From Clostridia bacterium (lineage in GTDB: Bacteria; Bacillota; Clostridia; HGM11327): DNA of 64,000 nt. Below the pieces are notes generated by a model. It made no database searches, was not told the origin of the DNA, and saw nothing but the letters and a program-made list of their open reading frames with translations. The stretch is from assembly GCA_045627045.1 (NCBI GenBank), contig JAZQMY010000005.1:26531-90530 (forward strand), in the 5' to 3' direction. Positions 1 to 64,000 of this stretch are shown one piece after another (the first letter of the stretch is position 1; every line of letters starts with the position of its first letter). Made by a program: the position numbers and the translations under genes.

Positions 1-80
1 CAGGCATTGATATCCCTCAGAATATTTTAAGCATCAGTGAACTTGCGGAGGCATTATGTCAGTTAAAGCAGAAAATTTGA
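1..80 (+). CDS. C-terminal fragment of upstream gene, possibly ECF transporter ATPase EcfA1 (partial at window edge)
   Basis: Frame open from base 3 (..GIDIPQNILSISELAEAL..) to TGA 78-80, overlapping the next ATPase start. Position fits the conserved ecfA1-ecfA2-ecfT order, but it is too short to identify by sequence. Confidence 0.35.
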   Translation, partial: GIDIPQNILSISELAEALCQLKQKI

Positions 81-916
81 CTTATTACTACATGAAGGGC
101 ACTCCGTTTGAGTCACTTGCAATAGAAAATATAAGCTTTGAGATAGAGCAGGGAGAGTTCGTGGGAATAATCGGACATACCGGCTCGGGAAAATCAACGC
201 TTATCCAGCAACTCGACGGCCTCCTTGTGCCGACATCGGGAAAGGTGACGGTTGACGGCTTTGGGGTCAATTCAAACAAGAAGGACCTCAAGGAAATAAG
301 ACGAAGAGTAGGAATCGTATTTCAGTATCCTGAATATCAGCTATTTGAGGAAACTGTTGAGAAGGATGTCGCATACGGCCCTAAAAATCTCGGATTTGAT
401 GATGAAACGGTTAACCGGAGAGTTCGTGAAGCAATAACGGATATGGGACTTGATTTTGATGAAATAAAGGATCAGTCACCGTTTGAGCTTTCCGGCGGAC
501 AGAAGAGACGAGTTGCAATAGCAGGCGTGCTTGCAATGAATCCGGAAATCATTATTTTTGATGAACCTACGGCAGGGCTTGATCCGGAGGGCAGAGAGCT
601 TCTTTTTGAAAGAATAAAAGAAATAAGAAAAAAGGGCAAGACAGTTATTCTTGTTTCTCACAGCATGGATGACATTGCAAAGCTTGCGGACAGAATACTT
701 GTGCTTTCGGAAGGCCGACTTGTTTTTGACGGAACGCCGGGTGAGGTCTTTTCAAGAACGACAAAGATAAAGGATCTTGATGTTCCTCAGCTGACGACGC
801 TCAGCAGAATGCTCAACGATTCGGGGCTTTTTTCTGTTTCGGAGGATATATTCAACATCGAGGATATGACAAAGGCTATTCTTGATGCTCTCGGGAGGTG
901 CGATAATGTTCAATGA
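56..916 (+). CDS. ecfA2: ECF transporter ATP-binding protein EcfA2 (CbiO family)
   Basis: 286 aa with Walker A GHTGSGKST, ABC signature LSGGQKRR and Walker B IIIFDEPT. Directly followed by ecfT with a short overlap. Confidence 0.9.
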   Translation: MSVKAENLTYYYMKGTPFESLAIENISFEIEQGEFVGIIGHTGSGKSTLIQQLDGLLVPTSGKVTVDGFGVNSNKKDLKEIRRRVGIVFQYPEYQLFEETVEKDVAYGPKNLGFDDETVNRRVREAITDMGLDFDEIKDQSPFELSGGQKRRVAIAGVLAMNPEIIIFDEPTAGLDPEGRELLFERIKEIRKKGKTVILVSHSMDDIAKLADRILVLSEGRLVFDGTPGEVFSRTTKIKDLDVPQLTTLSRMLNDSGLFSVSEDIFNIEDMTKAILDALGRCDNVQ

Positions 917-1718
917 TGTAACGTTCGGACAGTATTATCCCTCAGACAGTACGGTGCACAGGCTTGATCCGAGAATAAAACTCTTGATCACGCTTGCGTA
1001 TATTGTGGTGCTTTTCCTCATTAAATCGGTTATAGGATATGCAATCGCATTCCTCTTTGTGGTGGCGGCAGTGATGCTTTCAAGGGTGCCGATAAAGCTT
1101 CTTCTGAAAAATCTGAAGCCTTTAAGATTTATTCTTATCCTAATGTTCCTGATAAACGTGCTTTTTACTCCTCTTGGAGATAGGGTGCTTTTGGAATTCT
1201 GGGTAATAAAGATAACGGATACGGGAATAATCAAGGCAGTGGAGATGCTCGTAAGAATTGTGCTTCTCATTCTTTTTACGGGACTTCTGACATTTACGAC
1301 CTCGCCGCTTTCACTCACGGTGGCAATAGAGCTTCTTCTGACACCGCTCAAAAAGATAGGCTTTCCTGCGCATGAGCTTGCAATGATGATGACCATCGCA
1401 TTAAGATTCATCCCGACGCTCATGGAGGAAACGGATAAGATAATGAAGGCACAGATGGCAAGAGGCGCAAGCTTTGACACGGGAAACATTTTCCAGAAGG
1501 CAAAGAGCATGATACCTCTTCTGATTCCGCTTTTTGTAAGTGCATTCAGGAGAGCGGACGATCTTGCGCTTGCCATGACTGCAAGATGCTACAATGGTGA
1601 CAACGGCAGAACGAGAATGAACCCGCTGAAAACTGCTCCTATGGATTGGATCGCGTTTACGGTGTCGATGGTTGTGATCGCCGCAATGGTGGTATTCAAT
1701 TATCTGAAATTATTTTAA
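906..1718 (+). CDS. ecfT: ECF transporter transmembrane component EcfT
   Basis: Polytopic membrane protein with EcfT/CbiQ-type Ala-Arg-Gly helices (KAQMARGASF, AMTARCY). Start moved from 882 to the in-frame ATG at 906 (MFNDVTFGQYYP). Confidence 0.85.
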   Translation: MFNDVTFGQYYPSDSTVHRLDPRIKLLITLAYIVVLFLIKSVIGYAIAFLFVVAAVMLSRVPIKLLLKNLKPLRFILILMFLINVLFTPLGDRVLLEFWVIKITDTGIIKAVEMLVRIVLLILFTGLLTFTTSPLSLTVAIELLLTPLKKIGFPAHELAMMMTIALRFIPTLMEETDKIMKAQMARGASFDTGNIFQKAKSMIPLLIPLFVSAFRRADDLALAMTARCYNGDNGRTRMNPLKTAPMDWIAFTVSMVVIAAMVVFNYLKLF

Positions 1719-1724
1719 GATAAA

Positions 1725-2465
1725 ATGAGAAATATCAGACTTTGGATAGAATATGACGGAACTGATTTCTGCGGCTGGCAGGTTCAGCCGAACGGTGTAT
1801 CGGTTCAGCAGACGATAAACGAGGCTCTTTCCCGAATGGAAGGCAGAGAAGCGTCAGTCACGGGAGCTGGAAGAACCGATTCCGGTGTTCATGCAAGATG
1901 CCAGGCAGGAAACTTTTTCACCGAAAGCAGAATACCTGCGGAAAAATACAGAGATGCGCTGAATGCACTGCTTCCGGACAGCATAAGAATATTGAAGAGC
2001 GAAGAAGTATCGCCTGATTTTAACGCGCGCTTTTCGGCAAAGAAAAAGACATACAAATATTATGTCAGAAACTCTGACGTAAAGAGTGCACTGAATTGCC
2101 GATACGAATATCACGTTCAGGGGAAAATCGACATTGAAAAGATGCAGGAGGCTTGCTCATGCCTTGTGGGTGAACATGATTTTGCTGCATTTATGGCGGC
2201 AGGAAGCACAATAAAGGATACGGTGAGAACGATATTTGAAGCGTCGGCAAAGGCTGAAGGAAGTGTGATAGAGTTCACTTTCACGGGAAACGGTTTTCTT
2301 TACAAGATGGTGCGCCTTATGGTAGGAACGCTTCTTGATATCGGAAGGGGAAAGCATCCGCCGGAATATATCAGGAAATTGCTTGACGGCAAAGGAAAAG
2401 AGAGAGCAACTTTGTGCGCTCCTCCTCAGGGACTCTTTGTGGACAACATTGAATACGGAGAATAA
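1725..2465 (+). CDS. truA: tRNA pseudouridine(38-40) synthase TruA
   Basis: N-terminus IEYDGTDFCGWQVQP and catalytic-Asp motif GAGRTDSGVHA are TruA hallmarks. The ecfAAT-truA linkage is conserved in Firmicutes. Confidence 0.93.
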   Translation: MRNIRLWIEYDGTDFCGWQVQPNGVSVQQTINEALSRMEGREASVTGAGRTDSGVHARCQAGNFFTESRIPAEKYRDALNALLPDSIRILKSEEVSPDFNARFSAKKKTYKYYVRNSDVKSALNCRYEYHVQGKIDIEKMQEACSCLVGEHDFAAFMAAGSTIKDTVRTIFEASAKAEGSVIEFTFTGNGFLYKMVRLMVGTLLDIGRGKHPPEYIRKLLDGKGKERATLCAPPQGLFVDNIEYGE

Positions 2466-2466
2466 G

Positions 2467-3135
2467 ATGATAAAAGCACTTCTTATCGATATAGACGACA
2501 CACTGCTTGATTTTGCAAAATGCGCCGAAAATGCAATGAAGCTTGCATTTGAAGAAGAAGGCTTGCCTTTTTCCGATGATGTGCAGGAGAAATTTCATTT
2601 TGTGAATAACCGCCTGTGGAGGGAAATAGAAAACGGAACACTTACAAGAGAAGGACTCTCACTCATAAGATGGAACAAAATCTTTTCTCTTCTCGGGATA
2701 GAGCATGACGGAGTGCAAACTGAGAATGCGTTCAAAAAATATCTTGCTGAAAGCGCCGAAAAGATTGATGGTGCAAGCGAAATGCTTGAATATCTGAAGG
2801 GAAAATATCTTCTTGCGGCGGCATCAAACGGACCCTGGAGAGAACAGGTATCCAGGATGAAAAAAGCTGAAATATTTGATTATTTTGACTATATTTTCAT
2901 ATCTGAAAAAGTTGGATACTCAAAGCCGGATATCCGCTTTTTTGATGAATGCAAAAAAGCATTTGATTTGCCTGGAAATGAGATAATGATGATAGGAGAT
3001 TCGGTCAATGCGGATATTGACGGCGCAAGAAAAGCAGGAATAATAACATGCTTTTTTGATTTCCACGCATCAGGAACAGAATGTCAGGCAAATATGAGAA
3101 TACAAAAGCTTTCTGATCTGAAAGAGATATTATGA
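2467..3135 (+). CDS. HAD-superfamily hydrolase (YjjG-like nucleotidase/phosphatase family)
   Basis: DxDxT motif (LLIDIDDTLL) and C-terminal IGDSVNADIDGA motif. Start moved to ATG 2467 (MIKALLID); the 2335 ORF start lies inside truA. Confidence 0.8.
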   Translation: MIKALLIDIDDTLLDFAKCAENAMKLAFEEEGLPFSDDVQEKFHFVNNRLWREIENGTLTREGLSLIRWNKIFSLLGIEHDGVQTENAFKKYLAESAEKIDGASEMLEYLKGKYLLAAASNGPWREQVSRMKKAEIFDYFDYIFISEKVGYSKPDIRFFDECKKAFDLPGNEIMMIGDSVNADIDGARKAGIITCFFDFHASGTECQANMRIQKLSDLKEIL

Positions 3136-3181
3136 AAAATCCCTGCGCACTTTAATCTGTGTGCAGGGATAGTTTTATTTT
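3134..3181. terminator. Bidirectional rho-independent terminator between convergent genes
   Basis: Hairpin ATCCCTGCGCAC / GTGTGCAGGGAT (3139-3170), preceded by an A-run and followed by a T-rich run. Confidence 0.75.
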
Positions 3182-3182
3182 A

Positions 3183-3974
3183 TCATTTGAGGTTGAGAAT
3201 TCGTTTTGCGTTGCCGGAGAGGATGAGCTCTTTTTGTTTGTCGGAAAGAAGAAATTCATCCCTGACACCGCCGATGAACATTGCAGGATTACATATAGGA
3301 TAATCGGAGCCGAGAATGAAACGCTCTGCTCCGAAAAGCTCGATTCCGTGCCTCAGCATACCGTGACGGAAAAGTCCGGTTCCGGAAACATCAAGGTAGT
3401 AATTATCGCTCATTTTCATTCTGTTCATATGATGCTCAAATGAATCCATTTCGCCGGGATGAGCGGCAACAAATGTTACTCCCGGATGCTCCTTTACCAT
3501 TTTATCCATATTGTCCTCACCCATTGAATGAAAGGACACTACCATTGAGTAATACTCTGCAAGCTCGAGAATTTCAGAAAGCCCTGCGCATGAGTAATCT
3601 CCCCAGCCCTGAAGGTAGGGAACAAGCTCACCTATAAGGTTTACTCCGAGACTGTGCATACGCTCAATTTCTTCGCAGGATTCCTTTACGAATGAGGGGT
3701 GAACATGAAATCCGGGAATATAAAAGTTACCGTATTTTTCACGGAGGAAAAGAGCTTCATTGTTAAGCTCTTTCACATCGTCAAATGTTTTGATTTTCGG
3801 GGTGATATAGATGACAGAACCGCAGATTCTTGAAATGCCTATTGACATCAGCTCACTTTTTGTCTTATCGGCATCCATTTCAAAGTAGTCCCGGTGAATA
3901 CAGATGTTGGTTTCCTTTCTTGCGAAAGGATGTGTGTGAAAGTCTATGATTTCAAAATCAGAATTGTGATTCAT
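3183..3974 (-). CDS. Amidohydrolase-family metal-dependent hydrolase (TIM barrel)
   Basis: 263 aa with N-terminal IDFHTHPF metal-binding His-x-His motif and later HP..../GSDYP motifs typical of amidohydrolase_2 proteins. Confidence 0.7.
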   Translation of the reverse strand: MNHNSDFEIIDFHTHPFARKETNICIHRDYFEMDADKTKSELMSIGISRICGSVIYITPKIKTFDDVKELNNEALFLREKYGNFYIPGFHVHPSFVKESCEEIERMHSLGVNLIGELVPYLQGWGDYSCAGLSEILELAEYYSMVVSFHSMGEDNMDKMVKEHPGVTFVAAHPGEMDSFEHHMNRMKMSDNYYLDVSGTGLFRHGMLRHGIELFGAERFILGSDYPICNPAMFIGGVRDEFLLSDKQKELILSGNAKRILNLK

Positions 3975-4049
3975 AAATATTCTCCTTAATGTGATATGTT
4001 TATTTTATCATAAAACAACAAAGCTTGCAACAGAAAAAATAAAAATAAA

Positions 4050-4092
4050 TGTGACCAAGTCACTTTATTTATAACGCAGATTGTGCTATAAT
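4050..4092 (+). promoter_or_regulatory. Promoter of the flavodiiron operon with an upstream Crp/Fnr-like palindrome
   Basis: TGTGAC-caa-GTCACT palindrome (4050-4064), weak -35, and extended -10 TGcTATAAT (4084-4092). The palindrome centre sits about 42 nt upstream of the expected TSS. Confidence 0.5.
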
Positions 4093-4151
4093 CAAAGCAA
4101 AGGATGACTTATACGAAATAGTCTTTAATATAAAAGGAAAGGAAATCAGTT

Positions 4152-5945
4152 ATGAAAAAAATAACGAAAGATATTGTTTACGTAGGTGTAAACGATCACA
4201 AGATAGATCTGTTTGAAGGTCAGTATTCGGTTCCAAACGGCATGGCATATAATTCATACGTTATTCTGGATGAATACGTTGCTGTAATGGATACGGTAGA
4301 TAAGAACTTTACTCATGAGTGGCTTGATAACGTAGCAGCCGCGTGCGGAGACAGAAAACCTGATTATCTGATTATACAGCATATGGAACCCGATCATTCC
4401 GCTAATATCACTCAGTTTATGAACAACTATCCTGAAGCAAAGATAGTAGCATCTTCAAAGGCTTTCGTGATGATGAAGAATTTCTTCGGAACGGATTATG
4501 CAGACAGAAGACTTGTTGCCGGAGAAGGTGATAGACTTCCTTTGGGAGAGCATAATTTAACATTTGTTACGGCACCGATGGTGCATTGGCCGGAGGTAAT
4601 CGTAACCTACGACGACAAGGAACAGATCCTTTTTTCAGCCGATGGCTTCGGCAAATTCGGCGCACTCGACATCGATGAGCCGTGGGATGATGAAGCAAGA
4701 CGCTATTACATCGGCATCGTAGGAAAATACGGCGCACAGGTGCAGGCTCTGCTCAAAAAAGCGTCGGTACTCGACATCAAGACGATCTGCCCGCTGCATG
4801 GTCCTGTTCTTACGGAAAATCTCGGACATTATATAAAGCTTTATGATACATGGTCATCATATACTTCCGAAAATGAGGGTATTGTGATAGCATATACTTC
4901 GATTTACGGAAATACCAGAAAGGCAGTTGAGCTTCTCGCGGAAAAGCTTAAGGCACAGGGTACACCTGAAGTCGTTGTGCATGACCTTGCAAGAACAGAT
5001 ATGGCAAAGGCAGTTGCGGATGCATTCCGTTTCAGTAAGCTTGTTCTTGCCACAACGACCTATAATGCCGATATTTATCCTTTTATGAAGGAATTCATTA
5101 ACCATCTGACGGAGAGAAACTTCAGAAACAGAACTGTTGCGTTTGTTGAGAACGGTTCCTGGGCACCTCTTGCGGCAAAGACGATGAAGGCTATGCTTGA
5201 AGGATGCGAGAATATTACGTTTGCAGATACAACGGTAAAAATCCTTTCAGCACTTAACGATGACAGCAAAAAGCAGGTTGATGATCTTGCCGTAGAGCTG
5301 ACAAAGGAATATGTGGCGCAGAACGGAGAAAAGGCTGATAAGAATGATCTTTCCGCTCTTTTCAAAATAGGCTACGGTCTTTATGTGGTTACGTCAAATG
5401 ATGGGAAAAAGGATAACGGACTTATTGTAAATACGGTTTCACAGCTGACAAATTCACCGAACAGGGTTGCAGTCTGCATCAACAAGCAGAACTATTCATA
5501 TCACGTTATCAGACAGACCGGAATTATGAATGTAAACTGTCTTTCTGTTGAGGCTCCGTTTGCGGTATTTGAGTCTTTCGGATTCAGGAGCGGAAGAAAT
5601 ACGGATAAATTTGAAGGTCAGAATGCTCTCAGATCGGATAACGGACTTGTGTTCCTGCCGAAGTATATCAATGCATTTATGTCGCTCAAGGTGGAGCAGT
5701 ATGTTGATCTTGATACGCACGGAATGTTTATCTGCTCGGTGACGGAGGCAAGAGTCATTTCGGATAAGGAGACAATGACATATACGTATTATCAGAATAA
5801 TGTGAAACCAAAGCCGGAAACAGAAGGCAAGAAGGGCTATGTCTGCAAGGTATGCGGTTACGTTTATGAAGGCGACGAGCTTCCGGAGGATTATATTTGC
5901 CCTCTCTGCAAGCACGGTGCAGTTGATTTTGAACCGATAAAGTAA
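4152..5945 (+). CDS. Multidomain flavodiiron protein (metallo-beta-lactamase + flavodoxin core, flavin-reductase-like domain, C-terminal rubredoxin)
   Basis: 597 aa. HMEPDHS diiron motif, a flavodoxin-like segment (IVIAYTSIYGNT), an FMN-reductase-like middle part, and two C-terminal CxxC pairs (CKVCGY..CPLCKH), which is a rubredoxin signature. Confidence 0.85.
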   Translation: MKKITKDIVYVGVNDHKIDLFEGQYSVPNGMAYNSYVILDEYVAVMDTVDKNFTHEWLDNVAAACGDRKPDYLIIQHMEPDHSANITQFMNNYPEAKIVASSKAFVMMKNFFGTDYADRRLVAGEGDRLPLGEHNLTFVTAPMVHWPEVIVTYDDKEQILFSADGFGKFGALDIDEPWDDEARRYYIGIVGKYGAQVQALLKKASVLDIKTICPLHGPVLTENLGHYIKLYDTWSSYTSENEGIVIAYTSIYGNTRKAVELLAEKLKAQGTPEVVVHDLARTDMAKAVADAFRFSKLVLATTTYNADIYPFMKEFINHLTERNFRNRTVAFVENGSWAPLAAKTMKAMLEGCENITFADTTVKILSALNDDSKKQVDDLAVELTKEYVAQNGEKADKNDLSALFKIGYGLYVVTSNDGKKDNGLIVNTVSQLTNSPNRVAVCINKQNYSYHVIRQTGIMNVNCLSVEAPFAVFESFGFRSGRNTDKFEGQNALRSDNGLVFLPKYINAFMSLKVEQYVDLDTHGMFICSVTEARVISDKETMTYTYYQNNVKPKPETEGKKGYVCKVCGYVYEGDELPEDYICPLCKHGAVDFEPIK

Positions 5946-5994
5946 AACCAAACAAAAATAACTGACTTGATTAAATAAAAAAGGAGATATTGAT

Positions 5995-6369
5995 ATGGAA
6001 ATGAAATTTTATAGATGTGCACATTGCGGAAAGATAATTGCAGTTGTGAAGGAAACGGGAGTACCGGTATTTTGTTGTGGGGAAGAAATGAAGGAGCTTG
6101 TTGCAGGAACAACGGATGCAGCAAGAGAAAAGCATGTTCCCGTATACAGAGTTGAGGGTAATACTGTATACGTTTCAGTCGGAGCTGTGGAGCATCCTAT
6201 GACAGATGCACATTACATCGAATGGGTATCAATTGAGACAACTTCAGGTAACCAGAGAAAGGCACTAGCACCCGGAATGAAGCCAGAGGTAAGTTTCTTG
6301 ATTTCTAAGGACGATGAGGTGAAGACAGTGTATGCTTACTGCAACCTCCATTCACTCTGGAAGGCATAA
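5995..6369 (+). CDS. dfx: Desulfoferrodoxin / superoxide reductase
   Basis: N-terminal CAHCGK...CCGE desulforedoxin-like centre. C-terminal EKHVPV, HPM..H and CNLHSLW motifs of the SOR iron site. Confidence 0.9.
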   Translation: MEMKFYRCAHCGKIIAVVKETGVPVFCCGEEMKELVAGTTDAAREKHVPVYRVEGNTVYVSVGAVEHPMTDAHYIEWVSIETTSGNQRKALAPGMKPEVSFLISKDDEVKTVYAYCNLHSLWKA

Positions 6370-6387
6370 TTCTGCAGACGGATAAAT

Positions 6388-7059
6388 ATGAATGATTATC
6401 TTAAAAAACTGTCATTCTGGAATGAACTAAATGACGATGAAAAGATATTTGCTGAAAACAGCACTGTAACAAGACGGTATGCAGGCAATACATTGCTTCA
6501 TTCCAACTGTGATAACGGCTTCAGCTGTATCGGACTTATATACATAGTAAGCGGCGGCATAAGAGCGTTCATGCTTTCTAAGGAAGGAAGAGAGATCACT
6601 CTTTTCAAGCTTTCGGCAGGAGATACCTGCATATTGGCGGCATCGTGCATTCTGTCGCAGATTAGCCTTGACACGCAGATAAGAACAACGGGAGAATCCG
6701 AATTGGTGATATTGCCTGCTCACGCCTTCTTGCGACTATCAAAGCAGAATATAAATGTGAAATGCTATATGTACGAGCTTTCCACGAAGAGATATTCTGA
6801 GGCTATGCTGACACTGCAGAATGTACTTTTTACCGGCGTGGATAAGAGGCTTGCATCGTTTCTTCTATCTGAATATGAGAAGACAGGAAATGAAGAAATC
6901 AGAAAAAAACAGGAGCAGATAGCAGAGGAAATAAATTCTGCAAGGGAAGTTATTTCAAGAATGCTGAGACAATTCTGCCGGAATGGCATTGTGGAGTATA
7001 AAAAAGGCGCAATATTGCTGAAGGATATTTCTGCCCTGAAGGAATTATCAGAAAAATAA
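6388..7059 (+). CDS. Crp/Fnr-family transcriptional regulator
   Basis: 223 aa with an N-terminal cNMP-binding-like beta-roll and a C-terminal HTH (IAEEINSAREVISRMLRQF). Confidence 0.85.
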   Translation: MNDYLKKLSFWNELNDDEKIFAENSTVTRRYAGNTLLHSNCDNGFSCIGLIYIVSGGIRAFMLSKEGREITLFKLSAGDTCILAASCILSQISLDTQIRTTGESELVILPAHAFLRLSKQNINVKCYMYELSTKRYSEAMLTLQNVLFTGVDKRLASFLLSEYEKTGNEEIRKKQEQIAEEINSAREVISRMLRQFCRNGIVEYKKGAILLKDISALKELSEK

Positions 7060-7072
7060 AAAAACCGAAAAG

Positions 7073-7097
7073 CAGAGGATGAACCTCTGCTTTTTGC
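7073..7097 (+). terminator. Rho-independent terminator of the detox operon
   Basis: GCAGAGG-ATGAA-CCTCTGC followed by TTTTT. Confidence 0.85.
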
Positions 7098-7114
7098 TGT
7101 GCTGAATTTGCTAT

Positions 7115-7143
7115 TGACAAAGACACGGATAAGTGATAATATT
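7115..7143 (+). promoter_or_regulatory. Sigma-70-type promoter for the exonuclease gene
   Basis: TTGACA (7115-7120), 17-nt spacer with TGn, then TAATAT (7138-7143). Confidence 0.6.
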
Positions 7144-7199
7144 ATACAGATATTTACAGACGATGAAAATGAGCTTTACGCTGAAAGGAGAATACGGAT

Positions 7200-7838
7200 A
7201 TGAGCAGGTATGCGGTTATTGACCTTGAGATGTGCAGAATATCTGCAAAGGACAGAAAGTATGATTTCGGATATCCGACTGAACTGATACAGATAGGAGC
7301 GGTGCTTCTTGATGAGAATTATGAAATGAGTGATACGTTTATGACACTTGTGCATCCGGAGTACGGCATGATAGATCAGAGAATAGAAAGACTGACAGGC
7401 ATAAGCAACAAGGATGTGGCTGATGCACCCGATACGAAAACGGCACTCACAAACTTTTTTGAATGGCTTCCGGAGGATGCGAAGATAGTTTCGTGGAGCG
7501 AAAGTGATAAGAATCAGATTGCGGCAGAGATTGCGGGTAAATCAATTTCAATTTCCGGCGTGGAAAAATACATGGAGGAATGGATTGACTGCCAGGTGAC
7601 ATTCTCTGAAAAAATGGATAATTCAAAGCAGTATAATCTTACTGATGCGCTCAATATATGCTCCATTGACAGCGTTGACGGAGAACATGATGCCCTTGTC
7701 GACGCCAAGAATACAGCGCTTCTTTTTGCCAAAATGAATAAGGAGGAAAACCTGCGGCTCAGTGATTATTATTCCGAAAAAAGCGATACGCTTGTGAATA
7801 ATCCTATGGCACAGCTCCTTAAGAATTTCAAATTCTGA
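7200..7838 (+). CDS. DEDDh 3'-5' exonuclease domain protein (DnaQ-like)
   Basis: Exo I motif VIDLEM, and an Exo III H-x4-D motif (EHDALVDAKNTA). Confidence 0.8.
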   Translation: MSRYAVIDLEMCRISAKDRKYDFGYPTELIQIGAVLLDENYEMSDTFMTLVHPEYGMIDQRIERLTGISNKDVADAPDTKTALTNFFEWLPEDAKIVSWSESDKNQIAAEIAGKSISISGVEKYMEEWIDCQVTFSEKMDNSKQYNLTDALNICSIDSVDGEHDALVDAKNTALLFAKMNKEENLRLSDYYSEKSDTLVNNPMAQLLKNFKF

Positions 7839-7914
7839 TTTATCAAGCAGAATACCAGCATTTTATACACCCGGGTACAAATTGTGCCCGGGTATTTTTT
7901 GCAAAAATATCCTG

Positions 7915-7970
7915 TTGACAAAATCGTAGAATGTGATATAATATTATCAAACGGAAACAAACGTTTCCGT
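7915..7970 (+). promoter_or_regulatory. lexA promoter with overlapping SOS-box-like palindrome
   Basis: TTGACA (7915-7920), 16-nt spacer, TGaTATAAT (7934-7942). This is followed by the perfect palindrome ACGGAAAC-aaac-GTTTCCGT (7951-7970), whose AAC-N4-GTT core matches the Firmicute GAAC-N4-GTTC LexA box. Confidence 0.65.
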
Positions 7971-7993
7971 TTGCGCCGACGGAGGTATTTTTC

Positions 7994-8620
7994 ATGCAGC
8001 ATAAGAAAACGGAGATTTTTACTTTAATAGAGCAGTTCATAGATGATTATGCAGACGCAAATGGCTCATCACCTACCGTCCGTGAGATTGCAGAGGAAGT
8101 GGGTATAGGCGCGCCTGCTGTGTGCAAATATCTTTCGACAATGAAAGAGCAGGGCACAATAGTGTACGACGGACACAGACGTCCTCTCACAAAAAGAATG
8201 CAGAATGATCTGAATAATACGGTGCGTTCACCTTTGATAAAGGGCGGAGCACCCATAGTCGGAAGCATTGTGTGCGGAACTCCGGAGGCGGCAGAGGAAT
8301 ATGTTGAGGACACAGTGAAGCTTCCGGGCACATTGTTCGGCGGCGGCCCGCTCTATATACTTCGTGCAAGCGGAGAATCCATGATCAAAGCCGGAATAGA
8401 CGACGGAGACCTCGTGGTCATAAGTATGCAGAAGACGGCAAGACCGGGTCAGATAGTGGTTGCATTGATAGACGGTATGACAACGCTCAAGAGGTTTTAT
8501 CCGGAGCCGGATAAGCAACGCATCAGACTTCAGCCGGAGAATGACAGCATGGAACCTATGTATTTTGATTCGATCGAGATACAGGGCGTGGCGGTCAAAA
8601 TAATCAAGGATGTGAAATGA
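7994..8620 (+). CDS. lexA: LexA-like repressor (HTH + S24 peptidase)
   Basis: N-terminal winged HTH (SPTVREIAEEVGIGAPAVCKYL). S24 catalytic Ser (SGESM) and Lys (TLKRFY). C-terminal RLQPEN motif as in B. subtilis LexA. The cleavage-site position reads Cys-Gly. Confidence 0.85.
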   Translation: MQHKKTEIFTLIEQFIDDYADANGSSPTVREIAEEVGIGAPAVCKYLSTMKEQGTIVYDGHRRPLTKRMQNDLNNTVRSPLIKGGAPIVGSIVCGTPEAAEEYVEDTVKLPGTLFGGGPLYILRASGESMIKAGIDDGDLVVISMQKTARPGQIVVALIDGMTTLKRFYPEPDKQRIRLQPENDSMEPMYFDSIEIQGVAVKIIKDVK

Positions 8621-8623
8621 TGT

Positions 8624-9916
8624 ATGGAAGAGAAGAAACGGACTTATTTCTGTATAGATATGAAGACGTTTTATGCTTCTGTTGAGTGCGCTGAGCGTGG
8701 ACTCGATCCTTTTGAAACCAATCTTGTGGTGGCGGACGAAACAAGAGGAAAAGATGCACTTTGCCTTGCCATAACCCCGAAGCTGAAGGCACAGGGAATA
8801 AGAAACAGATGCAGAATGTCTGAAATACCTGCAAACATAAAATATGAAACAGCACTGCCGAGAATGCAGCTCTATATTGACTATGCGGCGGATATATATT
8901 CGATTTATCTGGATTATTTTGCTCCGGAGGACATATATGTCTATTCCATTGATGAATCGTTTATAGATGCGACGGACTATCTGTCCATGTATAAGACGGA
9001 TGGAATATCGCTTGCAAAGAAAATGATGGTTGAGATAGCAACCAGACTTCACATTCCGTCAACTGCAGGGGTGGGAACAAATCTCTATCTCGCAAAGATT
9101 GCACTCGATATAACAGCAAAGCATACAAAAGACCATATAGGCTATCTTGATGAGAAGAGATACCGTGACACATTGTGGTATCACAAGCCGATAACGGATT
9201 TCTGGATGGTGGCAGGAGGCACGGCAAGCAGACTTGCAAGGTACGGCATATTTGATATGCATGGGATAGCAACGGCTCCCGAGGAACTTATGTATAAAAC
9301 GTTCGGTGTGAATGCCGAGCTTCTGATAGATCATGCGTGGGGAAGAGAAACCTGCAGAATGGAGGACATAAGAAATTATAAGACACGGAGCAAGTCTGTT
9401 TCATTTTCACAGATATTGCCGAAGGACTATAATTTTCACGATGCAAGAACAGTGCTTTCGGAGATGGTTTACAACGGAGCGCTTGAGCTTGCAAGAAGAA
9501 AGCTTGTGGCAGGAAAAATAAGCTTTTTTGTAGGCTACACAAGGAGCATTATACCTGAAACAACAGGTTCGGTGAAGCTTTCGCATCAGACAAATCTCGG
9601 CTCGGGCTTTGTGACACCGGTGCTTGAAGAGTATGACAAAAAGACAGACAGAAACGTAATGATACGTCGCCTTGGCATTGCATTTGAAAATATTTGCAGC
9701 GAGGAAAGCGCACAGTACGATCTTTTTACGGATACGGAAGAGGAAGAGAAGCAGAAGAAGTTACAGCATACTGTACTCGGGTTGAAGGACAGGTTCGGGA
9801 AGAACATACTCCTGAGAGGAATAAACTATATGCCTGAAAGTACTCAGAGAGAAAGAAACGAAATGATAGGAGGGCACAGAGCTGGATTCAATGATGACTC
9901 GACAAGAAAGAGCTAA
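8624..9916 (+). CDS. Y-family DNA polymerase (UmuC/ImpB/UvrX-like)
   Basis: 430 aa. N-terminus FCIDMKTFYASVE and SIDESFIDAT catalytic motifs of Y-family polymerases. Starts 4 nt after the lexA stop. Confidence 0.9.
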   Translation: MEEKKRTYFCIDMKTFYASVECAERGLDPFETNLVVADETRGKDALCLAITPKLKAQGIRNRCRMSEIPANIKYETALPRMQLYIDYAADIYSIYLDYFAPEDIYVYSIDESFIDATDYLSMYKTDGISLAKKMMVEIATRLHIPSTAGVGTNLYLAKIALDITAKHTKDHIGYLDEKRYRDTLWYHKPITDFWMVAGGTASRLARYGIFDMHGIATAPEELMYKTFGVNAELLIDHAWGRETCRMEDIRNYKTRSKSVSFSQILPKDYNFHDARTVLSEMVYNGALELARRKLVAGKISFFVGYTRSIIPETTGSVKLSHQTNLGSGFVTPVLEEYDKKTDRNVMIRRLGIAFENICSEESAQYDLFTDTEEEEKQKKLQHTVLGLKDRFGKNILLRGINYMPESTQRERNEMIGGHRAGFNDDSTRKS

Positions 9917-10214
9917 ACAATTTATGCCGTTTGATGCAATGAAGGGCTTGCAGGAAGCACTCAAGGACAGACGGGAACGCCACGGCAGAGTTGAGAAGCG
10001 GGAAATATCGGATGAGGATAAAGAGAAAATAGGAGAAGTGATAGTCCGACTGAAAAAGGACAGCCGTATAAGAATTACTTACTACAGCTGTTTTCACGAG
10101 GTAACGAAGGACGGCTTGGTAGCCTGCGTCAATACCGTCCATAAGTACATCCTTATGGATGACGAAAAGATATTTTTCGATGATATATATTCAATAAGAA
10201 TAACGGATAAATAA
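9891..10214 (+). CDS. YolD-like protein
   Basis: 107 aa. N-terminal RAKQFMPFDAL-type motif (RAKQFMPFDAMKGL) typical of YolD-like proteins. Overlaps the polymerase gene end. Confidence 0.8.
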   Translation: MMTRQERAKQFMPFDAMKGLQEALKDRRERHGRVEKREISDEDKEKIGEVIVRLKKDSRIRITYYSCFHEVTKDGLVACVNTVHKYILMDDEKIFFDDIYSIRITDK

Positions 10215-10249
10215 AAAACGCATTACCGTAATATGCTTACGGCAATGCG
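10213..10249 (-). terminator. Terminator of the minus-strand B12-uptake operon
   Basis: Hairpin CGCATTACCGTAA / TTACGGCAATGCG. A plus-strand A-run (10213-10218) gives a T-run on the minus strand. Confidence 0.7.
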
Positions 10250-10265
10250 AACAAAACGTAAAATA

Positions 10266-10850
10266 TCAAGCTCGGCTTTTTACCAGATGCTTTTTCATAA
10301 AGGTTGATAACGGAAGTACAAGCATACCTGCAAAGAGATTACTTATTCCGTGTATCGCATCAAAAGGCAGACCTGAAAGTACCCATGCTACCGTCTGCCT
10401 GAAGTCAAGTCCGAAGAGAAGTGCCTGGGCAGGCGCATATAATGTGCCGAAGAGAAGCCCGTGCAGACAGCATATAATCGGATAGACTATGCATGCGCAG
10501 GTAGGCGAAATATTTTCGGGCAGGAGCATGGTGACACCCCAGAGTACCGTCCATATGTAGAGATACGGTATCCACCAGGATGCAAATCCTGCGAAAAAAC
10601 CGTTGATCAGAACGTATATGTATATTGGGTAAAGTGCTCTTTTCCTGTAAACGACAGTAAATGTCATTGTGAACATTCCGAGCAGATGAATGTTTGGAAG
10701 CATTTCCATTATGAATTTTGAGCAATACATGAGAGCTCCGAGCATTGCGAAAATGACGGTCTCGCGTACGGAAAGCTTTGCTTTTTTATTGTTGTTATTT
10801 TGTATAGACAAGTTCGTAATGTTCTCCATCGGCAATGGTGGCACCATCAA
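10266..10850 (-). CDS. ECF transporter S component (substrate-capture membrane protein, likely cobalamin-related by context)
   Basis: Small protein with about 6 TM segments of ECF S-component type, downstream of a DUF4430 gene behind a cobalamin riboswitch. The start is uncertain (10850 or the ATG at 10829, MENITN). Either start overlaps the upstream gene end. Confidence 0.65.
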   Translation of the reverse strand: MMVPPLPMENITNLSIQNNNNKKAKLSVRETVIFAMLGALMYCSKFIMEMLPNIHLLGMFTMTFTVVYRKRALYPIYIYVLINGFFAGFASWWIPYLYIWTVLWGVTMLLPENISPTCACIVYPIICCLHGLLFGTLYAPAQALLFGLDFRQTVAWVLSGLPFDAIHGISNLFAGMLVLPLSTFMKKHLVKSRA

Positions 10851-11223
10851 CGCCGACCATCATCATTTCACCGTCCTTGAAAAATGCCCAGTAGCTGCAG
10901 TCAATGTCATAGTCAGCAACGATTCCGTTGACCTTTTTGACATAGAGACCGTACTGCGTTTCATCACCTGCGATGAGGTCAAATTCACAGAGCGCATCTC
11001 CGAGAACGGTTTTGTCCGTTTTCAAAGTGAATGTGACAGAATCGTCACCTGCCTTGACTTCTACCTGAACAGAAGTCTTTCCGTTTCCGAATGTTGTGTC
11101 CTTGGTGTAAACTGCGTTTTCCCAGAGACCTTCTTTGCTTACGTTGTTTTTGCATGCCGTGAAGCTGAAAAGAACAGCTATTGCGAGAATGACAAAAACA
11201 AGTGTTTTCAATGATTTTTTCAT
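10795..11223 (-). CDS. DUF4430 (transcobalamin-like) lipoprotein
   Basis: Start moved to ATG 11223 (MKKSLKTLVFVILAIAVLFSFTAC lipobox). The C-terminal WAFFKDGEMMMVGVD..YELVY resembles DUF4430. The upstream part of the 11478 ORF is riboswitch RNA. Confidence 0.75.
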   Translation of the reverse strand: MKKSLKTLVFVILAIAVLFSFTACKNNVSKEGLWENAVYTKDTTFGNGKTSVQVEVKAGDDSVTFTLKTDKTVLGDALCEFDLIAGDETQYGLYVKKVNGIVADYDIDCSYWAFFKDGEMMMVGVDGATIADGEHYELVYTK

Positions 11224-11289
11224 TGTTTTCAATATCCTTTCGATTGTATAGTTACAAAAGGATAAAATAAAAGCGCTCTCCAGGGAATA

Positions 11290-11510
11290 AATGCAAACGA
11301 AAACAAGGGTATCCTGCTCAAATACCCTCAAAACTCCGCATCTCTTCCGCTTTGCCCAAGAGACTTTTACGGGACACGATGCCGATAAGCATTCCGACTT
11401 GACCCAAAGGGAGTTACGGTAATGGCTGTTGCAGCGGATTTGCACCGCTATTTCCTTATCCCCGAGCAATACCGTCATGCAGTATGCCCGGTTTCCCGAA
11501 TGAACGGGAC
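11290..11510 (-). ncRNA. Cobalamin (B12) riboswitch
   Basis: The minus strand reads ..GGGGATAAGGAAATAGCGGTGCAAATCCGCTGCAACAGCC..ACCGTAAC..GTCAAGTCGGAATGC... The GGTGnAAATCC core and an AGTCGGA B12-box-like segment are recognisable. Boundaries are approximate. Confidence 0.65.
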
Positions 11511-11537
11511 GGCACGTGCTTATTCTTTTGTGAAAAT

Positions 11538-11566
11538 ATTATAAGGCTTTTTGAATGAAAAGTCAA
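11538..11566 (-). promoter_or_regulatory. Promoter of the B12 riboswitch leader
   Basis: Minus strand TTGACT, 17 nt, TATAAT. Confidence 0.7.
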
Positions 11567-11574
11567 TATTTTTT

Positions 11575-11609
11575 TGATAAAAAGAAAACGGGGGTACTAC
11601 CTCCGTTTT
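11575..11609. terminator. Terminator after spoVT
   Basis: Hairpin AACGGGGG-tacta-CCTCCGTT with T-runs on both strands. Confidence 0.7.
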
Positions 11610-11622
11610 GAAAATTGCGCTG

Positions 11623-12180
11623 TTACATTGTCATCTGTCTTGCAAGAAGTGCGGCGGTGGTTCTGACGGCGGCGGCAGTGGCTTCGCTGAATTCCTTTCC
11701 GTCACCTTTGATGAAGGCAATTACCGCACCTATTGCATCGCCCTCGGGGAGAATCGGCGCAATGCATTGTGAACGGTATTCATCCGCATTCGTTTCTTTT
11801 TCGGTGATGGCGATGGGCAGGGAAGCGGAGCCTTTGTTCATGAGCTTTACTTTTTTATCCCATATGATTTTGGCAACTCCCGTGGTGATGCCGACTTCAA
11901 GGTATTCCTTTCTTGAGGCGTGCTGAACGGATATTATCGTATCGTTGTCGCAGATGACAACTGTGCAGCCAAGCACATCGGAAAGCCCCTCTGCGTACTC
12001 ATCCGCAATATCCGAGAGTTCACGCACGGGAGAATACTTTTTCAGTGCGATCGTGTTGTCTATATCGGTGAAAATTTCTATGGGACTGCCTTCCTTTATT
12101 TTCATTGTTCTTCTTATTTCCTTAGGAATGACTATTCTTCCGAGATCGTCTATCCGTCTGACTATTCCTGTTGCTTTCAT
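11623..12180 (-). CDS. spoVT: Stage V sporulation protein T (AbrB-type DNA-binding + GAF domain)
   Basis: MKATGIVRRIDDLGRIVIPKEIRRTMKIKEGSPIEIF..LKKYSP.. is nearly colinear with B. subtilis SpoVT, including the C-terminal GDAIGAV.. and LARQM. Confidence 0.93.
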   Translation of the reverse strand: MKATGIVRRIDDLGRIVIPKEIRRTMKIKEGSPIEIFTDIDNTIALKKYSPVRELSDIADEYAEGLSDVLGCTVVICDNDTIISVQHASRKEYLEVGITTGVAKIIWDKKVKLMNKGSASLPIAITEKETNADEYRSQCIAPILPEGDAIGAVIAFIKGDGKEFSEATAAAVRTTAALLARQMTM

Positions 12181-12383
12181 TTTTTATTTCCTCTCTGAGC
12201 TGTCAGAATTATTCAAATTTAATTTGTTGTATGGCTATTGTTTGCAAGCGACGGAAAAATTATACACAATATGATAAAAATTTGATTTTTGATAAAATTT
12301 TTGCCTGAAAACATTTGAAATAGCACACAGTATATGATATAATATATAATAAACTATTTTTTATTGATCATGAGAGAAGAAAT

Positions 12384-12950
12384 ATGAGAATAAATTCCGG
12401 AAAATGGAAGGGCAGAGAAATAAAAACGGTTCCGGGGCTTGACACAAGGCCGACACCGGATATAGTAAAGCAAGCCATATTCAATATCATAGGCGGCAGT
12501 GTGAAGGACGCTGAATTCTGCGATATATTTGCAGGCACGGGAAGCGTTGCTTTTGAGGCACTGTCAAGAGGAGCAAAGCACGCAACACTTATTGAGAATG
12601 CACGTCCTGCCATTGAAGTTATAAACAGGAATGCGGAGACATTCGGTTGCAAAAACGATATGACACTGATGACACGGGATGCAGGTCTTTCGCTGAAAAT
12701 GCTTGCTTCGAAGAGGTTTGATTATATTTTTTTTGATCCGCCGTACAACAAAGGCTTTGAAAAAGGCGTGCTTGAAGCGATAAAGACATCGGATTTGCTG
12801 AAGGATGACGGAACGGTAATAATTCAGTATGATATGGCGAAAAACAGAACCATTGAGCTTCATGATGCTTTTGAAACCGTTGACGAGAGAAGATACGGAA
12901 GAAACGGAATAATATTTCTTAAACTGAAAAAAGGAGAGAATATAGAATGA
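12384..12950 (+). CDS. rsmD: 16S rRNA (guanine966-N2)-methyltransferase RsmD
   Basis: N-terminus RINSGKWKGREI..RPT.D.VK.AIFN and the FFDPPY motif. Conserved rsmD-coaD-ylbJ order as in B. subtilis ylbH-ylbI-ylbJ. Confidence 0.9.
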   Translation: MRINSGKWKGREIKTVPGLDTRPTPDIVKQAIFNIIGGSVKDAEFCDIFAGTGSVAFEALSRGAKHATLIENARPAIEVINRNAETFGCKNDMTLMTRDAGLSLKMLASKRFDYIFFDPPYNKGFEKGVLEAIKTSDLLKDDGTVIIQYDMAKNRTIELHDAFETVDERRYGRNGIIFLKLKKGENIE

Positions 12951-13447
12951 GAATTGCAGTATATCCGGGAAGCTTTGATCCCATTACGAAGGGACACCTC
13001 GATATTATCAAGAGAGCTTCCAAAATGTTCGATAAGGTAATAGTAGCGGTGGTGCTCAATCCGAGCAAAAAGCCGACCTTCTCTTTTGACGAGAGAAAAA
13101 GCTATATTGAGAAGTGCGTAAAATCTGTTCCGGGGCTTGATAATATCGAAGTCGATGCATTTAACGGACTCCTTGTTGATTATCTGCACGCACACGATTC
13201 AAGGATAATAGTCAAGGGACTCCGATTTGTTTCCGACTTTGAGTATGAATTCCAGCAGGCTCTGACAAACAGAAAGCTTGATGAAGAAATAGAAACCGTA
13301 TTCATGGTCACCTGCTATAAGTATTCATATCTCAGCTCATCTATTGTGAAGGAGATATGTTCACTCGGCGGTGACGTTTCGGATATGCTTCCGGATGCAA
13401 TATACGAAGAAGCTTCGGATGAAATCAAGAAAAGAATAAAGCATTGA
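12947..13447 (+). CDS. coaD: Phosphopantetheine adenylyltransferase
   Basis: AVYPGSFDPITKGHLDII (T/HxGH nucleotidyltransferase motif) and ISSS.VKE at the C-terminus. Confidence 0.95.
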   Translation: MRIAVYPGSFDPITKGHLDIIKRASKMFDKVIVAVVLNPSKKPTFSFDERKSYIEKCVKSVPGLDNIEVDAFNGLLVDYLHAHDSRIIVKGLRFVSDFEYEFQQALTNRKLDEEIETVFMVTCYKYSYLSSSIVKEICSLGGDVSDMLPDAIYEEASDEIKKRIKH

Positions 13448-13460
13448 GAGGAAAAACAAA

Positions 13461-13916
13461 ATGAACGTAATAGATCTTTTGAGTGCAATGGAGGATATAG
13501 TCCTTGAAGGAAAGCTTCCTCTGACAAAATCAAAAAGCATTATTGATATAGACGAATGTCTCGGAATGATCGACGAAATAAGAAACCTTCTTCCGCAGGA
13601 GCTTCAGGCAGCAAACCACGTCAGAGCCGAAAAGAACCATCTTATAATCGAGGCACAGCAGGAGGCCGAGCTTTTGATGGAGGACGTGACGAAGGAAGCC
13701 GATCGTCTTGTAAGCGAGAACGACATTACAAAGAATGCCGAGAGAAGAGGCAAGGCAATTATAAGACAGTCGGAAGCAGAGGCAGAGGCAGTAAAGCGCA
13801 ATACATACGAGTATCTCTCCAACAAAATGGAGGAAATCACGGACACACTGATGGGCGTTACATCGGAGCTTGCTGCAAGCAAGAAACAGCTTGACGATTA
13901 TCTTAATAAAAAATAA
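13461..13916 (+). CDS. Hypothetical coiled-coil protein
   Basis: 151 aa, charged and heptad-like (EAQQEAELLMEDVTKEADRLV..). Good RBS spacing after coaD. No family recognised with certainty. Confidence 0.6.
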   Translation: MNVIDLLSAMEDIVLEGKLPLTKSKSIIDIDECLGMIDEIRNLLPQELQAANHVRAEKNHLIIEAQQEAELLMEDVTKEADRLVSENDITKNAERRGKAIIRQSEAEAEAVKRNTYEYLSNKMEEITDTLMGVTSELAASKKQLDDYLNKK

Positions 13917-13995
13917 AATTCAGGACAAAGTAAATAACATTATTGAAAAGCACGGTACATAAAATTTACCGTGTTTTTTGTTTTGGAGGGAATAA

Positions 13996-14931
13996 TTGAA
14001 AAGAAAGGCGTTGATTCAGATACCGGCCGTTCTGACGGTTGCTTTGCTTCTGATATTTCCCGATATTTCAGCGTCGGGTGCCGAGTATGGGCTGAAGCTG
14101 TGGACTCAAAGGCTGATACCTTCTCTTTTTCCGTTTATGTGCGCCTCGGCAATGCTGACTTATTCCGGCGTGATGGATAAGATAACCTCTGCTGTGGGAA
14201 AAATTGCCGGAAAGGCTGGTCTTCATCCTGCTTTTGCAGGAGCATTTGTTGCCGGCGTGATATCGGGCTTTCCTTCGGGTGCGGCGGCAGTGAAGGATGC
14301 GGTAAAAAGAGACGGCAGGCTGAAGGATGATGCAAAATCTGCACTGTGGTACTGCACGTTTGCTTCGCCTGTATTTGTGATGAATACGGTGGGAGAAAAG
14401 CTGCTCGGCGACAGAAAAGCAGGGATAGCGATACTCATTGCAGACTATATTTCATTTGCAATACTGTTTTTTATATTTGTGCGGAAAAAGTATGATAACA
14501 GATATATGCTTGCCAAAGACACGGCAGAGAAGATATCTGTCGGAGGAATGCTGAGGTATTCGATTTCATCCGCGGTCACGGGAATTGTCTTTGTGGGAGG
14601 ATGCACGGTGATTTTTTCTGTCTTGCTTTCAATGCTTGAGGCGATTCCGCAGGTGAGAGAGAACAGTGTTCTGCTTGCGGTGATATCGGCATTTGTGGAG
14701 GTGTCAAACGGCACTGCGGCGGCATCCGCAATGAACGCTCCCTTCGGCGCAAAGACGGCGCTTGCGGCATTTGCCGTATCGTGGGGAGGACTCTCAGTGA
14801 ACGCACAGATAGCAGGCTATGCGGATGAATGCGAAGCTTTTTCGTACTTTTTCGTAAAAATGGGCATTTTGCACGGAATAACGGCGGCGGCTCTTGCTCC
14901 GCTTATTCTGTGCTTTATGAACAAAATATGA
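13996..14931 (+). CDS. ylbJ: Sporulation integral membrane protein YlbJ-like (nucleoside-recognition-domain membrane protein)
   Basis: TTG start after GGAGGG. The N-terminal GLKLW....IPSLFPFM motif and synteny after coaD match YlbJ. Shorter than B. subtilis YlbJ. Confidence 0.7.
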   Translation: MKRKALIQIPAVLTVALLLIFPDISASGAEYGLKLWTQRLIPSLFPFMCASAMLTYSGVMDKITSAVGKIAGKAGLHPAFAGAFVAGVISGFPSGAAAVKDAVKRDGRLKDDAKSALWYCTFASPVFVMNTVGEKLLGDRKAGIAILIADYISFAILFFIFVRKKYDNRYMLAKDTAEKISVGGMLRYSISSAVTGIVFVGGCTVIFSVLLSMLEAIPQVRENSVLLAVISAFVEVSNGTAAASAMNAPFGAKTALAAFAVSWGGLSVNAQIAGYADECEAFSYFFVKMGILHGITAAALAPLILCFMNKI

Positions 14932-15069
14932 AATAAATATTAAAAGGTTATACTTTTACCCCCCTGAAGCTATTGACTTTTTCAGCCTTGTATTGTAAAT
15001 AGCCAAGCTTGATGTTGAATCGCCGTATGGCGATTACGATATCAGAGATATTTTGGAGGTATTTGTTTT

Positions 15070-15579
15070 ATGAAAAAGACAAAGATTATCCTTCTTGTTC
15101 TTGTAGTTGCTCTCGCACTCACAGCTTTCTGTGCTTGCGGCAAGGGCGCAAAGAGCATTGAGGACGTAAAAGGCGAGACGATTGATGCCGGTAACATCAA
15201 GGCTCTCTGCCCGACAGGCTGGCTCAATGATCCGGTAAGTGATTATTCTTCTGACGAAGACGATGCTATAGATCCTGATACAGTTCGTTTTATCAAGGGC
15301 GCAAAGAGCTCACTCGGAATCCTTACAAAGCCTTATGTTCAGATTGGTTATGCTGAATCAGGCTGGACAGTTTACACAGATTGGTATGATGATGTTGAAG
15401 AAGTATCAGTTGAGATTGCCGGCAAGAAATACACCGGCTTCACGTTCGATTCTATCGGCACAAAGGAAGCTATGCTTTACAACGAGGATAAGACGATCCA
15501 GATCATCATCGTTCGTATAGATGAAGTTTCTTACGATGATATCGAAGTTCAGGCTATCATTGCAAGCATTGAACATTGA
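15070..15579 (+). CDS. Lipoprotein, unknown function (paralogue 1)
   Basis: Signal peptide plus lipobox LTAFCAC. Shares an ..A[LF]CP.GW.. motif and overall layout with the next gene. Confidence 0.75.
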   Translation: MKKTKIILLVLVVALALTAFCACGKGAKSIEDVKGETIDAGNIKALCPTGWLNDPVSDYSSDEDDAIDPDTVRFIKGAKSSLGILTKPYVQIGYAESGWTVYTDWYDDVEEVSVEIAGKKYTGFTFDSIGTKEAMLYNEDKTIQIIIVRIDEVSYDDIEVQAIIASIEH

Positions 15580-15602
15580 TTCTGAAATTCATTAACGATC
15601 AA

Positions 15603-15630
15603 CCGTCGGCACAACGCCGGCGGCTTTTTG
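15603..15630 (+). terminator. Rho-independent terminator
   Basis: CCGTCGGC-acaac-GCCGGCGG followed by CTTTTT. Confidence 0.8.
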
Positions 15631-15644
15631 TATATACGAAGCTG

Positions 15645-15673
15645 TTGACAAAAACTGTTTTCCTGTGTATAAT
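15645..15673 (+). promoter_or_regulatory. Consensus sigma-70-type promoter
   Basis: TTGACA, 17 nt, TATAAT (with TGtg upstream). Confidence 0.75.
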
Positions 15674-15694
15674 AAAAAGGAAAGAGGAGAACAG

Positions 15695-16231
15695 ATGAAA
15701 AAATTCAATATAACACTTTTGATGATTGTAATTATGATCCTGACTGTTTTTCTTGCGGGCTGTAACGGAAAGGCAGAAAGCACACCGAAGCCTTCGTCTG
15801 CTCCGGAAGCGACAACGGCACCACGGGGAAACATTGTTCGGTCGGGAAGACTTGAGGCATTCTGCCCTGACGGCTGGAACGTAAAAAAGATAAAGGATAC
15901 TTATTCCGAAAGCGGAGAAAACACCGATTCGATCATGCTTGTAAAGGATGATTATTACGAGGGCTATTCAACGGACAGCGGCTATGTGAGAATTGACTGC
16001 GCTGATGAGGCGTTCCCCGATATCAGGGAATACTACGGCAATACGCTTTACATTGCACTTATTGTTGACGGGAGAAAATGGGAAGGCTTTTCGGGACAGA
16101 TGTACGGAAAGAAATATGCGTTTCTCTATTATTATGACAGAAAAGTGCAGGTTATGATTTCACTTGAGGGTGAGTTTGCCTATAAGGATGAAGATGTGAA
16201 GAGCATTATTTCGGGAATATCTTTTTATTGA
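15695..16231 (+). CDS. Lipoprotein, unknown function (paralogue 2)
   Basis: Start moved to ATG 15695 after AGGAGAA (MKKFNITLLMIVIMILTVFLAGC lipobox). Confidence 0.75.
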   Translation: MKKFNITLLMIVIMILTVFLAGCNGKAESTPKPSSAPEATTAPRGNIVRSGRLEAFCPDGWNVKKIKDTYSESGENTDSIMLVKDDYYEGYSTDSGYVRIDCADEAFPDIREYYGNTLYIALIVDGRKWEGFSGQMYGKKYAFLYYYDRKVQVMISLEGEFAYKDEDVKSIISGISFY

Positions 16232-16261
16232 AGAAAGAGTTTACAGAATAAAAAAGAAAAA

Positions 16262-16295
16262 CCTGTCGGAAGAGATGAAAATCTCTCACGGCAGG
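16262..16295. terminator. Bidirectional terminator between convergent genes
   Basis: Long hairpin CCTGTCGGAAGAGAT-gaaa-ATCTCTCACGGCAGG flanked by A-rich and T-rich runs. Confidence 0.8.
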
Positions 16296-16309
16296 CTTTA
16301 TTATTTACT

Positions 16310-18577
16310 TCAGTCGATTTTGTTTTCTTCAAAAATCATTTTGTCGGGATCGTTGAAGTTTGATTCAAGGATCAATACCGGATTGTCAACGTTTTCGCTG
16401 AGATCGTTTCTTCGGAGGATACATCTTTCAGCTTCAAGCTCAAACAGGATGCCTGTGCATGAATCGCTGACCTTGTTCTCCTCAACGATCATATCCGTGA
16501 AGAAGCCTTCTTTTGAATTACGGAAGCCTCTGAACTGAAGAAGCGCGTTATCGGTGAGAGTGTTTCCTCTGAAAAGCATTCCGCTGTTGGTGGATCTGCA
16601 GCCCTTCGTGATGCAGCCGATGGAGGAGTATCCGCTCCAGCCGTCAACGTAGCCTTCTGCCTTTTCACCGAATTTGTGGAGATAGTTTCCGCTTGAGATC
16701 TTGTTGTTGATTACTGATACGAAGTGAACCTCGGTTCTTGCAAAATCAGCCAGAGCGCCGGGCTTTTCACCCTTGTTATCTATCCAGCAGTAAAGCATTA
16801 CACCGGCAGAACGTGACATCTCGTTTCCGTCAAGAACGGACATGACCTGATCGCAGTAGAACTGGAGATGACCGCCGTTTCTCACAGTGTTGTTCAGGAT
16901 GTAGTAGTTTGTACGGAACATACCGCCGAAGCAGAATTCGGAGGTTTCATCGGGCTCGACCGCAAACGGTGAATCGAAGGTGACCTCGTTGTCATGGAAT
17001 TCGACAACTCTTCTTGCCTGACCTGCGCCTTTTCCGGTATTGATAAAGAGACCGCCGCACTTTACTCTGTCTTCACGAAGCTGAATGCCCTCAGGGAACC
17101 ATACCTTTGTGCCTTCGATCTTTATCATTCTTGCAGAGGTCTGCGTGTAGCTCATGTCGGTTGTGAGAGCCTCTCTGTCATTATTGAGCTGATCGTGGAG
17201 GAAGTTCCTTGCCATGTAGCAATGTGATCCGCCGAAGCCGACCGTGCATCCTTCAAATTCACTGTCTTCAAGTATGAGGTTTTCACATCTGCTGAAATAT
17301 GCCCAGCCGCTTGTTCTCTCGTAAACCTTGTTGTTTTTGAAAAATACGTTCTTTTTGTATTTTGTGCCTGTTGTTCCGAATGTCATACCTGTATTGTGGA
17401 ATTCGGAATCAGTGATCTGAATGTTGTCTGCGGCTATTCTGATGAGTGAGGCAGGGTACTTTGACATAAGAATCTCGTTATAAACCTTGACTCTGTTTTC
17501 GGGGCTTGTAACGTGGAACTCACCGCCGGCAAGAGCGTTGAAGTCGGCAATGACGTTTCTGATTATGATGTTCTTTGCATCGTCACGGTTAAGACCTGCG
17601 CAGAGGAGAGCAAGAACTCTTGTGCCTCTGAATTCTACGTTTTCAAATGTAACATCTGATTCAGCTGTGATATATGCTTCCGGAAGCTCGCCGAAGGCAT
17701 ACTGGAAGGGAATCCAGTAAAGCTGTGTCTTTTCAAGAGCTTCGCCTCTGAAAATCGTATGATCGGGAACATTGATCGTGCCTGTCATCTTGTATCTGCC
17801 TCGAGGGATGTAGAGCACACCGCCGTTATTGGCGGCAACTGCATCAAGTGCTTTGCGGAAAGCTTCTGTATCATCTGCTTCACCTGTACCGCAGGCACCG
17901 TAGTCGCGTACGTTGAACACCTCGCAGGGGAATTCTTCGGGCTTCTTTATTTCAATGGAAACAGGCATTGACCATGCCGTTCTTCCGCCGAAGCCGTTTG
18001 AAACGTAGACCTTATATGTACCTTCATTGAGTGTGGCGGGAATTTCAGCCTCGATGGAATAAGCATCAAAAATCTTTTTAACGGGGATCCTTGTGTATTT
18101 ACCGTCTTTTTCAAAAACGATTCTCGGCTTTTTGTCGCCGATAACAAGCTTTTCACCGTTCAGACGGAGCCAGCCGCCGAGTGAAGCTGATTTGCCGAGG
18201 TCACCCTGAAGCCATGAGAGCATAGGCTGATTTACATATACTATATCAAAGCTGTCAGCCGAAAGGAGAGATACAGAGAGCACGCCGTGAATAAAGTCAT
18301 CAGGAATGATGAACTTCAGAGACTGACTGCTCTTCTGGAGTATTTCTGCTTTTCTGGAGCCTTCGCCTTCGATAGGGCGGTCAGCGTTTTGAATCGTCTC
18401 CTCATCAGGTATGGATACCGGTGTGTTGATTGCAATGTATGAAGGCTTTCCAAGAGAAGAGTCAGGAAGACGTGATATTTCAATATCTGTTATTGAGTCA
18501 AGCCCGCTGCCCGAAAGCAATACTGTTTCTCCCGGCTTGACTACCGTGTTTCCACTGAAGTAAACTGTCTTTTTCAA
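16310..18577 (-). CDS. Right-handed parallel beta-helix protein (pectate-lyase-3 / GH28- or GH55-like domain)
   Basis: 755 aa. FNVRDYGACGTGEADDTEAFRKALDAV..GGVLYIPRGRY is the typical N-terminal cap of pectate_lyase_3 beta-helix proteins. No obvious signal peptide. Confidence 0.7.
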   Translation of the reverse strand: MKKTVYFSGNTVVKPGETVLLSGSGLDSITDIEISRLPDSSLGKPSYIAINTPVSIPDEETIQNADRPIEGEGSRKAEILQKSSQSLKFIIPDDFIHGVLSVSLLSADSFDIVYVNQPMLSWLQGDLGKSASLGGWLRLNGEKLVIGDKKPRIVFEKDGKYTRIPVKKIFDAYSIEAEIPATLNEGTYKVYVSNGFGGRTAWSMPVSIEIKKPEEFPCEVFNVRDYGACGTGEADDTEAFRKALDAVAANNGGVLYIPRGRYKMTGTINVPDHTIFRGEALEKTQLYWIPFQYAFGELPEAYITAESDVTFENVEFRGTRVLALLCAGLNRDDAKNIIIRNVIADFNALAGGEFHVTSPENRVKVYNEILMSKYPASLIRIAADNIQITDSEFHNTGMTFGTTGTKYKKNVFFKNNKVYERTSGWAYFSRCENLILEDSEFEGCTVGFGGSHCYMARNFLHDQLNNDREALTTDMSYTQTSARMIKIEGTKVWFPEGIQLREDRVKCGGLFINTGKGAGQARRVVEFHDNEVTFDSPFAVEPDETSEFCFGGMFRTNYYILNNTVRNGGHLQFYCDQVMSVLDGNEMSRSAGVMLYCWIDNKGEKPGALADFARTEVHFVSVINNKISSGNYLHKFGEKAEGYVDGWSGYSSIGCITKGCRSTNSGMLFRGNTLTDNALLQFRGFRNSKEGFFTDMIVEENKVSDSCTGILFELEAERCILRRNDLSENVDNPVLILESNFNDPDKMIFEENKID

Positions 18578-18594
18578 AATGAAATCTCCTTATA

Positions 18595-19707
18595 TTAGTT
18601 TTCTGCTGTTGTTGTGTTTTTATTTTTACGTCTGAATATCAATGCGAAAATATAGATGACGAAAAATGCCAATGAAATGTAGAGAACTGTCTTTCCGACA
18701 GATCCGAAGGCTTTTCCGATGCCTGTAAAGATGCCCAGAACGGATTCATCAAAAGGAAACTCCACTCTTTTTGTTATAACGGAAGTAAGCATACCGCCTG
18801 AGGTAACGCTCCGGATGAGAACGAAAATTCCGCCGAGGAAAAGTGATATGAGCGAGAGCCACAACCATCCGAATCTGCTTCTGTGATGAATTACGACAAG
18901 GATGAGTGCAAAGAACGCTGTTATGCCGATAAGAACATAGACCACCCATTTTTTGAAAAGAGGAGAGGCGAATTTTTTGATTGAAGTGAATGTATTACCG
19001 AATTCACTTTCCGAGCTGAGGTATTTTGATTCGATTTCGCCTGCGCTCGGAAGATTATTATTGAAGGCAAGAGCGAGAGGCTCACTTTTGTTCTTTATTT
19101 CATCAATGAGCTTCTGAGCCGTTTCCTCAGGAATTTCAAGATCTGTATTCCTGTTGATTGCTCCGATGAGAGTATCTGCGGCTTCTGTTATCTGCTCGCT
19201 TGTAACGGACGGGTTGGTTTTGCTTCCCGTGAGCAAGCCGCTTACGATTTCGGCGGTGTAGTCTGAAGCAACATCAACGAAGGATGAATCAGTCAGTATC
19301 TTCAGAATCGTATCCTGATCAAAATTGGCTTTTGAAAAGTCAACATCAAGTATGCCTGTGTTTTTCAGGTCGAGCTCAACGCCTGAAAAATTGAGTATGC
19401 CTGTTTCTTCATTATATTTGAATGTAAAATCCGAAAAAAGCTCCGAAATGTCTGCTGACTCGGAAGGCAATTCATATTCGCCGGTGAGCATTTCGTTGCT
19501 GCAGATTACATCAGCGGCAGGCTTTGACAGATTTTCGGAATAGGATGCGAGTACGCCGAAACCCGATTTGATTATCTCGGACAGAATTTCAGGTGAAACA
19601 GCCTTTTGAATGGAAGCAACTGTCATGGTAGCCAGCTGAAGAGCCACAATCAGAACTGTGAGAATGATAGTCAGAATGAATCTGAAAAAGCCTGCAATTA
19701 TCTTCAT
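18595..19707 (-). CDS. Hypothetical membrane protein
   Basis: 370 aa with an N-terminal TM, a large acidic middle domain and 3-4 C-terminal TM segments. Lies 18 nt upstream of the beta-helix gene. Confidence 0.65.
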   Translation of the reverse strand: MKIIAGFFRFILTIILTVLIVALQLATMTVASIQKAVSPEILSEIIKSGFGVLASYSENLSKPAADVICSNEMLTGEYELPSESADISELFSDFTFKYNEETGILNFSGVELDLKNTGILDVDFSKANFDQDTILKILTDSSFVDVASDYTAEIVSGLLTGSKTNPSVTSEQITEAADTLIGAINRNTDLEIPEETAQKLIDEIKNKSEPLALAFNNNLPSAGEIESKYLSSESEFGNTFTSIKKFASPLFKKWVVYVLIGITAFFALILVVIHHRSRFGWLWLSLISLFLGGIFVLIRSVTSGGMLTSVITKRVEFPFDESVLGIFTGIGKAFGSVGKTVLYISLAFFVIYIFALIFRRKNKNTTTAEN

Positions 19708-19999
19708 AGAATAATCTCCTTGTCGGTATGATGGTATTTGACGGAGCCTGAAACCGATGCTGCTTTCCGCCTGACAGCTGAATTGCTGATTTTGTTGCTT
19801 TTTTCAATGCAATTTGCCATTTAATCTATTATAGCATATAGCATTTGAAATGTCAAATGCAAAAAATAAGAAAAAAACCATTCTTTTTTAATAAAACCCT
19901 GTTATTGATATTGCAAAAAAACAGATTATCTGTTATAATATACTGTGGATATTGCGGAACTTTTTATTGCCGCAGATTGAAAGGGGCATAACAGATATT

Positions 20000-20698
20000 A
20001 TGAAAGAAGCAAGCGCAAACAGTGAGAAGAAACGCCTTGCAGGCGAATATGCCGCAACACTTATTGAAAACGGTATGACAGTTGGCATAGGAACAGGCTC
20101 AACGGTTTTTTTCTTTGTAAAGGCACTCAAAAAGCGTATGGATGAGGAGAACCTTGAATTTACCGGAGTTGTAACTTCATTTCAGACGAGATGCCTGTGC
20201 GAGGAGCTCGGAATAAAGCTCGTTGACGTAAGCAGTGTGGATAAGCTTGATATTGCAGTTGACGGAGCAGACGAGGTCGATCCGGAGCTTAACGGAATAA
20301 AGGGCGGCGGTGCAGCCCAGACGATCGAAAAGGTTGTAGCTGGACTTGCGGAAAAGTATGTTTTTATTATCGACGAAACAAAGAAGGTTTCATATCTCGG
20401 CGAAACATTCCCGATCCCTGTTGAGGTAATACCTCAGGCATGGAGATCGGTAAGAAATTCCATAAAGAAGATGGGCTTTGATTCTGAAATCAGAATTGCA
20501 AAGCGTAAGGACGGCCCTGTAATAACAGATAACGGAAATTTCGTTCTTGATGTAACAATCGGTCGCAAGGTTGATATAGACAAGCTCAATAAAGATATTA
20601 CAATGCTTCCGGGTGTACTGGAAACAGGCCTTTTCATCGGATACGGTGATATTGCCTGCGTAGGTACAGATAACGGCGTTGAAGTTATAAGAAAATAA
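20000..20698 (+). CDS. rpiA: Ribose-5-phosphate isomerase A
   Basis: GIGTGSTV and DGADEVD..L..IKGGG motifs. Start moved to ATG 20000 after GAAAGGGG. Confidence 0.92.
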   Translation: MKEASANSEKKRLAGEYAATLIENGMTVGIGTGSTVFFFVKALKKRMDEENLEFTGVVTSFQTRCLCEELGIKLVDVSSVDKLDIAVDGADEVDPELNGIKGGGAAQTIEKVVAGLAEKYVFIIDETKKVSYLGETFPIPVEVIPQAWRSVRNSIKKMGFDSEIRIAKRKDGPVITDNGNFVLDVTIGRKVDIDKLNKDITMLPGVLETGLFIGYGDIACVGTDNGVEVIRK

Positions 20699-20731
20699 TC
20701 AGAAAAAACAAAATAAAGAAGGTAACAGACT

Positions 20732-21361
20732 ATGAACAGAATTCACGTAATGGATCATCCTCTTATTCAGCACAAGGTTGCTCTTATAAGGGATAAGAAC
20801 ACAAGCTCAAAGGATTTCAGAGAGCTCGTTGAAGAAATCGCAATGCTTATGGCATATGAAGTAACAAGAGATTTCCCCCTCAAAGAAGTAGAAATCGAGA
20901 CACCGGTAGCCAAGGCAAACGTAAAAAGAATCGATGGCAAGAACGTAGCTATCGTACCGATCCTCAGAGCAGGTCTCGGAATGGTAAACGGTATGCTCAA
21001 TCTTGTTCCTAACGCAAAGGTAGGTCATATCGGCCTTTACAGAGATCCAGACACAAAGAATCCTGTTGATTACTACTGCAAGCTCCCTGTTGATATTGAA
21101 GAGAGAGAAGCAATCATCGTAGATCCTATGCTCGCAACAGGCGGCTCAGCTATTGAAGCTATCAACATTCTCAAGAGACATCACGCAAAGAACGTTAAGC
21201 TCATGTGCCTCATCGGTGCTCCCGAGGGCGTAAAGGCAGTTTCAGAAGCTCATCCTGATGTTGATATTTTCGTTGCTGCAGTTGATGAGAAGCTCAACGA
21301 AGATTGCTATATCGTACCGGGTCTCGGCGATGCAGGCGACAGACTCTTCGGCACAAAGTAA
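20732..21361 (+). CDS. upp: Uracil phosphoribosyltransferase
   Basis: [17 protein letters not shown], the [14 protein letters not shown]-binding loop, and C-terminal [15 protein letters not shown]. Confidence 0.96.
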
Positions 21362-21384
21362 TCAGAAAACAAATCAGAAATACA

Positions 21385-21422
21385 AAGCTCAGTACGGATA
21401 TTGAGTCCGCACTGAGCTTTTT
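21385..21422. terminator. Bidirectional terminator (upp / phosphoesterase)
   Basis: AAAGCTCAGTACGGA / TCCGCACTGAGCTTT hairpin with flanking A and T runs. Confidence 0.8.
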
Positions 21423-21453
21423 CATTATATATTATTGCTTTTTTGATTGCTTT

Positions 21454-22440
21454 TTACTCGTTTTCGCCAAAGAAGGATCTGATATCCACAAACTTATGCT
21501 CAACGCTGCTGATTCCGTCAGAAGAGACTTTCATCACAGTTCCGCCTATGAGATCCTTACTGTAATAACAACCGATACCTGTTTTCAGTGAGTACATAAG
21601 CCATATACCGTCATAGCAGATACCGAAATTGTTTACATGATCGTGACCTACGAGGACGTGCTTTGTGGTGCCTGCTTTTTTCAGCACTTCGAATGCTCCC
21701 TCATCCTTGCAGAATGAACAGATCCTTTCGTGGCGGACACCGAATGAATCTTTGTAGCCTTCGTTCCAGTGGGACAGAGAGTTATCTGTCGGCGGTACTT
21801 CTTCCGCTCTCATATCACCGCTGAATGCCGCATCAAATGCTCTGTTGTAAGCATAGATCGGTATGTGAGTGATGAGCGTCGTGTCAGTATAGCCGAGTTT
21901 TTTGAACTCTTCCGCTTTTTCGGAGTACCATTCAAGCTGATTCGGCTCAAAGCAAGCCCAGTCCGATTTTGTCTCACCGTTTTCATCTACGTATGATTTT
22001 CTGTCGTGTGAATCCATCATGAAGAGAGCCTCGCATGGCTTTTCGCCTTCATTTATAAGAATAATGTAATTGCCGTTTCCGAGAGCAGGATCACCCTTTT
22101 CAAAGAGACAGAATTTGTGCTTCAGGTATCCGTCAGCCATTCTGTTTACTTCCTCTGCGCCACCCTGATTGTCATGATTGCCCCATACGGGAGCCCAGAG
22201 AATGCCGAGCGAATCCATGTAGTCTGCGAATTTTTCGTAAGCGTCGGGCTGAGGAGCAAAAGCGATATCACCGCTGACCGTGATGAGATCGGGCTTTACC
22301 TCTTCGACGAGCTTTTCCATTGTGTATCTGAATATTTTTCCGACCATATTATCGTTTTCATATTCGTTGGAATTTACCTGAGGGTCCGAAATGTTAAGGA
22401 TCGTGAAATCCTTATCTCTTTTTTTCTGCAACTTTATCAT
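21454..22440 (-). CDS. Metallophosphoesterase (calcineurin-like)
   Basis: Motifs ISDPQ, SGDIA, GNHD, and later ITHIP and GHDH. Confidence 0.8.
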   Translation of the reverse strand: MIKLQKKRDKDFTILNISDPQVNSNEYENDNMVGKIFRYTMEKLVEEVKPDLITVSGDIAFAPQPDAYEKFADYMDSLGILWAPVWGNHDNQGGAEEVNRMADGYLKHKFCLFEKGDPALGNGNYIILINEGEKPCEALFMMDSHDRKSYVDENGETKSDWACFEPNQLEWYSEKAEEFKKLGYTDTTLITHIPIYAYNRAFDAAFSGDMRAEEVPPTDNSLSHWNEGYKDSFGVRHERICSFCKDEGAFEVLKKAGTTKHVLVGHDHVNNFGICYDGIWLMYSLKTGIGCYYSKDLIGGTVMKVSSDGISSVEHKFVDIRSFFGENE

Positions 22441-22472
22441 AATTATTATTTCCCTTTTATTTTTTCAAAATA

Positions 22473-22802
22473 TTATTTTTCGTTGTTTTCTTCCTTTGAC
22501 TCACGAATTTTTTCTTCGAAGATATTTTTTGTTTCCTCTCTCCAATTATCGCTCATCATCGCTTTGGCAAATGGTTCAAAATCAGGGTTGTCGCTATGCT
22601 CGACAGTATGCTTTATTAGAATCTGCTGAATAAGCGACCAAATCAATGCCAAAATAAAGATTCCGAGTGCAAAATAACAACATATTTTGTTCTTGATCCC
22701 GATAATTGCCAAAACTGCCGCAATCAGAAGCAATGGGAATTTTTTCAGCAGATTCATCAAAAAACCTATAATGAACAGATCTGAATTATATTTATTGTTC
22801 AT
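22473..22802 (-). CDS. Small membrane protein, unknown function
   Basis: Start moved to ATG 22802 after AGGAGAAA. Three predicted TM helices and a charged C-terminal tail. Confidence 0.55.
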   Translation of the reverse strand: MNNKYNSDLFIIGFLMNLLKKFPLLLIAAVLAIIGIKNKICCYFALGIFILALIWSLIQQILIKHTVEHSDNPDFEPFAKAMMSDNWREETKNIFEEKIRESKEENNEK

Positions 22803-22900
22803 TTTATCTTTTTCTCCTATTTCCCTTTTCTCATAAATCTTGTCGGCATGATGACAAAACTTCATTATGCACTATCATCCAAGAAAAAATTCCGTTTTTA

Positions 22901-23875
22901 TTACAGTATTCCGCCTGTGACCTCATGAACCACTGAAAGCGACTTTGCCGCCTCACTGACTGTGCAGGTGATCTTCGTATCGTTAATGATGGAATTGAGA
23001 AATTCAAGATCCTCTGCGGCAAACATATCGTTTCTCTTTGTTGCGGCATGGAATTTCTCTTCCTTCATTGTGTCACGTCTGAAGCAGGTGAGATCATACT
23101 CGTCCCATGAGCCGAACGAAAGCTTCATTGTGCCCTTCGTACCGATAAGCTCAAGCTCTCTGCGGCGTGGAGTCTGGAAGAAGTCGAGATGAACCGTTGC
23201 GACCTTGTTACCCGAAAGCTTCATAAGAAGCTCTACCGTATCCGGTGCTTCAATGCCTATGTCGCTGAACGGACCGTAAACGCCGTAAGCCTTTTCAACA
23301 CTGCTTCCCGTGAGCCATATTGCAAGGTCAAGGTCATGAATAAGCTCAAATGCGCCTGAGTGCTTTGCGTAATAGATCGTTTTGTAATCGGGACGCACGT
23401 CAGGGAAATGTTCGCCCATCATTGCTCTTACCGAAACAATGTCGCCTATTGCTCCCTCGTCTGCAAGACCTTTCATCTTCAGAACTCCGTCATGGAATCT
23501 GAAGCAGAAGCCTACCATTACCTTTTTGCCGCTTTCATCGACCTTCTTAATAAATTCGTCCACGCCCTTCATTGAATCCGAAAGCGGCTTTTCAAGGAAT
23601 ACGTTGCATCCTGCATCGAGTGCATCACAGGCATTTGAGATGTGAAGCGCAGGAGGAGTGAGAACGAAAACGGCATCTGGCTTTTCAGCGAGACCTTTTT
23701 CGTAGCTTTCAACGTATCTTGCGCAGGGTGTCTGCTGAATGAGAGCATCCGCTTGGGCTTTTACGGGATCGAAAACGAGAATGTTTTTTATGCCTATTGA
23801 GGATAAAACGTCTGCGTGACGCTTGCCGATTGAGCCGCAGCCGAGTATCAGAACCTTCAAGTCACTTATTTGCAT
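22901..23875 (-). CDS. Gfo/Idh/MocA-family oxidoreductase
   Basis: N-terminal Rossmann motif ILGCGSIGKRH and an EKP motif (FLEKPLS). Confidence 0.85.
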   Translation of the reverse strand: MQISDLKVLILGCGSIGKRHADVLSSIGIKNILVFDPVKAQADALIQQTPCARYVESYEKGLAEKPDAVFVLTPPALHISNACDALDAGCNVFLEKPLSDSMKGVDEFIKKVDESGKKVMVGFCFRFHDGVLKMKGLADEGAIGDIVSVRAMMGEHFPDVRPDYKTIYYAKHSGAFELIHDLDLAIWLTGSSVEKAYGVYGPFSDIGIEAPDTVELLMKLSGNKVATVHLDFFQTPRRRELELIGTKGTMKLSFGSWDEYDLTCFRRDTMKEEKFHAATKRNDMFAAEDLEFLNSIINDTKITCTVSEAAKSLSVVHEVTGGIL

Positions 23876-24687
23876 GAGCTGAATCCTCCGTCAACTACGA
23901 TATTCTGTCCTGTGATGTAATCGGAAGCACCTGATGCGAGGAAAAGCGCAGTGCCCTTGAGATCCTTGCCCATTGTGCCCATTTTGCGCTGAGGCGTGAG
24001 AGCGGCATAATCGTTGACAAAGCCCTCGGGGATATCGCCCTTGTCGAAGCCACCGGGGGAGATGCAGTTTACATTTACATGATATGGCGCCATAAATGCA
24101 GCAAGGTCTCTTGTCATACCTATTACGCCTGCCTTTGATGCGGCATAGTCGATAGGCTGTTCACCTTTGTTGTTTCTGCGGTACATTTCTCTGTCTCTGC
24201 CTACTATGCCTGCGATGGAGCCGATATTGATTATCTTTCCGCCGCCGTTGTCAGCCATTATCCTGCCGATCTCCTTACAGCAGTAGAGCGCACCGATGAG
24301 GTTCGTAGTGATGAGGTTATTTATGTCTTCAGCTGAACGCTTGAAGAGATTTCCCTCTGATGCACCTGAGCCACCGCCTGCATTGTTTATGAGTATGTCT
24401 ATGTGGCCCTTCCAGGCGAGTGCCTTCTGAGCGGCAAGAACTACTTCATCATAATTCTTCTGATCGAGCTTTACGCCGAGCGTATCAACGCCGTATTCGT
24501 CATGAAGCTTTGATGCTGTTTCAACGGCTCTTTTTTCATCTCTTGATGTAACGACTATGTCACAGCCTGCTTCGGCGAGAATGGATGCCATATCCCAACC
24601 GAGCCATGCATGGGCACCGGTAACGAATGCAACCTTTCCTGTGAGATCAAAGAACGAGTTGATAGTATTGCGTTTATCTGAAATCAT
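23866..24687 (-). CDS. SDR-family oxidoreductase (gluconate 5-dehydrogenase-like)
   Basis: TGAHAWLG cofactor motif, NNAG, and the catalytic YAASK. Confidence 0.85.
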   Translation of the reverse strand: MISDKRNTINSFFDLTGKVAFVTGAHAWLGWDMASILAEAGCDIVVTSRDEKRAVETASKLHDEYGVDTLGVKLDQKNYDEVVLAAQKALAWKGHIDILINNAGGGSGASEGNLFKRSAEDINNLITTNLIGALYCCKEIGRIMADNGGGKIINIGSIAGIVGRDREMYRRNNKGEQPIDYAASKAGVIGMTRDLAAFMAPYHVNVNCISPGGFDKGDIPEGFVNDYAALTPQRKMGTMGKDLKGTALFLASGASDYITGQNIVVDGGFSSCK

Positions 24688-25001
24688 ATGTTTTCCTCCT
24701 TGTAGTGAATGTATTTATTATAGTAAACTCTTCTGAAAATGTCAAGCAAAAATGATAAAGAATTTATTTTTATTGCTGCTCTGAAGACTTAAAAAAGAGG
24801 ACGGAAAGCTTTTTCTGAATAATAAAAGCATTCAATATGCAGAAATAAGCTCTTACGAGCTGAAAAATAATATTTTTTGTATTGAAAATGAAAAAACAGT
24901 AAATTTTCTTTCAAAAAGATATTGCTTTTTTTTATTAAATGATGTATAATAAGGCAAAATTCATAATTCCGTCACAAGATGGAAAAAAACGGAGGTTTAT
25001 C

Positions 25002-25988
25002 ATGAAAAAGATCATTGCTATGATTCTTTTGCTTGCATTTGCTGCAGTTATGTTTTCAGGCTGCGCAAGCGAGCTCATAACAGTAGGAACAGGTGGTCCT
25101 ACAGGTACATATTACGGATATACAAACGCAGTTGGTACGATTCTCGGAACAGAGACAGGTCTCAATTTCAACGTTGTTTCAACAGGCGGTTCAGTTGCTA
25201 ACATCAAGGGTATGGATGACGGCGACTACAAAATGGCTATCGTTCAGAACGATACAATGATCAAGGCTTACAATGCTCTTGATGACAAGAACTTTGCAAA
25301 CGGCGCTATCACATCTTTCTCAGTTCTCGGCGAAGTTTACTCAGAGGTAGTTCAGATCGTTGTTGACGGCAAGCTCAAGGATCAGGTCAAGACACTCGCT
25401 GACCTCAAGGGTATGAGAGTATCTGTCGGTGATATCGGCTCAGGCGTTCTTGATAACGCAAAGCAGCTTTTCGCTATGTACGGCATTGACATTGACAAAG
25501 ATATCCAGCAGTTCAACCTTTCTGTCGGCGACTCTGCTTCACAGATGAAGGATGAGAAGATTGATGCTTTCTTCTTCACATCAGGTGCTCCTGCAACAGC
25601 TATCACAGACCTTGCTCTTTCAAAGGACATTTTCCTTCTTTCACTCGAAGATTCAGTAATGGAGAAGTTCATCGAGAACAACAAGATCGATGGTAAATAC
25701 GAAGTATATTCAAAGCAGCCCATCACACACGCTCAGTACGCTTGCATCGCTGAAGATGCTCCTGTTTACACTATCGGTGTTACGGCAACATTTATCGTAT
25801 CAAACAACCTTTCAGAAGATACTGTTTACTCGATCACAAAGGCTCTCTGGGAGAAGAAGGCTGACATCGCACAGGCACACGCTATCGGTGCTTCAATGGA
25901 TGTAAACAGCGCATTCGTTACTATCGGTAATGTTCCGCTCCACAAGGGTGCTGAAAAGTACTACAAGGAAATCGGTCTTATCGACTGA
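25002..25988 (+). CDS. TAXI-family TRAP transporter solute-binding lipoprotein
   Basis: Start moved to ATG 25002 after GGAGG (lipobox FSGCAS). TVGTGGPTGTYY is the TAXI (TIGR02122-type) hallmark. Confidence 0.85.
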   Translation: MKKIIAMILLLAFAAVMFSGCASELITVGTGGPTGTYYGYTNAVGTILGTETGLNFNVVSTGGSVANIKGMDDGDYKMAIVQNDTMIKAYNALDDKNFANGAITSFSVLGEVYSEVVQIVVDGKLKDQVKTLADLKGMRVSVGDIGSGVLDNAKQLFAMYGIDIDKDIQQFNLSVGDSASQMKDEKIDAFFFTSGAPATAITDLALSKDIFLLSLEDSVMEKFIENNKIDGKYEVYSKQPITHAQYACIAEDAPVYTIGVTATFIVSNNLSEDTVYSITKALWEKKADIAQAHAIGASMDVNSAFVTIGNVPLHKGAEKYYKEIGLID

Positions 25989-26015
25989 TCAAAAAGAAAA
26001 ATAAATCGGTCATTT

Positions 26016-26047
26016 GCCCGGTATCTTAATGGACACCGGGCTTTTTT
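26016..26047 (+). terminator. Intra-operon hairpin/attenuating terminator after the binding-protein gene
   Basis: GCCCGGT-12 nt-ACCGGGC followed by TTTTTT. Confidence 0.7.
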
Positions 26048-26111
26048 ACGGAGAATATCTGCCGAAGGATCTGTTCCCGAAGGCAGAAGAAATTGTTAGG
26101 AGGAAAATTCT

Positions 26112-28244
26112 TTGAGCGAAGTAAATGAACAAGAAGTCAATGCCGAAGAATTGATGAAAGAACTTGATAAGGACAGTGCAGGAAGAAATCTGTTCGGAAA
26201 AAGAAAAACTGCACTTGATGTCCTGTTTGTTCTGTTTGCAGTGGTGATGATCACTCTGACACTTATTGTGTCCGGAATGACACCTCAGACACTCAGACCT
26301 CTTTTTGTCGGTCTGGTACTTTTTATCGGTTATCTTAAATTCCCGGCATCAAAGAAGGACAGCAGAATTGTAAATTCCATACCGTGGTATGATATTGCGC
26401 TTGCGTTCCTGTCACTTGCGGTTTATCTTTATTTTCCGCTGAATCAGAACCATATTCTTATTGCGCAGACACAGATCGGTACGGTCGATATTATCGTAGG
26501 TATTATTGGCTTCATCCTTCTTGCAGAGCTTTGCAGAAGATCACTCGGTCTGCCTATGCTGATAGTTGCAGGCGGCTTCATAATTTATGCTGTAATTTAT
26601 AAGGTCAGCATCAACCCGCCTACGGCACTCAGAAACATTATTTTCGGCCTTTTCTATGATGTAAAGGGCGGCGTATTCTCAACGCCTATCGATGTTTGCT
26701 CTTCATTCATCGTGCTTTTCATCATACTCGGATCATTCCTTGAAAAGACGGGTATCGGCAAATTCTTCGTTGATCTTTCATCATCCGTTGCGGGATTTGC
26801 AGCCGGCGGCCCTGCCAAGGTAGCCGTTATTTCCAGTGCTCTTGAGGGTATGTATTCAGGCAGCTCTGTTGCAAACACGGTAGGTTCGGGATCAGTTACA
26901 ATCCCTACAATGAAAAAAATCGGATACAAGCCTGAATTTGCGGCTGCTGTAGAAGCTGCGGCATCAACAGGCGGTCAGATAATGCCTCCTATTATGGGTG
27001 CAGCGGCATTCCTTATGTCGGAAATCACACACGTTCCGTATTCAACGATCGTAATTGCGGCAATACTTCCTGCAGTGCTTTACTTCACAGGAATATTCCT
27101 TATGGTACACTTCGAAGCAAAGAGACTCGGACTCAAGGGACTCCCTAAGGACGCCATCCCGAATTTCTTCAAACTCATTCTTGAGAACGGATATCTGCTT
27201 CTTCCTGTTGTAGTTCTTGTTGTATGCATGAACCACTTCACGGCAGGTATGTCTGCTTGCTTTGCAATTCTTTTTGCACTCGTTGTAAGCCTTATTGATA
27301 AAAAGTGCGTTGTTCGCCTTTTCAAACTTAAACTTAACGGAATCAAGGACGTAATAACGATAATTCTTCCGCTTGTGCCTGTTGCATTGCTCTACCTGCT
27401 CTGGAAGGTTATAAAGCTGGATATGGGTCTTTCGGTATTCATTTCAATGCTTGCCGCAGTTCTTTGCAGTGTATTCCCGAATGAATCGATCCTCAATCCT
27501 CCTATGGTTGCAGAAGGTCTCAGCGGCGGAACTAACAGCTCCATCGGTGTTGCAGTTGCCTGCGGTATGGCGGGAATCGTTTCCGGAGTTGTAACAATGA
27601 CAGGTCTCGGATCAACACTTATGACGCTCCTTCTTCCTATCGCAGAGAAGAGCTCGTTCATTGCTCTCTTCCTGACTATGATATGCTGTATCCTGCTTGG
27701 TATGGGCGTTCCTACTACGGCAAACTACGTTATCATGGCAACGATCATGGCACCTATTCTTGTCAAGATGGGCGTACCGCTCCTTGCGGCTCATATGTTT
27801 GTTTTCTACTTCGGAATCGTTGCAGACATCACGCCTCCTGTTGCACTTGCCGCATATGCAGGCGCAGCTATTGCAAAGTCGAATCCGCTGAAAACCGGCG
27901 TCACCGCGACGAAACTGGCGATCACGGCTTTCATCATTCCTTACATATTTGCATATTCACCACAGATGCTTCTTGTTGTTGAGGGTTACACACCGAGCTT
28001 CTTCAGCATTGTAACGATCATTTTTACATCAATCGTAGGATGTATCGCACTTTCAAGCGGACTTGAGGGATACCTCAAATCAACACTCAAGTGGTGGGAG
28101 AGAATCGCACTTATCGGTGCAGGACTTTGCCTTATTGTTCCTGATCTTCTTTCAGACGGAATAGGACTTGCAGTGGTCGTAATCATTGCGGCAATTCAGT
28201 TCTTCTTTGACAAGAACAGAGAAAAAAACAAAACAGCTGAATAA
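26112..28244 (+). CDS. TRAP transporter fused permease (TAXI-associated 4TM/12TM)
   Basis: 710 aa polytopic protein. TTG start 9 nt after AGGAGG. Directly downstream of the TAXI receptor. Confidence 0.85.
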   Translation: MSEVNEQEVNAEELMKELDKDSAGRNLFGKRKTALDVLFVLFAVVMITLTLIVSGMTPQTLRPLFVGLVLFIGYLKFPASKKDSRIVNSIPWYDIALAFLSLAVYLYFPLNQNHILIAQTQIGTVDIIVGIIGFILLAELCRRSLGLPMLIVAGGFIIYAVIYKVSINPPTALRNIIFGLFYDVKGGVFSTPIDVCSSFIVLFIILGSFLEKTGIGKFFVDLSSSVAGFAAGGPAKVAVISSALEGMYSGSSVANTVGSGSVTIPTMKKIGYKPEFAAAVEAAASTGGQIMPPIMGAAAFLMSEITHVPYSTIVIAAILPAVLYFTGIFLMVHFEAKRLGLKGLPKDAIPNFFKLILENGYLLLPVVVLVVCMNHFTAGMSACFAILFALVVSLIDKKCVVRLFKLKLNGIKDVITIILPLVPVALLYLLWKVIKLDMGLSVFISMLAAVLCSVFPNESILNPPMVAEGLSGGTNSSIGVAVACGMAGIVSGVVTMTGLGSTLMTLLLPIAEKSSFIALFLTMICCILLGMGVPTTANYVIMATIMAPILVKMGVPLLAAHMFVFYFGIVADITPPVALAAYAGAAIAKSNPLKTGVTATKLAITAFIIPYIFAYSPQMLLVVEGYTPSFFSIVTIIFTSIVGCIALSSGLEGYLKSTLKWWERIALIGAGLCLIVPDLLSDGIGLAVVVIIAAIQFFFDKNREKNKTAE

Positions 28245-28251
28245 AAAATGT

Positions 28252-28280
28252 GCGCCCGGATAAAATGCCGGGCGCTTTTG
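28252..28280 (+). terminator. Rho-independent terminator
   Basis: GCGCCCGG-ataaaatg-CCGGGCGC followed by TTTT. Confidence 0.85.
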
Positions 28281-28352
28281 ACTAAAGCGTATGTCCGGAT
28301 TTGATCCGGGCGGAATGATATTTGAAAAAAAGAAGGCTGAGGAACTGAAAAA

Positions 28353-29033
28353 ATGAATAACAGTTTTAAGGACATATTGAAAAACTCTCTGCTTGCGGTT
28401 GCGGGATTGTTTCTTTTCGGATTCGGCGTGCACCTGACGATTCAGGCAAACATTGGCGCCGCACCGTGGGATGCATTTGCCCTCGGACTTTCGTCCACGA
28501 TAGGCATAAAATACGGCACGGCAAGTGTAATTATTTCTTTGATTCTTATTGTGGTGGATATATTGCTCAGGGAAAAGATAGGAATAGGAATGTTCCTTGA
28601 CGCAATAACGGTAGGAAAGACGGTTGACCTTTTTGATTGGCTCGGCTGGATACCGAAGCAGGAAAATATTTTCTCAGGCATATTGATAATGCTCGGCGGA
28701 CTTGTGATAATGGGCTTCGCACAGTATATGTATATGAAGGCGTCGCTTGGCTGCGGCCCGAGAGATACACTTCTTGTGGGCTTGAAGAGAAGAACGAAAA
28801 AGATACCGATAGGCGTTATAAGCATAATGATTCTTGCTGTGGTAACGTTTGCAGGCTGGCTTCTCGGAGGACCTATCGGAATAGGCACTATAATATGCGC
28901 CTTCCTTGAAGGGCCTGTAATGCAGCTTGATTTCAGAATAGTGAAATTTGAGCCGACAGAGATAAAACATCAGGGAATAATAGAGTCATTCAGAATAATA
29001 TTCAAACTCAATAACAAAAGATCCGGTGAGTAA
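28353..29033 (+). CDS. YczE/YitT-like membrane protein
   Basis: GLFLFGFGVHLTIQANIGAAPWDAF is typical of the YczE/YyaS family. Confidence 0.7.
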   Translation: MNNSFKDILKNSLLAVAGLFLFGFGVHLTIQANIGAAPWDAFALGLSSTIGIKYGTASVIISLILIVVDILLREKIGIGMFLDAITVGKTVDLFDWLGWIPKQENIFSGILIMLGGLVIMGFAQYMYMKASLGCGPRDTLLVGLKRRTKKIPIGVISIMILAVVTFAGWLLGGPIGIGTIICAFLEGPVMQLDFRIVKFEPTEIKHQGIIESFRIIFKLNNKRSGE

Positions 29034-29046
29034 TCCGGATCTTTTT
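29016..29046. terminator. Bidirectional terminator overlapping the stop codon
   Basis: AAAAGATCCGG-tgagtaat-CCGGATCTTTT. Confidence 0.8.
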
Positions 29047-29076
29047 GTGTTTTTATGATACTCCTTTTTATCTTCC

Positions 29077-29892
29077 TCAATCGTTTCCGATTATATCCCT
29101 TGCAACCTGTGCTGAAAGCCTGTAAAAGAGCATCAGAGCCTTGTAGCTGAGCGCTTCCGGCGGCTTGACTTCAAGATTGAATGAGCCCTTGTAGCCGCAG
29201 GTACGGACGGTTTGAGCAAAGCTCTTCCAGTCGACACCACCCATGAAGCCGGGAATCATGTGCAGATCATCCGTGTATACTGTGGAGTGGATGTGAAGCG
29301 CCGTAAGCTTGTGCTTTAATTTTTCAAGCATTTCATTTACGTTCTGACCGCGGATGAGAGCGTGTCCCGTGTCAAGACAGGCACCGACGTAGGGAGAAGC
29401 GAAGTAGTCCGAATAGAAGAGAAGGTCTTCTGCCGAGGACAGGAATGCGTCTCCGAAGTCACCGTTGTAGATATTTTCGGTTGAGAGGATCACATTCTTC
29501 TTTTCAAGCGAGGGGAGAAGCTTTTCGATAAGGCGGATATTTGAAGTGCGGCTTTCCTCTCTTTCTTTTCCGTAATAAAGGTGAACGACAGCTGTCCTGC
29601 AGCCCGTATCGCCCGTGAGCTCAATTCCGCGGATCATTCTCGGAAGAATGAATTCTTCGTACTCTTCATACGTTGAGAACTCCGGATAATGAGAGGGCCA
29701 GAACGGAAGATGTGTCTGGCAGATTTTTAAGCCTGCTTTTTGTGCATCGGAATATTTTTTCATTATTGTATCGGAAAAGCCTGCCTCAAGAATATGATCA
29801 AGGTTATTAAGCGGAAGATCGATTCCGTTGAAGCCTGCCTCTGCAAGCTCGGAATAATACTGATTTAAGCCACAGATGATTGAAATGTCCAT
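29077..29892 (-). CDS. Sugar phosphate isomerase/epimerase (xylose-isomerase-like TIM barrel)
   Basis: AP_endonuc_2-type motifs (..VVHLYY.., CLDTGHA, LHIH). Start placed at ATG 29892 after GAGG; a TTG at 29910 is also possible. Confidence 0.75.
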   Translation of the reverse strand: MDISIICGLNQYYSELAEAGFNGIDLPLNNLDHILEAGFSDTIMKKYSDAQKAGLKICQTHLPFWPSHYPEFSTYEEYEEFILPRMIRGIELTGDTGCRTAVVHLYYGKEREESRTSNIRLIEKLLPSLEKKNVILSTENIYNGDFGDAFLSSAEDLLFYSDYFASPYVGACLDTGHALIRGQNVNEMLEKLKHKLTALHIHSTVYTDDLHMIPGFMGGVDWKSFAQTVRTCGYKGSFNLEVKPPEALSYKALMLFYRLSAQVARDIIGND

Positions 29893-30008
29893 AGTAACCT
29901 CAAGATTCAATGTGATTTTGAATTATATTATATCACTCAAACTGAAAAATGTAAATAATGAGATTTAACAATGGCAGATTTGCAATAAAAACATGACTGT
30001 AAATGCTA

Positions 30009-30037
30009 TTGACAATCAGGGAGCGATGTATTATAAT
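30009..30037 (+). promoter_or_regulatory. Consensus promoter upstream of nrdG
   Basis: TTGACA, 17 nt, TATAAT. Confidence 0.7.
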
Positions 30038-30135
30038 TTAGTTGTATTTTTACAGTGAATTTTATTTTATTCCGTTTTTCGGAAAAACATGATCTGCCTG
30101 TATTTTATAATTGATTCTTGTAAGAGGAAATGAAA

Positions 30136-30828
30136 ATGATATTCAACGGCTTTCAGAAAATGACACTTCTTGACTTCCCGGGAAAGGTTGCGATTACTGT
30201 TTTTACGGGAGGATGCAACTTCAGATGCCCTTTTTGCCACAATGCACTGCTTGTGACGAAGACGAACGAATTGCAGGAATACAAGGAGGAAGAGATACTT
30301 GATTTTCTGAAGAAAAGAAAGGGCCTTCTTGACGGCGTTGCGATAACGGGCGGAGAACCGCTTCTTCAGAAGGATATTGAGGGCTTTATGGAGAAGGCAA
30401 AGGACCTCGGCTTTGAAGTGAAGCTGGATACGAACGGAAGCTACCCTGAAAGGCTGAAGGAAATAGTGGCACACGGACTTGTGGACTATGTTGCAGTTGA
30501 TATCAAGAATTCAAAGGAAAAATATGCCTCTACCGTAGGTCTGAAGAATTTTGATATAGGAAAGATCGATGAGACGATAAGCTTTCTGATGCAGAAAACT
30601 GTCCCGTTTGAATTCAGAACTACCGTGGTGGATGAACTTCATGAGGTGGAGGATATAGTAAAAATATCCGAATGGATAAAAGGTGATGAACCATATTATC
30701 TCCAGAACTTTGTTGACAGCGGAGATCTGATTACTCCGGGACTTCATGCGGCTTCAAAGGAAAAGATGCTTGAAATGCGTGAAAAAGCAGCTTCGGCGGT
30801 TCCGAACACGTATTTGAGAGGTCTGTGA
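30136..30828 (+). CDS. nrdG: Anaerobic ribonucleoside-triphosphate reductase activating protein (radical SAM)
   Basis: SLLDFPGK-type N-terminus (TLLDFPGKVA) and CNFRCPFCHN (CX3CX2C). Start at ATG 30136 has better SD spacing than 30130. Confidence 0.9.
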   Translation: MIFNGFQKMTLLDFPGKVAITVFTGGCNFRCPFCHNALLVTKTNELQEYKEEEILDFLKKRKGLLDGVAITGGEPLLQKDIEGFMEKAKDLGFEVKLDTNGSYPERLKEIVAHGLVDYVAVDIKNSKEKYASTVGLKNFDIGKIDETISFLMQKTVPFEFRTTVVDELHEVEDIVKISEWIKGDEPYYLQNFVDSGDLITPGLHAASKEKMLEMREKAASAVPNTYLRGL

Positions 30829-30895
30829 GAAAATCAATATATAGTATAATGAGAGCAAAAAATCATTTTTTTCTACAAAATATCAGAAAAAATGA

Positions 30896-30924
30896 TTGAC
30901 AAATGAGGAATAATGTGATATACT
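30896..30924 (+). promoter_or_regulatory. Promoter upstream of nrdD
   Basis: TTGACA, 17 nt, extended -10 TGaTATACT. Confidence 0.65.
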
Positions 30925-31014
30925 TTTCACATAGTTGGAAATAAAGAGGAAGAGTGCAATAAGCATATGAACTCTGCAGATTACCAAAGAAAAAACAAAA
31001 AAGGATAGTTTAAT

Positions 31015-33390
31015 ATGTACAACGTCAAAAAAAGAGATGGAAAGGTAGTAGAGTTCAATCTTTCCAAAATTAAAGATGCTATAATAAAGGCATTTGATGC
31101 CTGCAATAAACAGTACCACCCGGATACGATTGATTTTCTTTCACTCAAGGTCACAGCAGACTTTGAATCAAAGGTGAAGGACGGTATTATTTCCGTTGAA
31201 TCCATTCAGGACAGCGTTGAAACTGTTCTTATCAAAGCAGGCTATGATGACGTTGCAAAGGCATATATTCTTTACCGTAAGCAGAGAGAAAAGCTCCGTA
31301 ACATCGACAAGACAACTCTTGACTACAAGAAGACTGTTGATGATTACATGAAGAACCTTGACTGGAGAGTCAAAGAGAACTCCACTGTAACTTATTCTGT
31401 CGGCGGTCTCATCCTTTCAAACTCAGGAGCTATTACGGCTAACTACTGGCTCTCCGAGGTTTATGATGAAGAGATTGCAGATGCGCACAGAAATGCAGAT
31501 ATTCACATTCACGATCTTTCAATGCTTACAGGCTACTGCGCAGGCTGGTCACTCAAGCAGCTCATTCAGGAGGGTCTCGGCGGTGTAACAGGCAAGATCA
31601 CTTCTTCACCTGCATCACATCTTTCCACTCTCTGCAACCAGATGGTAAACTTCCTCGGTATCATGCAGAACGAATGGGCAGGCGCACAGGCTTTCTCATC
31701 ATTTGATACTTATCTTGCTCCGTTTGTAAAGGTGGACAACCTTTCATATAAAGAAGTCAAGCAGTGCATCCAGTCTTTCATTTACGGTGTAAATACTCCT
31801 TCAAGATGGGGTACACAGTCTCCGTTTACAAATATCACTCTTGACTGGACAGTTCCGAACGATCTTTCCGAGCTCAACTGTATTGTAGGTGGCAAAGAGG
31901 TTGACTTCAAGTATAAGGATTGTAAGAAAGAAATGGATATGGTGAACAAGGCGTTCATCGAAATTATGATCGAAGGCGATGCTAACGGCAGAGGCTTCCA
32001 GTATCCTATTCCGACATACTCCATCACAAAGAATTTTGACTGGTCAGATACGGAAAACAACCGTCTCCTTTTTGAAATGACGGCAAAATACGGCACACCT
32101 TATTTTTCAAATTACATCAACAGCGATATGGAGCCTTCTGATGTAAGAAGTATGTGCTGCAGACTTCGTCTCGATCTCCGTGAACTCAGAAAGAAATCCG
32201 GCGGCTACTTCGGAAGCGGCGAGAGCACAGGTTCGGTCGGCGTTGTAACGATCAATATGCCGAGAATAGCATTCCTTTCTGCCGATAAGTCAGACTTCTA
32301 TCAGAGACTTGACAGACTCATGGATATTGCGGCCCGTTCGCTCAAGATCAAGAGAACGGTCATCACGAAGCTCCTTGAGAATGGCCTCTATCCGTACACA
32401 AAGAGATACCTCGGAACTTTTGCAAACCACTTTTCAACAATCGGTCTCGTAGGCATGAATGAAGCCTGCCTCAATGCAAAGTGGATAGGTCACGATCTCA
32501 CATGTGAGGATGCACAGAAGTTTACGCAGGAAGTTCTCAATCATATGCGTGACAGACTTTCTGACTATCAGGTCGAATACGGCGATCTCTACAACCTCGA
32601 AGCAACACCTGCAGAGTCAACGGCTTACCGTCTTGCAAAGCACGATATTGCACGTTATCCGAGCATTATCACTGCCGCAAAGAAGGAAGGAGATACTCCT
32701 TACTACACAAACAGCTCACATCTCCCTGTCGGATATACAGAGGATATCTTTACTGCACTTGAGATCCAGGATGATCTCCAGACACTCTATACATCAGGTA
32801 CTGTATTCCATGCATTCCTCGGCGAAAAGCTTCCGAACTGGAAGGCTGCCGCAACTCTCGTCAGAAAGATCGCAGAAAACTTCAGACTTCCTTACTACAC
32901 GCTTTCTCCTACGTACTCTATCTGCAAGAATCACGGATATATCCCCGGCGAGCAGTATGTTTGCCCGGAGTGCGGTGAGCACACAGAGGTTTACAGCAGA
33001 ATAACAGGCTACTACCGCCCTGTTCAAAACTGGAACGTAGGCAAGACACAGGAATTCAAAGACAGAAAGGTTTATGATATGGGTAAATCTGTTCTGAAGA
33101 CAAAGGAAGCTCATGTTGAGGAAGCTGCGGAAACAGCTGCTGAGACAGTCGTTTCAAACGATGAGAACAGAGCGATCCTCTTTGCAACTCCTACCTGCCC
33201 TAACTGCAAGATAGCTGCCGCAACACTCGACAAGGCCGGATTTGCTTATGAAAAGATTTTTGCAACCGATGCTCCCGAGCTTGCCCAGAAATTTGGCGTA
33301 AAGCAGGCACCGACACTCGTAGTTGTCAAGGACGGCGAGTTCACAAGATACACAGGTGTTTCCGATATCAAGAAATTCCTCGCACATTGA
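31015..33390 (+). CDS. nrdD: Anaerobic (class III) ribonucleoside-triphosphate reductase with C-terminal thioredoxin-fold extension
   Basis: N-terminal ATP-cone (VKKRDGKVVEF). Zn ribbon CPECG. Glycyl-radical motif SRITGYYRPV. This is followed by a linker of about 35 aa and an 80-aa CPNC thioredoxin/glutaredoxin-like domain. Confidence 0.92.
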   Translation: MYNVKKRDGKVVEFNLSKIKDAIIKAFDACNKQYHPDTIDFLSLKVTADFESKVKDGIISVESIQDSVETVLIKAGYDDVAKAYILYRKQREKLRNIDKTTLDYKKTVDDYMKNLDWRVKENSTVTYSVGGLILSNSGAITANYWLSEVYDEEIADAHRNADIHIHDLSMLTGYCAGWSLKQLIQEGLGGVTGKITSSPASHLSTLCNQMVNFLGIMQNEWAGAQAFSSFDTYLAPFVKVDNLSYKEVKQCIQSFIYGVNTPSRWGTQSPFTNITLDWTVPNDLSELNCIVGGKEVDFKYKDCKKEMDMVNKAFIEIMIEGDANGRGFQYPIPTYSITKNFDWSDTENNRLLFEMTAKYGTPYFSNYINSDMEPSDVRSMCCRLRLDLRELRKKSGGYFGSGESTGSVGVVTINMPRIAFLSADKSDFYQRLDRLMDIAARSLKIKRTVITKLLENGLYPYTKRYLGTFANHFSTIGLVGMNEACLNAKWIGHDLTCEDAQKFTQEVLNHMRDRLSDYQVEYGDLYNLEATPAESTAYRLAKHDIARYPSIITAAKKEGDTPYYTNSSHLPVGYTEDIFTALEIQDDLQTLYTSGTVFHAFLGEKLPNWKAAATLVRKIAENFRLPYYTLSPTYSICKNHGYIPGEQYVCPECGEHTEVYSRITGYYRPVQNWNVGKTQEFKDRKVYDMGKSVLKTKEAHVEEAAETAAETVVSNDENRAILFATPTCPNCKIAAATLDKAGFAYEKIFATDAPELAQKFGVKQAPTLVVVKDGEFTRYTGVSDIKKFLAH

Positions 33391-33401
33391 TAAAAATATC
33401 C

Positions 33402-33437
33402 GGCGTGAATGCCTGAACGGGTTTCACGCCTTTTTTA
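33402..33437 (+). terminator. Rho-independent terminator after nrdD
   Basis: GGCGTGAA-13 nt-TTCACGCC followed by TTTTTT. Confidence 0.8.
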
Positions 33438-33466
33438 TTACCTAATATCAAAGGACAAATAAAGCT

Positions 33467-34372
33467 ATGTATGACGTAATTATCATCGGCGGAGGTCCGG
33501 CAGGACTTACGGCCGCACTCTATGCAAGAAGAGCAAACAAGACGGTATTGCTTATAGAAAAAGAAACCTTCGGAGGGCAGATCACTTTTTCACCAAAGGT
33601 TGAGAATATTCCGGGCTTTATTGAGCTTTCGGGAAACGAATTTGCCGAGAAGCTTGTTGAGCAGGTGCTCAATCAGGGAGCAGATTTCGAATCGGCAGAG
33701 GTAACGAAGATAATCAATTCAAATCCCAAAAAGGTTATTACCGATGCAGGAGAATATGAATCAAAGGCGGTAATAATTGCCGCAGGAGCAAAGCACAGAC
33801 TCACAGGTGCGGCAAACGAAGAGAAATTCATCGGAAACGGAATATCGTTCTGCGCAGTATGTGACGGAGCGTTCTACAAGGATAAGACAGTTGCAGTGAT
33901 AGGCGGCGGAAATTCTGCCCTTCAGGAGGCTGTATTGCTGTCAGAACTTGCAAAAAAGGTCATCGTGGTGCAGAATCTTGATTTTCTTACAGGCGAAGAG
34001 AAGCTCAGAGAACAGCTCTACGCAAAGGCTAATGTTGAGATAATTTACGGCGCGGTGATGGACGAATATCTCGGCGACGATGAGCTTACGGGCATAAGAA
34101 TAAAGAAAACGGCAAACGGTGAGACACAGGATGTAGCACTTGACGGCGTATTTGTGGCAATAGGACTTGTGCCGCAGAACGAACCGTTTGCAGACCTTGT
34201 TGCGCTTGACGGCAGAGGATATGTTGATTCGGACGAATCCTGCAGAACAAATGCGGACGGAATTTTTGTTGCCGGAGATTGCAGACGCAAGACGGTAAGA
34301 CAGGTCACAACGGCTGCTGCTGACGGTGCAGCGGCGGCTCTTGCGGCGTGCGATTGGGCAGACAGAAACTGA
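33467..34372 (+). CDS. trxB: Thioredoxin-disulfide reductase
   Basis: GGGPAG FAD motif, redox-active CAVCDG, and the GGGNSA NADPH motif. Confidence 0.93.
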   Translation: MYDVIIIGGGPAGLTAALYARRANKTVLLIEKETFGGQITFSPKVENIPGFIELSGNEFAEKLVEQVLNQGADFESAEVTKIINSNPKKVITDAGEYESKAVIIAAGAKHRLTGAANEEKFIGNGISFCAVCDGAFYKDKTVAVIGGGNSALQEAVLLSELAKKVIVVQNLDFLTGEEKLREQLYAKANVEIIYGAVMDEYLGDDELTGIRIKKTANGETQDVALDGVFVAIGLVPQNEPFADLVALDGRGYVDSDESCRTNADGIFVAGDCRRKTVRQVTTAAADGAAAALAACDWADRN

Positions 34373-34393
34373 TAAATGAAATAATAATAAATC

Positions 34394-34436
34394 AACCCCG
34401 ATGAGAACATCAATCTCATCGGGGTTATGTTTTTCA
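34394..34436. terminator. Bidirectional terminator
   Basis: 13-bp perfect hairpin AACCCCGATGAGA / TCTCATCGGGGTT with a downstream T-run. Confidence 0.8.
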
Positions 34437-34453
34437 TAAAGAATCAATGGCTC

Positions 34454-35152
34454 TCATTCAAAGAACTTTCTGTACTTCAGTCCGTCTTTGAAAACGAAAT
34501 GCTTTTCAATGATTTTTGAGAAGAAGGCAATGGCAGGAGCATTCACAACGGCACAGATTATCGTTCCCCATTTGATGCCTTCAAAATGCATCCATCCGAA
34601 GAAGAGGAATGACATGGCTACTGCCACGATACAGCTCACGATATCATATATAAGCTTGACTTTATTGATATTGACCGAATATCTGACGGAATACTCACGC
34701 ACAAAAAGCTCATACACTTCCGGCGACACATACGAGTGAAACAGAAATGAAATAGCAAGCGTGCAGATGAGGAAGCCGAAAACATAGTAAATAAGCTTCA
34801 GGGCAAAGCTTTCGTGAGGCAGCAGGTTGATCAGAACTGTTGCGCCGTCAAGCGATAAGCCGTAAAGAATGGCGGTTACGAAAGAGAATATGTAGGAAAC
34901 CTTGAATCTCCTTATCACGAGGCACATTATCACGAGAAGCATTGCCTGAAGGGTATATTCAGCCATGCCGAAAGAGAAGAACGGAAGCGCTTCCGATAGC
35001 TTCAGATGAAGAATATATGCCGGAGCAACAACGTTGCACACACCGAAATCGGCAAACGCCATAAGGGCTGTGCCTGTTGCAAGCAGAACTATTCCGAGGA
35101 CATAGGCAAGCTCATTGTAAAAAATATGCTTTGTCGGTTTTGCTTCTGACAT
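34454..35152 (-). CDS. Polytopic membrane protein (YitT/DUF6198-like)
   Basis: 232 aa with about 6 TM segments. Architecture is similar to the 28353 gene. Family call is tentative. Confidence 0.55.
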   Translation of the reverse strand: MSEAKPTKHIFYNELAYVLGIVLLATGTALMAFADFGVCNVVAPAYILHLKLSEALPFFSFGMAEYTLQAMLLVIMCLVIRRFKVSYIFSFVTAILYGLSLDGATVLINLLPHESFALKLIYYVFGFLICTLAISFLFHSYVSPEVYELFVREYSVRYSVNINKVKLIYDIVSCIVAVAMSFLFFGWMHFEGIKWGTIICAVVNAPAIAFFSKIIEKHFVFKDGLKYRKFFE

Positions 35153-35240
35153 AATAAAGTCCTTTCCGCAAACAAAATTTATGATAAAAAGCCTTCGGAG
35201 AAATTATCGCTGGTAATATGCAATATCAATTCCCGAAAAC

Positions 35241-35277
35241 AAAAAACTCACCTTTATCAGTCAGACAAAAGTGAGTC
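35241..35277 (-). terminator. Terminator after tRNA-Leu(UAA)
   Basis: Minus strand ACTCAC(TTT)...(AAA)GGTGAGT followed by TTTTTT. Confidence 0.6.
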
Positions 35278-35279
35278 TC

Positions 35280-35366
35280 TGGTGCCGAAGACCGGACTTG
35301 AACCGGTACGATTTTTAGGTCCCGGGATTTTAAGTCCCGTGCGACTGCCTATTCCGCCACTCCGGC
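35280..35366 (-). tRNA. tRNA-Leu (anticodon UAA)
   Basis: 87-nt class II tRNA. Acceptor GCCGGAG/CTTCGGC, anticodon arm CGGGA-CTTAAAA-TCCCG, long variable arm, T arm ACCGG-TTCAAGT-CCGGT, encoded CCA. Confidence 0.93.
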
Positions 35367-35389
35367 ATATAATTATCAAAAACTGATTT

Positions 35390-35458
35390 TGCCGACGGGA
35401 TTTTAAGTCTCGTGCAGTCCGAATGTCAGCAAGCTGACAACCATTCCGCCACTCCGGC
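35390..35458 (-). ncRNA. tRNA-Leu-derived tRNA-like element B (69 nt, non-canonical)
   Basis: The first 16 nt are identical to the tRNA-Leu(UAA) 5' end. Its 3' end CGTCGGC-A can pair with that 5' end as an acceptor-like stem. It retains a CTTAAAA anticodon-like loop but has no T arm and an extra TGTCAG-cttg-CTGACA hairpin. Confidence 0.5.
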
Positions 35459-35477
35459 AAAAAAATCAATTAAACAT

Positions 35478-35550
35478 TGCCAGACGGGATTTGTAAGAAG
35501 CCCATGCAGTCTGAATGTCAGCAAGCAGACAACCATTCCGCCACTCCGGC
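35478..35550 (-). ncRNA. tRNA-Leu-derived tRNA-like element A (73 nt, non-canonical)
   Basis: Same 5' 23 nt as element B. The 3' GTCTGGC-A pairs 6 of 7 with the 5' GCCGGAG. The internal arms do not fold as a cloverleaf. Confidence 0.5.
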
Positions 35551-35586
35551 AAAGAATATCAAATCAAAGCAAAATTGATTATTATT

Positions 35587-35615
35587 ATTATAGCACAAGA
35601 GAAGCGGAATGTCAA
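35587..35615 (-). promoter_or_regulatory. Consensus promoter driving element A, element B and tRNA-Leu(UAA)
   Basis: Minus strand TTGACA, 17 nt, TATAAT, about 37 nt upstream of element A. Confidence 0.75.
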
Positions 35616-35644
35616 TATTTTTTTGATGAACGGATGAGGAAAAA

Positions 35645-35678
35645 CAAATAAAAACGGTGAAGCAAATGCTTCACCGTT
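35645..35678 (-). terminator. Terminator of the Na+-dependent transporter gene
   Basis: ACGGTGAAGC-atyt loop-GCTTCACCGT, 10-bp perfect stem, followed by TTTTT on the minus strand. Confidence 0.85.
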
Positions 35679-35700
35679 GATAAGAAGTGATAGATTAATA

Positions 35701-37203
35701 TTACTTCTCGTCCTCGTTGGTACCTGTTTCTTTCTTTGCAAAGCAGGCGAAATAAATGATTATTCCGACTACGAGAAGACCCACTGCCGAAAGCACGATT
35801 GCAAGACCGTTTTTATCAAACGTTCTTCCTGCTTCGCCGGCAGGCATAATAAGATCGAAAATACCGAAGATTTCAACGATTGCAATAAGCGCAGGCGTGA
35901 TGTATTTTACCATGAAAGCAAAAATCTTTCCGAATACACCGAACTTGGTACCGCCGTCTTCGATTTCTTTCACAATCTTCTTTGCGCCAACTATCCAACC
36001 GATACCGATACAACTGATGAATGCGCATACAGGCATGAGCACTGTGTTTGTGATTATGTCAAAGAGATCAAGAAGATCCTGACCGAACAGAGTGAATGAA
36101 GTGTCGCCGTTAAGAACTTTTCCGAGAGAAATGCTTATCGGAACAGAAACAAGGAAGCAGATTACAGCGACATATGTTGTAGCCTTTTTTCTGTTTGAGT
36201 GTGATTTCTGAATAACGAACTGCGTTGCAACCTCGAGAAGCGAGATAACTGATGTTACTGCGGCAACTGTTACCATTGCAAAGAAGAAGAATGAAACAAT
36301 CTGACCGAATGCACCGAGGTTTTCAAATACGAGCGGGAGAGTCTTGAACATAAGTCCGAGTCCGCCCATGCCGAGCTCACTCGTGGGCACTCCGTTAATT
36401 GCACTGTAATGGAATACGGCAGGGAAAATTGCCAGACCGCCGAGAAGTGCAACGAGTGTATCAAAGAGACAAATCATACCTGTTGACTTAACGAGGTTGA
36501 TTTCATCGCCTGCGTATGAACCGTAAGTGATCATGATACCCATACCGAGTGAAAGTGAGTAGAAGGCCTGTCCGAGTGCCGCAAGTGCCGTTTTCCACGT
36601 TACAGCTGAAAAATCAGGCTTGAGGTAGAAAGCGAGACCGTCGCTTACACCTTCACCAAGTGAAAGAGAATAAACGATAATAAAAAGAAGAATTACGAAA
36701 AGCACAGGCATAAGTACCTTTGAGGCTTTTTCGATACCATCTTTTACGCCACCCATAATAATGACCATAGCAAGAACGATAAATATTGCAGAGCAGAGAA
36801 TTGCATCTCCGATATTACCTGCAAATATTTCAAATTGTCCTGCGTTTCCGACAAATGAATTCAAAGCAAACTTAACTGTATATCCACCGAGAACGGAATA
36901 GTAGCAAGCAATGAATGCAGGAACGATTATGACAATAAGACCTATCCAGCCAAGCTTGGGGCTGATTTTTTTGAACGCTGTTACAGGGTTTGCATGAGCT
37001 CTTTTTCCGATGTATATTTCGGCAATCATTGTTACAAGACCGAGAAACAATACACTGCAAATATACAAAAGAACAAAAGCGGCACCGCCGTTTGCGCTTG
37101 TTTTGTACGGGAAAGCCCAAAGGTTTCCCAGACCGATTGCGGATCCTGCAGCTGACAGAATAAAGCCTATGCCGCTGGCGAATCCGTTCCTTTTCTTTTC
37201 CAT
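35701..37203 (-). CDS. Sodium-dependent transporter, neurotransmitter:sodium symporter (SNF/NSS) family
   Basis: N-terminal GFILSAAGSAIGLGNLWAFPY is the NSS signature. 500 aa, about 11-12 TM segments. Confidence 0.9.
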   Translation of the reverse strand: MEKKRNGFASGIGFILSAAGSAIGLGNLWAFPYKTSANGGAAFVLLYICSVLFLGLVTMIAEIYIGKRAHANPVTAFKKISPKLGWIGLIVIIVPAFIACYYSVLGGYTVKFALNSFVGNAGQFEIFAGNIGDAILCSAIFIVLAMVIIMGGVKDGIEKASKVLMPVLFVILLFIIVYSLSLGEGVSDGLAFYLKPDFSAVTWKTALAALGQAFYSLSLGMGIMITYGSYAGDEINLVKSTGMICLFDTLVALLGGLAIFPAVFHYSAINGVPTSELGMGGLGLMFKTLPLVFENLGAFGQIVSFFFFAMVTVAAVTSVISLLEVATQFVIQKSHSNRKKATTYVAVICFLVSVPISISLGKVLNGDTSFTLFGQDLLDLFDIITNTVLMPVCAFISCIGIGWIVGAKKIVKEIEDGGTKFGVFGKIFAFMVKYITPALIAIVEIFGIFDLIMPAGEAGRTFDKNGLAIVLSAVGLLVVGIIIYFACFAKKETGTNEDEK

Positions 37204-37373
37204 ATTTTACCTCCGCATGAAAAGCATACCTTGAAATTATAACATAAAATAATATATAATTCAATATTATTTTTCTAAAAAATAAAAAAATTTTCATTTT
37301 TCAGGGAAAAGGTAATATAGTATATGATGACTGAATCTGTAGCAGAATAATTGTTTTATACAGATAAACATAA

Positions 37374-37402
37374 TTGACTTTATCCGGTGTGAGTGATATA
37401 AT
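37374..37402 (+). promoter_or_regulatory. Promoter upstream of the deacetylase genes
   Basis: TTGACT, 17 nt, TGaTATAAT. Confidence 0.65.
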
Positions 37403-37466
37403 AGAATCGTAAAGTTCACGGGCAAAGCCACCCGAAGCTATTGAAAACTCTTGACAGGAGAATAAT

Positions 37467-38402
37467 ATGGACAGGAATGATATCAGATTTTGCTACCCAA
37501 ACTGGGCACCGAAGGCAGTAACGTTTTCAATTGATGACGGACATAATGTACTCGATAAAAAGTTTATGAGCTATGTCAAGCCGGCAGGAATCAAGGGCAC
37601 TTTTAACCTTACGGGAAGAGAGCCGTCTCCGTCACCTGACTATCCGCAGATGTATGAGGACTACGGCATTGCAAATCATTGCAAGGCTCATCCCTTTGCT
37701 CTGACAGAGGACAAGAAACATCTTGTTGTGAATGAACCTTATGACGGGGAGACCGCAAAGGATAATACGATTTATCCAAGAGATGAAAGGGGTCTTTATT
37801 TTTTCAGGATAAACAAGAATATGATATGGCCTATTGCCGAAATATGGAAATATATAGAGCTTATAGACAAGGCACAGAGAGAGCTTGAAGAGATTTTCGG
37901 AAAAGGCAGGATACGTGACTTTGTATGGCCCTTCGGAAAGCAGAGATCACCCGAGCTTATCGACTACATCAATTCTCACTTTTATTCATGCAGAAACTCG
38001 AATGTGATCAAGGATACCTTCGGCTATGAAGTGCCGCCGGATAAGAATGACTGGTCGATCACGGCTGGCTGGAGTGATCTTGTTGATCAGGCAAAGAAAT
38101 TTGCGGCTCTTGAGGATGATTCAAAGCTCCGTTTCTTCTGTATAGGAATGCACTCTCACGATTATGAGAACAATAACAGCTGGGAGTCACTTGAGTTTGC
38201 CTGCAATCTTTTCGGCAATCAGCCTGACAAGTATTATTCTGACGATGTTGACGGCTTGTTTGACTATTCCGATGCGGTGAATGCAGTGAAGTTCATTGAC
38301 GGAAAGCCCGTGAATGAGTCCGGCATTGATATCTGGATGAAGGTGAACGGAAAGAAGGCTATTCTTGAGAAGAAGTCTTCATATATCAGATGGATCGATT
38401 GA
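37467..38402 (+). CDS. Polysaccharide deacetylase (CE4/NodB-like) family protein
   Basis: The AVTFSIDDG motif is NodB motif 1. The remainder is divergent. Confidence 0.6.
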   Translation: MDRNDIRFCYPNWAPKAVTFSIDDGHNVLDKKFMSYVKPAGIKGTFNLTGREPSPSPDYPQMYEDYGIANHCKAHPFALTEDKKHLVVNEPYDGETAKDNTIYPRDERGLYFFRINKNMIWPIAEIWKYIELIDKAQRELEEIFGKGRIRDFVWPFGKQRSPELIDYINSHFYSCRNSNVIKDTFGYEVPPDKNDWSITAGWSDLVDQAKKFAALEDDSKLRFFCIGMHSHDYENNNSWESLEFACNLFGNQPDKYYSDDVDGLFDYSDAVNAVKFIDGKPVNESGIDIWMKVNGKKAILEKKSSYIRWID

Positions 38403-38454
38403 CGAAAGCATGTCCCGCGCCTGAAGCAGATACGGCATTATTTTGAACATAATG

Positions 38455-38485
38455 ATACCCGGAAAAACTTCCGGGTATTTTTTAT
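38455..38485 (+). terminator. Rho-independent terminator
   Basis: ATACCCGGAA-aaac-TTCCGGGTAT followed by TTTTTT. Confidence 0.85.
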
Positions 38486-38566
38486 AGATGCAGGCAGTTG
38501 AAATAAAACGGCTTTTATGGTAAAATTAAAATATAAAACAACTTTATCGGAAAAAGGAGAATAAAT

Positions 38567-39262
38567 ATGTTCAACGGCAAGATGAAGGCTGTCACATTCA
38601 GCTATGATGACGGAGTTTTTCAGGATAAAAGACTTATAGCATTGTTCAACAAGTACGATCTGAAGGGTACATTCAATCTGAATTCGGGGCTATTCGGAAA
38701 CCTCTGGAATCTTGACGTTATGGGAAATTTTGTTCCACACGTCCGCTTTCCTGCAAGGGAAATCCGCAAAATATATGAAGGACACGAAATTGCAGTGCAT
38801 TCTCTTACGCATCCTTATCTTGAAAATCTTGGGGACGAGGAATTTATAAACGAAATAGAGCAGGACAGACTAAACCTTTCGGAGCTTGCAGGCTATGATG
38901 TTGTCGGAATGGCTTATCCGGGCGGCTCAGGCTATCATACGGAGCATTACCTTGACCTCGTACGCAGCTGCACCGGAATCAGGTATGCAAGAACGACGCA
39001 TTCTGTTTATAATTTTGATTTACAGACAAATCTTGTCCGATTCAATCCGACAATATATCATCTTGAATGGGACAGGCTTTTTGAATTGGCAGAAAACTTT
39101 ATTGGTATGAAGCCTGAAGAACCCAAGCTTTTCTATATCTGGGGACATGCATACGAGCTCGATTACAGCGAAGAGGGCTGGGAGAAGTACGAAGAATTCT
39201 GCAGGATGATAAGCGGCAGGGACGATATATTCTACGGAACAAACAGTGAGTGCATCCTGTAA
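38567..39262 (+). CDS. Polysaccharide deacetylase (CE4/NodB-like) family protein
   Basis: AVTFSYDDG, HEIAVHSLTHP (His-His metal motif) and MAYPGG motifs. Confidence 0.75.
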   Translation: MFNGKMKAVTFSYDDGVFQDKRLIALFNKYDLKGTFNLNSGLFGNLWNLDVMGNFVPHVRFPAREIRKIYEGHEIAVHSLTHPYLENLGDEEFINEIEQDRLNLSELAGYDVVGMAYPGGSGYHTEHYLDLVRSCTGIRYARTTHSVYNFDLQTNLVRFNPTIYHLEWDRLFELAENFIGMKPEEPKLFYIWGHAYELDYSEEGWEKYEEFCRMISGRDDIFYGTNSECIL

Positions 39263-39377
39263 TATGGAATATTGTTGTTTTGTATTATTTTATAGAAAAA
39301 TATGATTTTTTATTTAATTTGCTATTGCAATTTTTGTAAAACAGTGCTATAATAACACAGTAAACAAATTGCTACAC

Positions 39378-39542
39378 GCAATACGCAGGAAAAGGCTCGT
39401 ATGGGCCGCCGAAGGAGTAACACTCTCAGGTATCGATTCGATGGGACTGTGTATGTGCAGAGCTCCGGAGAAGTCCACTAAATGGGTACCGAAGGTGCAA
39501 GGCTTTAAGCCGAATCTCTCAGGTAAAAGGACGGAGGTCTTA
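39378..39542 (+). ncRNA. Tandem glycine riboswitch
   Basis: Two aptamers: ..GGAAAAGG..CCGAAGGAGTAA..CTCTCAGG..GGGAC and CTCCGGAGAAG..ACCGAAGGTGCAAG..CTCTCAGGTAAAAGGACGGAG. Upstream of an alanine/glycine symporter, which is a classical context. Confidence 0.88.
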
Positions 39543-39574
39543 AGCGAGTTATAGAATAACTTGTATTTTTTCCG

Positions 39575-39604
39575 GAGCCAACAGAAATGTTTGGCTCTTT
39601 TTGT
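39575..39604 (+). terminator. Expression-platform terminator of the glycine riboswitch
   Basis: GAGCCAA-9 nt-TTGGCTC followed by TTTTTG, between the aptamers and the symporter RBS. Confidence 0.75.
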
Positions 39605-39641
39605 TTATAATTTTAACATACGATTCGGGAGGAATCATAAA

Positions 39642-41156
39642 ATGTGGGAAAACATTATCCACGCTATCACGGTCGCCAATGATTATGTAAACAACATAGT
39701 ATGGGGCTGGCCGGTAATCATTCTTATCCTGGGCACAGGTCTTTTGCTCAGTATCCGTACACGTTTTCTTCAGCTGAGAAAATTCGGTGAGTCAATCAAC
39801 ACGACTATCGTTCCTGCCGTAAAGAGCATCGGCAAGAAGAAAAAGGTTGATAAGAATGCAAAGTCAGTATCACAGTTCGAAGCGTTTTCAGCTGCTATTT
39901 CGGGTACGGTAGGTACAGGCAACATCATCGGTGTTACATCAGCTATCCTTACAGGCGGCCCCGGCGCAGTATTTTGGATGTGGATATCAGCATTTTTCGG
40001 AATGGTAACAAACTACTCTGAAAACGTTCTCGGTCTTTATTACAGAAAAAAGGACAAGCATGGCAATTTCTCCGGCGGCGCCTTCTATTATATTGCAGAC
40101 GGACTCAAGTGGAAATGGCTTGCATACATTGCCGCAGTCTTCTGTCTCATTGCCGCAGCAGGCATGAGCGGCGTTCAGGCAAACAAGATTGCAGGAACAA
40201 TTCAGTCCACATTTTCAGGCTCAATCAGCATTGACCCCACTGTTTTCAAGCTTATTATCGGTGCGATAGTTGCGATTCTCATTGCCCTTATCATCATGGG
40301 CGGCATCAAAAGAATCGGTAAGATAGCATCATTGCTTGTTCCTTTCATGTCATTGCTCTTTATCGTGCTTTCACTTGTAATCATAATAATCAATATCGCA
40401 TCTCTTCCTGCAGCGTTTGGTCTTATCTTCAAGAGTGCATTCAACTTCAAGGCAGCAGGAAGCGGTATCATGGGCTATGCTTTTGCTCAGGTAATCAAGA
40501 AGGGTATGGCACGAGGTGTATTCTCAAATGAAGCAGGTCTGGGTTCATCTGTTATTGCTCACTCTGCATCGGAAACAAGAGAACCTGTAAAGCAGGGTCT
40601 CTGGGGTGTTTTCGAGGTATTCTTCGATACATTCGTAATCTGCACACTTACAGCCGTGGTTGTACTTACTTCATATGATGTCAGCGCTTTTACCGGTCTT
40701 GAGAGCGATACGGCAGTTGCCATCGGAGCATTCTCAAATGTATTCGGTTCATTCGGTACAGCTTGCTTTACGATAATTCTTCCGCTCTTTGCCTTCACAA
40801 CAATTCTCGCATGGTCATATTACGGCGAGAAGGCCTGTGAGTTCTGCTTCCAGTGGCTTGGCGAGAAGGGCAGAAAGATTGCTGTTATCGTATTCAAGGT
40901 AATATATGTCCTGTTTATTGTATGCGCTGCAATTATTGAGAGCGATCTCGTATGGGCTATTGATGATACGGCAAACGGACTTATGTCAATCCCGAACCTT
41001 GTTGCACTCGTTCTTTTGAGCGGCGTTGTGGTAAAGGTTACGAAGAATTATTTCGATCGTAAGAACGGCAAGAACGTTGAGCCTATGCTTTCAAACGATC
41101 CTGAGCTGAACGAAGAGTTCAAGAAGGATATCGCTGAGGAAGAAAAGCAGGCATAA
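39642..41156 (+). CDS. Alanine/glycine:cation symporter (AGCS family)
   Basis: Start moved to ATG 39642 after GGGAGG. SQFEAFSAAISGTVGTGNI and FSNEAGLGS are AGCS signatures. Confidence 0.9.
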   Translation: MWENIIHAITVANDYVNNIVWGWPVIILILGTGLLLSIRTRFLQLRKFGESINTTIVPAVKSIGKKKKVDKNAKSVSQFEAFSAAISGTVGTGNIIGVTSAILTGGPGAVFWMWISAFFGMVTNYSENVLGLYYRKKDKHGNFSGGAFYYIADGLKWKWLAYIAAVFCLIAAAGMSGVQANKIAGTIQSTFSGSISIDPTVFKLIIGAIVAILIALIIMGGIKRIGKIASLLVPFMSLLFIVLSLVIIIINIASLPAAFGLIFKSAFNFKAAGSGIMGYAFAQVIKKGMARGVFSNEAGLGSSVIAHSASETREPVKQGLWGVFEVFFDTFVICTLTAVVVLTSYDVSAFTGLESDTAVAIGAFSNVFGSFGTACFTIILPLFAFTTILAWSYYGEKACEFCFQWLGEKGRKIAVIVFKVIYVLFIVCAAIIESDLVWAIDDTANGLMSIPNLVALVLLSGVVVKVTKNYFDRKNGKNVEPMLSNDPELNEEFKKDIAEEEKQA

Positions 41157-41181
41157 CAAACATATTCGGAAAATATATATT

Positions 41182-41219
41182 TCAGAGCGGTTAAGATAAT
41201 TGACCGCTCTGATTTTTTA
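41182..41219 (+). terminator. Rho-independent terminator
   Basis: TCAGAGCGGT-11 nt-ACCGCTCTGA followed by TTTTTT. Confidence 0.85.
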
Positions 41220-41534
41220 TAGGCAAATATGAAATCAAAAATGAAATTGGACAGCGACAAAAGACTTTATCGGCTCTGAAATGAAAGATAGCTTTGGATG
41301 AGATTTGATCGGAAAACGTGAAACATTGATCCTGCGGCGCAGATGTGCGCCTCTGCGGGCTGAAAATAAAACATCCTTCGGAATCGGATGAGAAGAGAGG
41401 ACATTCTTCACACACGTTCAGGAAAGATACATAAAAATTTTCTTGACTAAAAAAGAAAAAAATGATACAATTAAAAATATTTATATAAAAAAATAACGAA
41501 AACCGCCTCTTTGTCAGTTTTCGGGGAGTGTTAT

Positions 41535-42812
41535 ATGCCGAATTTCAAACGATTCGATTTTTTGAAGGATCCGAAACGCTTCAAAACGTATTTAAGACCG
41601 GTCGCAAATCTGATCTGCGCACCGTATCTGAAAAAATACAAGCCGAGGATCACGTTTCATAACGGTGCGGAAAATGTCAAGGGACCGTTCCTGCTCCTGT
41701 GCAATCATAATTCATTTATGGATTTCAGCGTTGCATACAAGCTGCTGAAAGGGGAAAATCCGAATTTTGTCGTTGCAATTGACGGTTTCATAGGCAGAGA
41801 ATGGCTTCTTCGGGACATAGGATGTATCTGCAAACGCAAATTTACGAATGATACCGTGCTTGTCCGCAAAATCAAAAAGGTACTCGATCGCGGCGACATT
41901 CCAGTAATTTATCCGGAGGCACGTTACTCGCTCTGCGGGACAACGGCTGTTCTTCCAAAGTCGCTCGGCAAAATGGTGAAGCTTTTCCGCGTGCCTGTCA
42001 TGACGCTGATTTGTCACGGCCACCATATCAATGAACCATTCTGGGATACTTCTCACGCAAGAGGAATTCCCTATAACGAAGCTGATTATACACTTCTTTT
42101 CACAAAAGAGGAATTAGATGAGCTTTCCGTTGACGAAATCAACAGCCGCCTTGCCGAGACATTCAGATATGATGATTTTGCGTGGCAGAAGGAAAAGAAA
42201 ATCTGTATTGATGATCCGAAGCGTGCGGACGGATTGGATAAAGTTCTGTATCAGTGTCCCTGCTGCAATAAGGAATTCGGTATGAAATCCGAAGGTACCC
42301 GGATTTACTGTTCACATTGCGGAAAAACTTGGGAAATGACTGAGTACGGTGAGCTGAAGGCGACAAACGGTGAGACTGAATTTTCTCATATACCGGACTG
42401 GTACGAATGGGAGCGTGCGAATGTCAGAAAAGAAGTGGAGGAGGGCAGATACTCAACGGGAATCATGCCTGTCAGAGTGAAATCACTTCCGAATGCGAAA
42501 AAGTTCATCGACGTAGGAACGGGAACGATGATTCACGATATGCAGGGCTTTTATGTGAAGCTCGACAATCCGGAAAAGAGCGATACAACAGAAATCTGCC
42601 TGAAAGCTGCAAATACCTATTCAGTCCACATTGAATACCGCTATCTCTTCAAAAACGGTGACTGCGTGGATCTGAATACATCAAAGGACACCTGGTACGT
42701 ATATCCTTATGACTGCGATTTTTCCGTGACGAAAATGGCACTGGCAACGGAGGAGCTGTATTTTGAGAAAATGCGAAAATCCGGAAAGGAAATACAACCG
42801 GGGCTTGCCTGA
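41535..42812 (+). CDS. Acyltransferase (PlsC/LPLAT family) with extra C-terminal domain
   Basis: H-x4-D acyltransferase motif NHNSFMD. YPEARYS resembles motif III. CxxC..CxxC zinc-ribbon-like pairs occur mid-protein. Start moved to ATG 41535. Confidence 0.7.
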   Translation: MPNFKRFDFLKDPKRFKTYLRPVANLICAPYLKKYKPRITFHNGAENVKGPFLLLCNHNSFMDFSVAYKLLKGENPNFVVAIDGFIGREWLLRDIGCICKRKFTNDTVLVRKIKKVLDRGDIPVIYPEARYSLCGTTAVLPKSLGKMVKLFRVPVMTLICHGHHINEPFWDTSHARGIPYNEADYTLLFTKEELDELSVDEINSRLAETFRYDDFAWQKEKKICIDDPKRADGLDKVLYQCPCCNKEFGMKSEGTRIYCSHCGKTWEMTEYGELKATNGETEFSHIPDWYEWERANVRKEVEEGRYSTGIMPVRVKSLPNAKKFIDVGTGTMIHDMQGFYVKLDNPEKSDTTEICLKAANTYSVHIEYRYLFKNGDCVDLNTSKDTWYVYPYDCDFSVTKMALATEELYFEKMRKSGKEIQPGLA

Positions 42813-42840
42813 ACAACTGAAAAATAAACATTATGAAACA

Positions 42841-42880
42841 CCCTCCGAAAGGTCTGACCTCCGGAGGGCACTTTATTTTG
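42841..42880. terminator. Terminator between convergent genes
   Basis: CCCTCCG...CGGAGGG hairpin followed by a T-rich run. Confidence 0.6.
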
Positions 42881-42910
42881 CTTGGGGACAATTTATAAAC
42901 GGGTTTTTAA

Positions 42911-43657
42911 TCAGATATTAATGACGTTGATGGATCTGCATATATCATTAAGGAGATCAAAGAATGAGTCAAGAGTGATCTGAGCGGATAACATTACGGT
43001 ATCAACTTCAACACCGTAGTATTCCAGGTAGTATTGAAGATTATCCTCTGAAAATGCGAAGTAAGCACAAATATCGTCAAAAGCCAGGGATTCCTCGTCA
43101 ATATGCATATACTTTGTAAGTGAATGCAAATCAAACATATAAGGATTATATTCTTCCGGCATAAGCTCAACTGTTATCTGACCTGAAGTGCAGTCTACTA
43201 GAAGTATCCTGTCATAATAGCTGAACACGAGGACTTCCTTTTCTGCTGACATACCTCTGATCAGGTTTTCAAGGCTGTCTTTTTTAGTACAATCAATTAC
43301 GAAAAGCCCATTGGTGAACGGATTATTCATATATCCGAATTTGCTTTCAGATAATTCGGAAATTGTTGCCTGAAAATAATAATCTGTTTCAAGCTCAAAT
43401 TCACATGAATCATTCATTACAAGATAGGTACAATCCATAAGAATAACGTCTGAAGAACCATTATGAGGATTCTTGGGAGAGAAAAATACAGATGTGAGCA
43501 AAATCGACAACAGAATTACTGCTGCTGAAGCAGAAATAATAGCAGTGTAGACTGTTTTGCGCTTTGAATTTTTTGAATTTGTTTTTTGCGGATTTGCTTC
43601 TTCAATGTAGATATCATCAATTGATGAAAGCTGTTTACTTAATTCTAATTTATTCAT
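42911..43657 (-). CDS. Putative anti-sigma factor / single-pass membrane protein
   Basis: ATGA overlap with the upstream ECF sigma gene. Short cytoplasmic N-terminus, one TM (VYTAIISASAAVILLSILL) and an extracytoplasmic domain. Confidence 0.55.
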   Translation of the reverse strand: MNKLELSKQLSSIDDIYIEEANPQKTNSKNSKRKTVYTAIISASAAVILLSILLTSVFFSPKNPHNGSSDVILMDCTYLVMNDSCEFELETDYYFQATISELSESKFGYMNNPFTNGLFVIDCTKKDSLENLIRGMSAEKEVLVFSYYDRILLVDCTSGQITVELMPEEYNPYMFDLHSLTKYMHIDEESLAFDDICAYFAFSEDNLQYYLEYYGVEVDTVMLSAQITLDSFFDLLNDICRSINVINI

Positions 43658-44202
43658 AATATATTCTCCTTTATCAAGTGTGTTTTAAGGTCTGATCTTG
43701 TTCTGTGCAGAACAGTTTTAACATTGCTTTCGGTTAGTGAGTTGTTTTTTGCAATTTCAGATATGGAGCAGCAGTAAAAGTATCTCTGAATAAATACTAT
43801 CCTGTCACGCTTTGACAGCGTAGCAAGAAATACGTTCAGAGCATTCTTAATAGCAAGACTGTTTGTAATGTCGGGAGTGTTATCAGGAAAGCACTCTGAG
43901 AACTCATCGATTGAAACATCTGCTTCAGAATTTCGCTTTGATGCTGTTTTTCTGTCAAACATATTCAAAGCAATATTTCTTGTGATCCTGCCCAGGTAGG
44001 CACGAAGATTATCAGGATGCTCAGGCGGAATGTTATTCCATACGGCTAAAAGCGCATCGTTTATACATTCTTCGGCATCTTCGTTTGAATTCAGAATATT
44101 ATAAGCTATGTAGCTCATGTATCGTTTGTATTGCTTTTCTGTTTCGAGAATTGCATTTTCAGAACGGATGGAAAACAACTGCAACAGTTCCTTATCATTC
44201 AT
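43654..44202 (-). CDS. ECF-type RNA polymerase sigma factor
   Basis: Start moved to ATG 44202 after AAGGAGG. Region 2 (..DAEECINDALLAVW..) and a region 4 HTH (CSISEIAKNNSLTESNVKTVLHRTR). Confidence 0.8.
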   Translation of the reverse strand: MNDKELLQLFSIRSENAILETEKQYKRYMSYIAYNILNSNEDAEECINDALLAVWNNIPPEHPDNLRAYLGRITRNIALNMFDRKTASKRNSEADVSIDEFSECFPDNTPDITNSLAIKNALNVFLATLSKRDRIVFIQRYFYCCSISEIAKNNSLTESNVKTVLHRTRSDLKTHLIKENIL

Positions 44203-44531
44203 GATATACCTCCTTGTTTTAGCTGAAAGGCCTTTCAATACTAAAGTAATAATTTGCCATAAAAAGGTTACAAAATAAAAAAATAATTATGAACTGCCGT
44301 ATATACTAACATAATCAGATAATAAAGTCAATCAGTTCTATGTCAGCAGGCAGGATAGTTATTACGGATAATTATAATTTGTTTTTCGGAAAAGTGTGGT
44401 CAGAGAAGGGCTGATGCCGGATAGGATAAAAATGTTATGTAGTAAAGAGATTGTTGATTGATTTTGTATCTTGCCAGGAAACTTCAGCATAAAATCGAAA
44501 GCGAAGGCATCCACCTCGCTTTTTTGACATG

Positions 44532-44560
44532 AAAAAAGTGTCCGTGAAACTCACGAACAC
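44532..44560 (-). terminator. Orphaned terminator of tRNA-Leu(GAG) copy 1, now separated from it by the 15.3 kb element
   Basis: Minus strand GTGTTCGTGA-gtt-TCACGGACAC followed by TTTTTT. The 37-nt segment 44534-44570 equals 60282-60318 (downstream of tRNA copy 2) with one mismatch. Confidence 0.8.
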
Positions 44561-44571
44561 TTGATCTGGTA

Positions 44572-44593
44572 CGAGTGTTCATAAGGGATTTGA
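44572..44593 (+). repeat. Left terminal inverted repeat of the element
   Basis: CGAGTGTTCATAAGGGATTTGA. The reverse complement of 59816-59837 is CGAGTATTCATAAGGGACTTGA, so 20 of 22 positions are identical. Confidence 0.8.
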
Positions 44594-44676
44594 TAAATCA
44601 AATTACTCCGGCTCCGAATACATATATTCTTACTCGTATCCATTGCCGTTTGCAAATAATAATTTTGGATGATGAA

Positions 44677-45693
44677 TTACAGTGTGTATTTCTCTTGCAA
44701 GCATTGTATCAATTTAGGTATATATTCAATTTCATTTGCTATTATTTCTTTTATAGTATTGTCGATGTTTTCAAAATGCTTTTTATTCTGAGTTAATTCC
44801 ATTTTTATACCGAGAAGATGTATGTTTTCGGCTCTTTTATAATTCGTTTTTGCAAACAAACAAATTTCCTGGTTTTCAGGTAAAAACAAGTCACAGATTT
44901 GATTTAGAATCCACTCATGTTCAAGCAACACTCTTGCATACCTTCTGTCAACGTAAGCGTAGTCACTGTTTGTAATTTCATTTATGAAATAATCTCTTAC
45001 TCTTATGAGAGTCGAAATACCAAGAGATGCCTCATTAGGTAAATATTCTATTTCTGAAATATAGTCTTTAAGGTTTTTTATCATTCTTTTTATATTTGGT
45101 TCAGGTTCTGCGTTATCATTATAGCTTATAAAGTCAAGATTAATCAGTTCTCCTTTAATTGTCATTAGCCCAAGAATTACCTCTGCTTGTGAAGATTCAA
45201 ATCTCTCAAATACCCCGTTTTCAGTGTATCCTTCTAAAATGAAATTATCATCGTTATAACCGATAATTAAGAAATCGTGTGTATAATCAAAGTTGTGATA
45301 TGCATTTGTATGACAGACGTACTTCTCGTTGATGTTGCCATGAACATAGCAATTGTTATCTAATGATTCCTTTAAGATATACGATAAATTCAAACCGAAA
45401 ACATCCACTAAATCTTTCCGAATATATAAAGTCTGCTTAACCGTTAGTTTCTCTTCTGTTCCCCATAAATCTGTTGTCAAAATATTAAATTTGTTGTTTT
45501 TTGAATTTGGATAATATGAACAACTAACACATTTTGTGCATGCCCATTTTGTTATCTCTTGTGGAGCATTTGCCTGAATAATACCAAATGGATATGCAAG
45601 ATTATGATAACTTAATAATATTGGTTTTTCGGGGAACGGTAATATTTTCATTTCGTTAAATCTCATATTTTCTGATCTATAATTTGTTGACAT
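44677..45693 (-). CDS. Hypothetical protein, possibly papain-fold (C39/BtrH-N-like)
   Basis: 338 aa. Overlaps the FkbH-like gene end by 17 nt. The HDFLIIGYNDDNFILEGY segment resembles the catalytic-His strand (H-x-hydrophobic-GYD) of C39-like/BtrH-like proteins. Otherwise unrecognised. Confidence 0.5.
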   Translation of the reverse strand: MSTNYRSENMRFNEMKILPFPEKPILLSYHNLAYPFGIIQANAPQEITKWACTKCVSCSYYPNSKNNKFNILTTDLWGTEEKLTVKQTLYIRKDLVDVFGLNLSYILKESLDNNCYVHGNINEKYVCHTNAYHNFDYTHDFLIIGYNDDNFILEGYTENGVFERFESSQAEVILGLMTIKGELINLDFISYNDNAEPEPNIKRMIKNLKDYISEIEYLPNEASLGISTLIRVRDYFINEITNSDYAYVDRRYARVLLEHEWILNQICDLFLPENQEICLFAKTNYKRAENIHLLGIKMELTQNKKHFENIDNTIKEIIANEIEYIPKLIQCLQEKYTL

Positions 45694-47140
45694 AATTACA
45701 ATTTAGCATCCTTTCTTTGAGCCAAGCAGAAAAGTCTGCGTTTTTCCCGGTATTCCCGATTGCAATATCCGTTATTATTTCTTGTTTCAGAAGATAATTT
45801 GCCATCTGTTCTTCTACCCCTTTTCCGATTACACGGCATGAAAGTGAGAACAGTTTCACTTTCTCATTTTGAATTGCCATTGCTCCGATCAAACCGTAAT
45901 CGCTGACGGTGTCTTTGTAATACACAGAGTATAGTGTCCCTTTTTCATCAAGCAGTGTTTTCAGACCCCCGATGGTAAAACGGCCTCCGTTGGTTTTTTG
46001 GTTCGTCCGCATAGACAGTTCAGATATCCGTTTCCATTCGCTACTGTCGGCAGGATGTATTTCCGTTTCTCCGATAGTATTCATTGTATCTATTGATGCC
46101 TGCTCTGCTTTGAAATTCATTGCCCGGATTTTTGCTGTATCACTGTTGTTTTCTTTTAGCTTGAAGCAAGAAAGATCTCTATATACGGTATACGGATCAA
46201 AAAGAACTGTCTGAACTTCCGGCAAAAGGAAATTCATTTCTTTTATTTCTTCCGCGGAATCATCGACAAATACAATACTGTCCGGAGAGATATGCAGCAA
46301 CCCGGCCATTTCTCTAATGTTATCTGCCTTTCTTGTATAACCCGCGCGAATAATTGCGAAGTCTGTGTCTTTCAGTAACATTCCTGTATGGCTTTTCAGA
46401 ACTTCTGACAATGTTTCCTTATCATTCTTGGAACAGATACACAGGATGACTCCTCCTTTTAAGAGCCGAAGGACAAATCTTTGAAAATCCTTGTATTTCT
46501 CTGAGATATCTATTCCTTCTATGCCGTCTTCGTTCAGGATACCTCCCCACAGGACACCATCACAGTCCAGCGTAAGACATTTCTTGGTTTTGGAATATGC
46601 GATACAGTATTGGGTATATACTTCCTCCGCTATTTTTTTTATCAGTATCTCGGAATAAGGAGAGTTCCAGCGGTATTTCCCCTTTGCATTATATGAGTTG
46701 TTTATTCCGACTTCGGCGATTATCCTCTTAAAATCAATCAGCACGTCTGTTTCATCCAGAATTTCGGAAATATACAGATTGAGTTTATCGGACAGCCCAT
46801 GATATGAGAGTAGGTTGCCGAATACATTGCTCTCTTTCAAGTAATAGTCTTCAAACCCGAGCCAGAGGATTTGTGCATTTGTTTTCTCCCTTACGGTTCC
46901 GTATATTTCAGTACATTTGTTACACATATCGATATACCCAGTAATATCCGGAACCAGACTCCATTCACTCAGATGAAGATATAATAAGGCAAAATCCACA
47001 TCGAATGTGCGGATTTCAAAAACAGAATTCAAATATATGTATGTAATCTCGATATTATCAGAAAACACCTCAGTAAAACAGGGCTTCAAATATGGCTCAA
47101 AGTTCACGTTGCTGATAACCGCTATCCGAATCATACTCAC
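45677..47140 (-). CDS. FkbH-like HAD-IIIC family protein
   Basis: 487 aa. HAD motif I in the FkbH form LDCDGVLWGG, motif FVDDS, and a C-terminal GNAT-like part. ATGA overlap with the ACP gene. Confidence 0.7.
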   Translation of the reverse strand: MSMIRIAVISNVNFEPYLKPCFTEVFSDNIEITYIYLNSVFEIRTFDVDFALLYLHLSEWSLVPDITGYIDMCNKCTEIYGTVREKTNAQILWLGFEDYYLKESNVFGNLLSYHGLSDKLNLYISEILDETDVLIDFKRIIAEVGINNSYNAKGKYRWNSPYSEILIKKIAEEVYTQYCIAYSKTKKCLTLDCDGVLWGGILNEDGIEGIDISEKYKDFQRFVLRLLKGGVILCICSKNDKETLSEVLKSHTGMLLKDTDFAIIRAGYTRKADNIREMAGLLHISPDSIVFVDDSAEEIKEMNFLLPEVQTVLFDPYTVYRDLSCFKLKENNSDTAKIRAMNFKAEQASIDTMNTIGETEIHPADSSEWKRISELSMRTNQKTNGGRFTIGGLKTLLDEKGTLYSVYYKDTVSDYGLIGAMAIQNEKVKLFSLSCRVIGKGVEEQMANYLLKQEIITDIAIGNTGKNADFSAWLKERMLNCNYVNKL

Positions 47141-47391
47141 GAATCCTCTAATATTTCATTAATAACGTCCATTATGTGGGATATTGAGTCCAATTCCAAC
47201 ATTGTCAGTTTTTCGTCTGGAAAATCAAAGTCATATGTTTCTTCCAATTTTACTATTACCGAAATAAAAACTATAGAGTCTACACCTATTTCTATTAGGT
47301 TCTTTTCTGTGTCTTCCTCTGTAATTTTAAGTTCATCTGTGCATGAATTGAACATCTCAATAAGCTCCTTGATAGTTGGCTTCTTATTCAT
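47137..47391 (-). CDS. Acyl carrier protein
   Basis: 84 aa, acidic, with phosphopantetheine attachment motif GVDSIVF. Confidence 0.8.
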   Translation of the reverse strand: MNKKPTIKELIEMFNSCTDELKITEEDTEKNLIEIGVDSIVFISVIVKLEETYDFDFPDEKLTMLELDSISHIMDVINEILEDS

Positions 47392-48280
47392 CGTTTGCTC
47401 CCATAAAAACTTTTTTATTGATTTCTATCTTTCTTCTGTCTCTGTCGGTCAGGTCGGCTTCTATTAAAGGCAAGAGGTTATCTGCTTCCAACCGTGTGTT
47501 AAAGTCTACTTTCCACTCTTTTCGCTCTTTTTCGCAAAGCCCGTAAAGGTTCAGAAGTCTTTCTCCCTCCGGCGTACGGAATGCTTCGATGTATTTCTTC
47601 AGTATTTCATCCTCAAACACCTGGCTGGTATAATAAAGGACGTAAAAGACATATGGGATTATTTCATATTCCGAACTGATTCTGTACAGCTTTTCAATAG
47701 ATATTTCTTCAAAATTATTCTTTAGAAGATAATACACATCCTTGAACATTTCGTATTTGATACTATTCCTTGTCGCAAGAAGAAAGATACTGTTCATATC
47801 TTTATAATGATGGAGGATAAGCTGTACCATCGTTTTTAGCGGAGGAAGTGTTTTGACCTTTACCCCGTATATTTCCATATCTACTGTATCTGATAGGAAT
47901 TCCTCTATATCCACTCTTTTCTCTTCATATTCGCCCCAAAATATATCATAATTTATATCAATTGTAATAGGTAGATTCCCTACTTTAATTGCGTACTTTT
48001 GCAATTGATGCGAAGAAAGAAGGGGGAGAGCTCTGCTTATCCGATTAGAACACTGGCAAAAACCTATTTTTTGTAAAATACTTTCAACAACTTCTAAATT
48101 ATCTCGAGATACCAAAATATCAATATCTTGATATTGACGCAATCCCGACCTTTCGTATGCCATAATTGATAACGGTTCTCCTTTTATCAAAGCATAGGGT
48201 ATATCACCATTACCAAGTTGGTTCAACATGCCAGAACAACGTGAATACATTGCACTATATATTATGCTAGAATCAATCAT
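47384..48280 (-). CDS. Nucleotidyltransferase-family protein (NTP_transf_5-like)
   Basis: 298 aa. LKGEPLS...YQDIDILV resembles the uncharacterised nucleotidyltransferases found with HPr-kinase-like genes in peptide clusters. 8-nt overlap with the ACP gene. Confidence 0.6.
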   Translation of the reverse strand: MIDSSIIYSAMYSRCSGMLNQLGNGDIPYALIKGEPLSIMAYERSGLRQYQDIDILVSRDNLEVVESILQKIGFCQCSNRISRALPLLSSHQLQKYAIKVGNLPITIDINYDIFWGEYEEKRVDIEEFLSDTVDMEIYGVKVKTLPPLKTMVQLILHHYKDMNSIFLLATRNSIKYEMFKDVYYLLKNNFEEISIEKLYRISSEYEIIPYVFYVLYYTSQVFEDEILKKYIEAFRTPEGERLLNLYGLCEKERKEWKVDFNTRLEADNLLPLIEADLTDRDRRKIEINKKVFMGANDE

Positions 48281-48994
48281 ATAATACTGGTATAATTAAA
48301 TCATCCCCCAGCAAAAGATTCAATTACAAACTTCCTTTTCAAAAATTGGACTGTATGATATAATACTTGTGCTTTTAGGAGAACAGAGGATCAGGCACTG
48401 CTGGGAAGCGACCTGAGCACCGTTCCAGATTTTAAGAAGGAAAATACTTCCGATTGAATTGGCTCATCGCCCTTCGGAAAACATAAGGCAATAAACCAAT
48501 CCGGTAACTTTTTTGAAAAGTCCCATAATCCATTTCATATTTGAACTACAGCGACTTCGGTTGACTGGTTAATGGAGGGCTTGGCTGCGAGCTTTTTCCA
48601 GTTATTGTTATTAGTTTGTTATAGCGAAGGGCACATGCTCTTAGACTAGTTATAGGAAACCAGGGAATTGGGGAAGGTTACTCAGGGAGCACCGTGGCTT
48701 TTTCTTCATTTTCAAGGCGGACCGTCACATCCTCGTCGGTATCGATGTTGCATTCAAAAAGCATGATTATTTCATACTCCGCAAAGAAAGTGGTGAAACT
48801 AAAGTAGCTGCACTTCTCAACGGGCACTAAAAATGCGCCGCAGGACAACTCATAGAAGCTACTGGACACACGTAGAACTAAAGTCTGACTGCTACGCTTT
48901 TGAACTCACTGACAACATTGAGGAATTCGAATATATCTAACGCCACGTTGATAATTCTAATCAATAATGCTACATATTTGCAATGAATTTGTGT

Positions 48995-49906
48995 TCAGAC
49001 ATCGGTTAAATACTCGCAAATTTCCGCAATATCGTCAGCAGTTTTTTCGATTTCCTCAAGATTGTTCGGGATGATAATTTTGTAAAAAACCACCTTATCT
49101 GTAATTTCGTTAAACAAAAAAGATTTTTCAACCATATCGCAAAATTTGTACCCTAAAGAATTTGTTCCACATATGTTAAAATGAAGCAACATTTTTTTAT
49201 TGAACGTATTAGACACTTTATTCAATGATACCTTTTTACTGTTTTCGCGTTGAATAACGATGATAGAATCGATAGGTTGGCATGTTGTTCGATGTGTCCA
49301 TTTATCAGGTGGCTTCAGATATATCTTATTTTGTATATTTCTCCTCAAATCACAGTTTTCGCTATGTAATTGCAAAGCTTCATATGCAGTTTCAGTCAAT
49401 TTTAAACAATTTGCCCCAGAATATCCCACTATTCTCTCGTGCAAACATATTGCGATTGTATCGTCTGAAAAGAATGGATACCGCTTTTTTACAATTGCAG
49501 AGACCAATGTTGTTTTTCCTGAGCCTTTAGGAGCACATATCGGAATTAAATGGTTATTACAAATAAAACCTGATCCGTGCAATAACAACATTTGTTTACG
49601 AACTAAAAACAAGGCAAACGGTAAATTGAGTAAAGTTGATTGAATTTGTTCCAAAGTTATGGCTTGAGCAAAAATTATGTTACTATTATAATCCAGTCTG
49701 TATTTAATGTTTGAGTTGAGTTCCAACTCGTCGATTTCATCTCTCATATTAACACTAACAAACATTTTATCGTCCACACAATTGTTATCACACAAACTGA
49801 TTTCTAGAGTAACTACATCCATAAAAATTTGATTCGAATAAACGTCCAATATATTCAACTCATAATTGGATAATAATTTGAATCCATACAAATAATACTG
49901 AAACAA
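48995..49906 (-). CDS. HPr-kinase-C-terminal-domain-like P-loop protein (HprK-related kinase)
   Basis: 303 aa. LLLHGSGFI...ICAPKGSGKTTL matches the HprK-like core (hHGS/A..G....GxSGxGKS/T). Confidence 0.65.
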   Translation of the reverse strand: MFQYYLYGFKLLSNYELNILDVYSNQIFMDVVTLEISLCDNNCVDDKMFVSVNMRDEIDELELNSNIKYRLDYNSNIIFAQAITLEQIQSTLLNLPFALFLVRKQMLLLHGSGFICNNHLIPICAPKGSGKTTLVSAIVKKRYPFFSDDTIAICLHERIVGYSGANCLKLTETAYEALQLHSENCDLRRNIQNKIYLKPPDKWTHRTTCQPIDSIIVIQRENSKKVSLNKVSNTFNKKMLLHFNICGTNSLGYKFCDMVEKSFLFNEITDKVVFYKIIIPNNLEEIEKTADDIAEICEYLTDV

Positions 49907-49933
49907 GCCATCTCACCCTACTTTATATATTCT

Positions 49934-51631
49934 TTACTTATTCTCAACGATTTCAATTAACTGTCCTTTTTGAAACCGTAACACTACATCCGCAAACTTA
50001 GTCAGCTCATGATTGTGTGTGACAAATATAATTATTCTGTCATTACTATTCTTTTCGCACATATGCTGTATAATAGACTCTCCTGAAGCACTATCAATAG
50101 CGCTAGTAGGTTCATCCATAACAACTATTCTTTTATCTTTTAGATTTAAAGCAGCACGTATATTTGCTAGCTTTTGTTTTTCTCCGCCTGAGCACTCCAA
50201 ACCGGTGGCAACAAATGTTTTAGAATAATCGTTTTGTATTTCATTAAATCTGTCTAAATTAAAAACTCTGGTGAGATTAAGATACTCCTTCATATCATCT
50301 TCGTTTTCAATCAAAAGATTGTTTTTGATACTCATTCCGTCAATAAATTGAAAATCCTGCAAAATGCTTGAAACCTTTGAGTAATAATCAATCAAATTAA
50401 TCTCAGATAATAGGTGATCATTTACCAGTATCTGTCCTTCTGTTGGCCGATATAGTCCTAATATCAATTTTATGAGGGTACTTTTTCCTGACCCGTTTTC
50501 CCCAATAATAGCATAAGTTTTCCCTAACAAAAAATCAAAAGTAATCTTTGATAAAGCAAAACCATCTGTACCATAGTAACGATAAGAAACCTCTTTAAGT
50601 GAAATACAATTTATCTTATCGTCTCTCAATTTTTGTGTCGATATGTTAGATTCTGTTATTTGTTTGAACTTTTCATAATTCTTGCTCTCTAACACTCCTC
50701 CATAAAGGCTTGCAACCAATTTAATCATAGAAAAAAGCACACCGCTAAATTGCAAGGATGTATTTAATGTCACGGTGTAGTCGCCAATCGTCATTTCGCC
50801 TGATAACAACATATACCCAAATAATATCATAATGCCAAGCGTTACACTATTTTGCAAAACATTACCTGCTTGCGTGTAATAGAATAACCTAAGATTATTC
50901 TTAAAAGTGGATGTAATAAACGATTTTGAAATATCCGTAAATGTATATTTTAGAATTGGGTAAGTCCCATTGAGTCGAATATCTCTAGCTTGTTGTTTGT
51001 TTAGCAACAAGCCTTGAAAATAATTGATTTTTCTCCTCATTAATGTCGTTTGATTATTATACTCAACATCACACTTCGCCTTTTTTATCATTAACACATA
51101 ATTGACTATTACACTAGCAGAAATAGCTAATAACACCAAATAATTGAATTGAGCAACGATATAAATATACGATATAATAGTTATCGTGGTAGAGACTACA
51201 TTCAGAAATGTGTCAAAAACCCTTAATCCCACACCCGTTGCAAAGCCAAACGCTCTCTGAAAAATATTTGCTGTTTCAACATCATCATAATAATCGTATT
51301 GCATAATGAACATTCTGTCTAACGCTTCGCTCGTAATTAATAAATTGGCCTGCTGCAAGAGCTTATTTGAAAACAATTCAATAACCGCATATATCAATGA
51401 CAGTATTGTTTGCATGATTACAAAAAATACCACATATAAAAGGAAATAGTATATACTTTGTCTTACAACAATTGCGTCCAATATGTATTTAGGCATTACC
51501 GCGCTAAAAACGGGAAAAAAGCCTCCAATTAAAGCCAGCAAAACTTTTAATATAACAAAAATGCAATTTTTCTTTGCCACAGAAAATATAAAATTTAAAT
51601 AAAATTTAATTTCTTTCATAACATACTCCAA
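49934..51631 (-). CDS. ABC exporter, fused permease/ATPase (no peptidase domain)
   Basis: 565 aa. Six-TM N-terminal half, Walker A GENGSGKST, signature CSGGEKQK, Walker B VVMDEPTS. Confidence 0.88.
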   Translation of the reverse strand: MEYVMKEIKFYLNFIFSVAKKNCIFVILKVLLALIGGFFPVFSAVMPKYILDAIVVRQSIYYFLLYVVFFVIMQTILSLIYAVIELFSNKLLQQANLLITSEALDRMFIMQYDYYDDVETANIFQRAFGFATGVGLRVFDTFLNVVSTTITIISYIYIVAQFNYLVLLAISASVIVNYVLMIKKAKCDVEYNNQTTLMRRKINYFQGLLLNKQQARDIRLNGTYPILKYTFTDISKSFITSTFKNNLRLFYYTQAGNVLQNSVTLGIMILFGYMLLSGEMTIGDYTVTLNTSLQFSGVLFSMIKLVASLYGGVLESKNYEKFKQITESNISTQKLRDDKINCISLKEVSYRYYGTDGFALSKITFDFLLGKTYAIIGENGSGKSTLIKLILGLYRPTEGQILVNDHLLSEINLIDYYSKVSSILQDFQFIDGMSIKNNLLIENEDDMKEYLNLTRVFNLDRFNEIQNDYSKTFVATGLECSGGEKQKLANIRAALNLKDKRIVVMDEPTSAIDSASGESIIQHMCEKNSNDRIIIFVTHNHELTKFADVVLRFQKGQLIEIVENK

Positions 51632-52252
51632 ATAAAAAGCATAATCATAAGGGAACCTCTATAAATTGAATTTTTCAGTTCCCGTTTTTGATTTTTCGGT
51701 TCAAATTTCGAAATTATTTCCATGCACATATTATAAACAAGATTAGTAAGACCGATATTGAACTTGGCTCTCTCAATACCGATTGAACGTACAGTAAGCC
51801 CATGCATTGTCATTGTCATAAAACCGAATACATGCTCAATTCTTGCTCTTGTTTTGGTCTTGATTCGATTGCTTTCTTTTTGCTTTGCTGTCAAAGATTT
51901 AAGGCAGCCCTTTTCATGAACATGATTGGTTACGTGCTTTGGTAATTCTTTTCCTGCATAGGCGGCTGTCGACATAAACTTATTTATCGTTTTTGTCGAT
52001 AAAATCCACAAACCCATTGCTGTCGTGTACATTTGCAGATGTTACGGCATAATCGATGATAAGCTTGCTTTCGGCATCGACTTTGGTATGATCCTTATAG
52101 CCGTAATGTGTTTCATTGCCCTTCTTTGTCCAACGGGCATCAGTATCTTTTTGAGCCAGTTTTGCCTTGTTTTCCTCCCATTCTTCAGGTATTTCGCCGT
52201 TTTTTATTATCTTGTTCTCCTCACTGTTGTTTCTTCGATGGGAAGCGTCCAC
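51616..52252 (-). pseudogene. IS5-family transposase remnant (5'-truncated, frameshifted)
   Basis: Two overlapping ORF fragments (..QKDTDARWTKKGNETHYGYKDHTKVD.. and ..RARIEHVFGFM....RSIGIERAKFNIGLTNLVYN) cover only the DDE core. The N-terminal third is missing and there is a frame shift near 52030. Confidence 0.8.
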
Positions 52253-52268
52253 ATACGTACTATCTCTA

Positions 52269-53621
52269 TCAAAATAATCTGGTTTTGCTTTTTTCGTAAT
52301 TCAAGTATACAATTTGATCCAAATTGTCCTTGGTGGGAGAGCACTTGGGTGATACCTCAAAACCATTTTTCACTCTATATGCAGGGCATGAAGATCCACA
52401 GCAAAATGGATATGCAATACACCCGAAACACTTATTTTTGCGTAGATACTCTATGTAAAATTTATCATCCAAAATCCATAATTTCTCTTTTTCAGCGTTT
52501 ATGTTAAAATACCCTTCGTTAATATCTCCAATTACAAATGGGGATTCACAATCTGGTGATTCTTCCAATGTACATTTTCCGATGCATCCATTTTTGTATA
52601 TAACATATGTGTGTTTTTTATTAGCATAGCACAACTCTGATCCACAAGCAAAATTATAGTGTTTTGCAGGGTAAATATCCATTTCCCCGCACTTCTTCAA
52701 CAATTGCTCCATTATGTATGGATGATACTCACTAGAAATGGCAGAGTATTGGTCGTCATTTTCACCGCCCCAGTGTCCAATAGCCTTAAAGGCTATTTCA
52801 AATCTAGCATCATCCTTGAAATTAAAACTGAAATACTCCAAAAATCTCTCAATGCTGTTAAGAATTTCAAAATTGTAATTAACACGTATTAAAACTTTAA
52901 ACTGCTTCTCTATAGTTTTCATTTGCAATAAATTATTGGTTATTCTTTCCCACGTTGGATTGCCAAACTTGTCATATCTATATTTATCATGAGTTTCCGC
53001 CATCCCGTCCACTGTGATTTGGAAAATATTAACGCTTGCATCAATTAATTCTTCAGCAAGTTTTTTCTTAAGAAGTGAACCATTTGTTGTCATACTGTGC
53101 TGAAATACAATATTTTTTGATTGACAGAAATTATTAATACGAGTCGTTAAGTCAAGTATTTGGTCATAAAACAGCAATGGCTCACCGCCAAACCATTCAA
53201 TTTTCAAAAAACCAAATCCGACAGTTTCATAGTGTGCTACAATAGAAGAATATATATTTTCAATCGTTGCTTGACTCATAAATCCCGCTTCTTTATTCTC
53301 ATAGCAATACTTGCATTTGAAATTGCATTCTAATGTAGGAAAAATAATTAGTGATAAACTATTTTCATCTCCAATAATTTTTCTTATTTGGTGATATACC
53401 CTCAAATCTTCATCGTCATTCACGGCAACGCAATAGTTTTCAACTATGCGTTTATCTAATTGTTCGGAACTAATTGGACGATCTACTAGCGAACGAATTT
53501 GCTGAATTAAAGATTCATCAAATATAACACTTTGTTTTCCAGTAACAGTATTATATACTATCATTTCTTCGGTTTCATCTAGTTCTATGACCTTTGTATA
53601 TTTTGATAATGTGTATTTCAT
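52269..53621 (-). CDS. Radical SAM/SPASM peptide maturase with N-terminal RRE-like extension
   Basis: 450 aa. CNFKCKYC (CX3CX2C) at about residue 90. C-terminal Cys cluster CFGCIAYPFCCGSSCP (SPASM-like). The N-terminal 85 aa (..EEMIVYNTVTGKQSVIFDES..) looks like a PqqD/RRE-type domain. Confidence 0.8.
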   Translation of the reverse strand: MKYTLSKYTKVIELDETEEMIVYNTVTGKQSVIFDESLIQQIRSLVDRPISSEQLDKRIVENYCVAVNDDEDLRVYHQIRKIIGDENSLSLIIFPTLECNFKCKYCYENKEAGFMSQATIENIYSSIVAHYETVGFGFLKIEWFGGEPLLFYDQILDLTTRINNFCQSKNIVFQHSMTTNGSLLKKKLAEELIDASVNIFQITVDGMAETHDKYRYDKFGNPTWERITNNLLQMKTIEKQFKVLIRVNYNFEILNSIERFLEYFSFNFKDDARFEIAFKAIGHWGGENDDQYSAISSEYHPYIMEQLLKKCGEMDIYPAKHYNFACGSELCYANKKHTYVIYKNGCIGKCTLEESPDCESPFVIGDINEGYFNINAEKEKLWILDDKFYIEYLRKNKCFGCIAYPFCCGSSCPAYRVKNGFEVSPKCSPTKDNLDQIVYLNYEKSKTRLF

Positions 53622-53932
53622 ATTAATCTCAATTCTGCCGCTAAAGCATCACCACAAATAGGAATGAAAGAGTGCTACTAGGCGGCGATTTTGTAACAAT
53701 TTTCTGTTAAAATGTTTTCAGGGAGAAGACACACTACAACGCACAGGGAGGTGAGTCGTAGAAGTACTTCTTGCTGAAAACAGTATTTTAATCAGTGTTA
53801 GAATCATCTTGTCAAGCACAAATAAGTGTTGACACCGAGCACGTACGCTAAAAAATGTTTTAACGCCTGTTAAATTGTGTGATGATTCAGTCACTGTCTT
53901 CTCCTCACAGCTTAATTTGAGGAGGGATATTT

Positions 53933-55160
53933 TTGAAAGTTGTATTTCCTGTTTGCTACGGTATCGATGTTTACAAAACATTTTTGGTCGGAACGACTAT
54001 TTCAACCACAGACGGTGTACACCCGCATTACCAAAAGAAACGCTTTTCCACATATAATTCAGACCCGCATCGCTTTGCCGACTGGCTTCTCGCAAACAAC
54101 CGCTATGATATCTGTATGGAATCCGCTGGCAAGTATTGGGTTCCGATTTTCAACATTCTTGAAGAATGCGGCATCCGTGTTGCGATTTTCAATCCCAAAT
54201 AGGTAAAAGCCGTCAAGGGTAACAAGGACGATATAAAACGACTTGTTTCGTTTGAGGCTTTTCCCGGGGAGTTTTATTCCGCCTAAGGAAATTCGCATCC
54301 TTCGTGAATTTGCCCGCTATCGCTACAAACTAGTTTCAGTGAAAAGCAGTGAGAAAAACCATTTTCAAAACGCTTTTACCGTTTGTAATGTTGCTCTTGA
54401 TTCTGTTGTTTCGGATATGTTCGGCAAATCTGCAACTGCAATTACAGATTACCTCATCTCCGAAGATTCATTCAATCTGGAATATTGCGTCTCTCTTTTA
54501 CAGCGTTCCCTGAAAAAGAAGTCCGATTCCGTGCTTGAATCCATTGAAGGATATTCCATTACAAATGAGCAAAAATTGCAAATGAGAATTGTACGTTCTC
54601 ATCTGTATTACATTACTAGCACTATTTCTCAGGTGGATTCTGCGATTGATGCGATGGTCGCAAAGCACGATGTGGTGATTTCTCTGCTCTGTACTATTCC
54701 CGGTGTTGACCGCAATTCTGTCATTACGATCATTTCCGAAATCGGTACCGATATATCTCAATTCGGTTCCTCAAAACGCCTGTGCTGCTGGGCGGGACTA
54801 ACGCCCAATAACAATGAATTTGCCGGCAAGAAAAAGTCTGTTCGCATTACACGTGCTGGAGTATATCTCAAACCTGCATTGGTGCAAATTGCCCATGCAG
54901 CCGTGAAACCAACCGACAATTCTTACCACCGTTTGAAGTATGAGCAAATTTCCAAGTGCAGAGGAAAGAAACGAGCCATCATTGCCATCGCACGGATGAT
55001 TCTCACTGCTGTTTTCAAAATGATGTCTACCGGCGAAGTCTGGAATCATAAAAATCTCTTCAAAGTCGATATGCCGAAATCACTCATAGAACGCAAACTT
55101 ACCAAAGCTGTCAAACAAGCCACTAAATTCCTTGAAAAGCAAGGATTGACCGTTTCTTAG
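53933..55160 (+). pseudogene. IS110-family transposase, disrupted
   Basis: The N-terminal DEDD domain (VCYGIDVYKTF...MESAGKYW) ends at an in-frame TAG where IS110 proteins have NPKW. The frame then changes before the C-terminal domain (FIPPKEIRILREFARYRYKL...). Confidence 0.8.
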
Positions 55161-55351
55161 TTCTTTGTTGAATACCTTTTCGTTAACCTTGCAAAAAAAT
55201 ATCGTCTTGCAATGTCTTTTCCTTATGCCTTTCGTCATGTGGACGTGGTATTTCTTTTACGCTAACACCTTTAATTATATTAACAACAGCGACGTTCAAA
55301 ATAGTTAATAAACTTCCTTGAACAATTCTGCCAATAAAAATTTCGAATATC

Positions 55352-55405
55352 ATTCCGAGACGCCAAACGACAAAGCAACTTGGCATCTCGGAATCCGTTT
55401 TTTTT
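55352..55405 (+). terminator. Strong hairpin plus T-run (terminator in plus orientation, probably IS110-associated)
   Basis: ATTCCGAGACGCCAA / TTGGCATCTCGGAAT 15-bp stem followed by CCGTTTTTTTT. Confidence 0.65.
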
Positions 55406-55502
55406 GTGGCAATCTCATTTTTGAAATGCAGATTACCACGGGGCTACCGCCACTCACAATGACAACTCAATCCCATTTTACTACTTCGACTTTATATTTG
55501 CG

Positions 55503-55628
55503 TTATGAACATGCGATGCCCAAATTGGGCGAACAACCACATTGTGGAACAATATTTATTGTTCCACCGCATCCAGGAATAAAGTTAATTCCGTTGGGGG
55601 CAGTTATGTTGTTATCAAAATCCTTCAC
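55503..55628 (-). CDS. Candidate RiPP precursor peptide B (41 aa, not in ORF track)
   Basis: GTG start 9 nt after AAAGGAG. Translation: (M)KDFDNNITAPNGINFIPGCGGTINIVPQCGCSPNLGIACS. Paralogous to peptide A. Confidence 0.7.
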   Translation of the reverse strand: MKDFDNNITAPNGINFIPGCGGTINIVPQCGCSPNLGIACS

Positions 55629-55677
55629 ACCAATATACTCCTTTCTGTGTTGTGATTATCAATGAATATTAGTTTAT

Positions 55678-55779
55678 TTAAGAGCAGACACACATATTTA
55701 AATTAATGGTACAGCCACATAATGGAACAATATTGAGATCAAATTGCGGATTCTCTGCTACGGGCAATAAATTACTCAT
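55678..55779 (-). CDS. Candidate RiPP precursor peptide A (33 aa, not in ORF track)
   Basis: ATG 9 nt after GGAGG in AAGGAAGGAGG. Translation: MSNLLPVAENPQFDLNIVPLCGCTINLNMCVCS. Confidence 0.7.
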   Translation of the reverse strand: MSNLLPVAENPQFDLNIVPLCGCTINLNMCVCS

Positions 55780-55982
55780 TTGTATAATCCTCCTTCCTTT
55801 TGAATAATATGTTCATAGACTCTGCGTTCGTCCTTATAACGAAAAACGGTGGCAAAAGTATTACAAACCCAAAATTAGTTTGGTTTGAGAACTATTGGAT
55901 ATCAAACAACAACTCAATATACTCGGGGGAATTATGTCCTAATAATCCGACGCGCATATACCAACCTCCATCTGATTCTAAT

Positions 55983-56018
55983 AAAAAAGCACAAACCATC
56001 CCTTAGAATAGTCTGTGC
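55983..56018 (-). terminator. Rho-independent terminator (minus strand) upstream of the precursor genes
   Basis: Minus strand GCACAGAC-14 nt-GTTTGTGC followed by TTTTTT. Confidence 0.6.
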
Positions 56019-56262
56019 ACTATATTTCAAATTCTCTTGGAGAATGTGAGTGTCTTGATTACTAAACAGACATATTCTTTGTTAATTTTATTATACTACA
56101 CTATTTATTATTTGTCAACTATTTAATCACAAAAAATATATATTTTTTATCATTATTTAAATAAAATTTTACACAATATTTCAAACATATTATAATCTTT
56201 TTAAAATTATTACATAATCATTCAGCTTTTCTGATTCTTGTGATTATTTTTTCAAAATACCC

Positions 56263-56470
56263 GATATTTTGGTCCACCTTATTCCATACATTATGGAGCC
56301 CCTCTATTGACGATAGCACGGGATAGAACCGTACACAACACGACTTGCGTGAAACATAGAAAAAATAATACAGGAAGCCGCAAACAGGGTTATCTTTTGC
56401 CACCCCGTATTCCATACATTATGGAGGGCACTCTTGACAACAGCACCTGATATCACCGTACACATCACTG
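56263..56470. repeat. Two direct repeats with a period of about 126 bp, each containing a TCCATA-cat-TATGGA palindrome (a degenerate third copy lies near 56587-56650)
   Basis: CCACC..TATTCCATACATTATGGAG..C(T)TTGAC..ACCGTACACA occurs at 56274-56337 and 56400-56464. A weaker match GACCACCCTTTGTGCATTAATTATAGAGGG...CCTTGACAAC starts at 56589. Confidence 0.75.
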
Positions 56471-56957
56471 GATTTTCATAAAATTTCAAAAAAGCAAGCT
56501 AAATATGGCAATTTAGGTTATCTTCCGGCACTGAATTGTAAATTTATTATGAATATTTCAGAAAATGTCCAAAAACACCCTAATATTTGACCACCCTTTG
56601 TGCATTAATTATAGAGGGTATTTTTTCTTTCACTGTTCCTTGACAACTGAATAAACGACCTTTGCAGGTGATACGACATTGCCATGACTCCGAACGGACG
56701 GATGAGCGATGCAACGCCGGAGAAACACTCGGGCAGGAACTGCTGCGAATGAGGCGCCGTACATGCTCTGTTTTTCAGAGTAAATTAAAAATAAGCGGTT
56801 CAGAGCCGCAGGAGAATACAAAATGCGTATCAAAAATTATTCACGAATAAAGAAGAAAGGAGGAGAAAAACATGGAGACGGGTTTTCTGATGATTTCCGG
56901 AGCAGTTTTCAAGGATGAAAAGTATTCCGGAATATCACTCTACGCCTTTTGAGTATG

Positions 56958-57020
56958 ATTACGGACGCGGTGCGTCCGTAATGTAGCAAGCATCGCATTT
57001 GGGTGCACACACCCCAATGC
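56958..57020 (+). other. Two adjacent strong hairpins, candidate oriT or regulatory region upstream of the MobC-like genes
   Basis: ATTACGGACGC-ggt-GCGTCCGTAAT (perfect 11 bp) and GCATTTGGGTG-caca-CACCCCAATGC (10 of 11). Confidence 0.4.
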
Positions 57021-57074
57021 AGTTGTCAGGGGAAGCCCTGAAACCCTGAGAAACAGACAAAGGAGAACAAGAAT

Positions 57075-57431
57075 ATGGAGAAAAAGACTGAAAGAATTAA
57101 ATTCTGGCTTACTGACAAGGAACTGAAAAAACTTGACCGTCAGGCAAAGAAAGCAAAAATGACTCGTTCGGAATATATCCGCAAAAAAATCAATGAAAGC
57201 ACAGTAATCATCTCACCGGAGATTGATTACGAAAGCTATTACAAAGAGTTCCACCGACTCGGAGATGAATTGAACGGTTACGTTGTCAAACTGAACACGA
57301 CCGGAGTCTTCAATGAAAAAAAGACGGATCGTATTATTACAGAGCTTAACGAGCTGATGAAAAAATTTGACACCGAAGCAACCGAAAAGCTGAATGAAAA
57401 CATTAAAAAAGCTAATGGAGAGCCGGTATGA
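57075..57431 (+). CDS. MobC-like ribbon-helix-helix protein
   Basis: 118 aa. ..FWLTDKELKKLDRQAKKAKMTRSEYIRKKI.. is the typical MobC/RHH N-terminus. Confidence 0.65.
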   Translation: MEKKTERIKFWLTDKELKKLDRQAKKAKMTRSEYIRKKINESTVIISPEIDYESYYKEFHRLGDELNGYVVKLNTTGVFNEKKTDRIITELNELMKKFDTEATEKLNENIKKANGEPV

Positions 57432-57787
57432 GAAACAGTAAGCATTATATTCAGGCAAGAGTATCGCCAAGTGAGAAAGACCACTTCTTACGAGTGACGG
57501 AACTTTGTAATATGACAGAACACACAGTTCTTGACCATTATCTGGAAGGATATCCGCTCGCAGAGCACCCACCGGAAGAATTTTGGGAGCTCGACAGATT
57601 GCTTTTGAGAATCACATTGCTGCTAAGCCATGTATGGCTTAGCAAAAATATGCGTTTGGAAAAGCAACAGAACAAATATTACACTGCACAGAAACAACTG
57701 AACAAACTCTGCAATAATGCTTTTTGGAAAATAAAACTCGCTGATCCAGATTATGGAAACGACAGCAACGATAAAAGAAAGGGCTAA
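57428..57787 (+). CDS. Hypothetical protein, second MobC/RHH-like
   Basis: 119 aa. ..ARVSPSEKDHFLRVTELCNMTEHTVLDHYL.. resembles RHH relaxosome accessory proteins. ATGA overlap with the previous gene. Confidence 0.5.
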   Translation: MRNSKHYIQARVSPSEKDHFLRVTELCNMTEHTVLDHYLEGYPLAEHPPEEFWELDRLLLRITLLLSHVWLSKNMRLEKQQNKYYTAQKQLNKLCNNAFWKIKLADPDYGNDSNDKRKG

Positions 57788-57796
57788 ACACACAAT

Positions 57797-58027
57797 ATGA
57801 AAAGAAATAGATGGATATGCGGATTGCTCACAGGAAAACAGGAATATTTGATAAACGGCGTAAAGTATATTGTATCAGCCGAATTTGAAAAACGGGATTC
57901 AAGTAATACAATACGCTCCCGTTTTGAGCATGCAATAAAAAGTGAAATGATAGATTTGACAATACGGCCGTCTGATGATATAATAAGAAAGGAATATATG
58001 TATTCGGCTGCCGGAAAGGAGGATTAA
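57797..58027 (+). CDS. Small transposon-associated protein (TnpW-like, tentative)
   Basis: 76 aa, immediately preceding (stop/start adjacent) the serine recombinase, as small ORFs do in Tn4451-type elements. Confidence 0.45.
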   Translation: MKRNRWICGLLTGKQEYLINGVKYIVSAEFEKRDSSNTIRSRFEHAIKSEMIDLTIRPSDDIIRKEYMYSAAGKED

Positions 58028-59743
58028 ATGCAGTCGAAAAACAAAAAAGTAAAAAGCGAAGAAACAGGAATCACAGCACTGTATAGCCGTCTTTCACGGG
58101 ACGACGGATCAGACAGTGAAAGCAATTCTATTGCCAATCAGAAAAAACTGCTTTCTCAAAAGGCAAAGGAGCTGGGGCTGACCAATACAAAGCATTATGT
58201 TGATGACGGTTACACGGGGACAAACTTCAATCGCCCGGCATTTCAGCAGATGACAGAGGATATTGAGATGGGATATGTTACAACTGTTATGGTGAAGGAT
58301 TTATCCCGTCTGGGCAGAGATTATGTTTCAGTAGGAAATTATACTGACAGATATTTTCCGGAGCACAACGTCCGTTTTATCGCCGTTAACGACGGCATAG
58401 ACAGCGACGAGGGCGAAAGTGAAATCGCACCGTTCAAGAATATTCTGAACGAAATGTACGCAAGGGATATTTCAAAAAAGATAAGAAGCTCGCACCGTCT
58501 GCGTGGCAATGCCGGTGAACCGCTTTCACAACCGCCTTACGGATATATGAAATCACCCGAAAACAAGAAAAAGTGGATTGTAGATTATGAAGCAGCAGAA
58601 ATCGTAAAGCGTATATTCAGGATGTGCATTGAAGGCAACGGAAACGAAACAATTGCTCACTCACTGCAGAACGAAAAAATTCTGAATCCGATGGCATACT
58701 GGCGAAGCAAAGGTCTCAACAGAGGCGGCAAAAGGACACAGCCGGATCCTTATCATTGGTGTAAAACCACAGTACAAAAAATACTTGCACAGCAGGAATA
58801 CTGCGGCGACATAATCAACTTCAAAACATATTCGAAGAATTTCAAAAACAAAAACCGTCTTGAAAACCCGAAGGAGAACTGGGTGATTTTCAAAGATGTT
58901 CATGAACCGATTATCGACAGGGAGACCTTCGAACAAGTACAACAACTTACCGCAGAAACAAAACGCCGTGCACCGAAACCTGATAATTCACAAAAGAGTA
59001 TATTAAGCGGTTTGATTTATTGCGGAGACTGCCACAATATAATGCGATATCATACGAATACGTCAAACAAAGATATCCATTTTTTCTCGTGTAGCAACAA
59101 TATAGTGGACTATCGAGGTACCTGCCGCAGCCGTCATTATGTCCGTGCTGATTCAGTAGAGCAGGTTATCACGCTTGAACTCAGACGTATGGCTTCTTTC
59201 CTGAAAGCCGACGAAGATGCCTTTGCAGAGCTTCTTGCGCAAAAAACCAACGAATCAATTGCAAAAGAACAGAATCAGGCAAATGATGAGCTGCAGAAAG
59301 CACTTGTACGGAGTGATACAGTTTCACAATTGTACGAAAAGCTCTATGAGGATAACGCTTCGGGAAAGGTATCTGATGAATGGTTTATGCAGCTGTCCCA
59401 TAAATATGAACTGGAACGAATGGAACTTAAGGCAAAGATAACCGAATTACGAAAAAAGCTTTCTGAAATCGGGAGTCGCCAGCAGGAGCGGAACAATTTT
59501 ACCTACGCCATTCGCAAGTTTATGGAGATGGACAAGCTGACTGCACCGCTTCTTCGTGAGCTCATTGATCATATTGATGTTTACGAAACAGAAGGTACTG
59601 GCAAAAACAGAACACAACGGATAGTAATCTATTACCGCTTTGTGGGCTATATTGAATTGCCTGAAAACTTTTTCCGTACAAACTACAAGGCTGATACAAG
59701 GCGTGGTGTTGCAGTGGAGTATATCCCCACAAAGACAGCATAA
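58028..59743 (+). CDS. Large serine recombinase (TnpX/phage-integrase-like)
   Basis: 571 aa. Resolvase catalytic motif ALYSRLSRDD. Recombinase domain. Zinc ribbon CGDCHN...FFSCSN. C-terminal coiled coil. Confidence 0.92.
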   Translation: MQSKNKKVKSEETGITALYSRLSRDDGSDSESNSIANQKKLLSQKAKELGLTNTKHYVDDGYTGTNFNRPAFQQMTEDIEMGYVTTVMVKDLSRLGRDYVSVGNYTDRYFPEHNVRFIAVNDGIDSDEGESEIAPFKNILNEMYARDISKKIRSSHRLRGNAGEPLSQPPYGYMKSPENKKKWIVDYEAAEIVKRIFRMCIEGNGNETIAHSLQNEKILNPMAYWRSKGLNRGGKRTQPDPYHWCKTTVQKILAQQEYCGDIINFKTYSKNFKNKNRLENPKENWVIFKDVHEPIIDRETFEQVQQLTAETKRRAPKPDNSQKSILSGLIYCGDCHNIMRYHTNTSNKDIHFFSCSNNIVDYRGTCRSRHYVRADSVEQVITLELRRMASFLKADEDAFAELLAQKTNESIAKEQNQANDELQKALVRSDTVSQLYEKLYEDNASGKVSDEWFMQLSHKYELERMELKAKITELRKKLSEIGSRQQERNNFTYAIRKFMEMDKLTAPLLRELIDHIDVYETEGTGKNRTQRIVIYYRFVGYIELPENFFRTNYKADTRRGVAVEYIPTKTA

Positions 59744-59799
59744 AACAAACGAGCAGACAAAATGCCTGCTCATACATTAATAAAATTAACATCAAAAAA

Positions 59800-59839
59800 A
59801 TCGAGTATCCATAGGTCAAGTCCCTTATGAATACTCGAT
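59800..59839 (-). terminator. Hairpin in the element's right end that acts as a replacement terminator for tRNA-Leu(GAG) copy 1
   Basis: Immediately after the tRNA CCA, the minus strand reads ATCGAGTAT-22 nt-ATACTCGAT followed by TTTTTTT. Confidence 0.6.
59816..59837 (-). repeat. Right terminal inverted repeat of the element
   Basis: The reverse complement CGAGTATTCATAAGGGACTTGA matches 44572-44593 at 20 of 22 positions. Confidence 0.8.
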
Positions 59840-59840
59840 A

Positions 59841-59923
59841 TGGTGCAGTTGACGGGACTTGAACCCGTACCCTTTCGGACACGCCCCTCAAACGTGCGCG
59901 TATGCCAATTCCGCCACAACTGC
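59841..59923 (-). tRNA. tRNA-Leu (anticodon GAG), copy 1
   Basis: 83 nt. Acceptor GCAGTTG/CAACTGC, anticodon arm CACGT-TTGAGGG-GCGTG, variable arm, T arm ACGGG-TTCAAGT-CCCGT, encoded CCA. Confidence 0.92.
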
Positions 59924-59966
59924 ATTCATATTTACGTCGGCTGATGTCACATCAACTGACATGCGT

Positions 59967-59995
59967 ATTTTACATCTTTTTTTGAATTTTGTCAA
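59967..59995 (-). promoter_or_regulatory. Promoter of tRNA-Leu(GAG) copy 1
   Basis: Minus strand TTGACA, 17 nt, TAAAAT. Confidence 0.65.
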
Positions 59996-60281
59996 GTACT
60001 TTTTTAACAGGCAGGAGATAACCTGCTTGCATATTATTTTCGGAATAATGCAATAAAAACGCTGAAATGAGTATAAAAAGGACACAAAAAATAATAAAAA
60101 ATATTTTCCGAAATACGATTTTTGACTCATTTTTTATAGCTTGGAGGATGAAATGATGCCTTTTGTTGAGTAAAGAATTATGAAGAGCCGAAGTCTGATA
60201 TCAAAACTTCAGAAGACAGAGCAGGAAAGAGACTTTCGCATTGCAGGATATCAGGCAAGTCGGACAGATTCTGACAAAAAG

Positions 60282-60308
60282 AAAAGTGTCCGTGAAACTC
60301 ACGTACAC
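60282..60308 (-). terminator. Terminator of tRNA-Leu(GAG) copy 2 (intact arrangement)
   Basis: Minus strand GTGTACGTGA-gtt-TCACGGACAC followed by TTTT, 6 nt after the tRNA CCA. Confidence 0.8.
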
Positions 60309-60314
60309 TTGATC

Positions 60315-60397
60315 TGGTGCAGTTGACGGGACTTGAACCCGTACCCTTTCGGACACGCCCCTCAAACGTGCGCGTATGCCAATTCCGCCACAACTGC
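60315..60397 (-). tRNA. tRNA-Leu (anticodon GAG), copy 2
   Basis: Sequence identical to copy 1 over all 83 nt. Confidence 0.92.
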
Positions 60398-60439
60398 ATT
60401 ATTTGGTCGCCAATTGATTTCTCATTAACTGACTTGCTT

Positions 60440-60468
60440 ATTATACCTCGCTTTTAACATTTTGTCAA
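60440..60468 (-). promoter_or_regulatory. Promoter of tRNA-Leu(GAG) copy 2
   Basis: Minus strand TTGACA, 17 nt, TATAAT. Confidence 0.7.
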
Positions 60469-60572
60469 GTACTTTTTTCAAAAAATGATATAAAAAAGAG
60501 AAGGACTTATGAAATGGTATCACCCCGGATACTTATTATAAGTCCTTCCTGGAAAAGAGTATAAGTCTGATT

Positions 60573-62183
60573 TTAATCCTTCATATACGCTACCGTATAG
60601 TATCCGAATTCCTTCAGCTCAAGCCCGAGGTTTTCCAGCTGGTATGCAGTTGATTTGTTGGTGGACTTGAAAATGTATGCTGAATTGTTCCAACAGTCGG
60701 CTATTGTGTGGTAGCTAATCTCAAAAGTATAGTTCGAGAACGTATGAATGTTCATGAACGGAGACGGCCAGTTGTTATATACCACAGTGTCGGCGAAAAC
60801 ATCGTGAGGCGTTTTGTCAAACCAAAGAACCTCGGCAAAGCAGATCGAAAGATCAACGTATACGTTCTCAAATTCTTCTTCCTTGACAAAATTCACTGAA
60901 TCCTCCATGCCATACATGAATGCACCTGCAATTTTGTCCTTGTAGTCTCCGAAATAGTATTCGCCGAACGACGTCAGGGCAACAAGGTAAACAGTGATCA
61001 CTGCTATGTTTACGATTCTCCTGACCGATACAAACGAGCCCTTGAAAAAGGGAAGCAGCAATGTATCAAGTCCGAGTGCGATGAGCATGAGGAGATAGGG
61101 AATGGCTCCGTTTGCTCTGTTGATATTCAGACTCGTGACAAGAAGACATGAGAACAATGCAGCAATGAATGCAGGCAGGATCAAAAGCTCCGGAGAGAAC
61201 TTTTTTCTGCCGATGCAAACGATGGTGTTTACCAATAATCTTCCGAGGCCGATGAATATGAACGGAATGCTGAAATAATAGCACAGACCGAAATCTGAAA
61301 TCGTATTCCATGTCATGCCGTCGTCCTGTCCGATAAGAATCTTCCATACGGCTTTGAATGATTCTATGTCCTTGACTCTGCTGAGTGACAATTCGTTGTT
61401 TCTCATTGAAACAAGCTTCGGGATCGAAATGAAGTTTGTTTTTATTTCAGAAATGTATCCGAAGTTTACAAGCAGGAAAAGCATAAGCGGAAGGGCAAGC
61501 ACGAAGAGTATTGCAGCCGATGCAAAAACGTACTTCCATTTGACACTGACTTTTGCAATCAAAAGATAAACTGTCATCAGGAAGAGTGTGAGCGGCACCG
61601 TTATCCACATTGTTGAATATGCATAAAGGCTCAGACCGTAGAACATTGCCGAAAGCATAAAGTACTTGCTGTTTTTTATTCCCTTGACAAAGAAGAACAG
61701 ACCGAAAATGAGAAAACCGGGAGCGAGATTGCTTTCAAGCCCCCATCTGGAGAGCATTATCTGCCAGGGCGATACGGCAAAAATAAGAAGCCCGAGAAGA
61801 GCTGCTCTTTTGCCTGACATTTCTTTGATAAGAAAATATACCGAGATAAGTACGCCGAGAGAAACGATAAGCTGAGGTATGCGGAATACTGTAATTGATT
61901 CGCCGAAAAGCCGGAAGAGAGGTATTGCAAGATAAGTCTCAAGTGCGTTCATTCCGCTGCCCCAGGCAATGAAGTAGACAGGGTTGTGGTAGCCAAACGA
62001 ATCAACACCGAAGTTGAGAAGCGAATAGGCTTCGTAAGCTGCATATGCTTCGTCCTGATTGAAGCCGGCAGGCATTGATCCGAACTGATAAAGCCTGAAG
62101 CCGGCACCTATCAGAAAGATGAAAAGCACTGCGGCAGGATATCTGTACCTGAACAGAAAATCGGTTATTTTTTTAACTTTCAT
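60573..62183 (-). CDS. Glycosyltransferase family 39 (ArnT/PMT-like) membrane protein
   Basis: Polytopic. The N-terminal loop FNQDEAYAAYEAYSLL carries the DE motif typical of GT-C/GT39 enzymes. Start placed at ATG 62183 (GGAG, 6 nt). Confidence 0.75.
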   Translation of the reverse strand: MKVKKITDFLFRYRYPAAVLFIFLIGAGFRLYQFGSMPAGFNQDEAYAAYEAYSLLNFGVDSFGYHNPVYFIAWGSGMNALETYLAIPLFRLFGESITVFRIPQLIVSLGVLISVYFLIKEMSGKRAALLGLLIFAVSPWQIMLSRWGLESNLAPGFLIFGLFFFVKGIKNSKYFMLSAMFYGLSLYAYSTMWITVPLTLFLMTVYLLIAKVSVKWKYVFASAAILFVLALPLMLFLLVNFGYISEIKTNFISIPKLVSMRNNELSLSRVKDIESFKAVWKILIGQDDGMTWNTISDFGLCYYFSIPFIFIGLGRLLVNTIVCIGRKKFSPELLILPAFIAALFSCLLVTSLNINRANGAIPYLLMLIALGLDTLLLPFFKGSFVSVRRIVNIAVITVYLVALTSFGEYYFGDYKDKIAGAFMYGMEDSVNFVKEEEFENVYVDLSICFAEVLWFDKTPHDVFADTVVYNNWPSPFMNIHTFSNYTFEISYHTIADCWNNSAYIFKSTNKSTAYQLENLGLELKEFGYYTVAYMKD

Positions 62184-62344
62184 AATATACTCCATATATT
62201 AAAGATAATATCTAATTTATACATCTTTTTTTCGGATTTGTCAATAGCATTTGATCAGGGAGAAAATGAAAAAGAGAAAAATGTCCGATATTTCACCCAG
62301 AGTTCACACAGAAAGAATATAATTCAAAAGAAGGAGAAGACAAT

Positions 62345-63634
62345 ATGGATAAAAGCAAGGATGTCAAAATATTGGATACAATCGGACTTGTATTCTCCCT
62401 GACAATGATCGGACTGAATTTCTGCTTCTTTGATATGTTCAGGGCTATGTTTGACGAAATCGGATTTATGTTCGGCATAATGAACAGCTGGTGGGAGAAT
62501 TCGTATATTACGGCGGCGTGCGTACTGCTTATTCTGATGTGGATATTGTTCACGCTCGCAACGTTTTACTTTGCCGTGAACGTTGTATATGTGATCCAAT
62601 GGTTCAGGAAGAAAAACGAAGACGATCTTCTGATGAACTTTGCCGTCGCTCGCTGGATGAAAAAGTTCCCGCAGAAAAGATATATCAAACGTATCGAAAG
62701 CGAAACGATAGGGGAGAAGTACAGAAAGCAGAAGCTAGATGCGTTGTATAACGAAAGAAGAAAGCTCGGCTTTCTTTATAATCTCGTCGGAACGGTATTG
62801 CTGTTTGCAATGATGACGGTATGCATACTCGGAATATCAATGATAGTTACATATTTTTACGGCGGAGATAAGCTTAAGAATAACGAAATAACGTGGATCA
62901 GGACAACACTGCTTGCATTGATCCCGCTTGCGGCGGCGGCGCTTTACTCAATTATGTATAACCTGAGGGTTGCCGACGTGAAAAGAAAAGTAATTGGTAT
63001 AATTCAGATATCTACTGAAGCTTTGAGAAAGAGAGAGTATAAAAAGATAATAAGCACGCTCAGAAAATGCGGTGTGCTTCATATTATCGTACTTCTGATG
63101 ACGGAACTGCTGTTGACCTGCTATCTTGATACCGCCGTATTCGGATATAAACTGAAGGACCTCAATACCGGGGAGATAATTGAAACGGGAGAAGTGACCA
63201 CGGAGGATTTTATCAGGAGAATAAACTCAACAACGTCCGAAGAAGCACTGCGAATAATTGCAGAAAGCGGAGCAGGAGAAGACGGTGCACTGTGTGCAAT
63301 ACTCGCAATAATAGGGCTGGCACTCTATTTCTGGATATTTCTATTGCTCGTCGTGTGCATAAGGAAGATATTGGGGAAGAGCGGCGGCGGTATGGCTATA
63401 ATGTCCGGAGCGGTGATGATGGGGATTCATTTTGTGTCAGGTATGCTTTTATTCATAAAGGTGGATTCGGAAAGCAAACTGTACGGAACCTTATCAAAGC
63501 ACGGGAACCTTGAAGCAATATTCAGGACGGAGCTCATTATACCGTTTGTCATAATGATAATACTGTGCGTACTCTATCGCTATCTGCATTCAGAAAAACT
63601 CAAAAAGAGACTTGACGGGAACGAAAAGCAGTAA
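62345..63634 (+). CDS. Hypothetical polytopic membrane protein
   Basis: 429 aa. AAGGAG RBS. Multiple TM segments. No recognised family. Confidence 0.6.
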   Translation: MDKSKDVKILDTIGLVFSLTMIGLNFCFFDMFRAMFDEIGFMFGIMNSWWENSYITAACVLLILMWILFTLATFYFAVNVVYVIQWFRKKNEDDLLMNFAVARWMKKFPQKRYIKRIESETIGEKYRKQKLDALYNERRKLGFLYNLVGTVLLFAMMTVCILGISMIVTYFYGGDKLKNNEITWIRTTLLALIPLAAAALYSIMYNLRVADVKRKVIGIIQISTEALRKREYKKIISTLRKCGVLHIIVLLMTELLLTCYLDTAVFGYKLKDLNTGEIIETGEVTTEDFIRRINSTTSEEALRIIAESGAGEDGALCAILAIIGLALYFWIFLLLVVCIRKILGKSGGGMAIMSGAVMMGIHFVSGMLLFIKVDSESKLYGTLSKHGNLEAIFRTELIIPFVIMIILCVLYRYLHSEKLKKRLDGNEKQ

Positions 63635-63681
63635 AACAGAAGATGTAAAGAAAATATGTGATAAAAACAGACGAAAACATC

Positions 63682-63710
63682 AAGGGCTTCCGGCAACGGA
63701 AGCCCTTTTC
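63682..63710 (+). terminator. Rho-independent terminator
   Basis: AAGGGCTTCCG-gcaa-CGGAAGCCCTT followed by TT. Confidence 0.8.
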
Positions 63711-63752
63711 ATATAAAAACATACAAAAACATTAAAAAAGAGCAAAAAAGGC

Positions 63753-63781
63753 TTGACAAAAACGGAAAAAAGATGTACAAT
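63753..63781 (+). promoter_or_regulatory. Tandem promoter P1
   Basis: TTGACA, 17 nt, TACAAT, preceded by an A-rich UP-like tract. Confidence 0.65.
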
Positions 63782-63868
63782 ACGCAGGCACCTTTGAGAG
63801 AACGGCAATTCGATTGGCTTCGAAAGAGCCGGTTTGGAAAAAAGTTTTCGAAAAAGTGAAAAAAGTGC

Positions 63869-63897
63869 TTGACAAAAACTGAAATCAGTTGTATAAT
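63869..63897 (+). promoter_or_regulatory. Tandem promoter P2
   Basis: GTGCTTGACA, 17 nt, TATAAT, followed by ACGCAGGCAC as after P1. Confidence 0.7.
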
Positions 63898-63979
63898 ACG
63901 CAGGCACGTTTGAGAAAGCGGCAAATTGAAACATCTGAAAACAATTTGCAAAAAGCTTTTGAAAAAGTGAAAAAAGTGC

Positions 63980-64000
63980 TTGACAAAATACAAAATCAGT
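63980..64000 (+). promoter_or_regulatory. Tandem promoter P3 (-35 only; truncated by window end)
   Basis: The same GAAAAAGTGAAAAAAGTGCTTGACAAAA unit as P2. The -10 lies beyond the window. Confidence 0.5.

Follow-up and report, generated by a model that had tools for sequence, protein, structure and literature searches.

Tn4451/Tn4453 and Tn5397 are clostridial elements in which a large serine recombinase with a C-terminal DUF4368 domain (TnpX and TndX, respectively) is combined with imperfect inverted-repeat ends, a 2-bp crossover, variable cargo and loosely defined targets. The core dinucleotide of TnpX and TndX is GA. Phage large serine integrases (Listeria A118/LI, Bxb1, phiC31) have the same domain architecture, except for the DUF4368 tail, and recognise one unique attB, usually within a protein-coding gene; their attP has two symmetric arms around a central dinucleotide, and, relative to attP, the distal (zinc-ribbon-domain) motif of attB is 5 bp nearer the centre (Rutherford et al. 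2013, PMC3783163). The DUF4368 clade was classed as 'multi-targeting' in a survey of large serine recombinases, the main text of which makes no mention of tRNA (Durrant et al. 2022, PMC10083194). Targeting of tRNA genes has been credited to tyrosine integrases, and serine-recombinase elements have been described as disrupting protein-coding genes from inside (PMC5704250). In islands, IMEs and prophages inserted by tyrosine integrases, the crossover lies inside the tRNA gene, the 3' part of which is carried along, giving direct repeats of tens of bases, and the tRNA stays functional (PMC5704250, PMC4383910). A serine recombinase acting in the 3' region of a tRNA-like gene has been described for the ssrA islands of Dehalococcoides, where the CcrB-like DsiB inserts within the T-loop of the tmRNA gene (PMC3146451).

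The locus analysed here lies in a 64-kb stretch of DNA (the window). According to our main reading, to which we give a probability of roughly 85%, it contains an element of the Tn4451/Tn5397 kind whose own large serine recombinase inserted it at copy 1 of tRNA-Leu(GAG), with a crossover at the terminal CA. The recombinase belongs to the DUF4368 'multi-targeting' clade and shares about 40% identity with annotated TndX across 92% of the protein. Imperfect inverted-repeat ends, a predicted 2-bp crossover and variable cargo are shared with Tn4451 and Tn5397. TnpV was found in a related locus (L039; 5e-49), and a small ORF adjacent to the recombinase gene is weakly TnpW-like. The element differs from them in its core dinucleotide (TG rather than GA), in being found at the CCA ends of a class of tRNA genes, in having the recombinase gene at the right end, convergent with the tRNA gene and next to a terminal hairpin with a T-run, and in that a TnpZ-type relaxase was not seen in the window. 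In contrast to phage integrases, the putative target consists of one conserved half-site present in many tRNA genes; no phage genes were found in the element, and phage relatives of the recombinase do not exceed about 42% identity over most of its length. Tyrosine-integrase islands rely on another enzyme family and chemistry, whereas the exchange proposed here falls at the last two bases of the tRNA gene, leaving nothing to restore and only 2 to 4 bases shared. The Dehalococcoides islands, finally, differ in their single target, their 20-bp direct repeat, their two Ccr-clade recombinases (DsiA and DsiB) and their unrelated host phylum.

Anatomy of the insertion

Two identical tRNA-Leu(GAG) genes, 474 bp apart and both on the minus strand, were found by ARAGORN (Table 1). 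A terminator-containing direct repeat of 37 nt (44534-44570 and 60282-60318) was identical at 36 of 37 positions, and the 22-nt ends of the element (44572-44593 and 59816-59837) formed inverted repeats, complementary at 20 of 22 positions. With up to 3 mismatches allowed, the inverted-repeat arm motif occurred at these two places only in the 64-kb window (0 expected by chance). The left junction read CTGGT-A-CGAGTG and the right junction TACTCG-ATA-TGGTGCAG. Every feature that the initial annotation had listed was recovered exactly where it had been placed.

In silico deletion of 44571-59844 (15,274 nt) left a site that aligned to the copy-2 site with a gap-free junction, with one mismatch in all across terminator and tRNA and about 80% identity through the promoter region. 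This supports the initial proposal of a site-specific insertion between the ACCA end of the tRNA and its terminator, with the copy-2 site as an intact empty site: the exact register of the tandem repeat was restored by excision of the element. The G+C content was about 0.34 in the interior of the element and about 0.43 outside. The displaced native terminator of copy 1 was called by a terminator scan and folds into a 12-bp hairpin followed by U6. TGGT had been taken as common to both sides; the junctions read as described, but the crossover was narrowed to TG, the complement of C75-A76, rather than the whole of TGGT. The joint of the circular element (attP) is predicted to read ...ACTCGATA-TG-GTACGAGTG... 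and the repaired site ...CACTTGATC-TG-GTGCAGTTG...

Table 1. Positions of features at the tRNA-Leu(GAG) locus and in the integrated element (window coordinates)
Feature	Position	Strand	Remarks
tRNA-Leu(GAG) copy 1	59841-59923	-	ARAGORN; intact, encoded CCA included
B' arm (3' end of tRNA-Leu(GAG) copy 1)	59843 to about 59866		
Promoter-like site, tRNA-Leu(GAG) copy 1	59967-59995	-	TTGACA-17-TAAAAT
tRNA-Leu(GAG) copy 2	60315-60397	-	ARAGORN; own promoter at 60440-60468
Paralogous attB, unoccupied	60282-60340	+	Terminator (B arm), TG core at 60315-60316, tRNA 3' end (B' arm)
Integrated element	44569-59842	.	15,274 bp, core counted once; register restored on removal; low G+C
Native terminator of tRNA copy 1, displaced	44530-44566	-	Now attL B arm; hairpin 44536-44562 and T-run
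attL core dinucleotide TG	44567-44568	+	Invariant at all junctions; centre of predicted attP spacer
P' arm (element left end)	44569-44593	+	GTA and inverted-repeat arm CGAGTGTTCATAAGGGATTTGA
P arm (element right end)	59816-59840	+	Inverted-repeat arm TCAAGTCCCTTATGAATACTCG and ATA
attR core dinucleotide TG	59841-59842	+	Complement of tRNA C75-A76
Right-end hairpin and T-run	59793-59839	- (tRNA strand)	Hairpin 59800-59839, then T-run 59793-59799; proposed replacement terminator, tRNA copy 1
GC-rich hairpin just past recombinase stop codon	59749-59773	.	Terminator-like on minus strand
Large serine recombinase, 571 aa	58028-59743	+	Pfam Resolvase, Recombinase, Zn_ribbon_recom and DUF4368; convergent with tRNA
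Conserved 76-aa ORF	57797-58027	+	Directly upstream of recombinase; weakly TnpW-like
NikA/MbpA-like mobilisation accessory protein	57075-57431	+	Pfam NikA-like, 2e-12
Cargo genes	44677-53621	-	Pfam and NCBIfam scans
Radical SAM/SPASM peptide maturase (cargo)	52269-53621	-	
ABC exporter (cargo)	49934-51631	-	
NTP_transf_5 protein (cargo)	47384-48280	-	
Carrier protein (cargo)	47137-47391	-	
FkbH-domain protein (cargo)	45677-47140	-	
DDE_Tnp_1 transposase pseudogene, split	51616-52252	-	Pieces 51616-52032 and 51980-52252
IS110-family transposase pseudogene, frameshifted	53933-55160	+	Pieces 53933-54202 and 54243-55160

At the right end of the element, a hairpin of about 16 bp followed by U7 was obtained on folding (z = -4.55), and was not called by a simple terminator scan. 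Among relatives, 4 of its pairs showed compensatory changes, and 16 G-U cells pair on the tRNA strand only. The hairpin and T-run are probably a replacement terminator for tRNA copy 1; alternatively, the compensatory changes could reflect a third recombinase-binding repeat rather than RNA structure.

The conserved element end adjoins many tRNA genes

Relatives of the recombinase numbered 313 among species-representative genomes, mostly from gut Oscillospirales. Eighty related loci were chosen by recombinase similarity alone (68-84% identity), 77 of which had enough downstream DNA to be read. The conserved hairpin end was followed by TG in all 77, and in 67 of these a complete, convergent tRNA gene came next, its CCA end abutting the end of the element, which supports the earlier claim of a site-specific insertion by a serine recombinase. 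A tRNA 3' fragment took this position in 6 further loci, and the contig ended right after TGGTGC in 2; altogether, tRNA 3'-end sequence adjoined the core in 75 of 77 informative loci, which come from other gut Clostridia. For the 64 junctions first tabulated and the window, the isotypes were Leu (31, covering all five anticodons), Pro (28), Met (3), and Ser, Arg and Gln (1 each). Targeting extends beyond tRNA-Leu(GAG) to a class of tRNA 3' ends, of which most are Leu or Pro.

Different tRNAs were occupied by elements with 97-98% identical recombinases, and in one genome two different tRNA-Pro genes each had a copy next to them, the recombinases being 96.8% identical. The isotype agreed with that of the nearest-neighbour recombinase in 30 of 65 cases, compared to 26.7 +/- 4.8 by permutation. 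The presence of near-identical relatives at different tRNAs shows that the family has been active recently. No close relative of the host was found in the databases (the best homologue of a flanking gene was 47% identical), and with no sister strain there is no natural empty copy-1 site for comparison. A P-TGGT-P' joint was present in one related locus (L060) and in four metagenome contigs (L081-L084); these either have no intact adjacent recombinase gene or are too short to judge, and might just as well represent tandem arrays or elements in decay, and no unambiguous excised circle was found among the related loci and metagenome contigs.

An invariant TG core and a 5-bp offset between element and tRNA arms

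TG was the sole dinucleotide invariant across all left and right junctions. All left junctions (n = 7) read N-TGGT-R-CGAG, and a window-type P' arm followed TGGT at the left ends of L039, L040, L043, L044 and L058, while right junctions read TGGT, TGGC (Ser, Gln) or, at the non-tRNA site of L036, TGAA; the junction overlap was 2-4 nt. In the predicted attP the arms lie 8 nt apart, separated by the spacer ATA-TG-GTR with TG at its centre. When the P arm was compared with the distal tRNA-side consensus, the best match was at an offset of +5 (0.65), relative to 0.51 at +4 and about 0.2 at most other offsets. The P' arms (n = 11) matched at 5-9 of 11 positions at +5 compared to 2-3 of 11 at offset 0, with 8-9 of 11 matches at +5 for the P' arms of six integrated left ends, and both arms in the window fitted the family consensus. 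The arms of the element resemble the tRNA 3' end with the T-arm-like motif shifted 5 bp outward, which is the attP/attB rule of large serine integrases.

We infer an exchange between the attP of a circular intermediate and an attB at the 3' end of tRNA-Leu(GAG) copy 1, which would be catalysed by the element's own recombinase. The 2-bp crossover would take place at TG, which is complementary to C75-A76 at the end of the encoded CCA, so that the tRNA gene stays complete and its native terminator is moved 15.3 kb off. The recombinase would read DNA sequence, the tRNA-side half-site taking the form TG-N6-GTGAC-N5-TTGA (end of the acceptor stem and T-arm), a form common to tRNA-Leu, tRNA-Pro, tRNA-Met and a small number of further genes. 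The B arm, as the second half-site (in DNA downstream of the tRNA), seems, from 7 left junctions, to be essentially unconstrained. Both arms of the element contain these two motifs, the T-arm-like one lying 5 bp farther from the centre, a spacing difference by which large serine integrases distinguish attP from attB. Transcription of the tRNA would then be ended by the right-end hairpin and T-run instead of the displaced terminator, and the small TnpW-like protein may also play some role.

Whether these elements constitute an undescribed clade, with arms mimicking the tRNA 3' end, a terminal-CA crossover, many tRNAs and orphan fragments occupied undamaged, and a replacement terminator of their own, is in our estimation evenly balanced. 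Such arms and such a crossover would make many tRNA genes, and even orphan 3' fragments, usable as landing sites that remain undamaged. If true, serine-recombinase elements would have their own counterpart to the classic tRNA-targeting strategy of tyrosine integrases, and the clade would represent a second, mechanistically different answer to tRNA-gene targeting, in which nothing needs rebuilding because the cut falls in the final two bases of the gene. Over 70 independent insertions by near-identical enzymes form a natural set displaying both recognition motifs and the 5-bp offset, useful for understanding and re-engineering the target choice of serine integrases. As a genome contains several copies of tRNA 3' ends, and these are conserved, the enzymes could serve as ready-made landing-site integrases in poorly tractable gut Firmicutes.

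Gene content and alternative readings

The recombinase ORF was full length, with PF00239, PF07508 and PF13408 all above Pfam cut-offs, a DUF4368 match of 9e-19, the N-terminal catalytic motif YSRLSRDD at residues 19-26, and up to 84% identity to relatives. It had been described as the only recombinase of the element, which holds for intact genes, two decayed transposase genes being present inside as well. Homologues of the 76-aa ORF were found at the same offset in 66 of the 80 related loci by tblastn (the upstream ORF was extracted in 52 loci), and 2 of 12 members gave a weak Pfam TnpW match (6e-4). The NikA/MbpA-like protein matched NCBIfam MbpA under its cut-off, and had homologues in 13 related loci. 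Apart from weak ABC and rSAM matches, no homologues of the cargo genes were found in the 80 related loci, which makes the cargo specific to the element in the window. In addition to its integration module, the element carries this NikA/MbpA-like accessory protein, and neither TnpV nor a relaxase of the TnpZ type was recognised in it by Pfam/NCBIfam scans. We regard it as integrative and possibly mobilisable; its present mobility is uncertain, given the lack of a recognisable relaxase or TnpV and the decayed insertion sequences inside.

The same features could be expected of an old immobile relic, or of an element placed by an internal transposase, the terminal repeats then being merely a transcription terminator. 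We consider this improbable, as the broken IS110 and DDE genes lie inside the element, distant from both ends, while the recombinase is full length and 84% identical to relatives, both arms fit the family consensus, and near-identical relatives at different tRNAs point to recent activity of the family. Less probable still is an assembly artefact: a mixed population would have contained one tRNA-Leu locus in an occupied and an empty allelic form, the two would have been joined in tandem, and the empty paralogue would not be real. The host is seemingly known from one assembly, and tRNA and terminator form an identical repeat of about 120 nt that is able to confuse assemblers, but upstream DNA has clearly diverged between the two tRNA genes (81% identity over 64 nt, then unrelated), where alleles of one locus would be identical; each copy also has its own promoter-like site, and the terminator copies differ at one base.

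A tyrosine-integrase tRNA island was considered and rejected, since none of the ORFs of the element contained a phage-integrase domain and the 37-nt repeat is terminator, not tRNA. Least credible of all is a mobile unit comprising the whole of 44571-60281 between the 37-nt repeats, with tRNA copy 1 as cargo and target duplication by tyrosine-integrase-style or homologous recombination: the direct repeat on both flanks recalls the repeat-bounded islands that tyrosine integrases commonly form beside tRNA genes (PMC5704250), but there is no tyrosine recombinase in the element, the repeat includes just 4 nt of tRNA and no tRNA 3' segment, in relatives the conserved end of the element reaches exactly to the tRNA, the adjacent tRNA varies between near-identical elements and so belongs to the host, a second copy of the same tRNA was found beside the element at no other locus (L037 and L065 excepted, where the first copy is a 22-nt fragment), and identity between the regions upstream of the two copies is just about 80%, in keeping with an older duplication in the host.

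A hairpin of the type GAGCAGGC...GCCTGCTC, like the GC-rich one that follows the recombinase gene in the window, was visible in related loci.

Insertion between tRNA-Leu(GAG) copy 1 and its terminator

Two identical tRNA-Leu(GAG) genes and one tRNA-Leu(TAA) gene were called in the window, and both tRNA-Leu(GAG) copies were preceded by near-consensus promoters (see the table of features). In the direction of transcription, copy 2 was followed by GATCAAGTGTACGTGAGTTTCACGGACACTTTT, a hairpin with a T-run, whereas copy 1 instead ran into TATCGAGTATTCATAAGGGACTTGA... A 37-mer with a TGGT end next to copy 2 had a second copy at the far side of the 15.3-kb serine-recombinase element, differing by one mismatch and continuing as A-CGAGTGTTCATAAGGGATTTGA. 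The inverted-repeat arms were complementary at 20 of 22 positions, and no further site for the arm motif was found in the 64-kb window at three mismatches or fewer (0 expected by chance). G+C content was approximately 0.34 between the arms versus approximately 0.43 outside. In silico removal of the element gave an alignment to the copy-2 locus that was gap-free at the junction, with a single differing position through the terminator and tRNA and approximately 80% identity in the upstream region. The repeated 37-mer, the 20/22 arms and the gap-free reconstruction bore out the insertion features described in the initial annotation, and its proposal of a site-specific insertion at the tRNA 3' end was supported by the reconstruction together with the occurrence of the same junction across related elements.

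Because the upstream regions have diverged, the tandem tRNA pair was regarded as a real, older duplication in the host; the same divergence argues against two alleles of one locus having been assembled as a tandem pair. Unoccupied good targets were present in the window, with motif scores of 34.5 for tRNA-Leu(TAA) and 35.9 for tRNA-Leu(GAG) copy 2 (the occupied copy also scoring 35.9). The left neighbours of the insertion had a G+C content of approximately 0.36 and may therefore be older foreign DNA beside the tRNA.

Features of the element and its surroundings (window positions)
Feature	Position	Strand	Remarks
tRNA-Leu(TAA)	35280-35366		ARAGORN
Left neighbours of the insertion	42911-44238		sigma-70/ECF-type factor; 248-aa protein without Pfam match
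37-mer, second copy	44534-44570		one mismatch
Displaced terminator	44536-44562		called by terminator scan
Segment removed in silico	44571-59844		15,274 nt
Left inverted-repeat arm	44572-44593		22 nt
16-nt inverted repeat, left	44614-44629		perfect
Cargo	44677-53621	minus	radical SAM/SPASM peptide maturase, ABC exporter, NTP_transf_5 protein, carrier protein, FkbH-domain protein
DDE_Tnp_1 transposase gene	51616-52252		split
IS110-family transposase gene	53933-55160		frameshifted
76-aa ORF	57797-58027		directly upstream of recombinase
16-nt inverted repeat, right	57992-58007		perfect
Right inverted-repeat arm	59816-59837		22 nt
tRNA-Leu(GAG) copy 1	59841-59923	minus	ARAGORN
Copy 1 promoter			TTGACA-17-TAAAAT, near-consensus
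37-mer with TGGT end	60282-60318		
tRNA-Leu(GAG) copy 2	60315-60397	minus	ARAGORN
Copy 2 promoter			TTGACA-17-TATAAT, near-consensus

Junctions and target recognition across the family

A protein-based scan (one genome per species) identified 313 relatives, of which the best 80 loci, selected by recombinase similarity only (68-84% identity), were examined; these derived mostly from metagenome-assembled genomes of Oscillospiraceae, Acutalibacteraceae and 'Ruminococcaceae'. Downstream DNA was long enough to read in 77 loci, and in all of these the conserved end AAAAATCGAGTRTTCATAA...TTATGAAYACTCGATA and then TG came after the recombinase gene. What lay beyond this end was a complete tRNA gene, convergent and adjoining with its CCA end, in 67 of the 77 loci, a tRNA 3' fragment of 22-45 nt in six, a contig end just past TGGTGC in two, a non-tRNA site in one (locus L036) and part of an apparent tandem array in one (locus L060). 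When the window was added to the 64 complete-tRNA junctions of the first tabulation, the targets were tRNA-Leu in 31 cases (with each of the five anticodons represented), tRNA-Pro in 28, tRNA-Met in 3, and tRNA-Ser, tRNA-Arg and tRNA-Gln in one each. Target identity did not track the recombinase phylogeny: the isotype was shared with the nearest-neighbour recombinase in 30 of 65 cases (26.7 +/- 4.8 when permuted), and 96 of 171 recombinase pairs with at least 90% identity were at different isotypes, as for a pair at Pro-GGG and Leu-TAA targets that was 97.9% identical. In one genome, two elements whose recombinases were 96.8% identical occupied separate tRNA-Pro genes. Since the relatives share the junction and the target does not track the phylogeny, the insertion in the window is one example of tRNA 3' ends being targeted as a class across the family.

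In four loci (L048, L051, L057 and L064) the right end adjoined only a tRNA 3' fragment of approximately 29-45 nt. Orphan fragments of this kind are left by tyrosine-integrase islands, and the serine-recombinase elements may therefore also target the far ends of other islands. In two further loci (L037 and L065), the right end led into a tRNA 3' fragment of 22 nt that broke off in the T-loop, then an insert of approximately 220-240 nt containing a GCAACAATT motif, and then the same tRNA in complete form. Such an arrangement points to an additional, very small type of insertion within the T-loop of tRNA genes.

The left ends readable in five relatives and in the window all had the form N-TGGT-(G/A)-CGAGTG..., and the right junctions read ...CTCG-ATA-TGGT..., with TGGC at tRNA-Ser and tRNA-Gln and TGAA at the non-tRNA site of L036. 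Serine recombinases require an identical 2-bp overhang in both partners, and TG was the sole dinucleotide common to every left and right junction; GG and GT were ruled out as the core by TGGC and TGAA. As the arms are 8 nt apart (ATA-TG-GTR), TG is also the geometric centre of the predicted attP. On the tRNA strand TG corresponds to C75-A76, so that the gene sequence stays complete, CCA included.

Outward from TG, the tRNA-side consensus was GTgCGgGTGACaGGACTTGAACC and the P arm (right end of the element) was TATCGAGTaTTCATAAGGGATTTGAC. Positions 12-22 on the tRNA side (T-stem and T-loop) matched the P arm best at a shift of +5 (expected identity 0.65, versus 0.51 at +4 and approximately 0.2 at most other offsets). 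In eleven P' arms (left ends), 7-9 of the 9 proximal positions agreed with the tRNA consensus, as did 5-9 of the 11 distal positions at +5 (8-9 in the six integrated left ends) versus 2-3 of 11 at offset 0. A 5-bp offset of this kind has been described for large serine integrases, the Listeria integrase among them, in which the zinc-ribbon-domain motif lies 5 bp nearer the centre in attB than in attP (PMC3783163). On the opposite side of the core the sequence was different in all seven available cases, and was usually the tRNA's own terminator. The tRNAs for Lys, Arg, Ala, Glu, Val and Gly in the same loci fitted the motif more poorly, in a sample of only 25 genes.

In L036 the right end, approximately 100 nt past the recombinase stop codon, adjoined non-tRNA DNA reading TG-AAAGTAGTGACCTATTTTGATAC, which retained TG, GTGAC (positions 7-11) and TTGA (positions 17-20) in the register of the tRNA targets. 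The locus looks like a natural pseudo-site displaying the minimal recognition pattern, and retention of these bases points to them as key contacts. This site also shows that it is the DNA sequence that is recognized, rather than the tRNA gene itself.

Joined ends and the right-end hairpin

Excision would give a circle with the joint GAATACTCGATA-TG-GTACGAGTGTTC and a repaired copy 1 reading CACGAACACTTGATC-TG-GTGCAGTTGACGG. The search for an empty copy-1 site in a sister strain yielded no close host relative, the flanking glycosyltransferase having no homologue above 47% identity besides the window's own. In viral contigs the circular joint had no matches and a scan for left ends found none. 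Four metagenome contigs carried a perfect P-ATA-TGGT-R-P' joint with no tRNA; an intact recombinase was beside the joint in none of the four, and recombinase sequence lay near it in only one, as a truncated copy, for which reason these joints were not counted as proof of a circle. They could equally well reflect tandem insertion, as in L060, where P/TGGT/P' joints without a tRNA between the arms were also found, at about nt 52 and after its right end, and which looks like several elements in tandem. The joints confirm that both ends can join across TGGT, and a free circle is a candidate only. If L060 is a tandem array, attR or another hybrid site would be re-usable as a target, an uncommon trait among phage-type serine integrases.

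Read on the tRNA strand, the right end formed a hairpin of approximately 16 bp beginning three bases past CCA and followed by seven U (fold z = -4.55), the T-run lying at 59793-59799. The stem was retained in 30 distinct relatives, with compensatory double changes at four pairs (one of which was G-C in 16 sequences but A-U in 14), and the T-run was kept. Sixteen single-side changes gave G-U pairs on the tRNA strand, where the opposite strand would have A-C mismatches; among the 30 distinct relatives, the tRNA strand showed no A-C combination. From this pattern we read the right end as a putative built-in replacement for the displaced terminator. Alternatively, the hairpin could be a third protein-binding repeat and, since a simple terminator scan did not call it, the terminator role is proposed here as a reading of the conserved stem. 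A second hairpin was present just past the recombinase stop codon.

Relationships and gene content of the element

The recombinase (571 aa; Resolvase, Recombinase, Zn_ribbon_recom and DUF4368 domains; N-terminal motif YSRLSRDD) was encoded at the right end, with its gene pointing to the tRNA. Exact-sequence look-ups with it and both flanking proteins gave no match. The window's own gene call starts four codons later. The recombinase was approximately 40% identical to the annotated TndX of Tn5397, and over most of its length no phage relative was closer than approximately 42%. One complete relative (L039, 10.5 kb) carried TnpV, restriction-modification cargo and a ParB-like gene. Based on the TndX identity, the TnpV of this relative and a weakly TnpW-like small ORF, the element was placed with the Tn4451/Tn5397 kind and the DUF4368 'multi-targeting' clade, so named by Durrant et al., whose main text leaves tRNA unmentioned (PMC10083194). 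According to reviews, IMEs with a serine recombinase have their insertion sites inside genes, and tyrosine integrases use tRNA 3' ends (PMC5704250). The nearest precedents found were the ssrA islands of Dehalococcoides (CcrB-like recombinase, T-loop insertion, 20-bp repeat; PMC3146451) and the tycheposon-type elements of Prochlorococcus, 27 of 937 of which have a large serine recombinase. In the openly searchable literature, to which the search was confined, no account was found of tRNA CCA ends being targeted by a large serine recombinase, TnpX-like or otherwise. Within its family, an insertion such as this one is routine; the family habit, as far as found, is an undescribed, distinct variant of a known element kind, combining a terminal-CA crossover, tRNA-end-like arms with a 5-bp offset, the use of many tRNA genes and a putative built-in terminator.

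Both transposase genes inside the element were broken, leaving the serine recombinase as its only intact recombinase; being broken and internal, the IS110 and DDE genes were ruled out as agents of insertion. The IS110 stretch had a G+C content of 0.43, above that elsewhere in the element. By its gene content, the cargo resembles a cluster for the biosynthesis of a peptide natural product or something similar, and no counterpart was found in the 80 related loci. Upstream of the recombinase lay the 76-aa ORF and, further off, a gene for a NikA/MbpA-like protein. Counterparts of the small ORF (75-86 aa) were conserved directly upstream of the recombinase, with tblastn matches in 66 of the 80 loci, a stop codon touching or overlapping the recombinase start, the motif EY.INGV.Y.V and a C-terminal AAGKED; the Pfam match to TnpW was weak. 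The encoded protein may serve in regulation or in setting directionality. The DNA just within the left end and the final part of the 76-aa ORF, right before the recombinase start, share a perfect 16-nt inverted repeat (CCGAATACATATATTC / GAATATATGTATTCGG), which might be a candidate regulatory site.

Follow-up and report, generated by a model that had tools for sequence, protein, structure and literature searches.

Do the biosynthetic genes between positions 44677 and 55779 of the window (the whole 64,000-nucleotide stretch of DNA analysed here) form one pathway, or are they unrelated cassettes that came to lie side by side? The original prediction described a composite RiPP-like cluster that combines a radical-SAM/SPASM maturase, an HprK-like kinase, a nucleotidyltransferase and an ACP/FkbH cassette. 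All the genes it listed were found intact on the minus strand where it had placed them, with the IS110 fragment on the plus strand, and the composite reading is supported by the family placement of the maturase, the conservation of the small ORFs and the co-conservation of the gene set. Our probable reading is a single biosynthetic gene cluster that makes two ribosomal peptides by the pathway outlined below and travels on a mobilisable insertion in an uncultured gut bacterium of the Oscillospirales (Acutalibacteraceae-like).

The two precursor genes lie upstream of the maturase. Precursor A1 (55678-55779, minus strand; 33 aa, MSNLLPVAENPQFDLNIVPLCGCTINLNMCVCS) and precursor A2 (55503-55628, minus strand; 41 aa with a GTG start, MKDFDNNITAPNGINFIPGCGGTINIVPQCGCSPNLGIACS) are paralogous and Cys-rich, and their C-terminal portions, ...NIVPLCGCTINLNMCVCS and ...GINFIPGCGGTINIVPQCGCSPNLGIACS, respectively, both end in Ser. 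The strong Shine-Dalgarno sites predicted for these ORFs are present as GGAG-type ribosome-binding sites before both genes (AGGAGG for A1). The precursors contain repeated (I/V)N-x-x-P-x-CG(C/G)(T/S)xN motifs. Cys-rich homologues adjoin every homologous maturase examined: those of A1 are found in loci L001, L009, L097 and L191, and those of A2 in L001, L006, L009, L097 and L191. A C-terminal Ser is present in 12/12 precursors read in the window's precursor family, and Ser also ends the precursors of L099 and L184, which are unrelated to that family. Across the whole class of short-nucleotidyltransferase loci, however, a C-terminal hydroxy residue is not the rule: just 23 of 82 candidate small ORFs terminate in S, T or Y versus 3 of 22 antisense controls. 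A sigma-70-type promoter-like site (56090-56118, minus strand; TTGACA-17-TATAAT, 12/12, a consensus match only) is located ~310 nt upstream of A1, with a terminator-like hairpin (55989-56018) between the two.

The maturase (52269-53621, minus strand; 450 aa) contains the CNFKCKYC motif, seven invariant C-terminal Cys residues and an N-terminal extension of ~85 aa. It matches the CefB (139 bits), TIGR04463, Clo7bot and PapB profiles, all below their cut-offs, and its closest structure in the PDB is CteB (5wgg, E 5e-16); thus, it groups with peptide maturases and not with the sulfatase maturases. The SPASM assignment rests on alignment over the full length with CteB and with SPASM families of RiPP maturases; the Pfam SPASM profile found no match in the enzyme. 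An RRE domain, proposed for the N-terminal extension, was confirmed by none of the profiles searched. The ABC exporter (49934-51631, minus strand; 565 aa, permease and ATPase) is 35-44% identical to the ABC gene at the same position in L001, L006, L009 and L191. Because it aligns to models of peptidase-containing transporters only from about position 120-160 onward, leaving their C39 part unaligned, it lacks a peptidase domain, as predicted. Genes for a leader peptidase and for PqqD are both absent from the window. In sister clusters, a signal-peptidase-like protease (NCBIfam signal peptidase I family) and PqqD are often encoded.

Both insertion sequence remnants described previously were recovered. 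The IS110-family transposase pseudogene (53933-55160, plus strand; PF02371), placed between the precursors and the maturase, is frameshifted and truncated: it scores 124 bits against NF033542 (cut-off 140 bits) over profile positions 110-342 only, and its N-terminal part lies in other frames. The IS5-family remnant (51616-52252, minus strand), split into two ORF fragments, separates the maturase from the ABC gene. Since the two remnants interrupt the operon at these points, transcription of the window copy may be impaired.

The HPr-kinase-like P-loop protein (48995-49906, minus strand; 303 aa) proved to have an HprK/PEPCK fold in its AF2 model (pLDDT 91.9), which Foldseek matched to PEPCK and HprK/P at probability 1.0. 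TIGR04352/TIGR04355 are matched weakly, but by 5/5 kinase homologues, and the kinase is co-conserved with the maturase family. It is followed by the expected gap of 0.7 kb (48281-48994, 714 bp), which has a GC content above that of its neighbours and holds no recognisable gene or pseudogene.

Beyond the gap lie a short NTP_transf_5 nucleotidyltransferase (47384-48280, minus strand; 298 aa, PF14907 81 bits), an acyl carrier protein with a DS motif (47137-47391, minus strand; 84 aa) and an FkbH-type HAD-IIIC enzyme (45677-47140, minus strand; 487 aa), a predicted glyceryl-ACP synthase. Adjacent genes overlap at their stop and start codons, the nucleotidyltransferase and ACP by 8 nt and ACP and FkbH by 4 nt. 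The FkbH enzyme scores 165 bits against TIGR01686, above the curated cut-off of 146.65 bits, and DCDGV and LSCRV motifs can be read in its sequence. The nucleotidyltransferase is 45-68% identical to those accompanying ACP and FkbH in other loci.

The last gene of the series (44677-45651, minus strand; 324 aa), here called p338, has a full ORF extending to 45693 (338 aa); judging by its homologues, the true start is probably at 45651. It had been described as papain-fold-like, but it is not a protease. Its structural model (pLDDT 89.5) instead matches the carrier-protein-dependent transacylases AziU2/U3, CtaG and CcbD over its full length (TM 0.56-0.65), identifying it, at the level of predicted fold, as a CtaG/CcbD/AziU-like transacylase homologue. 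CtaG and p338 share a two-part architecture, and CtaG has a Cys11/His128/Asp144 triad (PMC12865890). Ser14 (codon AGT) of p338 occupies the position of the homologues' catalytic Cys, which is retained in 10/12 family members. The gene only rarely accompanies the triad, being present in 4/49 long metagenome loci and 5/37 long genome loci and missing from ~90% of sister clusters; therefore, it cannot be the general glyceryl-transfer enzyme.

A survey for relatives of the nucleotidyltransferase recovered 149 from metagenomes and 46 from species-representative genomes; the counts are based on 49 and 37 long loci, respectively. In the long metagenome loci, the short nucleotidyltransferase is accompanied by ACP in 47/49 cases and by FkbH in 42/49. 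The three genes thus form a tight conserved triad. Together with both a radical-SAM/SPASM enzyme and an HprK-like kinase, the triad occurs in 31/49 long metagenome loci and 23/37 long genome loci, usually as one co-directional operon, with varied gene order and different radical-SAM subfamilies. Kinase, short nucleotidyltransferase, ACP and FkbH are a conserved tailoring module common to many gut-Clostridia radical-SAM peptide clusters, co-conserved with radical-SAM/SPASM enzymes in dozens of independent loci. The core operon of precursor(s), radical-SAM enzyme, ABC exporter and kinase recurs in gut metagenomes (L001, L006, L009, L097, L099 and L191). L191 is a twin of the window operon without insertion sequences, with the same precursors, nucleotidyltransferase, ACP and FkbH (maturase 49% and nucleotidyltransferase 64% identical). 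A related locus, L192, has lost the kinase and precursors. The window cluster belongs, as an IS-scarred copy, to a family of radical-SAM peptide clusters that is widespread and has apparently gone unstudied. The claim of novelty stands for the combination, for which the literature searched yielded no describing paper, but not for the cluster itself, which belongs to this fairly widespread family.

A 41-bp direct repeat delimits the 15.7-kb insertion in which the cluster resides, next to tRNA-Leu and a serine recombinase gene. The left copy of the repeat is at 44534-44574; the right copy (60282-60322) comprises the tRNA-Leu terminator and the first tRNA bases. The mobility genes (57075-59743, plus strand) encode a NikA-like protein, a 119-aa ORF, a small ORF and a 571-aa large serine recombinase, and comparable recombinases adjoin sister clusters. 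The 119-aa ORF (57428-57787, plus strand) holds the post-nikA position taken by a relaxase in L006; it has no family match and no similarity to that relaxase. Just outside the insertion, genes at 42911-44238 (minus strand) encode a 194-aa sigma factor of the ECF type and a 248-aa membrane protein with one predicted transmembrane segment and no family match, possibly an anti-sigma factor. The two may regulate the cluster, with which their association is weak; in L095, L182 and L192, the p338 homologues also have sigma genes nearby.

The recurrence of the gene set bears directly on whether two unrelated units are adjacent by chance, one a radical-SAM peptide cluster and the other a nucleotidyltransferase/ACP/FkbH cassette of polysaccharide or small-molecule type; the original prediction had raised this alternative for a polysaccharide-type cassette. 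FkbH-like HAD-IIIC proteins are not confined to RiPP clusters, and the one relative with a solved structure is BF1531 (3slr), an uncharacterised Bacteroides fragilis protein; the gap separates the two halves; and sister clusters L001, L006, L097 and L099 use a long nucleotidyltransferase and have neither ACP nor FkbH. However, the triad accompanies radical-SAM/SPASM and kinase genes in most long loci, the full window set is repeated in L191, and the varied gene order and differing radical-SAM subfamilies rule out a chance polysaccharide cassette, so that we regard fortuitous adjacency of any kind as extremely improbable. Slightly less remote, yet still very improbable, is a role for the triad, with or without p338, in self-immunity: it would decorate the producer's envelope, perhaps with a glycerate or phospho-linked group, and so protect the cell from the exported peptide. 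LicD/fukutin-type enzymes of the nucleotidyltransferase fold attach phospho-alcohols to surface polymers, the cluster has no evident dedicated immunity gene, and the triad lies at its 3' end, after the exporter genes. Against this, the triad includes no membrane-anchored transferase or flippase and shows tight linkage to the HprK-like kinase, and the sole NTP_transf_5 enzyme studied from a RiPP cluster acts on peptide phospho-Ser (PMC8498205).

A more serious alternative, although we still think it unlikely, is that the family is real and the window copy a decaying, non-functional relic on a mobile element. The operon is interrupted twice by insertion sequences, the 119-aa ORF may be a remnant of the relaxase (453 aa in L006), p338 has Ser in place of the nucleophilic Cys, a leader peptidase is missing from the window, and the related L192 has lost genes. 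The biosynthetic proteins are nevertheless full length relative to their homologues: maturase 450 versus 446-457 aa, ABC exporter 565 versus 571, kinase 303 versus 303, nucleotidyltransferase 298 versus 299-306, ACP 84 versus 84 and p338 324 versus 328; FkbH, at 487 versus 517 aa, differs by internal gaps and has intact motifs. Both IS copies are themselves degraded, implying that the biosynthetic genes have stayed intact since the insertions, and Ser can serve as an acyl-transfer nucleophile.

Under the preferred reading of a single peptide pathway, A1 and A2, whose genes, ribosome-binding sites and conservation are observed, would be made with short leaders, and the CteB-like radical-SAM/SPASM enzyme would cross-link their repeats, most likely through thioethers from Cys to carbon such as ranthipeptides or sactipeptides contain, as its family placement suggests. 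From its fold, its co-conservation and the invariant C-terminal Ser, we infer that the kinase phosphorylates the side chain of that residue. The NTP_transf_5 enzyme would then elaborate the Ser phosphate, by analogy to pseudomycoidin. FkbH, which exceeds its family cut-off and carries the catalytic motifs, would load a glycerate unit from 1,3-bisphosphoglycerate onto ACP. More speculatively, this unit would be joined to the peptide, a step in which the window's CtaG/CcbD-like transacylase may help by passing the acyl group from ACP to an amine or a hydroxyl. Judging from its family and position, the ABC transporter would export the product, which we predict to contain thioether rings, a phosphorylated C-terminal Ser and glycerate attached either through phosphate or as an acyl unit.

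Carrier-protein/FkbH units have their usual home in polyketide pathways, and our literature search found no paper on FkbH/ACP tailoring in a radical-SAM RiPP. The kinase and nucleotidyltransferase steps have precedents in lasso peptide clusters, where the C-terminal Ser of the precursor is the target of an HprK homologue and a nucleotidyltransferase attaches hexoses to the resulting Ser phosphate (PMC8498205). The Ser phosphorylation proposed for the window kinase would follow the example of the paeninodin kinase.

Every element named in the original prediction was recovered on the minus strand (55779 down to 44677), with the exception of an IS110 fragment, which lies on the opposite strand, as claimed. 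The cluster opens with two small Cys-rich precursor ORFs, A1 (55678–55779, minus strand) and A2 (55503–55628, minus strand), which are paralogues of each other. Both have a GGAG-type ribosome-binding site and a C-terminal Cys-Ser, and neither matched any NCBIfam peptide model or Pfam family. The small ORFs had been expected to be conserved beside the maturase, and they are: Cys-rich homologues lie directly upstream of the maturase gene in six related loci (L001, L006, L009, L097, L098, and L191), whereas the corresponding Cys-rich ORF of L099 is not homologous to the window precursors. The conservation of the precursors is established by these loci. All 12 precursors read within the window's maturase family end in Ser, as do the precursors of L099 and L184, which are unrelated and come from more distant clusters. 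An ABC gene follows the maturase gene in L099 and in all six loci with homologous precursors, and in the sister loci the kinase homologue either follows the ABC gene or immediately precedes the precursors.

The maturase is a 450-aa radical-SAM enzyme (52269–53621) that carries the CX3CX2C motif as CNFKCKYC and matches PF04055 (49.7 bits) as well as PF13353. Its best NCBIfam profiles are all those of peptide maturases (CefB, TIGR04463, Clo7bot, geopeptide, FlmE/OhkG, and PapB), and the closest solved structure is that of CteB, the thermocellin thioether synthase. Assignment as a sulfatase maturase was rejected because the anSME score falls well under those of the peptide maturases, and the predicted role in peptide maturation stands. 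The enzyme scores far below the curated cut-off for every named family tested, the best score being that for CefB (139 bits against 600). Its N-terminal extension of ~85 aa lies within the coverage of the CefB, TIGR04463, and FlmE profiles, and its C-terminus contains seven invariant Cys, with alignments to SPASM families and CteB extending to residues 408–446. Pfam and NCBIfam searches of the two termini found no RRE or SPASM family: the PqqD/RRE profiles were unmatched, as was the Pfam SPASM model even at E ≤ 10. A search of 5.8 billion proteins returned ~18 close relatives with 39–60% identity, one of them present on 249 contigs. A genome scan with the radical-SAM alignment gave generic patterns and only relatives of 27–35% identity, none with the kinase beside it.

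The 303-aa P-loop protein (48995–49906) is, judged by its predicted fold, an HprK-type kinase. The model, which was made with database homologues, has a pLDDT of 91.9, and Foldseek matched it to PEP carboxykinases and HPr kinase/phosphorylases with a probability of 1.0. In the kinase family, Walker A and the FFSDD motif that comes after it (GSGKTT...FFSDD) are invariant and mirror the GxSGxGKS...LVADD pair of HprK/P. TIGR04352 and TIGR04355 were matched weakly by all five family members tested, and ScmC by one; the window kinase itself scores 19.3 bits with TIGR04352, below the curated cut-off of 200. A PDB sequence search with the kinase returned generic P-loop matches only, and a genome scan with the kinase alignment yielded no confirmed relatives.

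Along with the kinase, three tailoring genes form a module encoding a short nucleotidyltransferase of 298 aa (47384–48280), an acyl carrier protein (ACP; 47137–47391), and an FkbH-like enzyme (45677–47140). The nucleotidyltransferase matches PF14907 with 81.1 bits against a gathering score of 31.2. FkbH exceeds the curated TIGR01686 cut-off (165.2 against 146.65 bits) and contains both LDCDGV, the HAD DxDx(T/V) motif, and LSCRVIGKG, the SCR Cys motif. The stand-alone ACP adjoins FkbH through a 4-nt gene overlap, matches PF00550 (37.7 bits), and has the phosphopantetheinyl Ser motif GVDSI. The gene identities are established at the family or fold level.

In most of the sister clusters that share the window's maturase family, the kinase instead precedes a long NTP_transf_5 protein (507–526 aa), without ACP or FkbH; the window nucleotidyltransferase, unlike this long type, belongs to a separate short subfamily. 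PDB sequence searches with either type gave no matches. The long proteins (L001, L006, L097, and L099; for example, L006 13716–15239) possess an extra C-terminal half of ~250 aa, for which no similarity to anything tested was detected in Pfam, the PDB, or HMM comparisons. A relationship of this half to FkbH, ACP, or p338 (the 338-aa ORF that ends the cluster) was rejected, with no HMM/hhalign similarity and no Pfam match. It occurs only where ACP and FkbH are absent, which suggests an alternative means of decorating the same site.

A polysaccharide-type FkbH/ACP cassette could have come to lie beside the peptide genes by chance, and the original prediction had weighed this possibility against that of a single cluster. 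A search with the short nucleotidyltransferase subfamily, which retrieved 149 metagenomic relatives and 46 from species-representative genomes, decides in favor of the single cluster. In the 49 metagenome loci that span 10 kb or more, ACP is present in 47, FkbH in 42, an HprK-like kinase in 40, and a radical-SAM/SPASM enzyme in 40, with all four in 31; the corresponding counts for the 37 genome loci spanning 12 kb or more are 32, 29, 28, and 31, with all four in 23. The usual operon comprises the precursor, one to three radical-SAM genes, the kinase, an optional signal-peptidase-like protease (NCBIfam signal peptidase I family), one or two ABC genes, the nucleotidyltransferase, an optional 139-aa VOC-fold protein, ACP, and FkbH. 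Because the gene order varies and the associated radical-SAM enzymes come from several subfamilies (StsB-like, PqqE-like, and the window's own), the linkage is functional rather than inherited synteny. In addition, L191 is a twin of the window cluster free of insertion sequences (IS) and unites the kinase, precursors resembling A1 and A2 (both with C-terminal Ser), a maturase with 49% identity, an ABC gene, a nucleotidyltransferase with 64% identity, ACP, and FkbH. Co-conservation of the module with radical-SAM peptide genes is thereby established, and two cassettes joined by chance are ruled out.

The VOC/glyoxalase-fold protein of ~139 aa is encoded between the nucleotidyltransferase and ACP in 22 of 80 metagenome loci (for example, L214 10767–11195, L243 10830–11252, and L183 7505–7915) and is absent from the window. 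It shows a weak methylmalonyl-CoA-epimerase-like match and could modify the ACP-bound unit.

The last ORF, p338 (44677–45693), probably starts at 45651, giving a 324-aa protein. Its family is tiny, with nine clusters among 5.8 billion proteins, and has no Pfam match. The p338 model (pLDDT 89.5) has a two-part fold, with a papain-like N-domain and a helical C-domain, and Foldseek aligned it over its full length with AziU2/U3, CtaG, and CcbD (probability 1.0, TM 0.56–0.65). AziU2/U3, CtaG, and CcbD are papain-like enzymes whose acyl donor is a carrier protein. CtaG combines the papain-like and helical architecture with a Cys11/His128/Asp144 triad (PMC12865890). All members of the p338 family retain His125 (HDFLIIGY), and 10 of 12 have Cys as residue 14, which lies at the start of the first helix. 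The window protein has Ser at this position (AGT, one base off TGT) and so would lack the Cys of a Cys-His-Asp triad, with residue 14 equated to CtaG Cys11 by its position in the model. The neighbours of p338 homologues are ACP and FkbH in L090 and L180, as in the window, and a carrier protein with an AMP-binding enzyme in L093 and L181; L183 has a BtrH_N-like protein instead of p338.

Two broader roles for p338 were considered and rejected. Only ~10% of nucleotidyltransferase/ACP/FkbH loci contain p338, so it is an accessory protein and not the general enzyme coupling glycerate to peptide, or glyceryl transferase, of the class. A function as leader peptidase is opposed by the fold, whose matches are all ligases, and by the lack of a complementary pattern with the signal-peptidase-like proteases. 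Two further arrangements involve p338 relatives. L093 (1–11916) encodes a very Cys-rich peptide of 90 aa, a radical-SAM protein of 716 aa whose C-terminal part has two Cys-rich regions, two AMP-binding enzymes, a carrier protein of 82 aa, and the p338 homologue, and looks like a second type of RiPP cluster employing a carrier protein and a p338-family ligase. Distant p338 paralogues also follow FkbH, either paired in tandem or as a fusion protein of 588 aa (L185 12738–14821, L192 13268–15234, and L263 12635–14398), and these retain an H-x-x-L-I-Y-G-Y strand motif.

The window operon is interrupted by two insertion elements identified with Pfam/NCBIfam, an IS110-family pseudogene (53933–55160, opposite strand to the cluster) and a split IS5 remnant (51616–52252). 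All of its biosynthetic ORFs are full length against their homologues, and we consider it improbable that the window copy is wholly or partly inactive. The ABC exporter has no peptidase domain according to Pfam/NCBIfam, and the window cluster contains neither a leader peptidase nor a PqqD gene. The sister cluster L183 has also been invaded, by IS110-family and IS21 elements (5040–5870 and 12115–14339); clusters of this kind seem to be struck repeatedly by insertion sequences. A 714-bp stretch separates the kinase from the nucleotidyltransferase (48281–48994; GC ~39%, above that of the flanking genes), in which no gene, pseudogene, or Rfam match was detected; a tblastn search for remnants of the long nucleotidyltransferase or other sister-locus genes found nothing there.

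The cluster region has a GC content of ~33–36%, compared with ~43% elsewhere in the window. A 41-bp direct repeat (44534–44574 and 60282–60322), composed of the tRNA-Leu(GAG) terminator and the first tRNA bases, brackets a 15.7-kb segment (44575–60281) containing the whole cluster, and tRNA-Leu(GAG) itself is present in two copies identical at 83 of 83 positions (59841–59923 and 60315–60397). Besides the cluster, the segment contains a NikA-like gene, a large serine recombinase, and a 119-aa ORF where L006 has a relaxase gene. It looks like an integrated mobilisable element beside tRNA-Leu; serine recombinases normally make no long repeats. Similar recombinases adjoin the sister clusters, and carriage on serine-recombinase elements implies that the clusters are probably exchanged among gut Clostridia, which may shape competition among these bacteria. 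The NrdD protein of the host shares 82% identity with its counterparts in metagenome-assembled genomes of Acutalibacteraceae and Eubacteriales.

Upstream of A1 (55989–56118, minus strand), a terminator-like hairpin with a 13-bp stem comes after a perfect sigma-70 consensus (TTGACA-17-TATAAT); this region may act as a regulated leader or attenuator of the precursor genes. Just outside the insertion, a low-GC region (42911–44238) encodes a sigma factor of the ECF type together with a membrane protein of 248 aa without a family match, possibly an anti-sigma factor. In L095, L182, and L192, too, p338 homologues have sigma genes close by, pointing to a possible regulatory link.

These gene functions outline a candidate pathway. 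The maturase would introduce thioether (sulfur-to-carbon) cross-links into the precursor. Because the C-terminal Ser is invariant in the family, its phosphorylation, by analogy with lasso precursors, would be the most economical first step of tailoring. In the lasso precedent, the C-terminal Ser of the precursor is phosphorylated by an HprK homologue, and the nucleotidyltransferase attaches hexoses to the resulting phosphate (PMC8498205). By analogy, the phosphate on the peptide phospho-Ser might then be elaborated by the nucleotidyltransferase here. FkbH would form glyceryl-ACP, with glycerate loaded from 1,3-bisphosphoglycerate, and the glycerate unit would be attached to the peptide. Since the peptide cores contain no Lys, amide formation would be restricted to the N-terminus exposed by leader removal or to a group that the nucleotidyltransferase had added; the other route would be a phosphodiester through a glycerate hydroxyl. 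We tentatively propose, as a possibility still short of an even chance, that the kinase, short nucleotidyltransferase, ACP, and FkbH build a new modification in which glycerate held as a carrier thioester is joined to the C-terminal phospho-Ser of a radical-SAM-cross-linked peptide. The joining might proceed through nucleotidyl activation of the phosphate and attack by the glyceryl hydroxyl, and the leftover thioester could be hydrolyzed or, in clusters that have a CtaG-like ligase, trapped by an amine. A C-terminal hydroxy-residue pattern is seen in the window's family and in several others (...SPTY, ...ITIT, ...ISLY, ...CTTS). As a class-wide rule it was rejected, being found in only 23 of 82 candidate small ORFs, compared with 3 of 22 controls.

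RiPP and carrier-protein (PKS/NRPS-type) pathways are usually separate, and the few hybrids, lipolanthines, goadvionins, and selidamides, drew interest by widening ribosomal-peptide chemistry. Here, the carrier protein, FkbH, nucleotidyltransferase, and HprK-like kinase constitute a conserved module on several radical-SAM scaffolds in gut anaerobes, which predicts new post-translational chemistry at the peptide terminus, and p338 represents a new family of predicted papain-like ligases linked to RiPPs. If the glycerate proposal holds, the pathway would be the first among RiPPs to draw on a carrier protein loaded by FkbH, and the clusters, present in at least 46 bacterial species (chiefly gut Clostridia), would form a new RiPP subclass. 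The class recurs and is open to experiment: the cultured carriers Paenibacillus silagei DSM 101953 (locus L290) and Huintestinicola butyrica (locus L285), together with the IS-free L191 operon, make the question directly testable.

Each part of the cluster has counterparts in known systems. Ranthipeptide and sactipeptide clusters (CteB/thermocellin and PapB/freyrasin) likewise combine a maturase with an N-terminal extension, repeat-motif Cys-rich precursors, and an ABC exporter, but an HprK-like kinase, NTP_transf_5, or FkbH/ACP is not known to be reported for the characterised ones, nor did the literature search find such a case. The paeninodin (PadeK) and pseudomycoidin (PsmK/PsmN) lasso systems and the NCBIfam 'HPr-rel-A' system share the HprK-related kinase, NTP_transf_5, and a precursor with C-terminal Ser. 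In contrast to lasso systems, the window has no lasso cyclase, B2 protease, or PqqD gene, and its scaffold enzyme is of the radical-SAM/SPASM type; no lasso machinery (Asn-synthetase-like cyclase, B1/B2) was found in the window or the sister loci. Its nucleotidyltransferase represents a distinct short subfamily and is paired with ACP/FkbH. The FkbH/ACP cassettes of polyketides (FK520 methoxymalonyl-ACP, tetronates, and oxazolomycin OzmB) have the same FkbH domain and motifs and an adjacent ACP, whereas the window cassette lacks a ketosynthase, FkbI/FkbK-type oxidation genes, and a PKS and sits in a ribosomal-peptide operon. With CtaG (closthioamide), CcbD/LmbD (lincosamides), AziU2/U3 (azinomycin), and BtrH (butirosin), p338 shares the fold, the strand His, the nucleophile position where the first helix starts, and a neighbourhood of carrier protein and loader; it differs in its low identity (6–11%), the unmatched Pfam BtrH_N, the RiPP context, and, in the window, Ser in place of Cys.

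The nearest database precedent is the SynChlorMet (SCM) cassette (ScmC/D/E/F, TIGR04248–04251), which combines a radical-SAM/SPASM enzyme with PqqD and the P-loop protein ScmC, and to whose ScmC several kinases of the class gave weak matches. These matches fall far under the cut-off, and SCM, which was defined bioinformatically and is uncharacterised, has no nucleotidyltransferase, ACP, FkbH, or known precursor. The original prediction did not recognise the combination of genes, and a literature search found neither FkbH combined with any radical-SAM RiPP nor an HPr kinase combined with one. Given this search and the absence of the module from SynChlorMet, the window contains a RiPP cluster whose parts are of known kinds and whose carrier-protein-dependent tailoring module is undescribed.

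Follow-up and report, generated by a model that had tools for sequence, protein, structure and literature searches.

Organization of the peptide cluster

The 64,000-nucleotide stretch of DNA that was analysed (the window) carries a peptide cluster on its minus strand. A promoter-like site (56090..56118; TTGACA-17-TATAAT, 12/12, a consensus match only) is located upstream of two candidate precursor genes. The open reading frame for peptide 1, MSNLLPVAENPQFDLNIVPLCGCTINLNMCVCS (55678..55779), is preceded by GGAGG 9 nt before its ATG, and that for peptide 2, (GTG)MKDFDNNITAPNGINFIPGCGGTINIVPQCGCSPNLGIACS (55503..55628), by GGAG 9 nt before its GTG. The two peptides are paralogous and both end in Ser; peptide 1 has a Cys-rich core. 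The core peptides of the window contain no Lys, and no evident GG or GA leader end was found before the Cys-rich core.

The precursor genes are followed by a gene for a radical SAM/SPASM-type peptide maturase (52269..53621; PF04055), whose best NCBIfam matches, the RiPP maturases CefB, TIGR04463, Clo7bot and PapB (E 1e-40 to 1e-31), do not reach the equivalog cut-offs. The ABC exporter, which comprises permease and ATPase in 565 aa (49934..51631; PF00005), similarly matches many bacteriocin/NHLP exporter models below their cut-offs; neither a C39 match nor a peptidase domain was detected in it. The next gene (48995..49906) encodes a P-loop protein with weak similarity to HPr kinase (HprK-related or ScmC-like). 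Its similarity to TIGR04352 (HprK_rel_A; E 4.7e-4) is below the cut-off, the PDB HPr kinase chains were matched with E 0.004–0.13, the ScmC matches found on its orthologues were faint to weak, and further searches did not lift the similarity above the cut-offs. His110, the motif GK(T/S)T and D149 are invariant among six orthologues of this protein. Nothing similar to the 715-bp gap at 48281–48994 was found among the genes of the related loci, and a 63-aa ORF within it matched no Pfam or NCBIfam family. Downstream of the gap, a nucleotidyltransferase-fold protein of the PsmN-type NTP_transf_5 family is encoded (47384..48280; PF14907, 81.1 bits vs. cut-off 31.2), with orthologues of 45–63% identity in three related loci (L001, L006 and L009).

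The cluster closes with the genes for an 84-aa acyl carrier protein (ACP; 47137..47391), a 487-aa FkbH-domain protein (45677..47140) and a protein designated here X338 (44677..45651, the longest ORF reaching 45693 and encoding 338 aa). A terminator-like hairpin (44536..44562; a stem of 12 pairs and then a T run) about 115 nt past the X338 stop likely marks the operon end. The island is low in GC. Two IS elements lie inside the cluster, which, split in this way, may not be expressed as one unit.

The NTP_transf_5, ACP, FkbH and X338 ORFs all lie on the minus strand at the positions given in an earlier note on this DNA, which also claimed that they overlap by 8, 4 and 17 nt. The 8-nt and 4-nt overlaps could be read directly from the sequence: ATGAATAA is common to the NTP_transf_5 stop and the ACP start, and GTGA to the ACP stop and the FkbH start, the latter only if FkbH begins with GTG at 47140. 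The database FkbH gene call (485 aa) uses an ATG two codons later, which leaves a 2-nt gap to the ACP gene. The 17-nt overlap requires ATG 45693 as the X338 start and is doubtful because all eight homologues compared begin where X338 has Met15 (MKILPFP..., ATG 45651) and the protein is listed with 324 aa in the database. ATG 45651 is thus the likely start of a 324-aa protein, separated from the FkbH gene by a 25-nt gap, and the 17-nt overlap probably reflects a wrongly chosen start codon. In two related loci (L017 and L018), the FkbH gene overlaps the gene after it by 4 nt. The ACP, FkbH and X338 genes are tightly packed.

The carrier protein and the FkbH-domain enzyme

The identification of the 84-aa protein as an ACP and of the 487-aa protein as FkbH-like was confirmed with curated profiles. 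The ACP scored 37.7 bits with PF00550 (cut-off 20.8) and carries the phosphopantetheine motif GVDS38I. The FkbH protein passed the curated cut-off of TIGR01686 (165.2 vs. 146.65 bits), its residues 185–454 spanning positions 2–289 of the 323 profile positions, and also that of the HAD-IIIC profile TIGR01681 (56.8 vs. 35.75 bits). It consists of an N-terminal domain, which is an extra stretch of about 185 aa relative to the FkbH/OzmB-type loaders, a HAD-IIIC phosphatase domain and a C-terminal domain with an SCR motif. The HAD motifs are intact (L-D192-C-D194-G-V-L-W, K238 and D293-D294) and, like S434-C435-R436 of the C-terminal domain, invariant among 28 homologues. By analogy with OzmB, C435 may be the Cys that accepts the glyceryl thioester. 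The protein is best described as a putative glyceryl-ACP loader. Among solved structures, its closest relative is BF1531 of Bacteroides, an uncharacterised protein (PDB 3slr; E 1.8e-22). The FkbH-domain family is very large, with 994 matches at E ≤ 1e-10 among 8000 candidates scored.

X338 represents a family with a predicted BtrH-type fold

No Pfam or NCBIfam family matched X338. Searches of Pfam, NCBIfam and the PDB, with the single sequence and with 9- and 130-sequence profiles, yielded nothing meaningful; matches to MHC and PfUIS3 proteins in sequence and profile searches were rejected as chance. The family (X family) is nevertheless sizeable: 1754 cluster representatives (50% identity) were found at E ≤ 1e-3, and most of them come from metagenomes of gut and rumen Clostridia. 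The suggestion that the 338-aa protein is BtrH- or C39-like was not borne out by sequence, since the window protein matched neither C39 nor BtrH_N (PF14399). Weak BtrH_N matches were seen in 2 of 130 X338 relatives, and three divergent relatives encoded next to FkbH genes matched this profile weakly (E 0.0012–0.062, below the cut-off) over the part with the His strand. In a word-indexed profile search, the 130-sequence alignment recovered only 20 close relatives, none of which connected the family to BtrH_N proteins.

The fold part of the suggestion held. The AF2 model of X338 (pLDDT 97.2, pTM 0.93), compared with the PDB by Foldseek, gave significant matches only to AziU2/U3, CcbD (also as the CcbD-PCP complex 9dks/9dkr) and CtaG, all over the full length (E 2e-11 to 1e-7, probability 1.0, TM 0.54–0.65, 335–372 aligned columns). 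The best match was the azinomycin aziridine synthase pair AziU3/AziU2 (E 2e-11, TM 0.57). The model thus predicts a two-domain BtrH-type fold, with a papain-like α/β N-domain and a helical C-domain, and X338 is annotated here as a putative carrier-protein-dependent transferase of the BtrH/CtaG/CcbD/AziU fold.

The motif HDFLIIGYNDD, pointed out in the earlier note as resembling a catalytic-His strand, is indeed present. In the model its His, H125 (H139 in the 338-aa numbering), opens β-strand 124–132; it is invariant in close homologues and occurs in 114 of 130 family members. No conserved Cys-His dyad was found. In the model, S14-Y15 precede helix α1 (residues 16–28), and the place of the canonical nucleophilic Cys at the α1 N-terminus (CtaG C11, CcbD C19) is taken in the window protein by Ser14, as judged by the secondary-structure register only. 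Among the 130 relatives this position is Ala in 29, Ser in 23, Thr in 22, Met in 21 and Cys in 17; among nine close homologues of X338 it is Cys in seven. C52 and C58 (338-aa numbering; KWACTKCVSC) were rejected as the dyad Cys: they lie on a short helix and strand after α1, are only 61% and 72% conserved, and have hydrophobic replacements. No conserved acidic residue was found in the family at about +16 from the His, where the third triad residue (Asp/Asn) was sought. Acidic candidates near the His are D126 (97/130) and D133/D134 (103 and 94 of 130; N133 in the window).

Gene neighbourhoods of related loci

Related loci were sampled by similarity to the window, and the counts given here cover close subfamilies only; a metagenome scan with the 9-sequence alignment contributed two short loci. 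An FkbH gene was directly followed by an X-family gene in nine independent contexts without exception, among them 3/3 FkbH homologues that had been picked from the hit list regardless of X. The ACP gene lies directly upstream of FkbH in the window and in all eight related FkbH contexts whose sequence extends upstream. Genes for a radical SAM/SPASM protein, an ABC transporter, an HprK-like protein and an NTP_transf_5 protein accompanied the FkbH genes in all seven loci with enough flank, the proteins across these syntenic loci being only 38–49% identical. Small Cys-rich ORFs occur in most FkbH loci, so that the co-occurrence of homologous cassettes with such ORFs, put forward as a test of the link to a peptide, was observed in most loci. 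The precursor candidates end in Ser, Thr or Tyr in 4/7 FkbH loci. A C-terminal hydroxyl residue as a feature of every FkbH locus was rejected, as the candidates of L021 and L006 end in Gly and Ile, respectively.

X-family genes were also found behind other loading enzymes. The order AMP-binding enzyme, ACP, X occurs in L007, and ACP, X on a short contig (L022); in L008 and L010 a carboxyltransferase and a malonyl-CoA:ACP-type acyltransferase precede X, and in L004 an AMP-binding enzyme and a carrier are encoded on the opposite strand from X. A carrier protein lies within 10 kb of X in 13 of 15 distinct contexts; no carrier gene was within reach of X in L014/15 and L019/20. The pair of HprK-like and NTP_transf_5 genes, present in 7/7 loci with FkbH, was found in 0/6 loci in which X is combined with non-FkbH loaders. 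Tandem X-family paralogues occur in L017 and L019. No glycosyltransferase, PKS or FkbG/I/K-type follow-up genes were found in any locus examined.

Proposed function of the ACP-FkbH-X338 module

The comparison of loci suggests that ACP, FkbH and X338 form a conserved module in a radical-SAM peptide-antibiotic-like cluster of gut Clostridia, and this comparative genomics is the strongest evidence for reading the three genes as a functional cassette. We propose, with a probability of about 0.55, that the module adds a C3 glyceryl unit to a radical-SAM/SPASM RiPP; donor, acceptor, product and mechanism are inferred. Judging from its family membership, FkbH would take 1,3-bisphosphoglycerate, its HAD domain would remove the 3-phosphate and the Cys of its C-terminal domain would pass the glyceryl unit to the phosphopantetheine arm of the 84-aa ACP. 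X338, according to its fold and context, would then dock glyceryl-S-ACP and move the C3 acyl group to a nucleophile on the Cys-rich peptide. The acceptor is most likely an amine, as amide formation is common to all characterised carrier-dependent enzymes with the BtrH fold, and since the window core peptides contain no Lys, our best guess for the site is the N-terminal amine freed by leader removal. Direct transfer with His125 as the base seems more likely than a covalent acyl-enzyme, as the canonical nucleophilic Cys is not conserved, although Ser14 could stand in as the nucleophile in the window protein. By analogy with PsmK/PsmN, the HprK-like and NTP_transf_5 proteins probably act on this peptide as well, decorating its C-terminal Ser.

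An alternative offered in the earlier note was that X338 is the missing leader peptidase, i.e. a free-standing papain/C39-like enzyme that cleaves the precursor either ahead of its export or while it is exported through the ABC transporter, which has no peptidase domain of its own. The papain-like N-domain with its conserved His strand is in agreement with this idea, and so are the lack of a recognisable protease in the window cluster and of a C39 domain in the transporter, as well as the position of an X-family gene directly after two ABC genes in L012. However, the place of the nucleophile is held by Ser in the window and mostly by Ala, Ser, Thr or Met in the family, no Peptidase_C39 match was obtained, no double-glycine-type leader is evident in the window precursors, and S8 or S24 proteases are present in several of the related clusters. 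The full-length structural matches are moreover carrier-dependent transferases with a helical C-domain that is absent from C39 domains. The peptidase role is therefore improbable. The regular pairing of X with carriers and swappable loaders also speaks against a peptidase and supports the view that X338 takes acyl groups off a carrier. A cassette unrelated to the peptide, belonging to a polysaccharide, teichoic-acid or polyketide-type glycerate pathway and adjacent only by chance, or an island that is a decaying remnant, is very unlikely. The size of the FkbH-domain family, the uncharacterised Bacteroides protein as the nearest solved relative of the window FkbH, and the low GC and IS elements of the island would fit such an explanation; against it stand the synteny with the radical SAM/SPASM, ABC, HprK-like and NTP_transf_5 genes, kept in 7/7 loci with protein identities of only 38–49%, and the absence of glycosyltransferase, PKS and FkbG/I/K-type genes from the loci examined.

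A counterweight to the acyltransferase assignment is that the best structural match of the X338 model, AziU2/U3, is not an acyltransferase. This pair belongs to a non-ribosomal pathway, where it forms aziridine by eliminating sulfate, and has been described as functionally unrelated to acyl transfer. X338 could accordingly be a Cys-less BtrH-fold enzyme of non-acyl-transfer chemistry which, for example, displaces or eliminates a phosphate or nucleotidyl group put on by the HprK-like and NTP_transf_5 proteins and so joins glyceryl and peptide via a hydroxyl or phosphate. The unconserved Cys, the strict association of the HprK-like/NTP_transf_5 pair with the FkbH module, the terminal hydroxyl residues of more than half of the precursor sets and the action of PsmK/PsmN on a C-terminal Ser and its phosphate all point in this direction. 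On the other hand, X also occurs with adenylating and malonyl loaders without the kinase and nucleotidyltransferase, so that the association with the kinase is not inherent to X, and the L021 and L006 precursors lack a terminal hydroxyl residue; we regard this chemistry as unlikely. The tandem X paralogues recall the AziU2/U3 heterodimer, whereas X338 of the window is a single copy beside ACP and FkbH. A bolder idea, which we consider rather unlikely, is that the HprK-like kinase, NTP_transf_5, ACP, FkbH and X338 constitute one five-gene machine that attaches glycerate through a phosphate, or forms a phosphoglyceroyl bridge or cap, at the C-terminal hydroxyl residue of the radical-SAM-crosslinked peptide. 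X338 would then represent a large unannotated Cys-less branch of the BtrH fold, serving as a general carrier-to-RiPP acyl mover for glyceryl, adenylate-activated or malonyl units depending on the cluster.

Comparison with known systems

BtrH (butirosin), AsbE (petrobactin), CtaG (closthioamide) and CcbD/LmbD (lincosamides) are carrier-protein-dependent papain-like amide-forming transferases. Like X338, they have about 310–350 aa, a papain-like N-domain with a helical C-domain and a conserved His opening a β-strand, and they are encoded next to a small carrier protein and the enzyme that loads it. X338 differs from them in the lack of detectable sequence similarity (neither a PDB match by HMM nor a BtrH_N match) and in the Cys-His-Asp triad, whose Cys is unconserved and replaced by Ser14 in the window. 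BtrH-type enzymes also serve aminoglycoside, siderophore and NRPS-like pathways, in contrast to the ribosomal radical-SAM peptide context of X338.

The FkbH/OzmB-type loaders of the methoxymalonyl-ACP, tetronate and oxazolomycin pathways share with the window FkbH the FkbH domain, intact HAD motifs, an invariant Cys in the C-terminal domain and the adjacent ACP. Unlike in those systems, the window FkbH is followed by no FkbI/K/G-type or FabH-like enzymes and no PKS, and it is paired with a BtrH-fold protein within a RiPP cluster. The combination of an HprK-related P-loop protein with PF14907 and with Ser-ending precursors is known from PadeK/PsmK and PsmN of the lasso peptides paeninodin and pseudomycoidin. 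The window differs in having a radical SAM/SPASM maturase and no lasso cyclase or B protein, and the HprK similarity of its P-loop protein is below all curated cut-offs. No link between the HprK-like/PF14907 pair and an ACP/FkbH module has been reported before.

A non-ribosomal acyl unit on a ribosomal peptide, as proposed here, also occurs in the lipolanthines, goadvionins and selidamides. Their acyl units are PKS or FAS products attached by GNAT-type transferases, whereas here a C3 glyceryl-ACP would act as the donor and a protein of papain-like fold as the transferase. The statement that no acylated RiPP is known to use an FkbH-type unit agrees with our literature search, in which nothing linking FkbH or BtrH to RiPPs was found, nor any account of a glyceryl decoration on a ribosomal peptide.

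If the glyceryl transfer proposed for the ACP-FkbH-X338 module is correct, it would represent a new logic of RiPP tailoring, in which a C3 unit of primary metabolism is supplied via FkbH and ACP and delivered by a papain-fold transferase, and it would provide a function for a sizeable family lacking a curated model. The strict co-occurrence of the FkbH module with the HprK-like/PsmN-like pair gives a starting point for explaining what the PF14907 'nucleotidyltransferases' do in RiPP clusters. The occurrence of the X family behind three loader types could reflect a modular grafting of thiotemplated blocks onto RiPPs, which would serve genome mining and engineering.

Predicted fold and putative catalytic residues of X338

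X338, the 338-aa ORF encoded by the last gene of the ACP/FkbH/X338 cassette (44677-45693, minus strand), has no match in Pfam, NCBIfam or PDB sequences. A word-indexed search returned nine proteins including the window's own (thus eight homologues) and 1754 representatives reached E ≤ 1e-3 in an exhaustive HMM search, the 150 of them listed being mostly about 320-350 aa long. Judged from these sequences, the family of its homologues (X family) is sizeable and uncovered by the models searched here. Two AF2 models of X338, built from 9 sequences (pLDDT 81) and from 130 (pLDDT 97.2, pTM 0.93), gave an identical outcome in Foldseek. Significant PDB matches were limited to three groups, each aligned over the full length at a probability of 1.0: AziU2/U3 (E 2e-11, TM 0.57), CcbD (E about 1e-7, TM 0.60-0.65; structures complexed with the CcbZ PCP among them) and CtaG (E about 1e-7, TM 0.55-0.60). 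BtrH, AsbE and MllDE are grouped in the literature with this fold, and the acyl donor of AsbE and BtrH is carrier-protein-bound. Three divergent X-family members encoded directly after FkbH elsewhere gave weak, concordant BtrH_N matches in the region with the His strand. The earlier note's guesses of a BtrH-like fold and of HDFLIIGYNDD as the His strand were therefore right: His125 (numbered in the likely 324-aa form; H139 of the 338-aa ORF) opens a β-strand, is invariant in close homologues and is found in 114 of 130 relatives.

The Cys-His dyad which had been expected along with this fold was found only in its His half. The canonical nucleophile Cys was not found in X338, where position 14, just ahead of the long helix α1 (residues 16-28) in the stretch S14-Y15-H16, is Ser; the register of this position relative to known enzymes is deduced from secondary structure. 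Position 14 is Cys in 7/9 close homologues, and the 130 relatives carry Ala (29), Ser (23), Thr (22), Met (21) or Cys (17) there. Around it, Tyr15 is conserved (111/130), as is position 16 (His or Gln). The Cys residues of KWACTKCVSC were rejected as the dyad Cys, as they lie after α1 and are 61% and 72% conserved. We regard the X family as a branch of the BtrH fold in which most members lack this Cys.

Conserved context of the X family

The strongest line of evidence for the module is comparative genomics of sequences from 23 loci (about 15 distinct contexts) in genome and metagenome assemblies, annotated uniformly with HMMs. An X-family gene follows FkbH directly on the same strand in nine independent contexts, at 23-49% identity; among these are all three FkbH homologues picked from the FkbH match list without reference to X. 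Radical SAM/SPASM, ABC, HprK-like and NTP_transf_5 genes were all present in 7/7 FkbH contexts with enough flank, most of which also contain small Cys-rich ORFs. Thus, the restriction of the cassette to polysaccharide or polyketide contexts, which would have spoken against a role in peptide maturation, was not observed.

Other loci pair X with other loaders. An AMP-binding enzyme, ACP and X follow one another in L007, and ACP then X also occur in the short contig L022. In L008 and L010/11, an acetyl-CoA-carboxylase-type carboxyltransferase and a malonyl-CoA:ACP-type acyltransferase precede X, and the ACPs are encoded at other places in the cluster; the L012 cluster includes an ACP-ferredoxin fusion, and L004 has an AMP-binding enzyme and a carrier protein on the strand opposite X. 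All these are likewise radical-SAM/ABC peptide clusters, and no HprK-like kinase or NTase was found in any of them. The enzyme that unloads the acyl group from the carrier would be expected to stay the same while loaders and carriers change, and X shows this pattern.

Several loci showed further peculiarities. A Glyoxalase_4 (VOC superfamily) gene, absent from the window, lies directly before ACP in three FkbH loci, L009 (7571-7981), L018 (8322-8702) and L021 (7791-8171); its product might modify the glyceryl unit on the ACP, e.g. as an epimerase. Tandem X paralogues, one canonical and one divergent, in L017 (2358-4366) and L019 (2889-4963) are reminiscent of the AziU2/U3 heterodimer, and an RHS-repeat toxin-like gene follows each pair. 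In L009, the ORF right after FkbH (10127-10237) covers just 37 aa of a close X338 homologue, and behind it comes a full-length divergent X gene without the His (10373-11407), an arrangement that looks like gene replacement or decay. The gene after FkbH in L016 (10474-12279) encodes 601 aa with an X domain (E 1.5e-16) and a long C-terminal extension. L010-L013 share a downstream block (~11800-17800; genes for 166, 149, 158-160, 265, 150 (DUF4262), 265-299 (CxxCxxCC) and 222 aa, then HipA_C) behind two quite different cassettes (β-Ala/A-PCP/two rSAM/malonyl loading in L010/11; rSAM/S8/two ABC in L012/13). The X gene lies at the boundary, which suggests a cassette-swapping hotspot or mobile element.

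The cluster in the window

The minus-strand peptide cluster is a low-GC island (44000-54000; GC 32-38% vs 40-46% in the flanks), a composition which suggests horizontal acquisition. Two small Cys-rich ORFs (55678-55779 and 55503-55628, minus, from ORF reading) are paralogous ([IV]P.CG.TIN), each with a good ribosome-binding site, and their core peptides contain no Lys. The radical SAM/SPASM gene (52269-53621, minus) encodes an enzyme nearest to the RiPP maturases CefB, TIGR04463, Clo7bot and PapB, all below equivalog cut-offs. The ABC exporter (49934-51631, minus) is followed by a P-loop protein (48995-49906, minus) which is weakly HprK-like (TIGR04352, E 4.7e-4; HPr kinase chains, E 0.004-0.13), the PF14907 nucleotidyltransferase-fold gene (NTase; 47384-48280, minus) and the 84-aa ACP (47137-47391, minus; Pfam PP-binding 37.7 bits vs cut-off 20.8, with a GVDS motif). 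The 487-aa FkbH protein (45677-47140, minus) scored 165.2 bits against the NCBIfam cut-off of 146.65 and also passed HAD-IIIC. Among its relatives only BF1531 (3slr), an uncharacterised protein from Bacteroides, has a solved structure, and the HAD motifs D192xD194, K238 and D293D294 as well as the C-terminal-domain motif S-C435-R are invariant in 28 homologues. A terminator-like hairpin (44562-44536, minus) lies 3' of X338.

Direct reading of the junctions confirmed the 8-nt NTase/ACP overlap (ATGAATAA) and the 4-nt ACP/FkbH overlap (GTGA). The 17-nt FkbH/X338 overlap proposed with them is doubtful: Met15 aligns with the first residue of every homologue (MK[IL]LPFP) and the database entry is 324 aa long, which makes ATG 45651, 25 nt past the FkbH stop, the likely start. 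A 4-nt overlap of FkbH with its downstream neighbour does occur in other loci.

An IS110-like element (53933-55160, plus; transposase split into ORFs of 89 and 305 aa) separates the precursors from the radical SAM gene, and IS5-like fragments (51616-52252, minus; 90 aa and 138 aa, the latter overlapping the ABC gene start) lie between the radical SAM and ABC genes, both named from reading translations. The L009 cluster likewise contains an IS110 element (Pfam). The 715-bp gap between the HprK-like and NTase genes (48281-48994), whose sole ORF (63 aa) belongs to no family and which resembles no related locus, may hold either the remains of a gene or regulatory sequence; in L016, unlike in the window, the two genes abut.

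The genes directly downstream (42911-44238, minus), which have a promoter-like site of their own, encode a 194-aa ECF-type sigma factor and, probably, a 248-aa anti-sigma protein. In L018, a sigma-like gene (Sigma70_r4_2) with weak similarity to one of the window's proteins (E 2e-6), and then a DUF4367 gene lie a few kb downstream of X. Upstream and outside the cluster are housekeeping-type genes (37467-39262, 39561-41156 and 41511-42812, plus) including, by sequence appearance, two probable polysaccharide-deacetylase-like proteins, one sodium:alanine-symporter-like and one acyltransferase-like protein.

Proposed function and alternatives

The function outlined here for the module goes further than the family and fold assignments and the synteny, and is inferred. 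From what is known of its family, the FkbH protein would take a glyceryl unit from 1,3-bisphosphoglycerate and load it onto the ACP; X338 would dock glyceryl-S-ACP and move the unit to the modified peptide. BtrH and AsbE form amides, and CtaG and CcbD have been described as carrier-dependent amide-forming enzymes. Since amides are what the characterised carrier-dependent enzymes of the fold make, and Lys is missing from the window's core peptides, the best guess for the acceptor is the N-terminal amine set free by leader removal. Direct His-assisted transfer would be likelier than the ping-pong route of CtaG because there is no conserved Cys. By likeness to PsmK and PsmN, which modify the C-terminal Ser of pseudomycoidin (PMC6993621), the HprK-like/PF14907 pair probably modifies a C-terminal Ser. 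Both window peptides end in Ser, as do those of L016 and L018; L009 peptides end in Thr and Tyr, and the L021 and L006 candidates in a residue without a hydroxyl. The presence of kinase and NTase in 7/7 FkbH loci versus 0/6 loci with other loaders points to a link between the two chemistries, which could, speculatively, be a phosphate-glycerate connection.

AziU2/U3, the best structural match, has been described as functionally unrelated to acyl transfer, and an AziU-like non-acyl chemistry of X338 is an unlikely but serious alternative. The earlier note had also offered X338 as the missing leader peptidase, which is improbable: the nucleophile is absent, no similarity to C39 was seen, the C-domain is helical and X is associated with carrier proteins. 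In this genome, the window copy may well no longer be expressed as one unit because of the two IS insertions; that the cassette is decayed, or unrelated to the peptide, is nevertheless very improbable given the conserved synteny.

A full-text literature search found no relevant paper joining FkbH or BtrH with RiPPs. Taken singly, FkbH loading, transfer of the BtrH type, acylation of RiPPs and phosphorylation of a C-terminal Ser are known; their combination, with a Cys-less family as the putative RiPP-side transferase, would be new.
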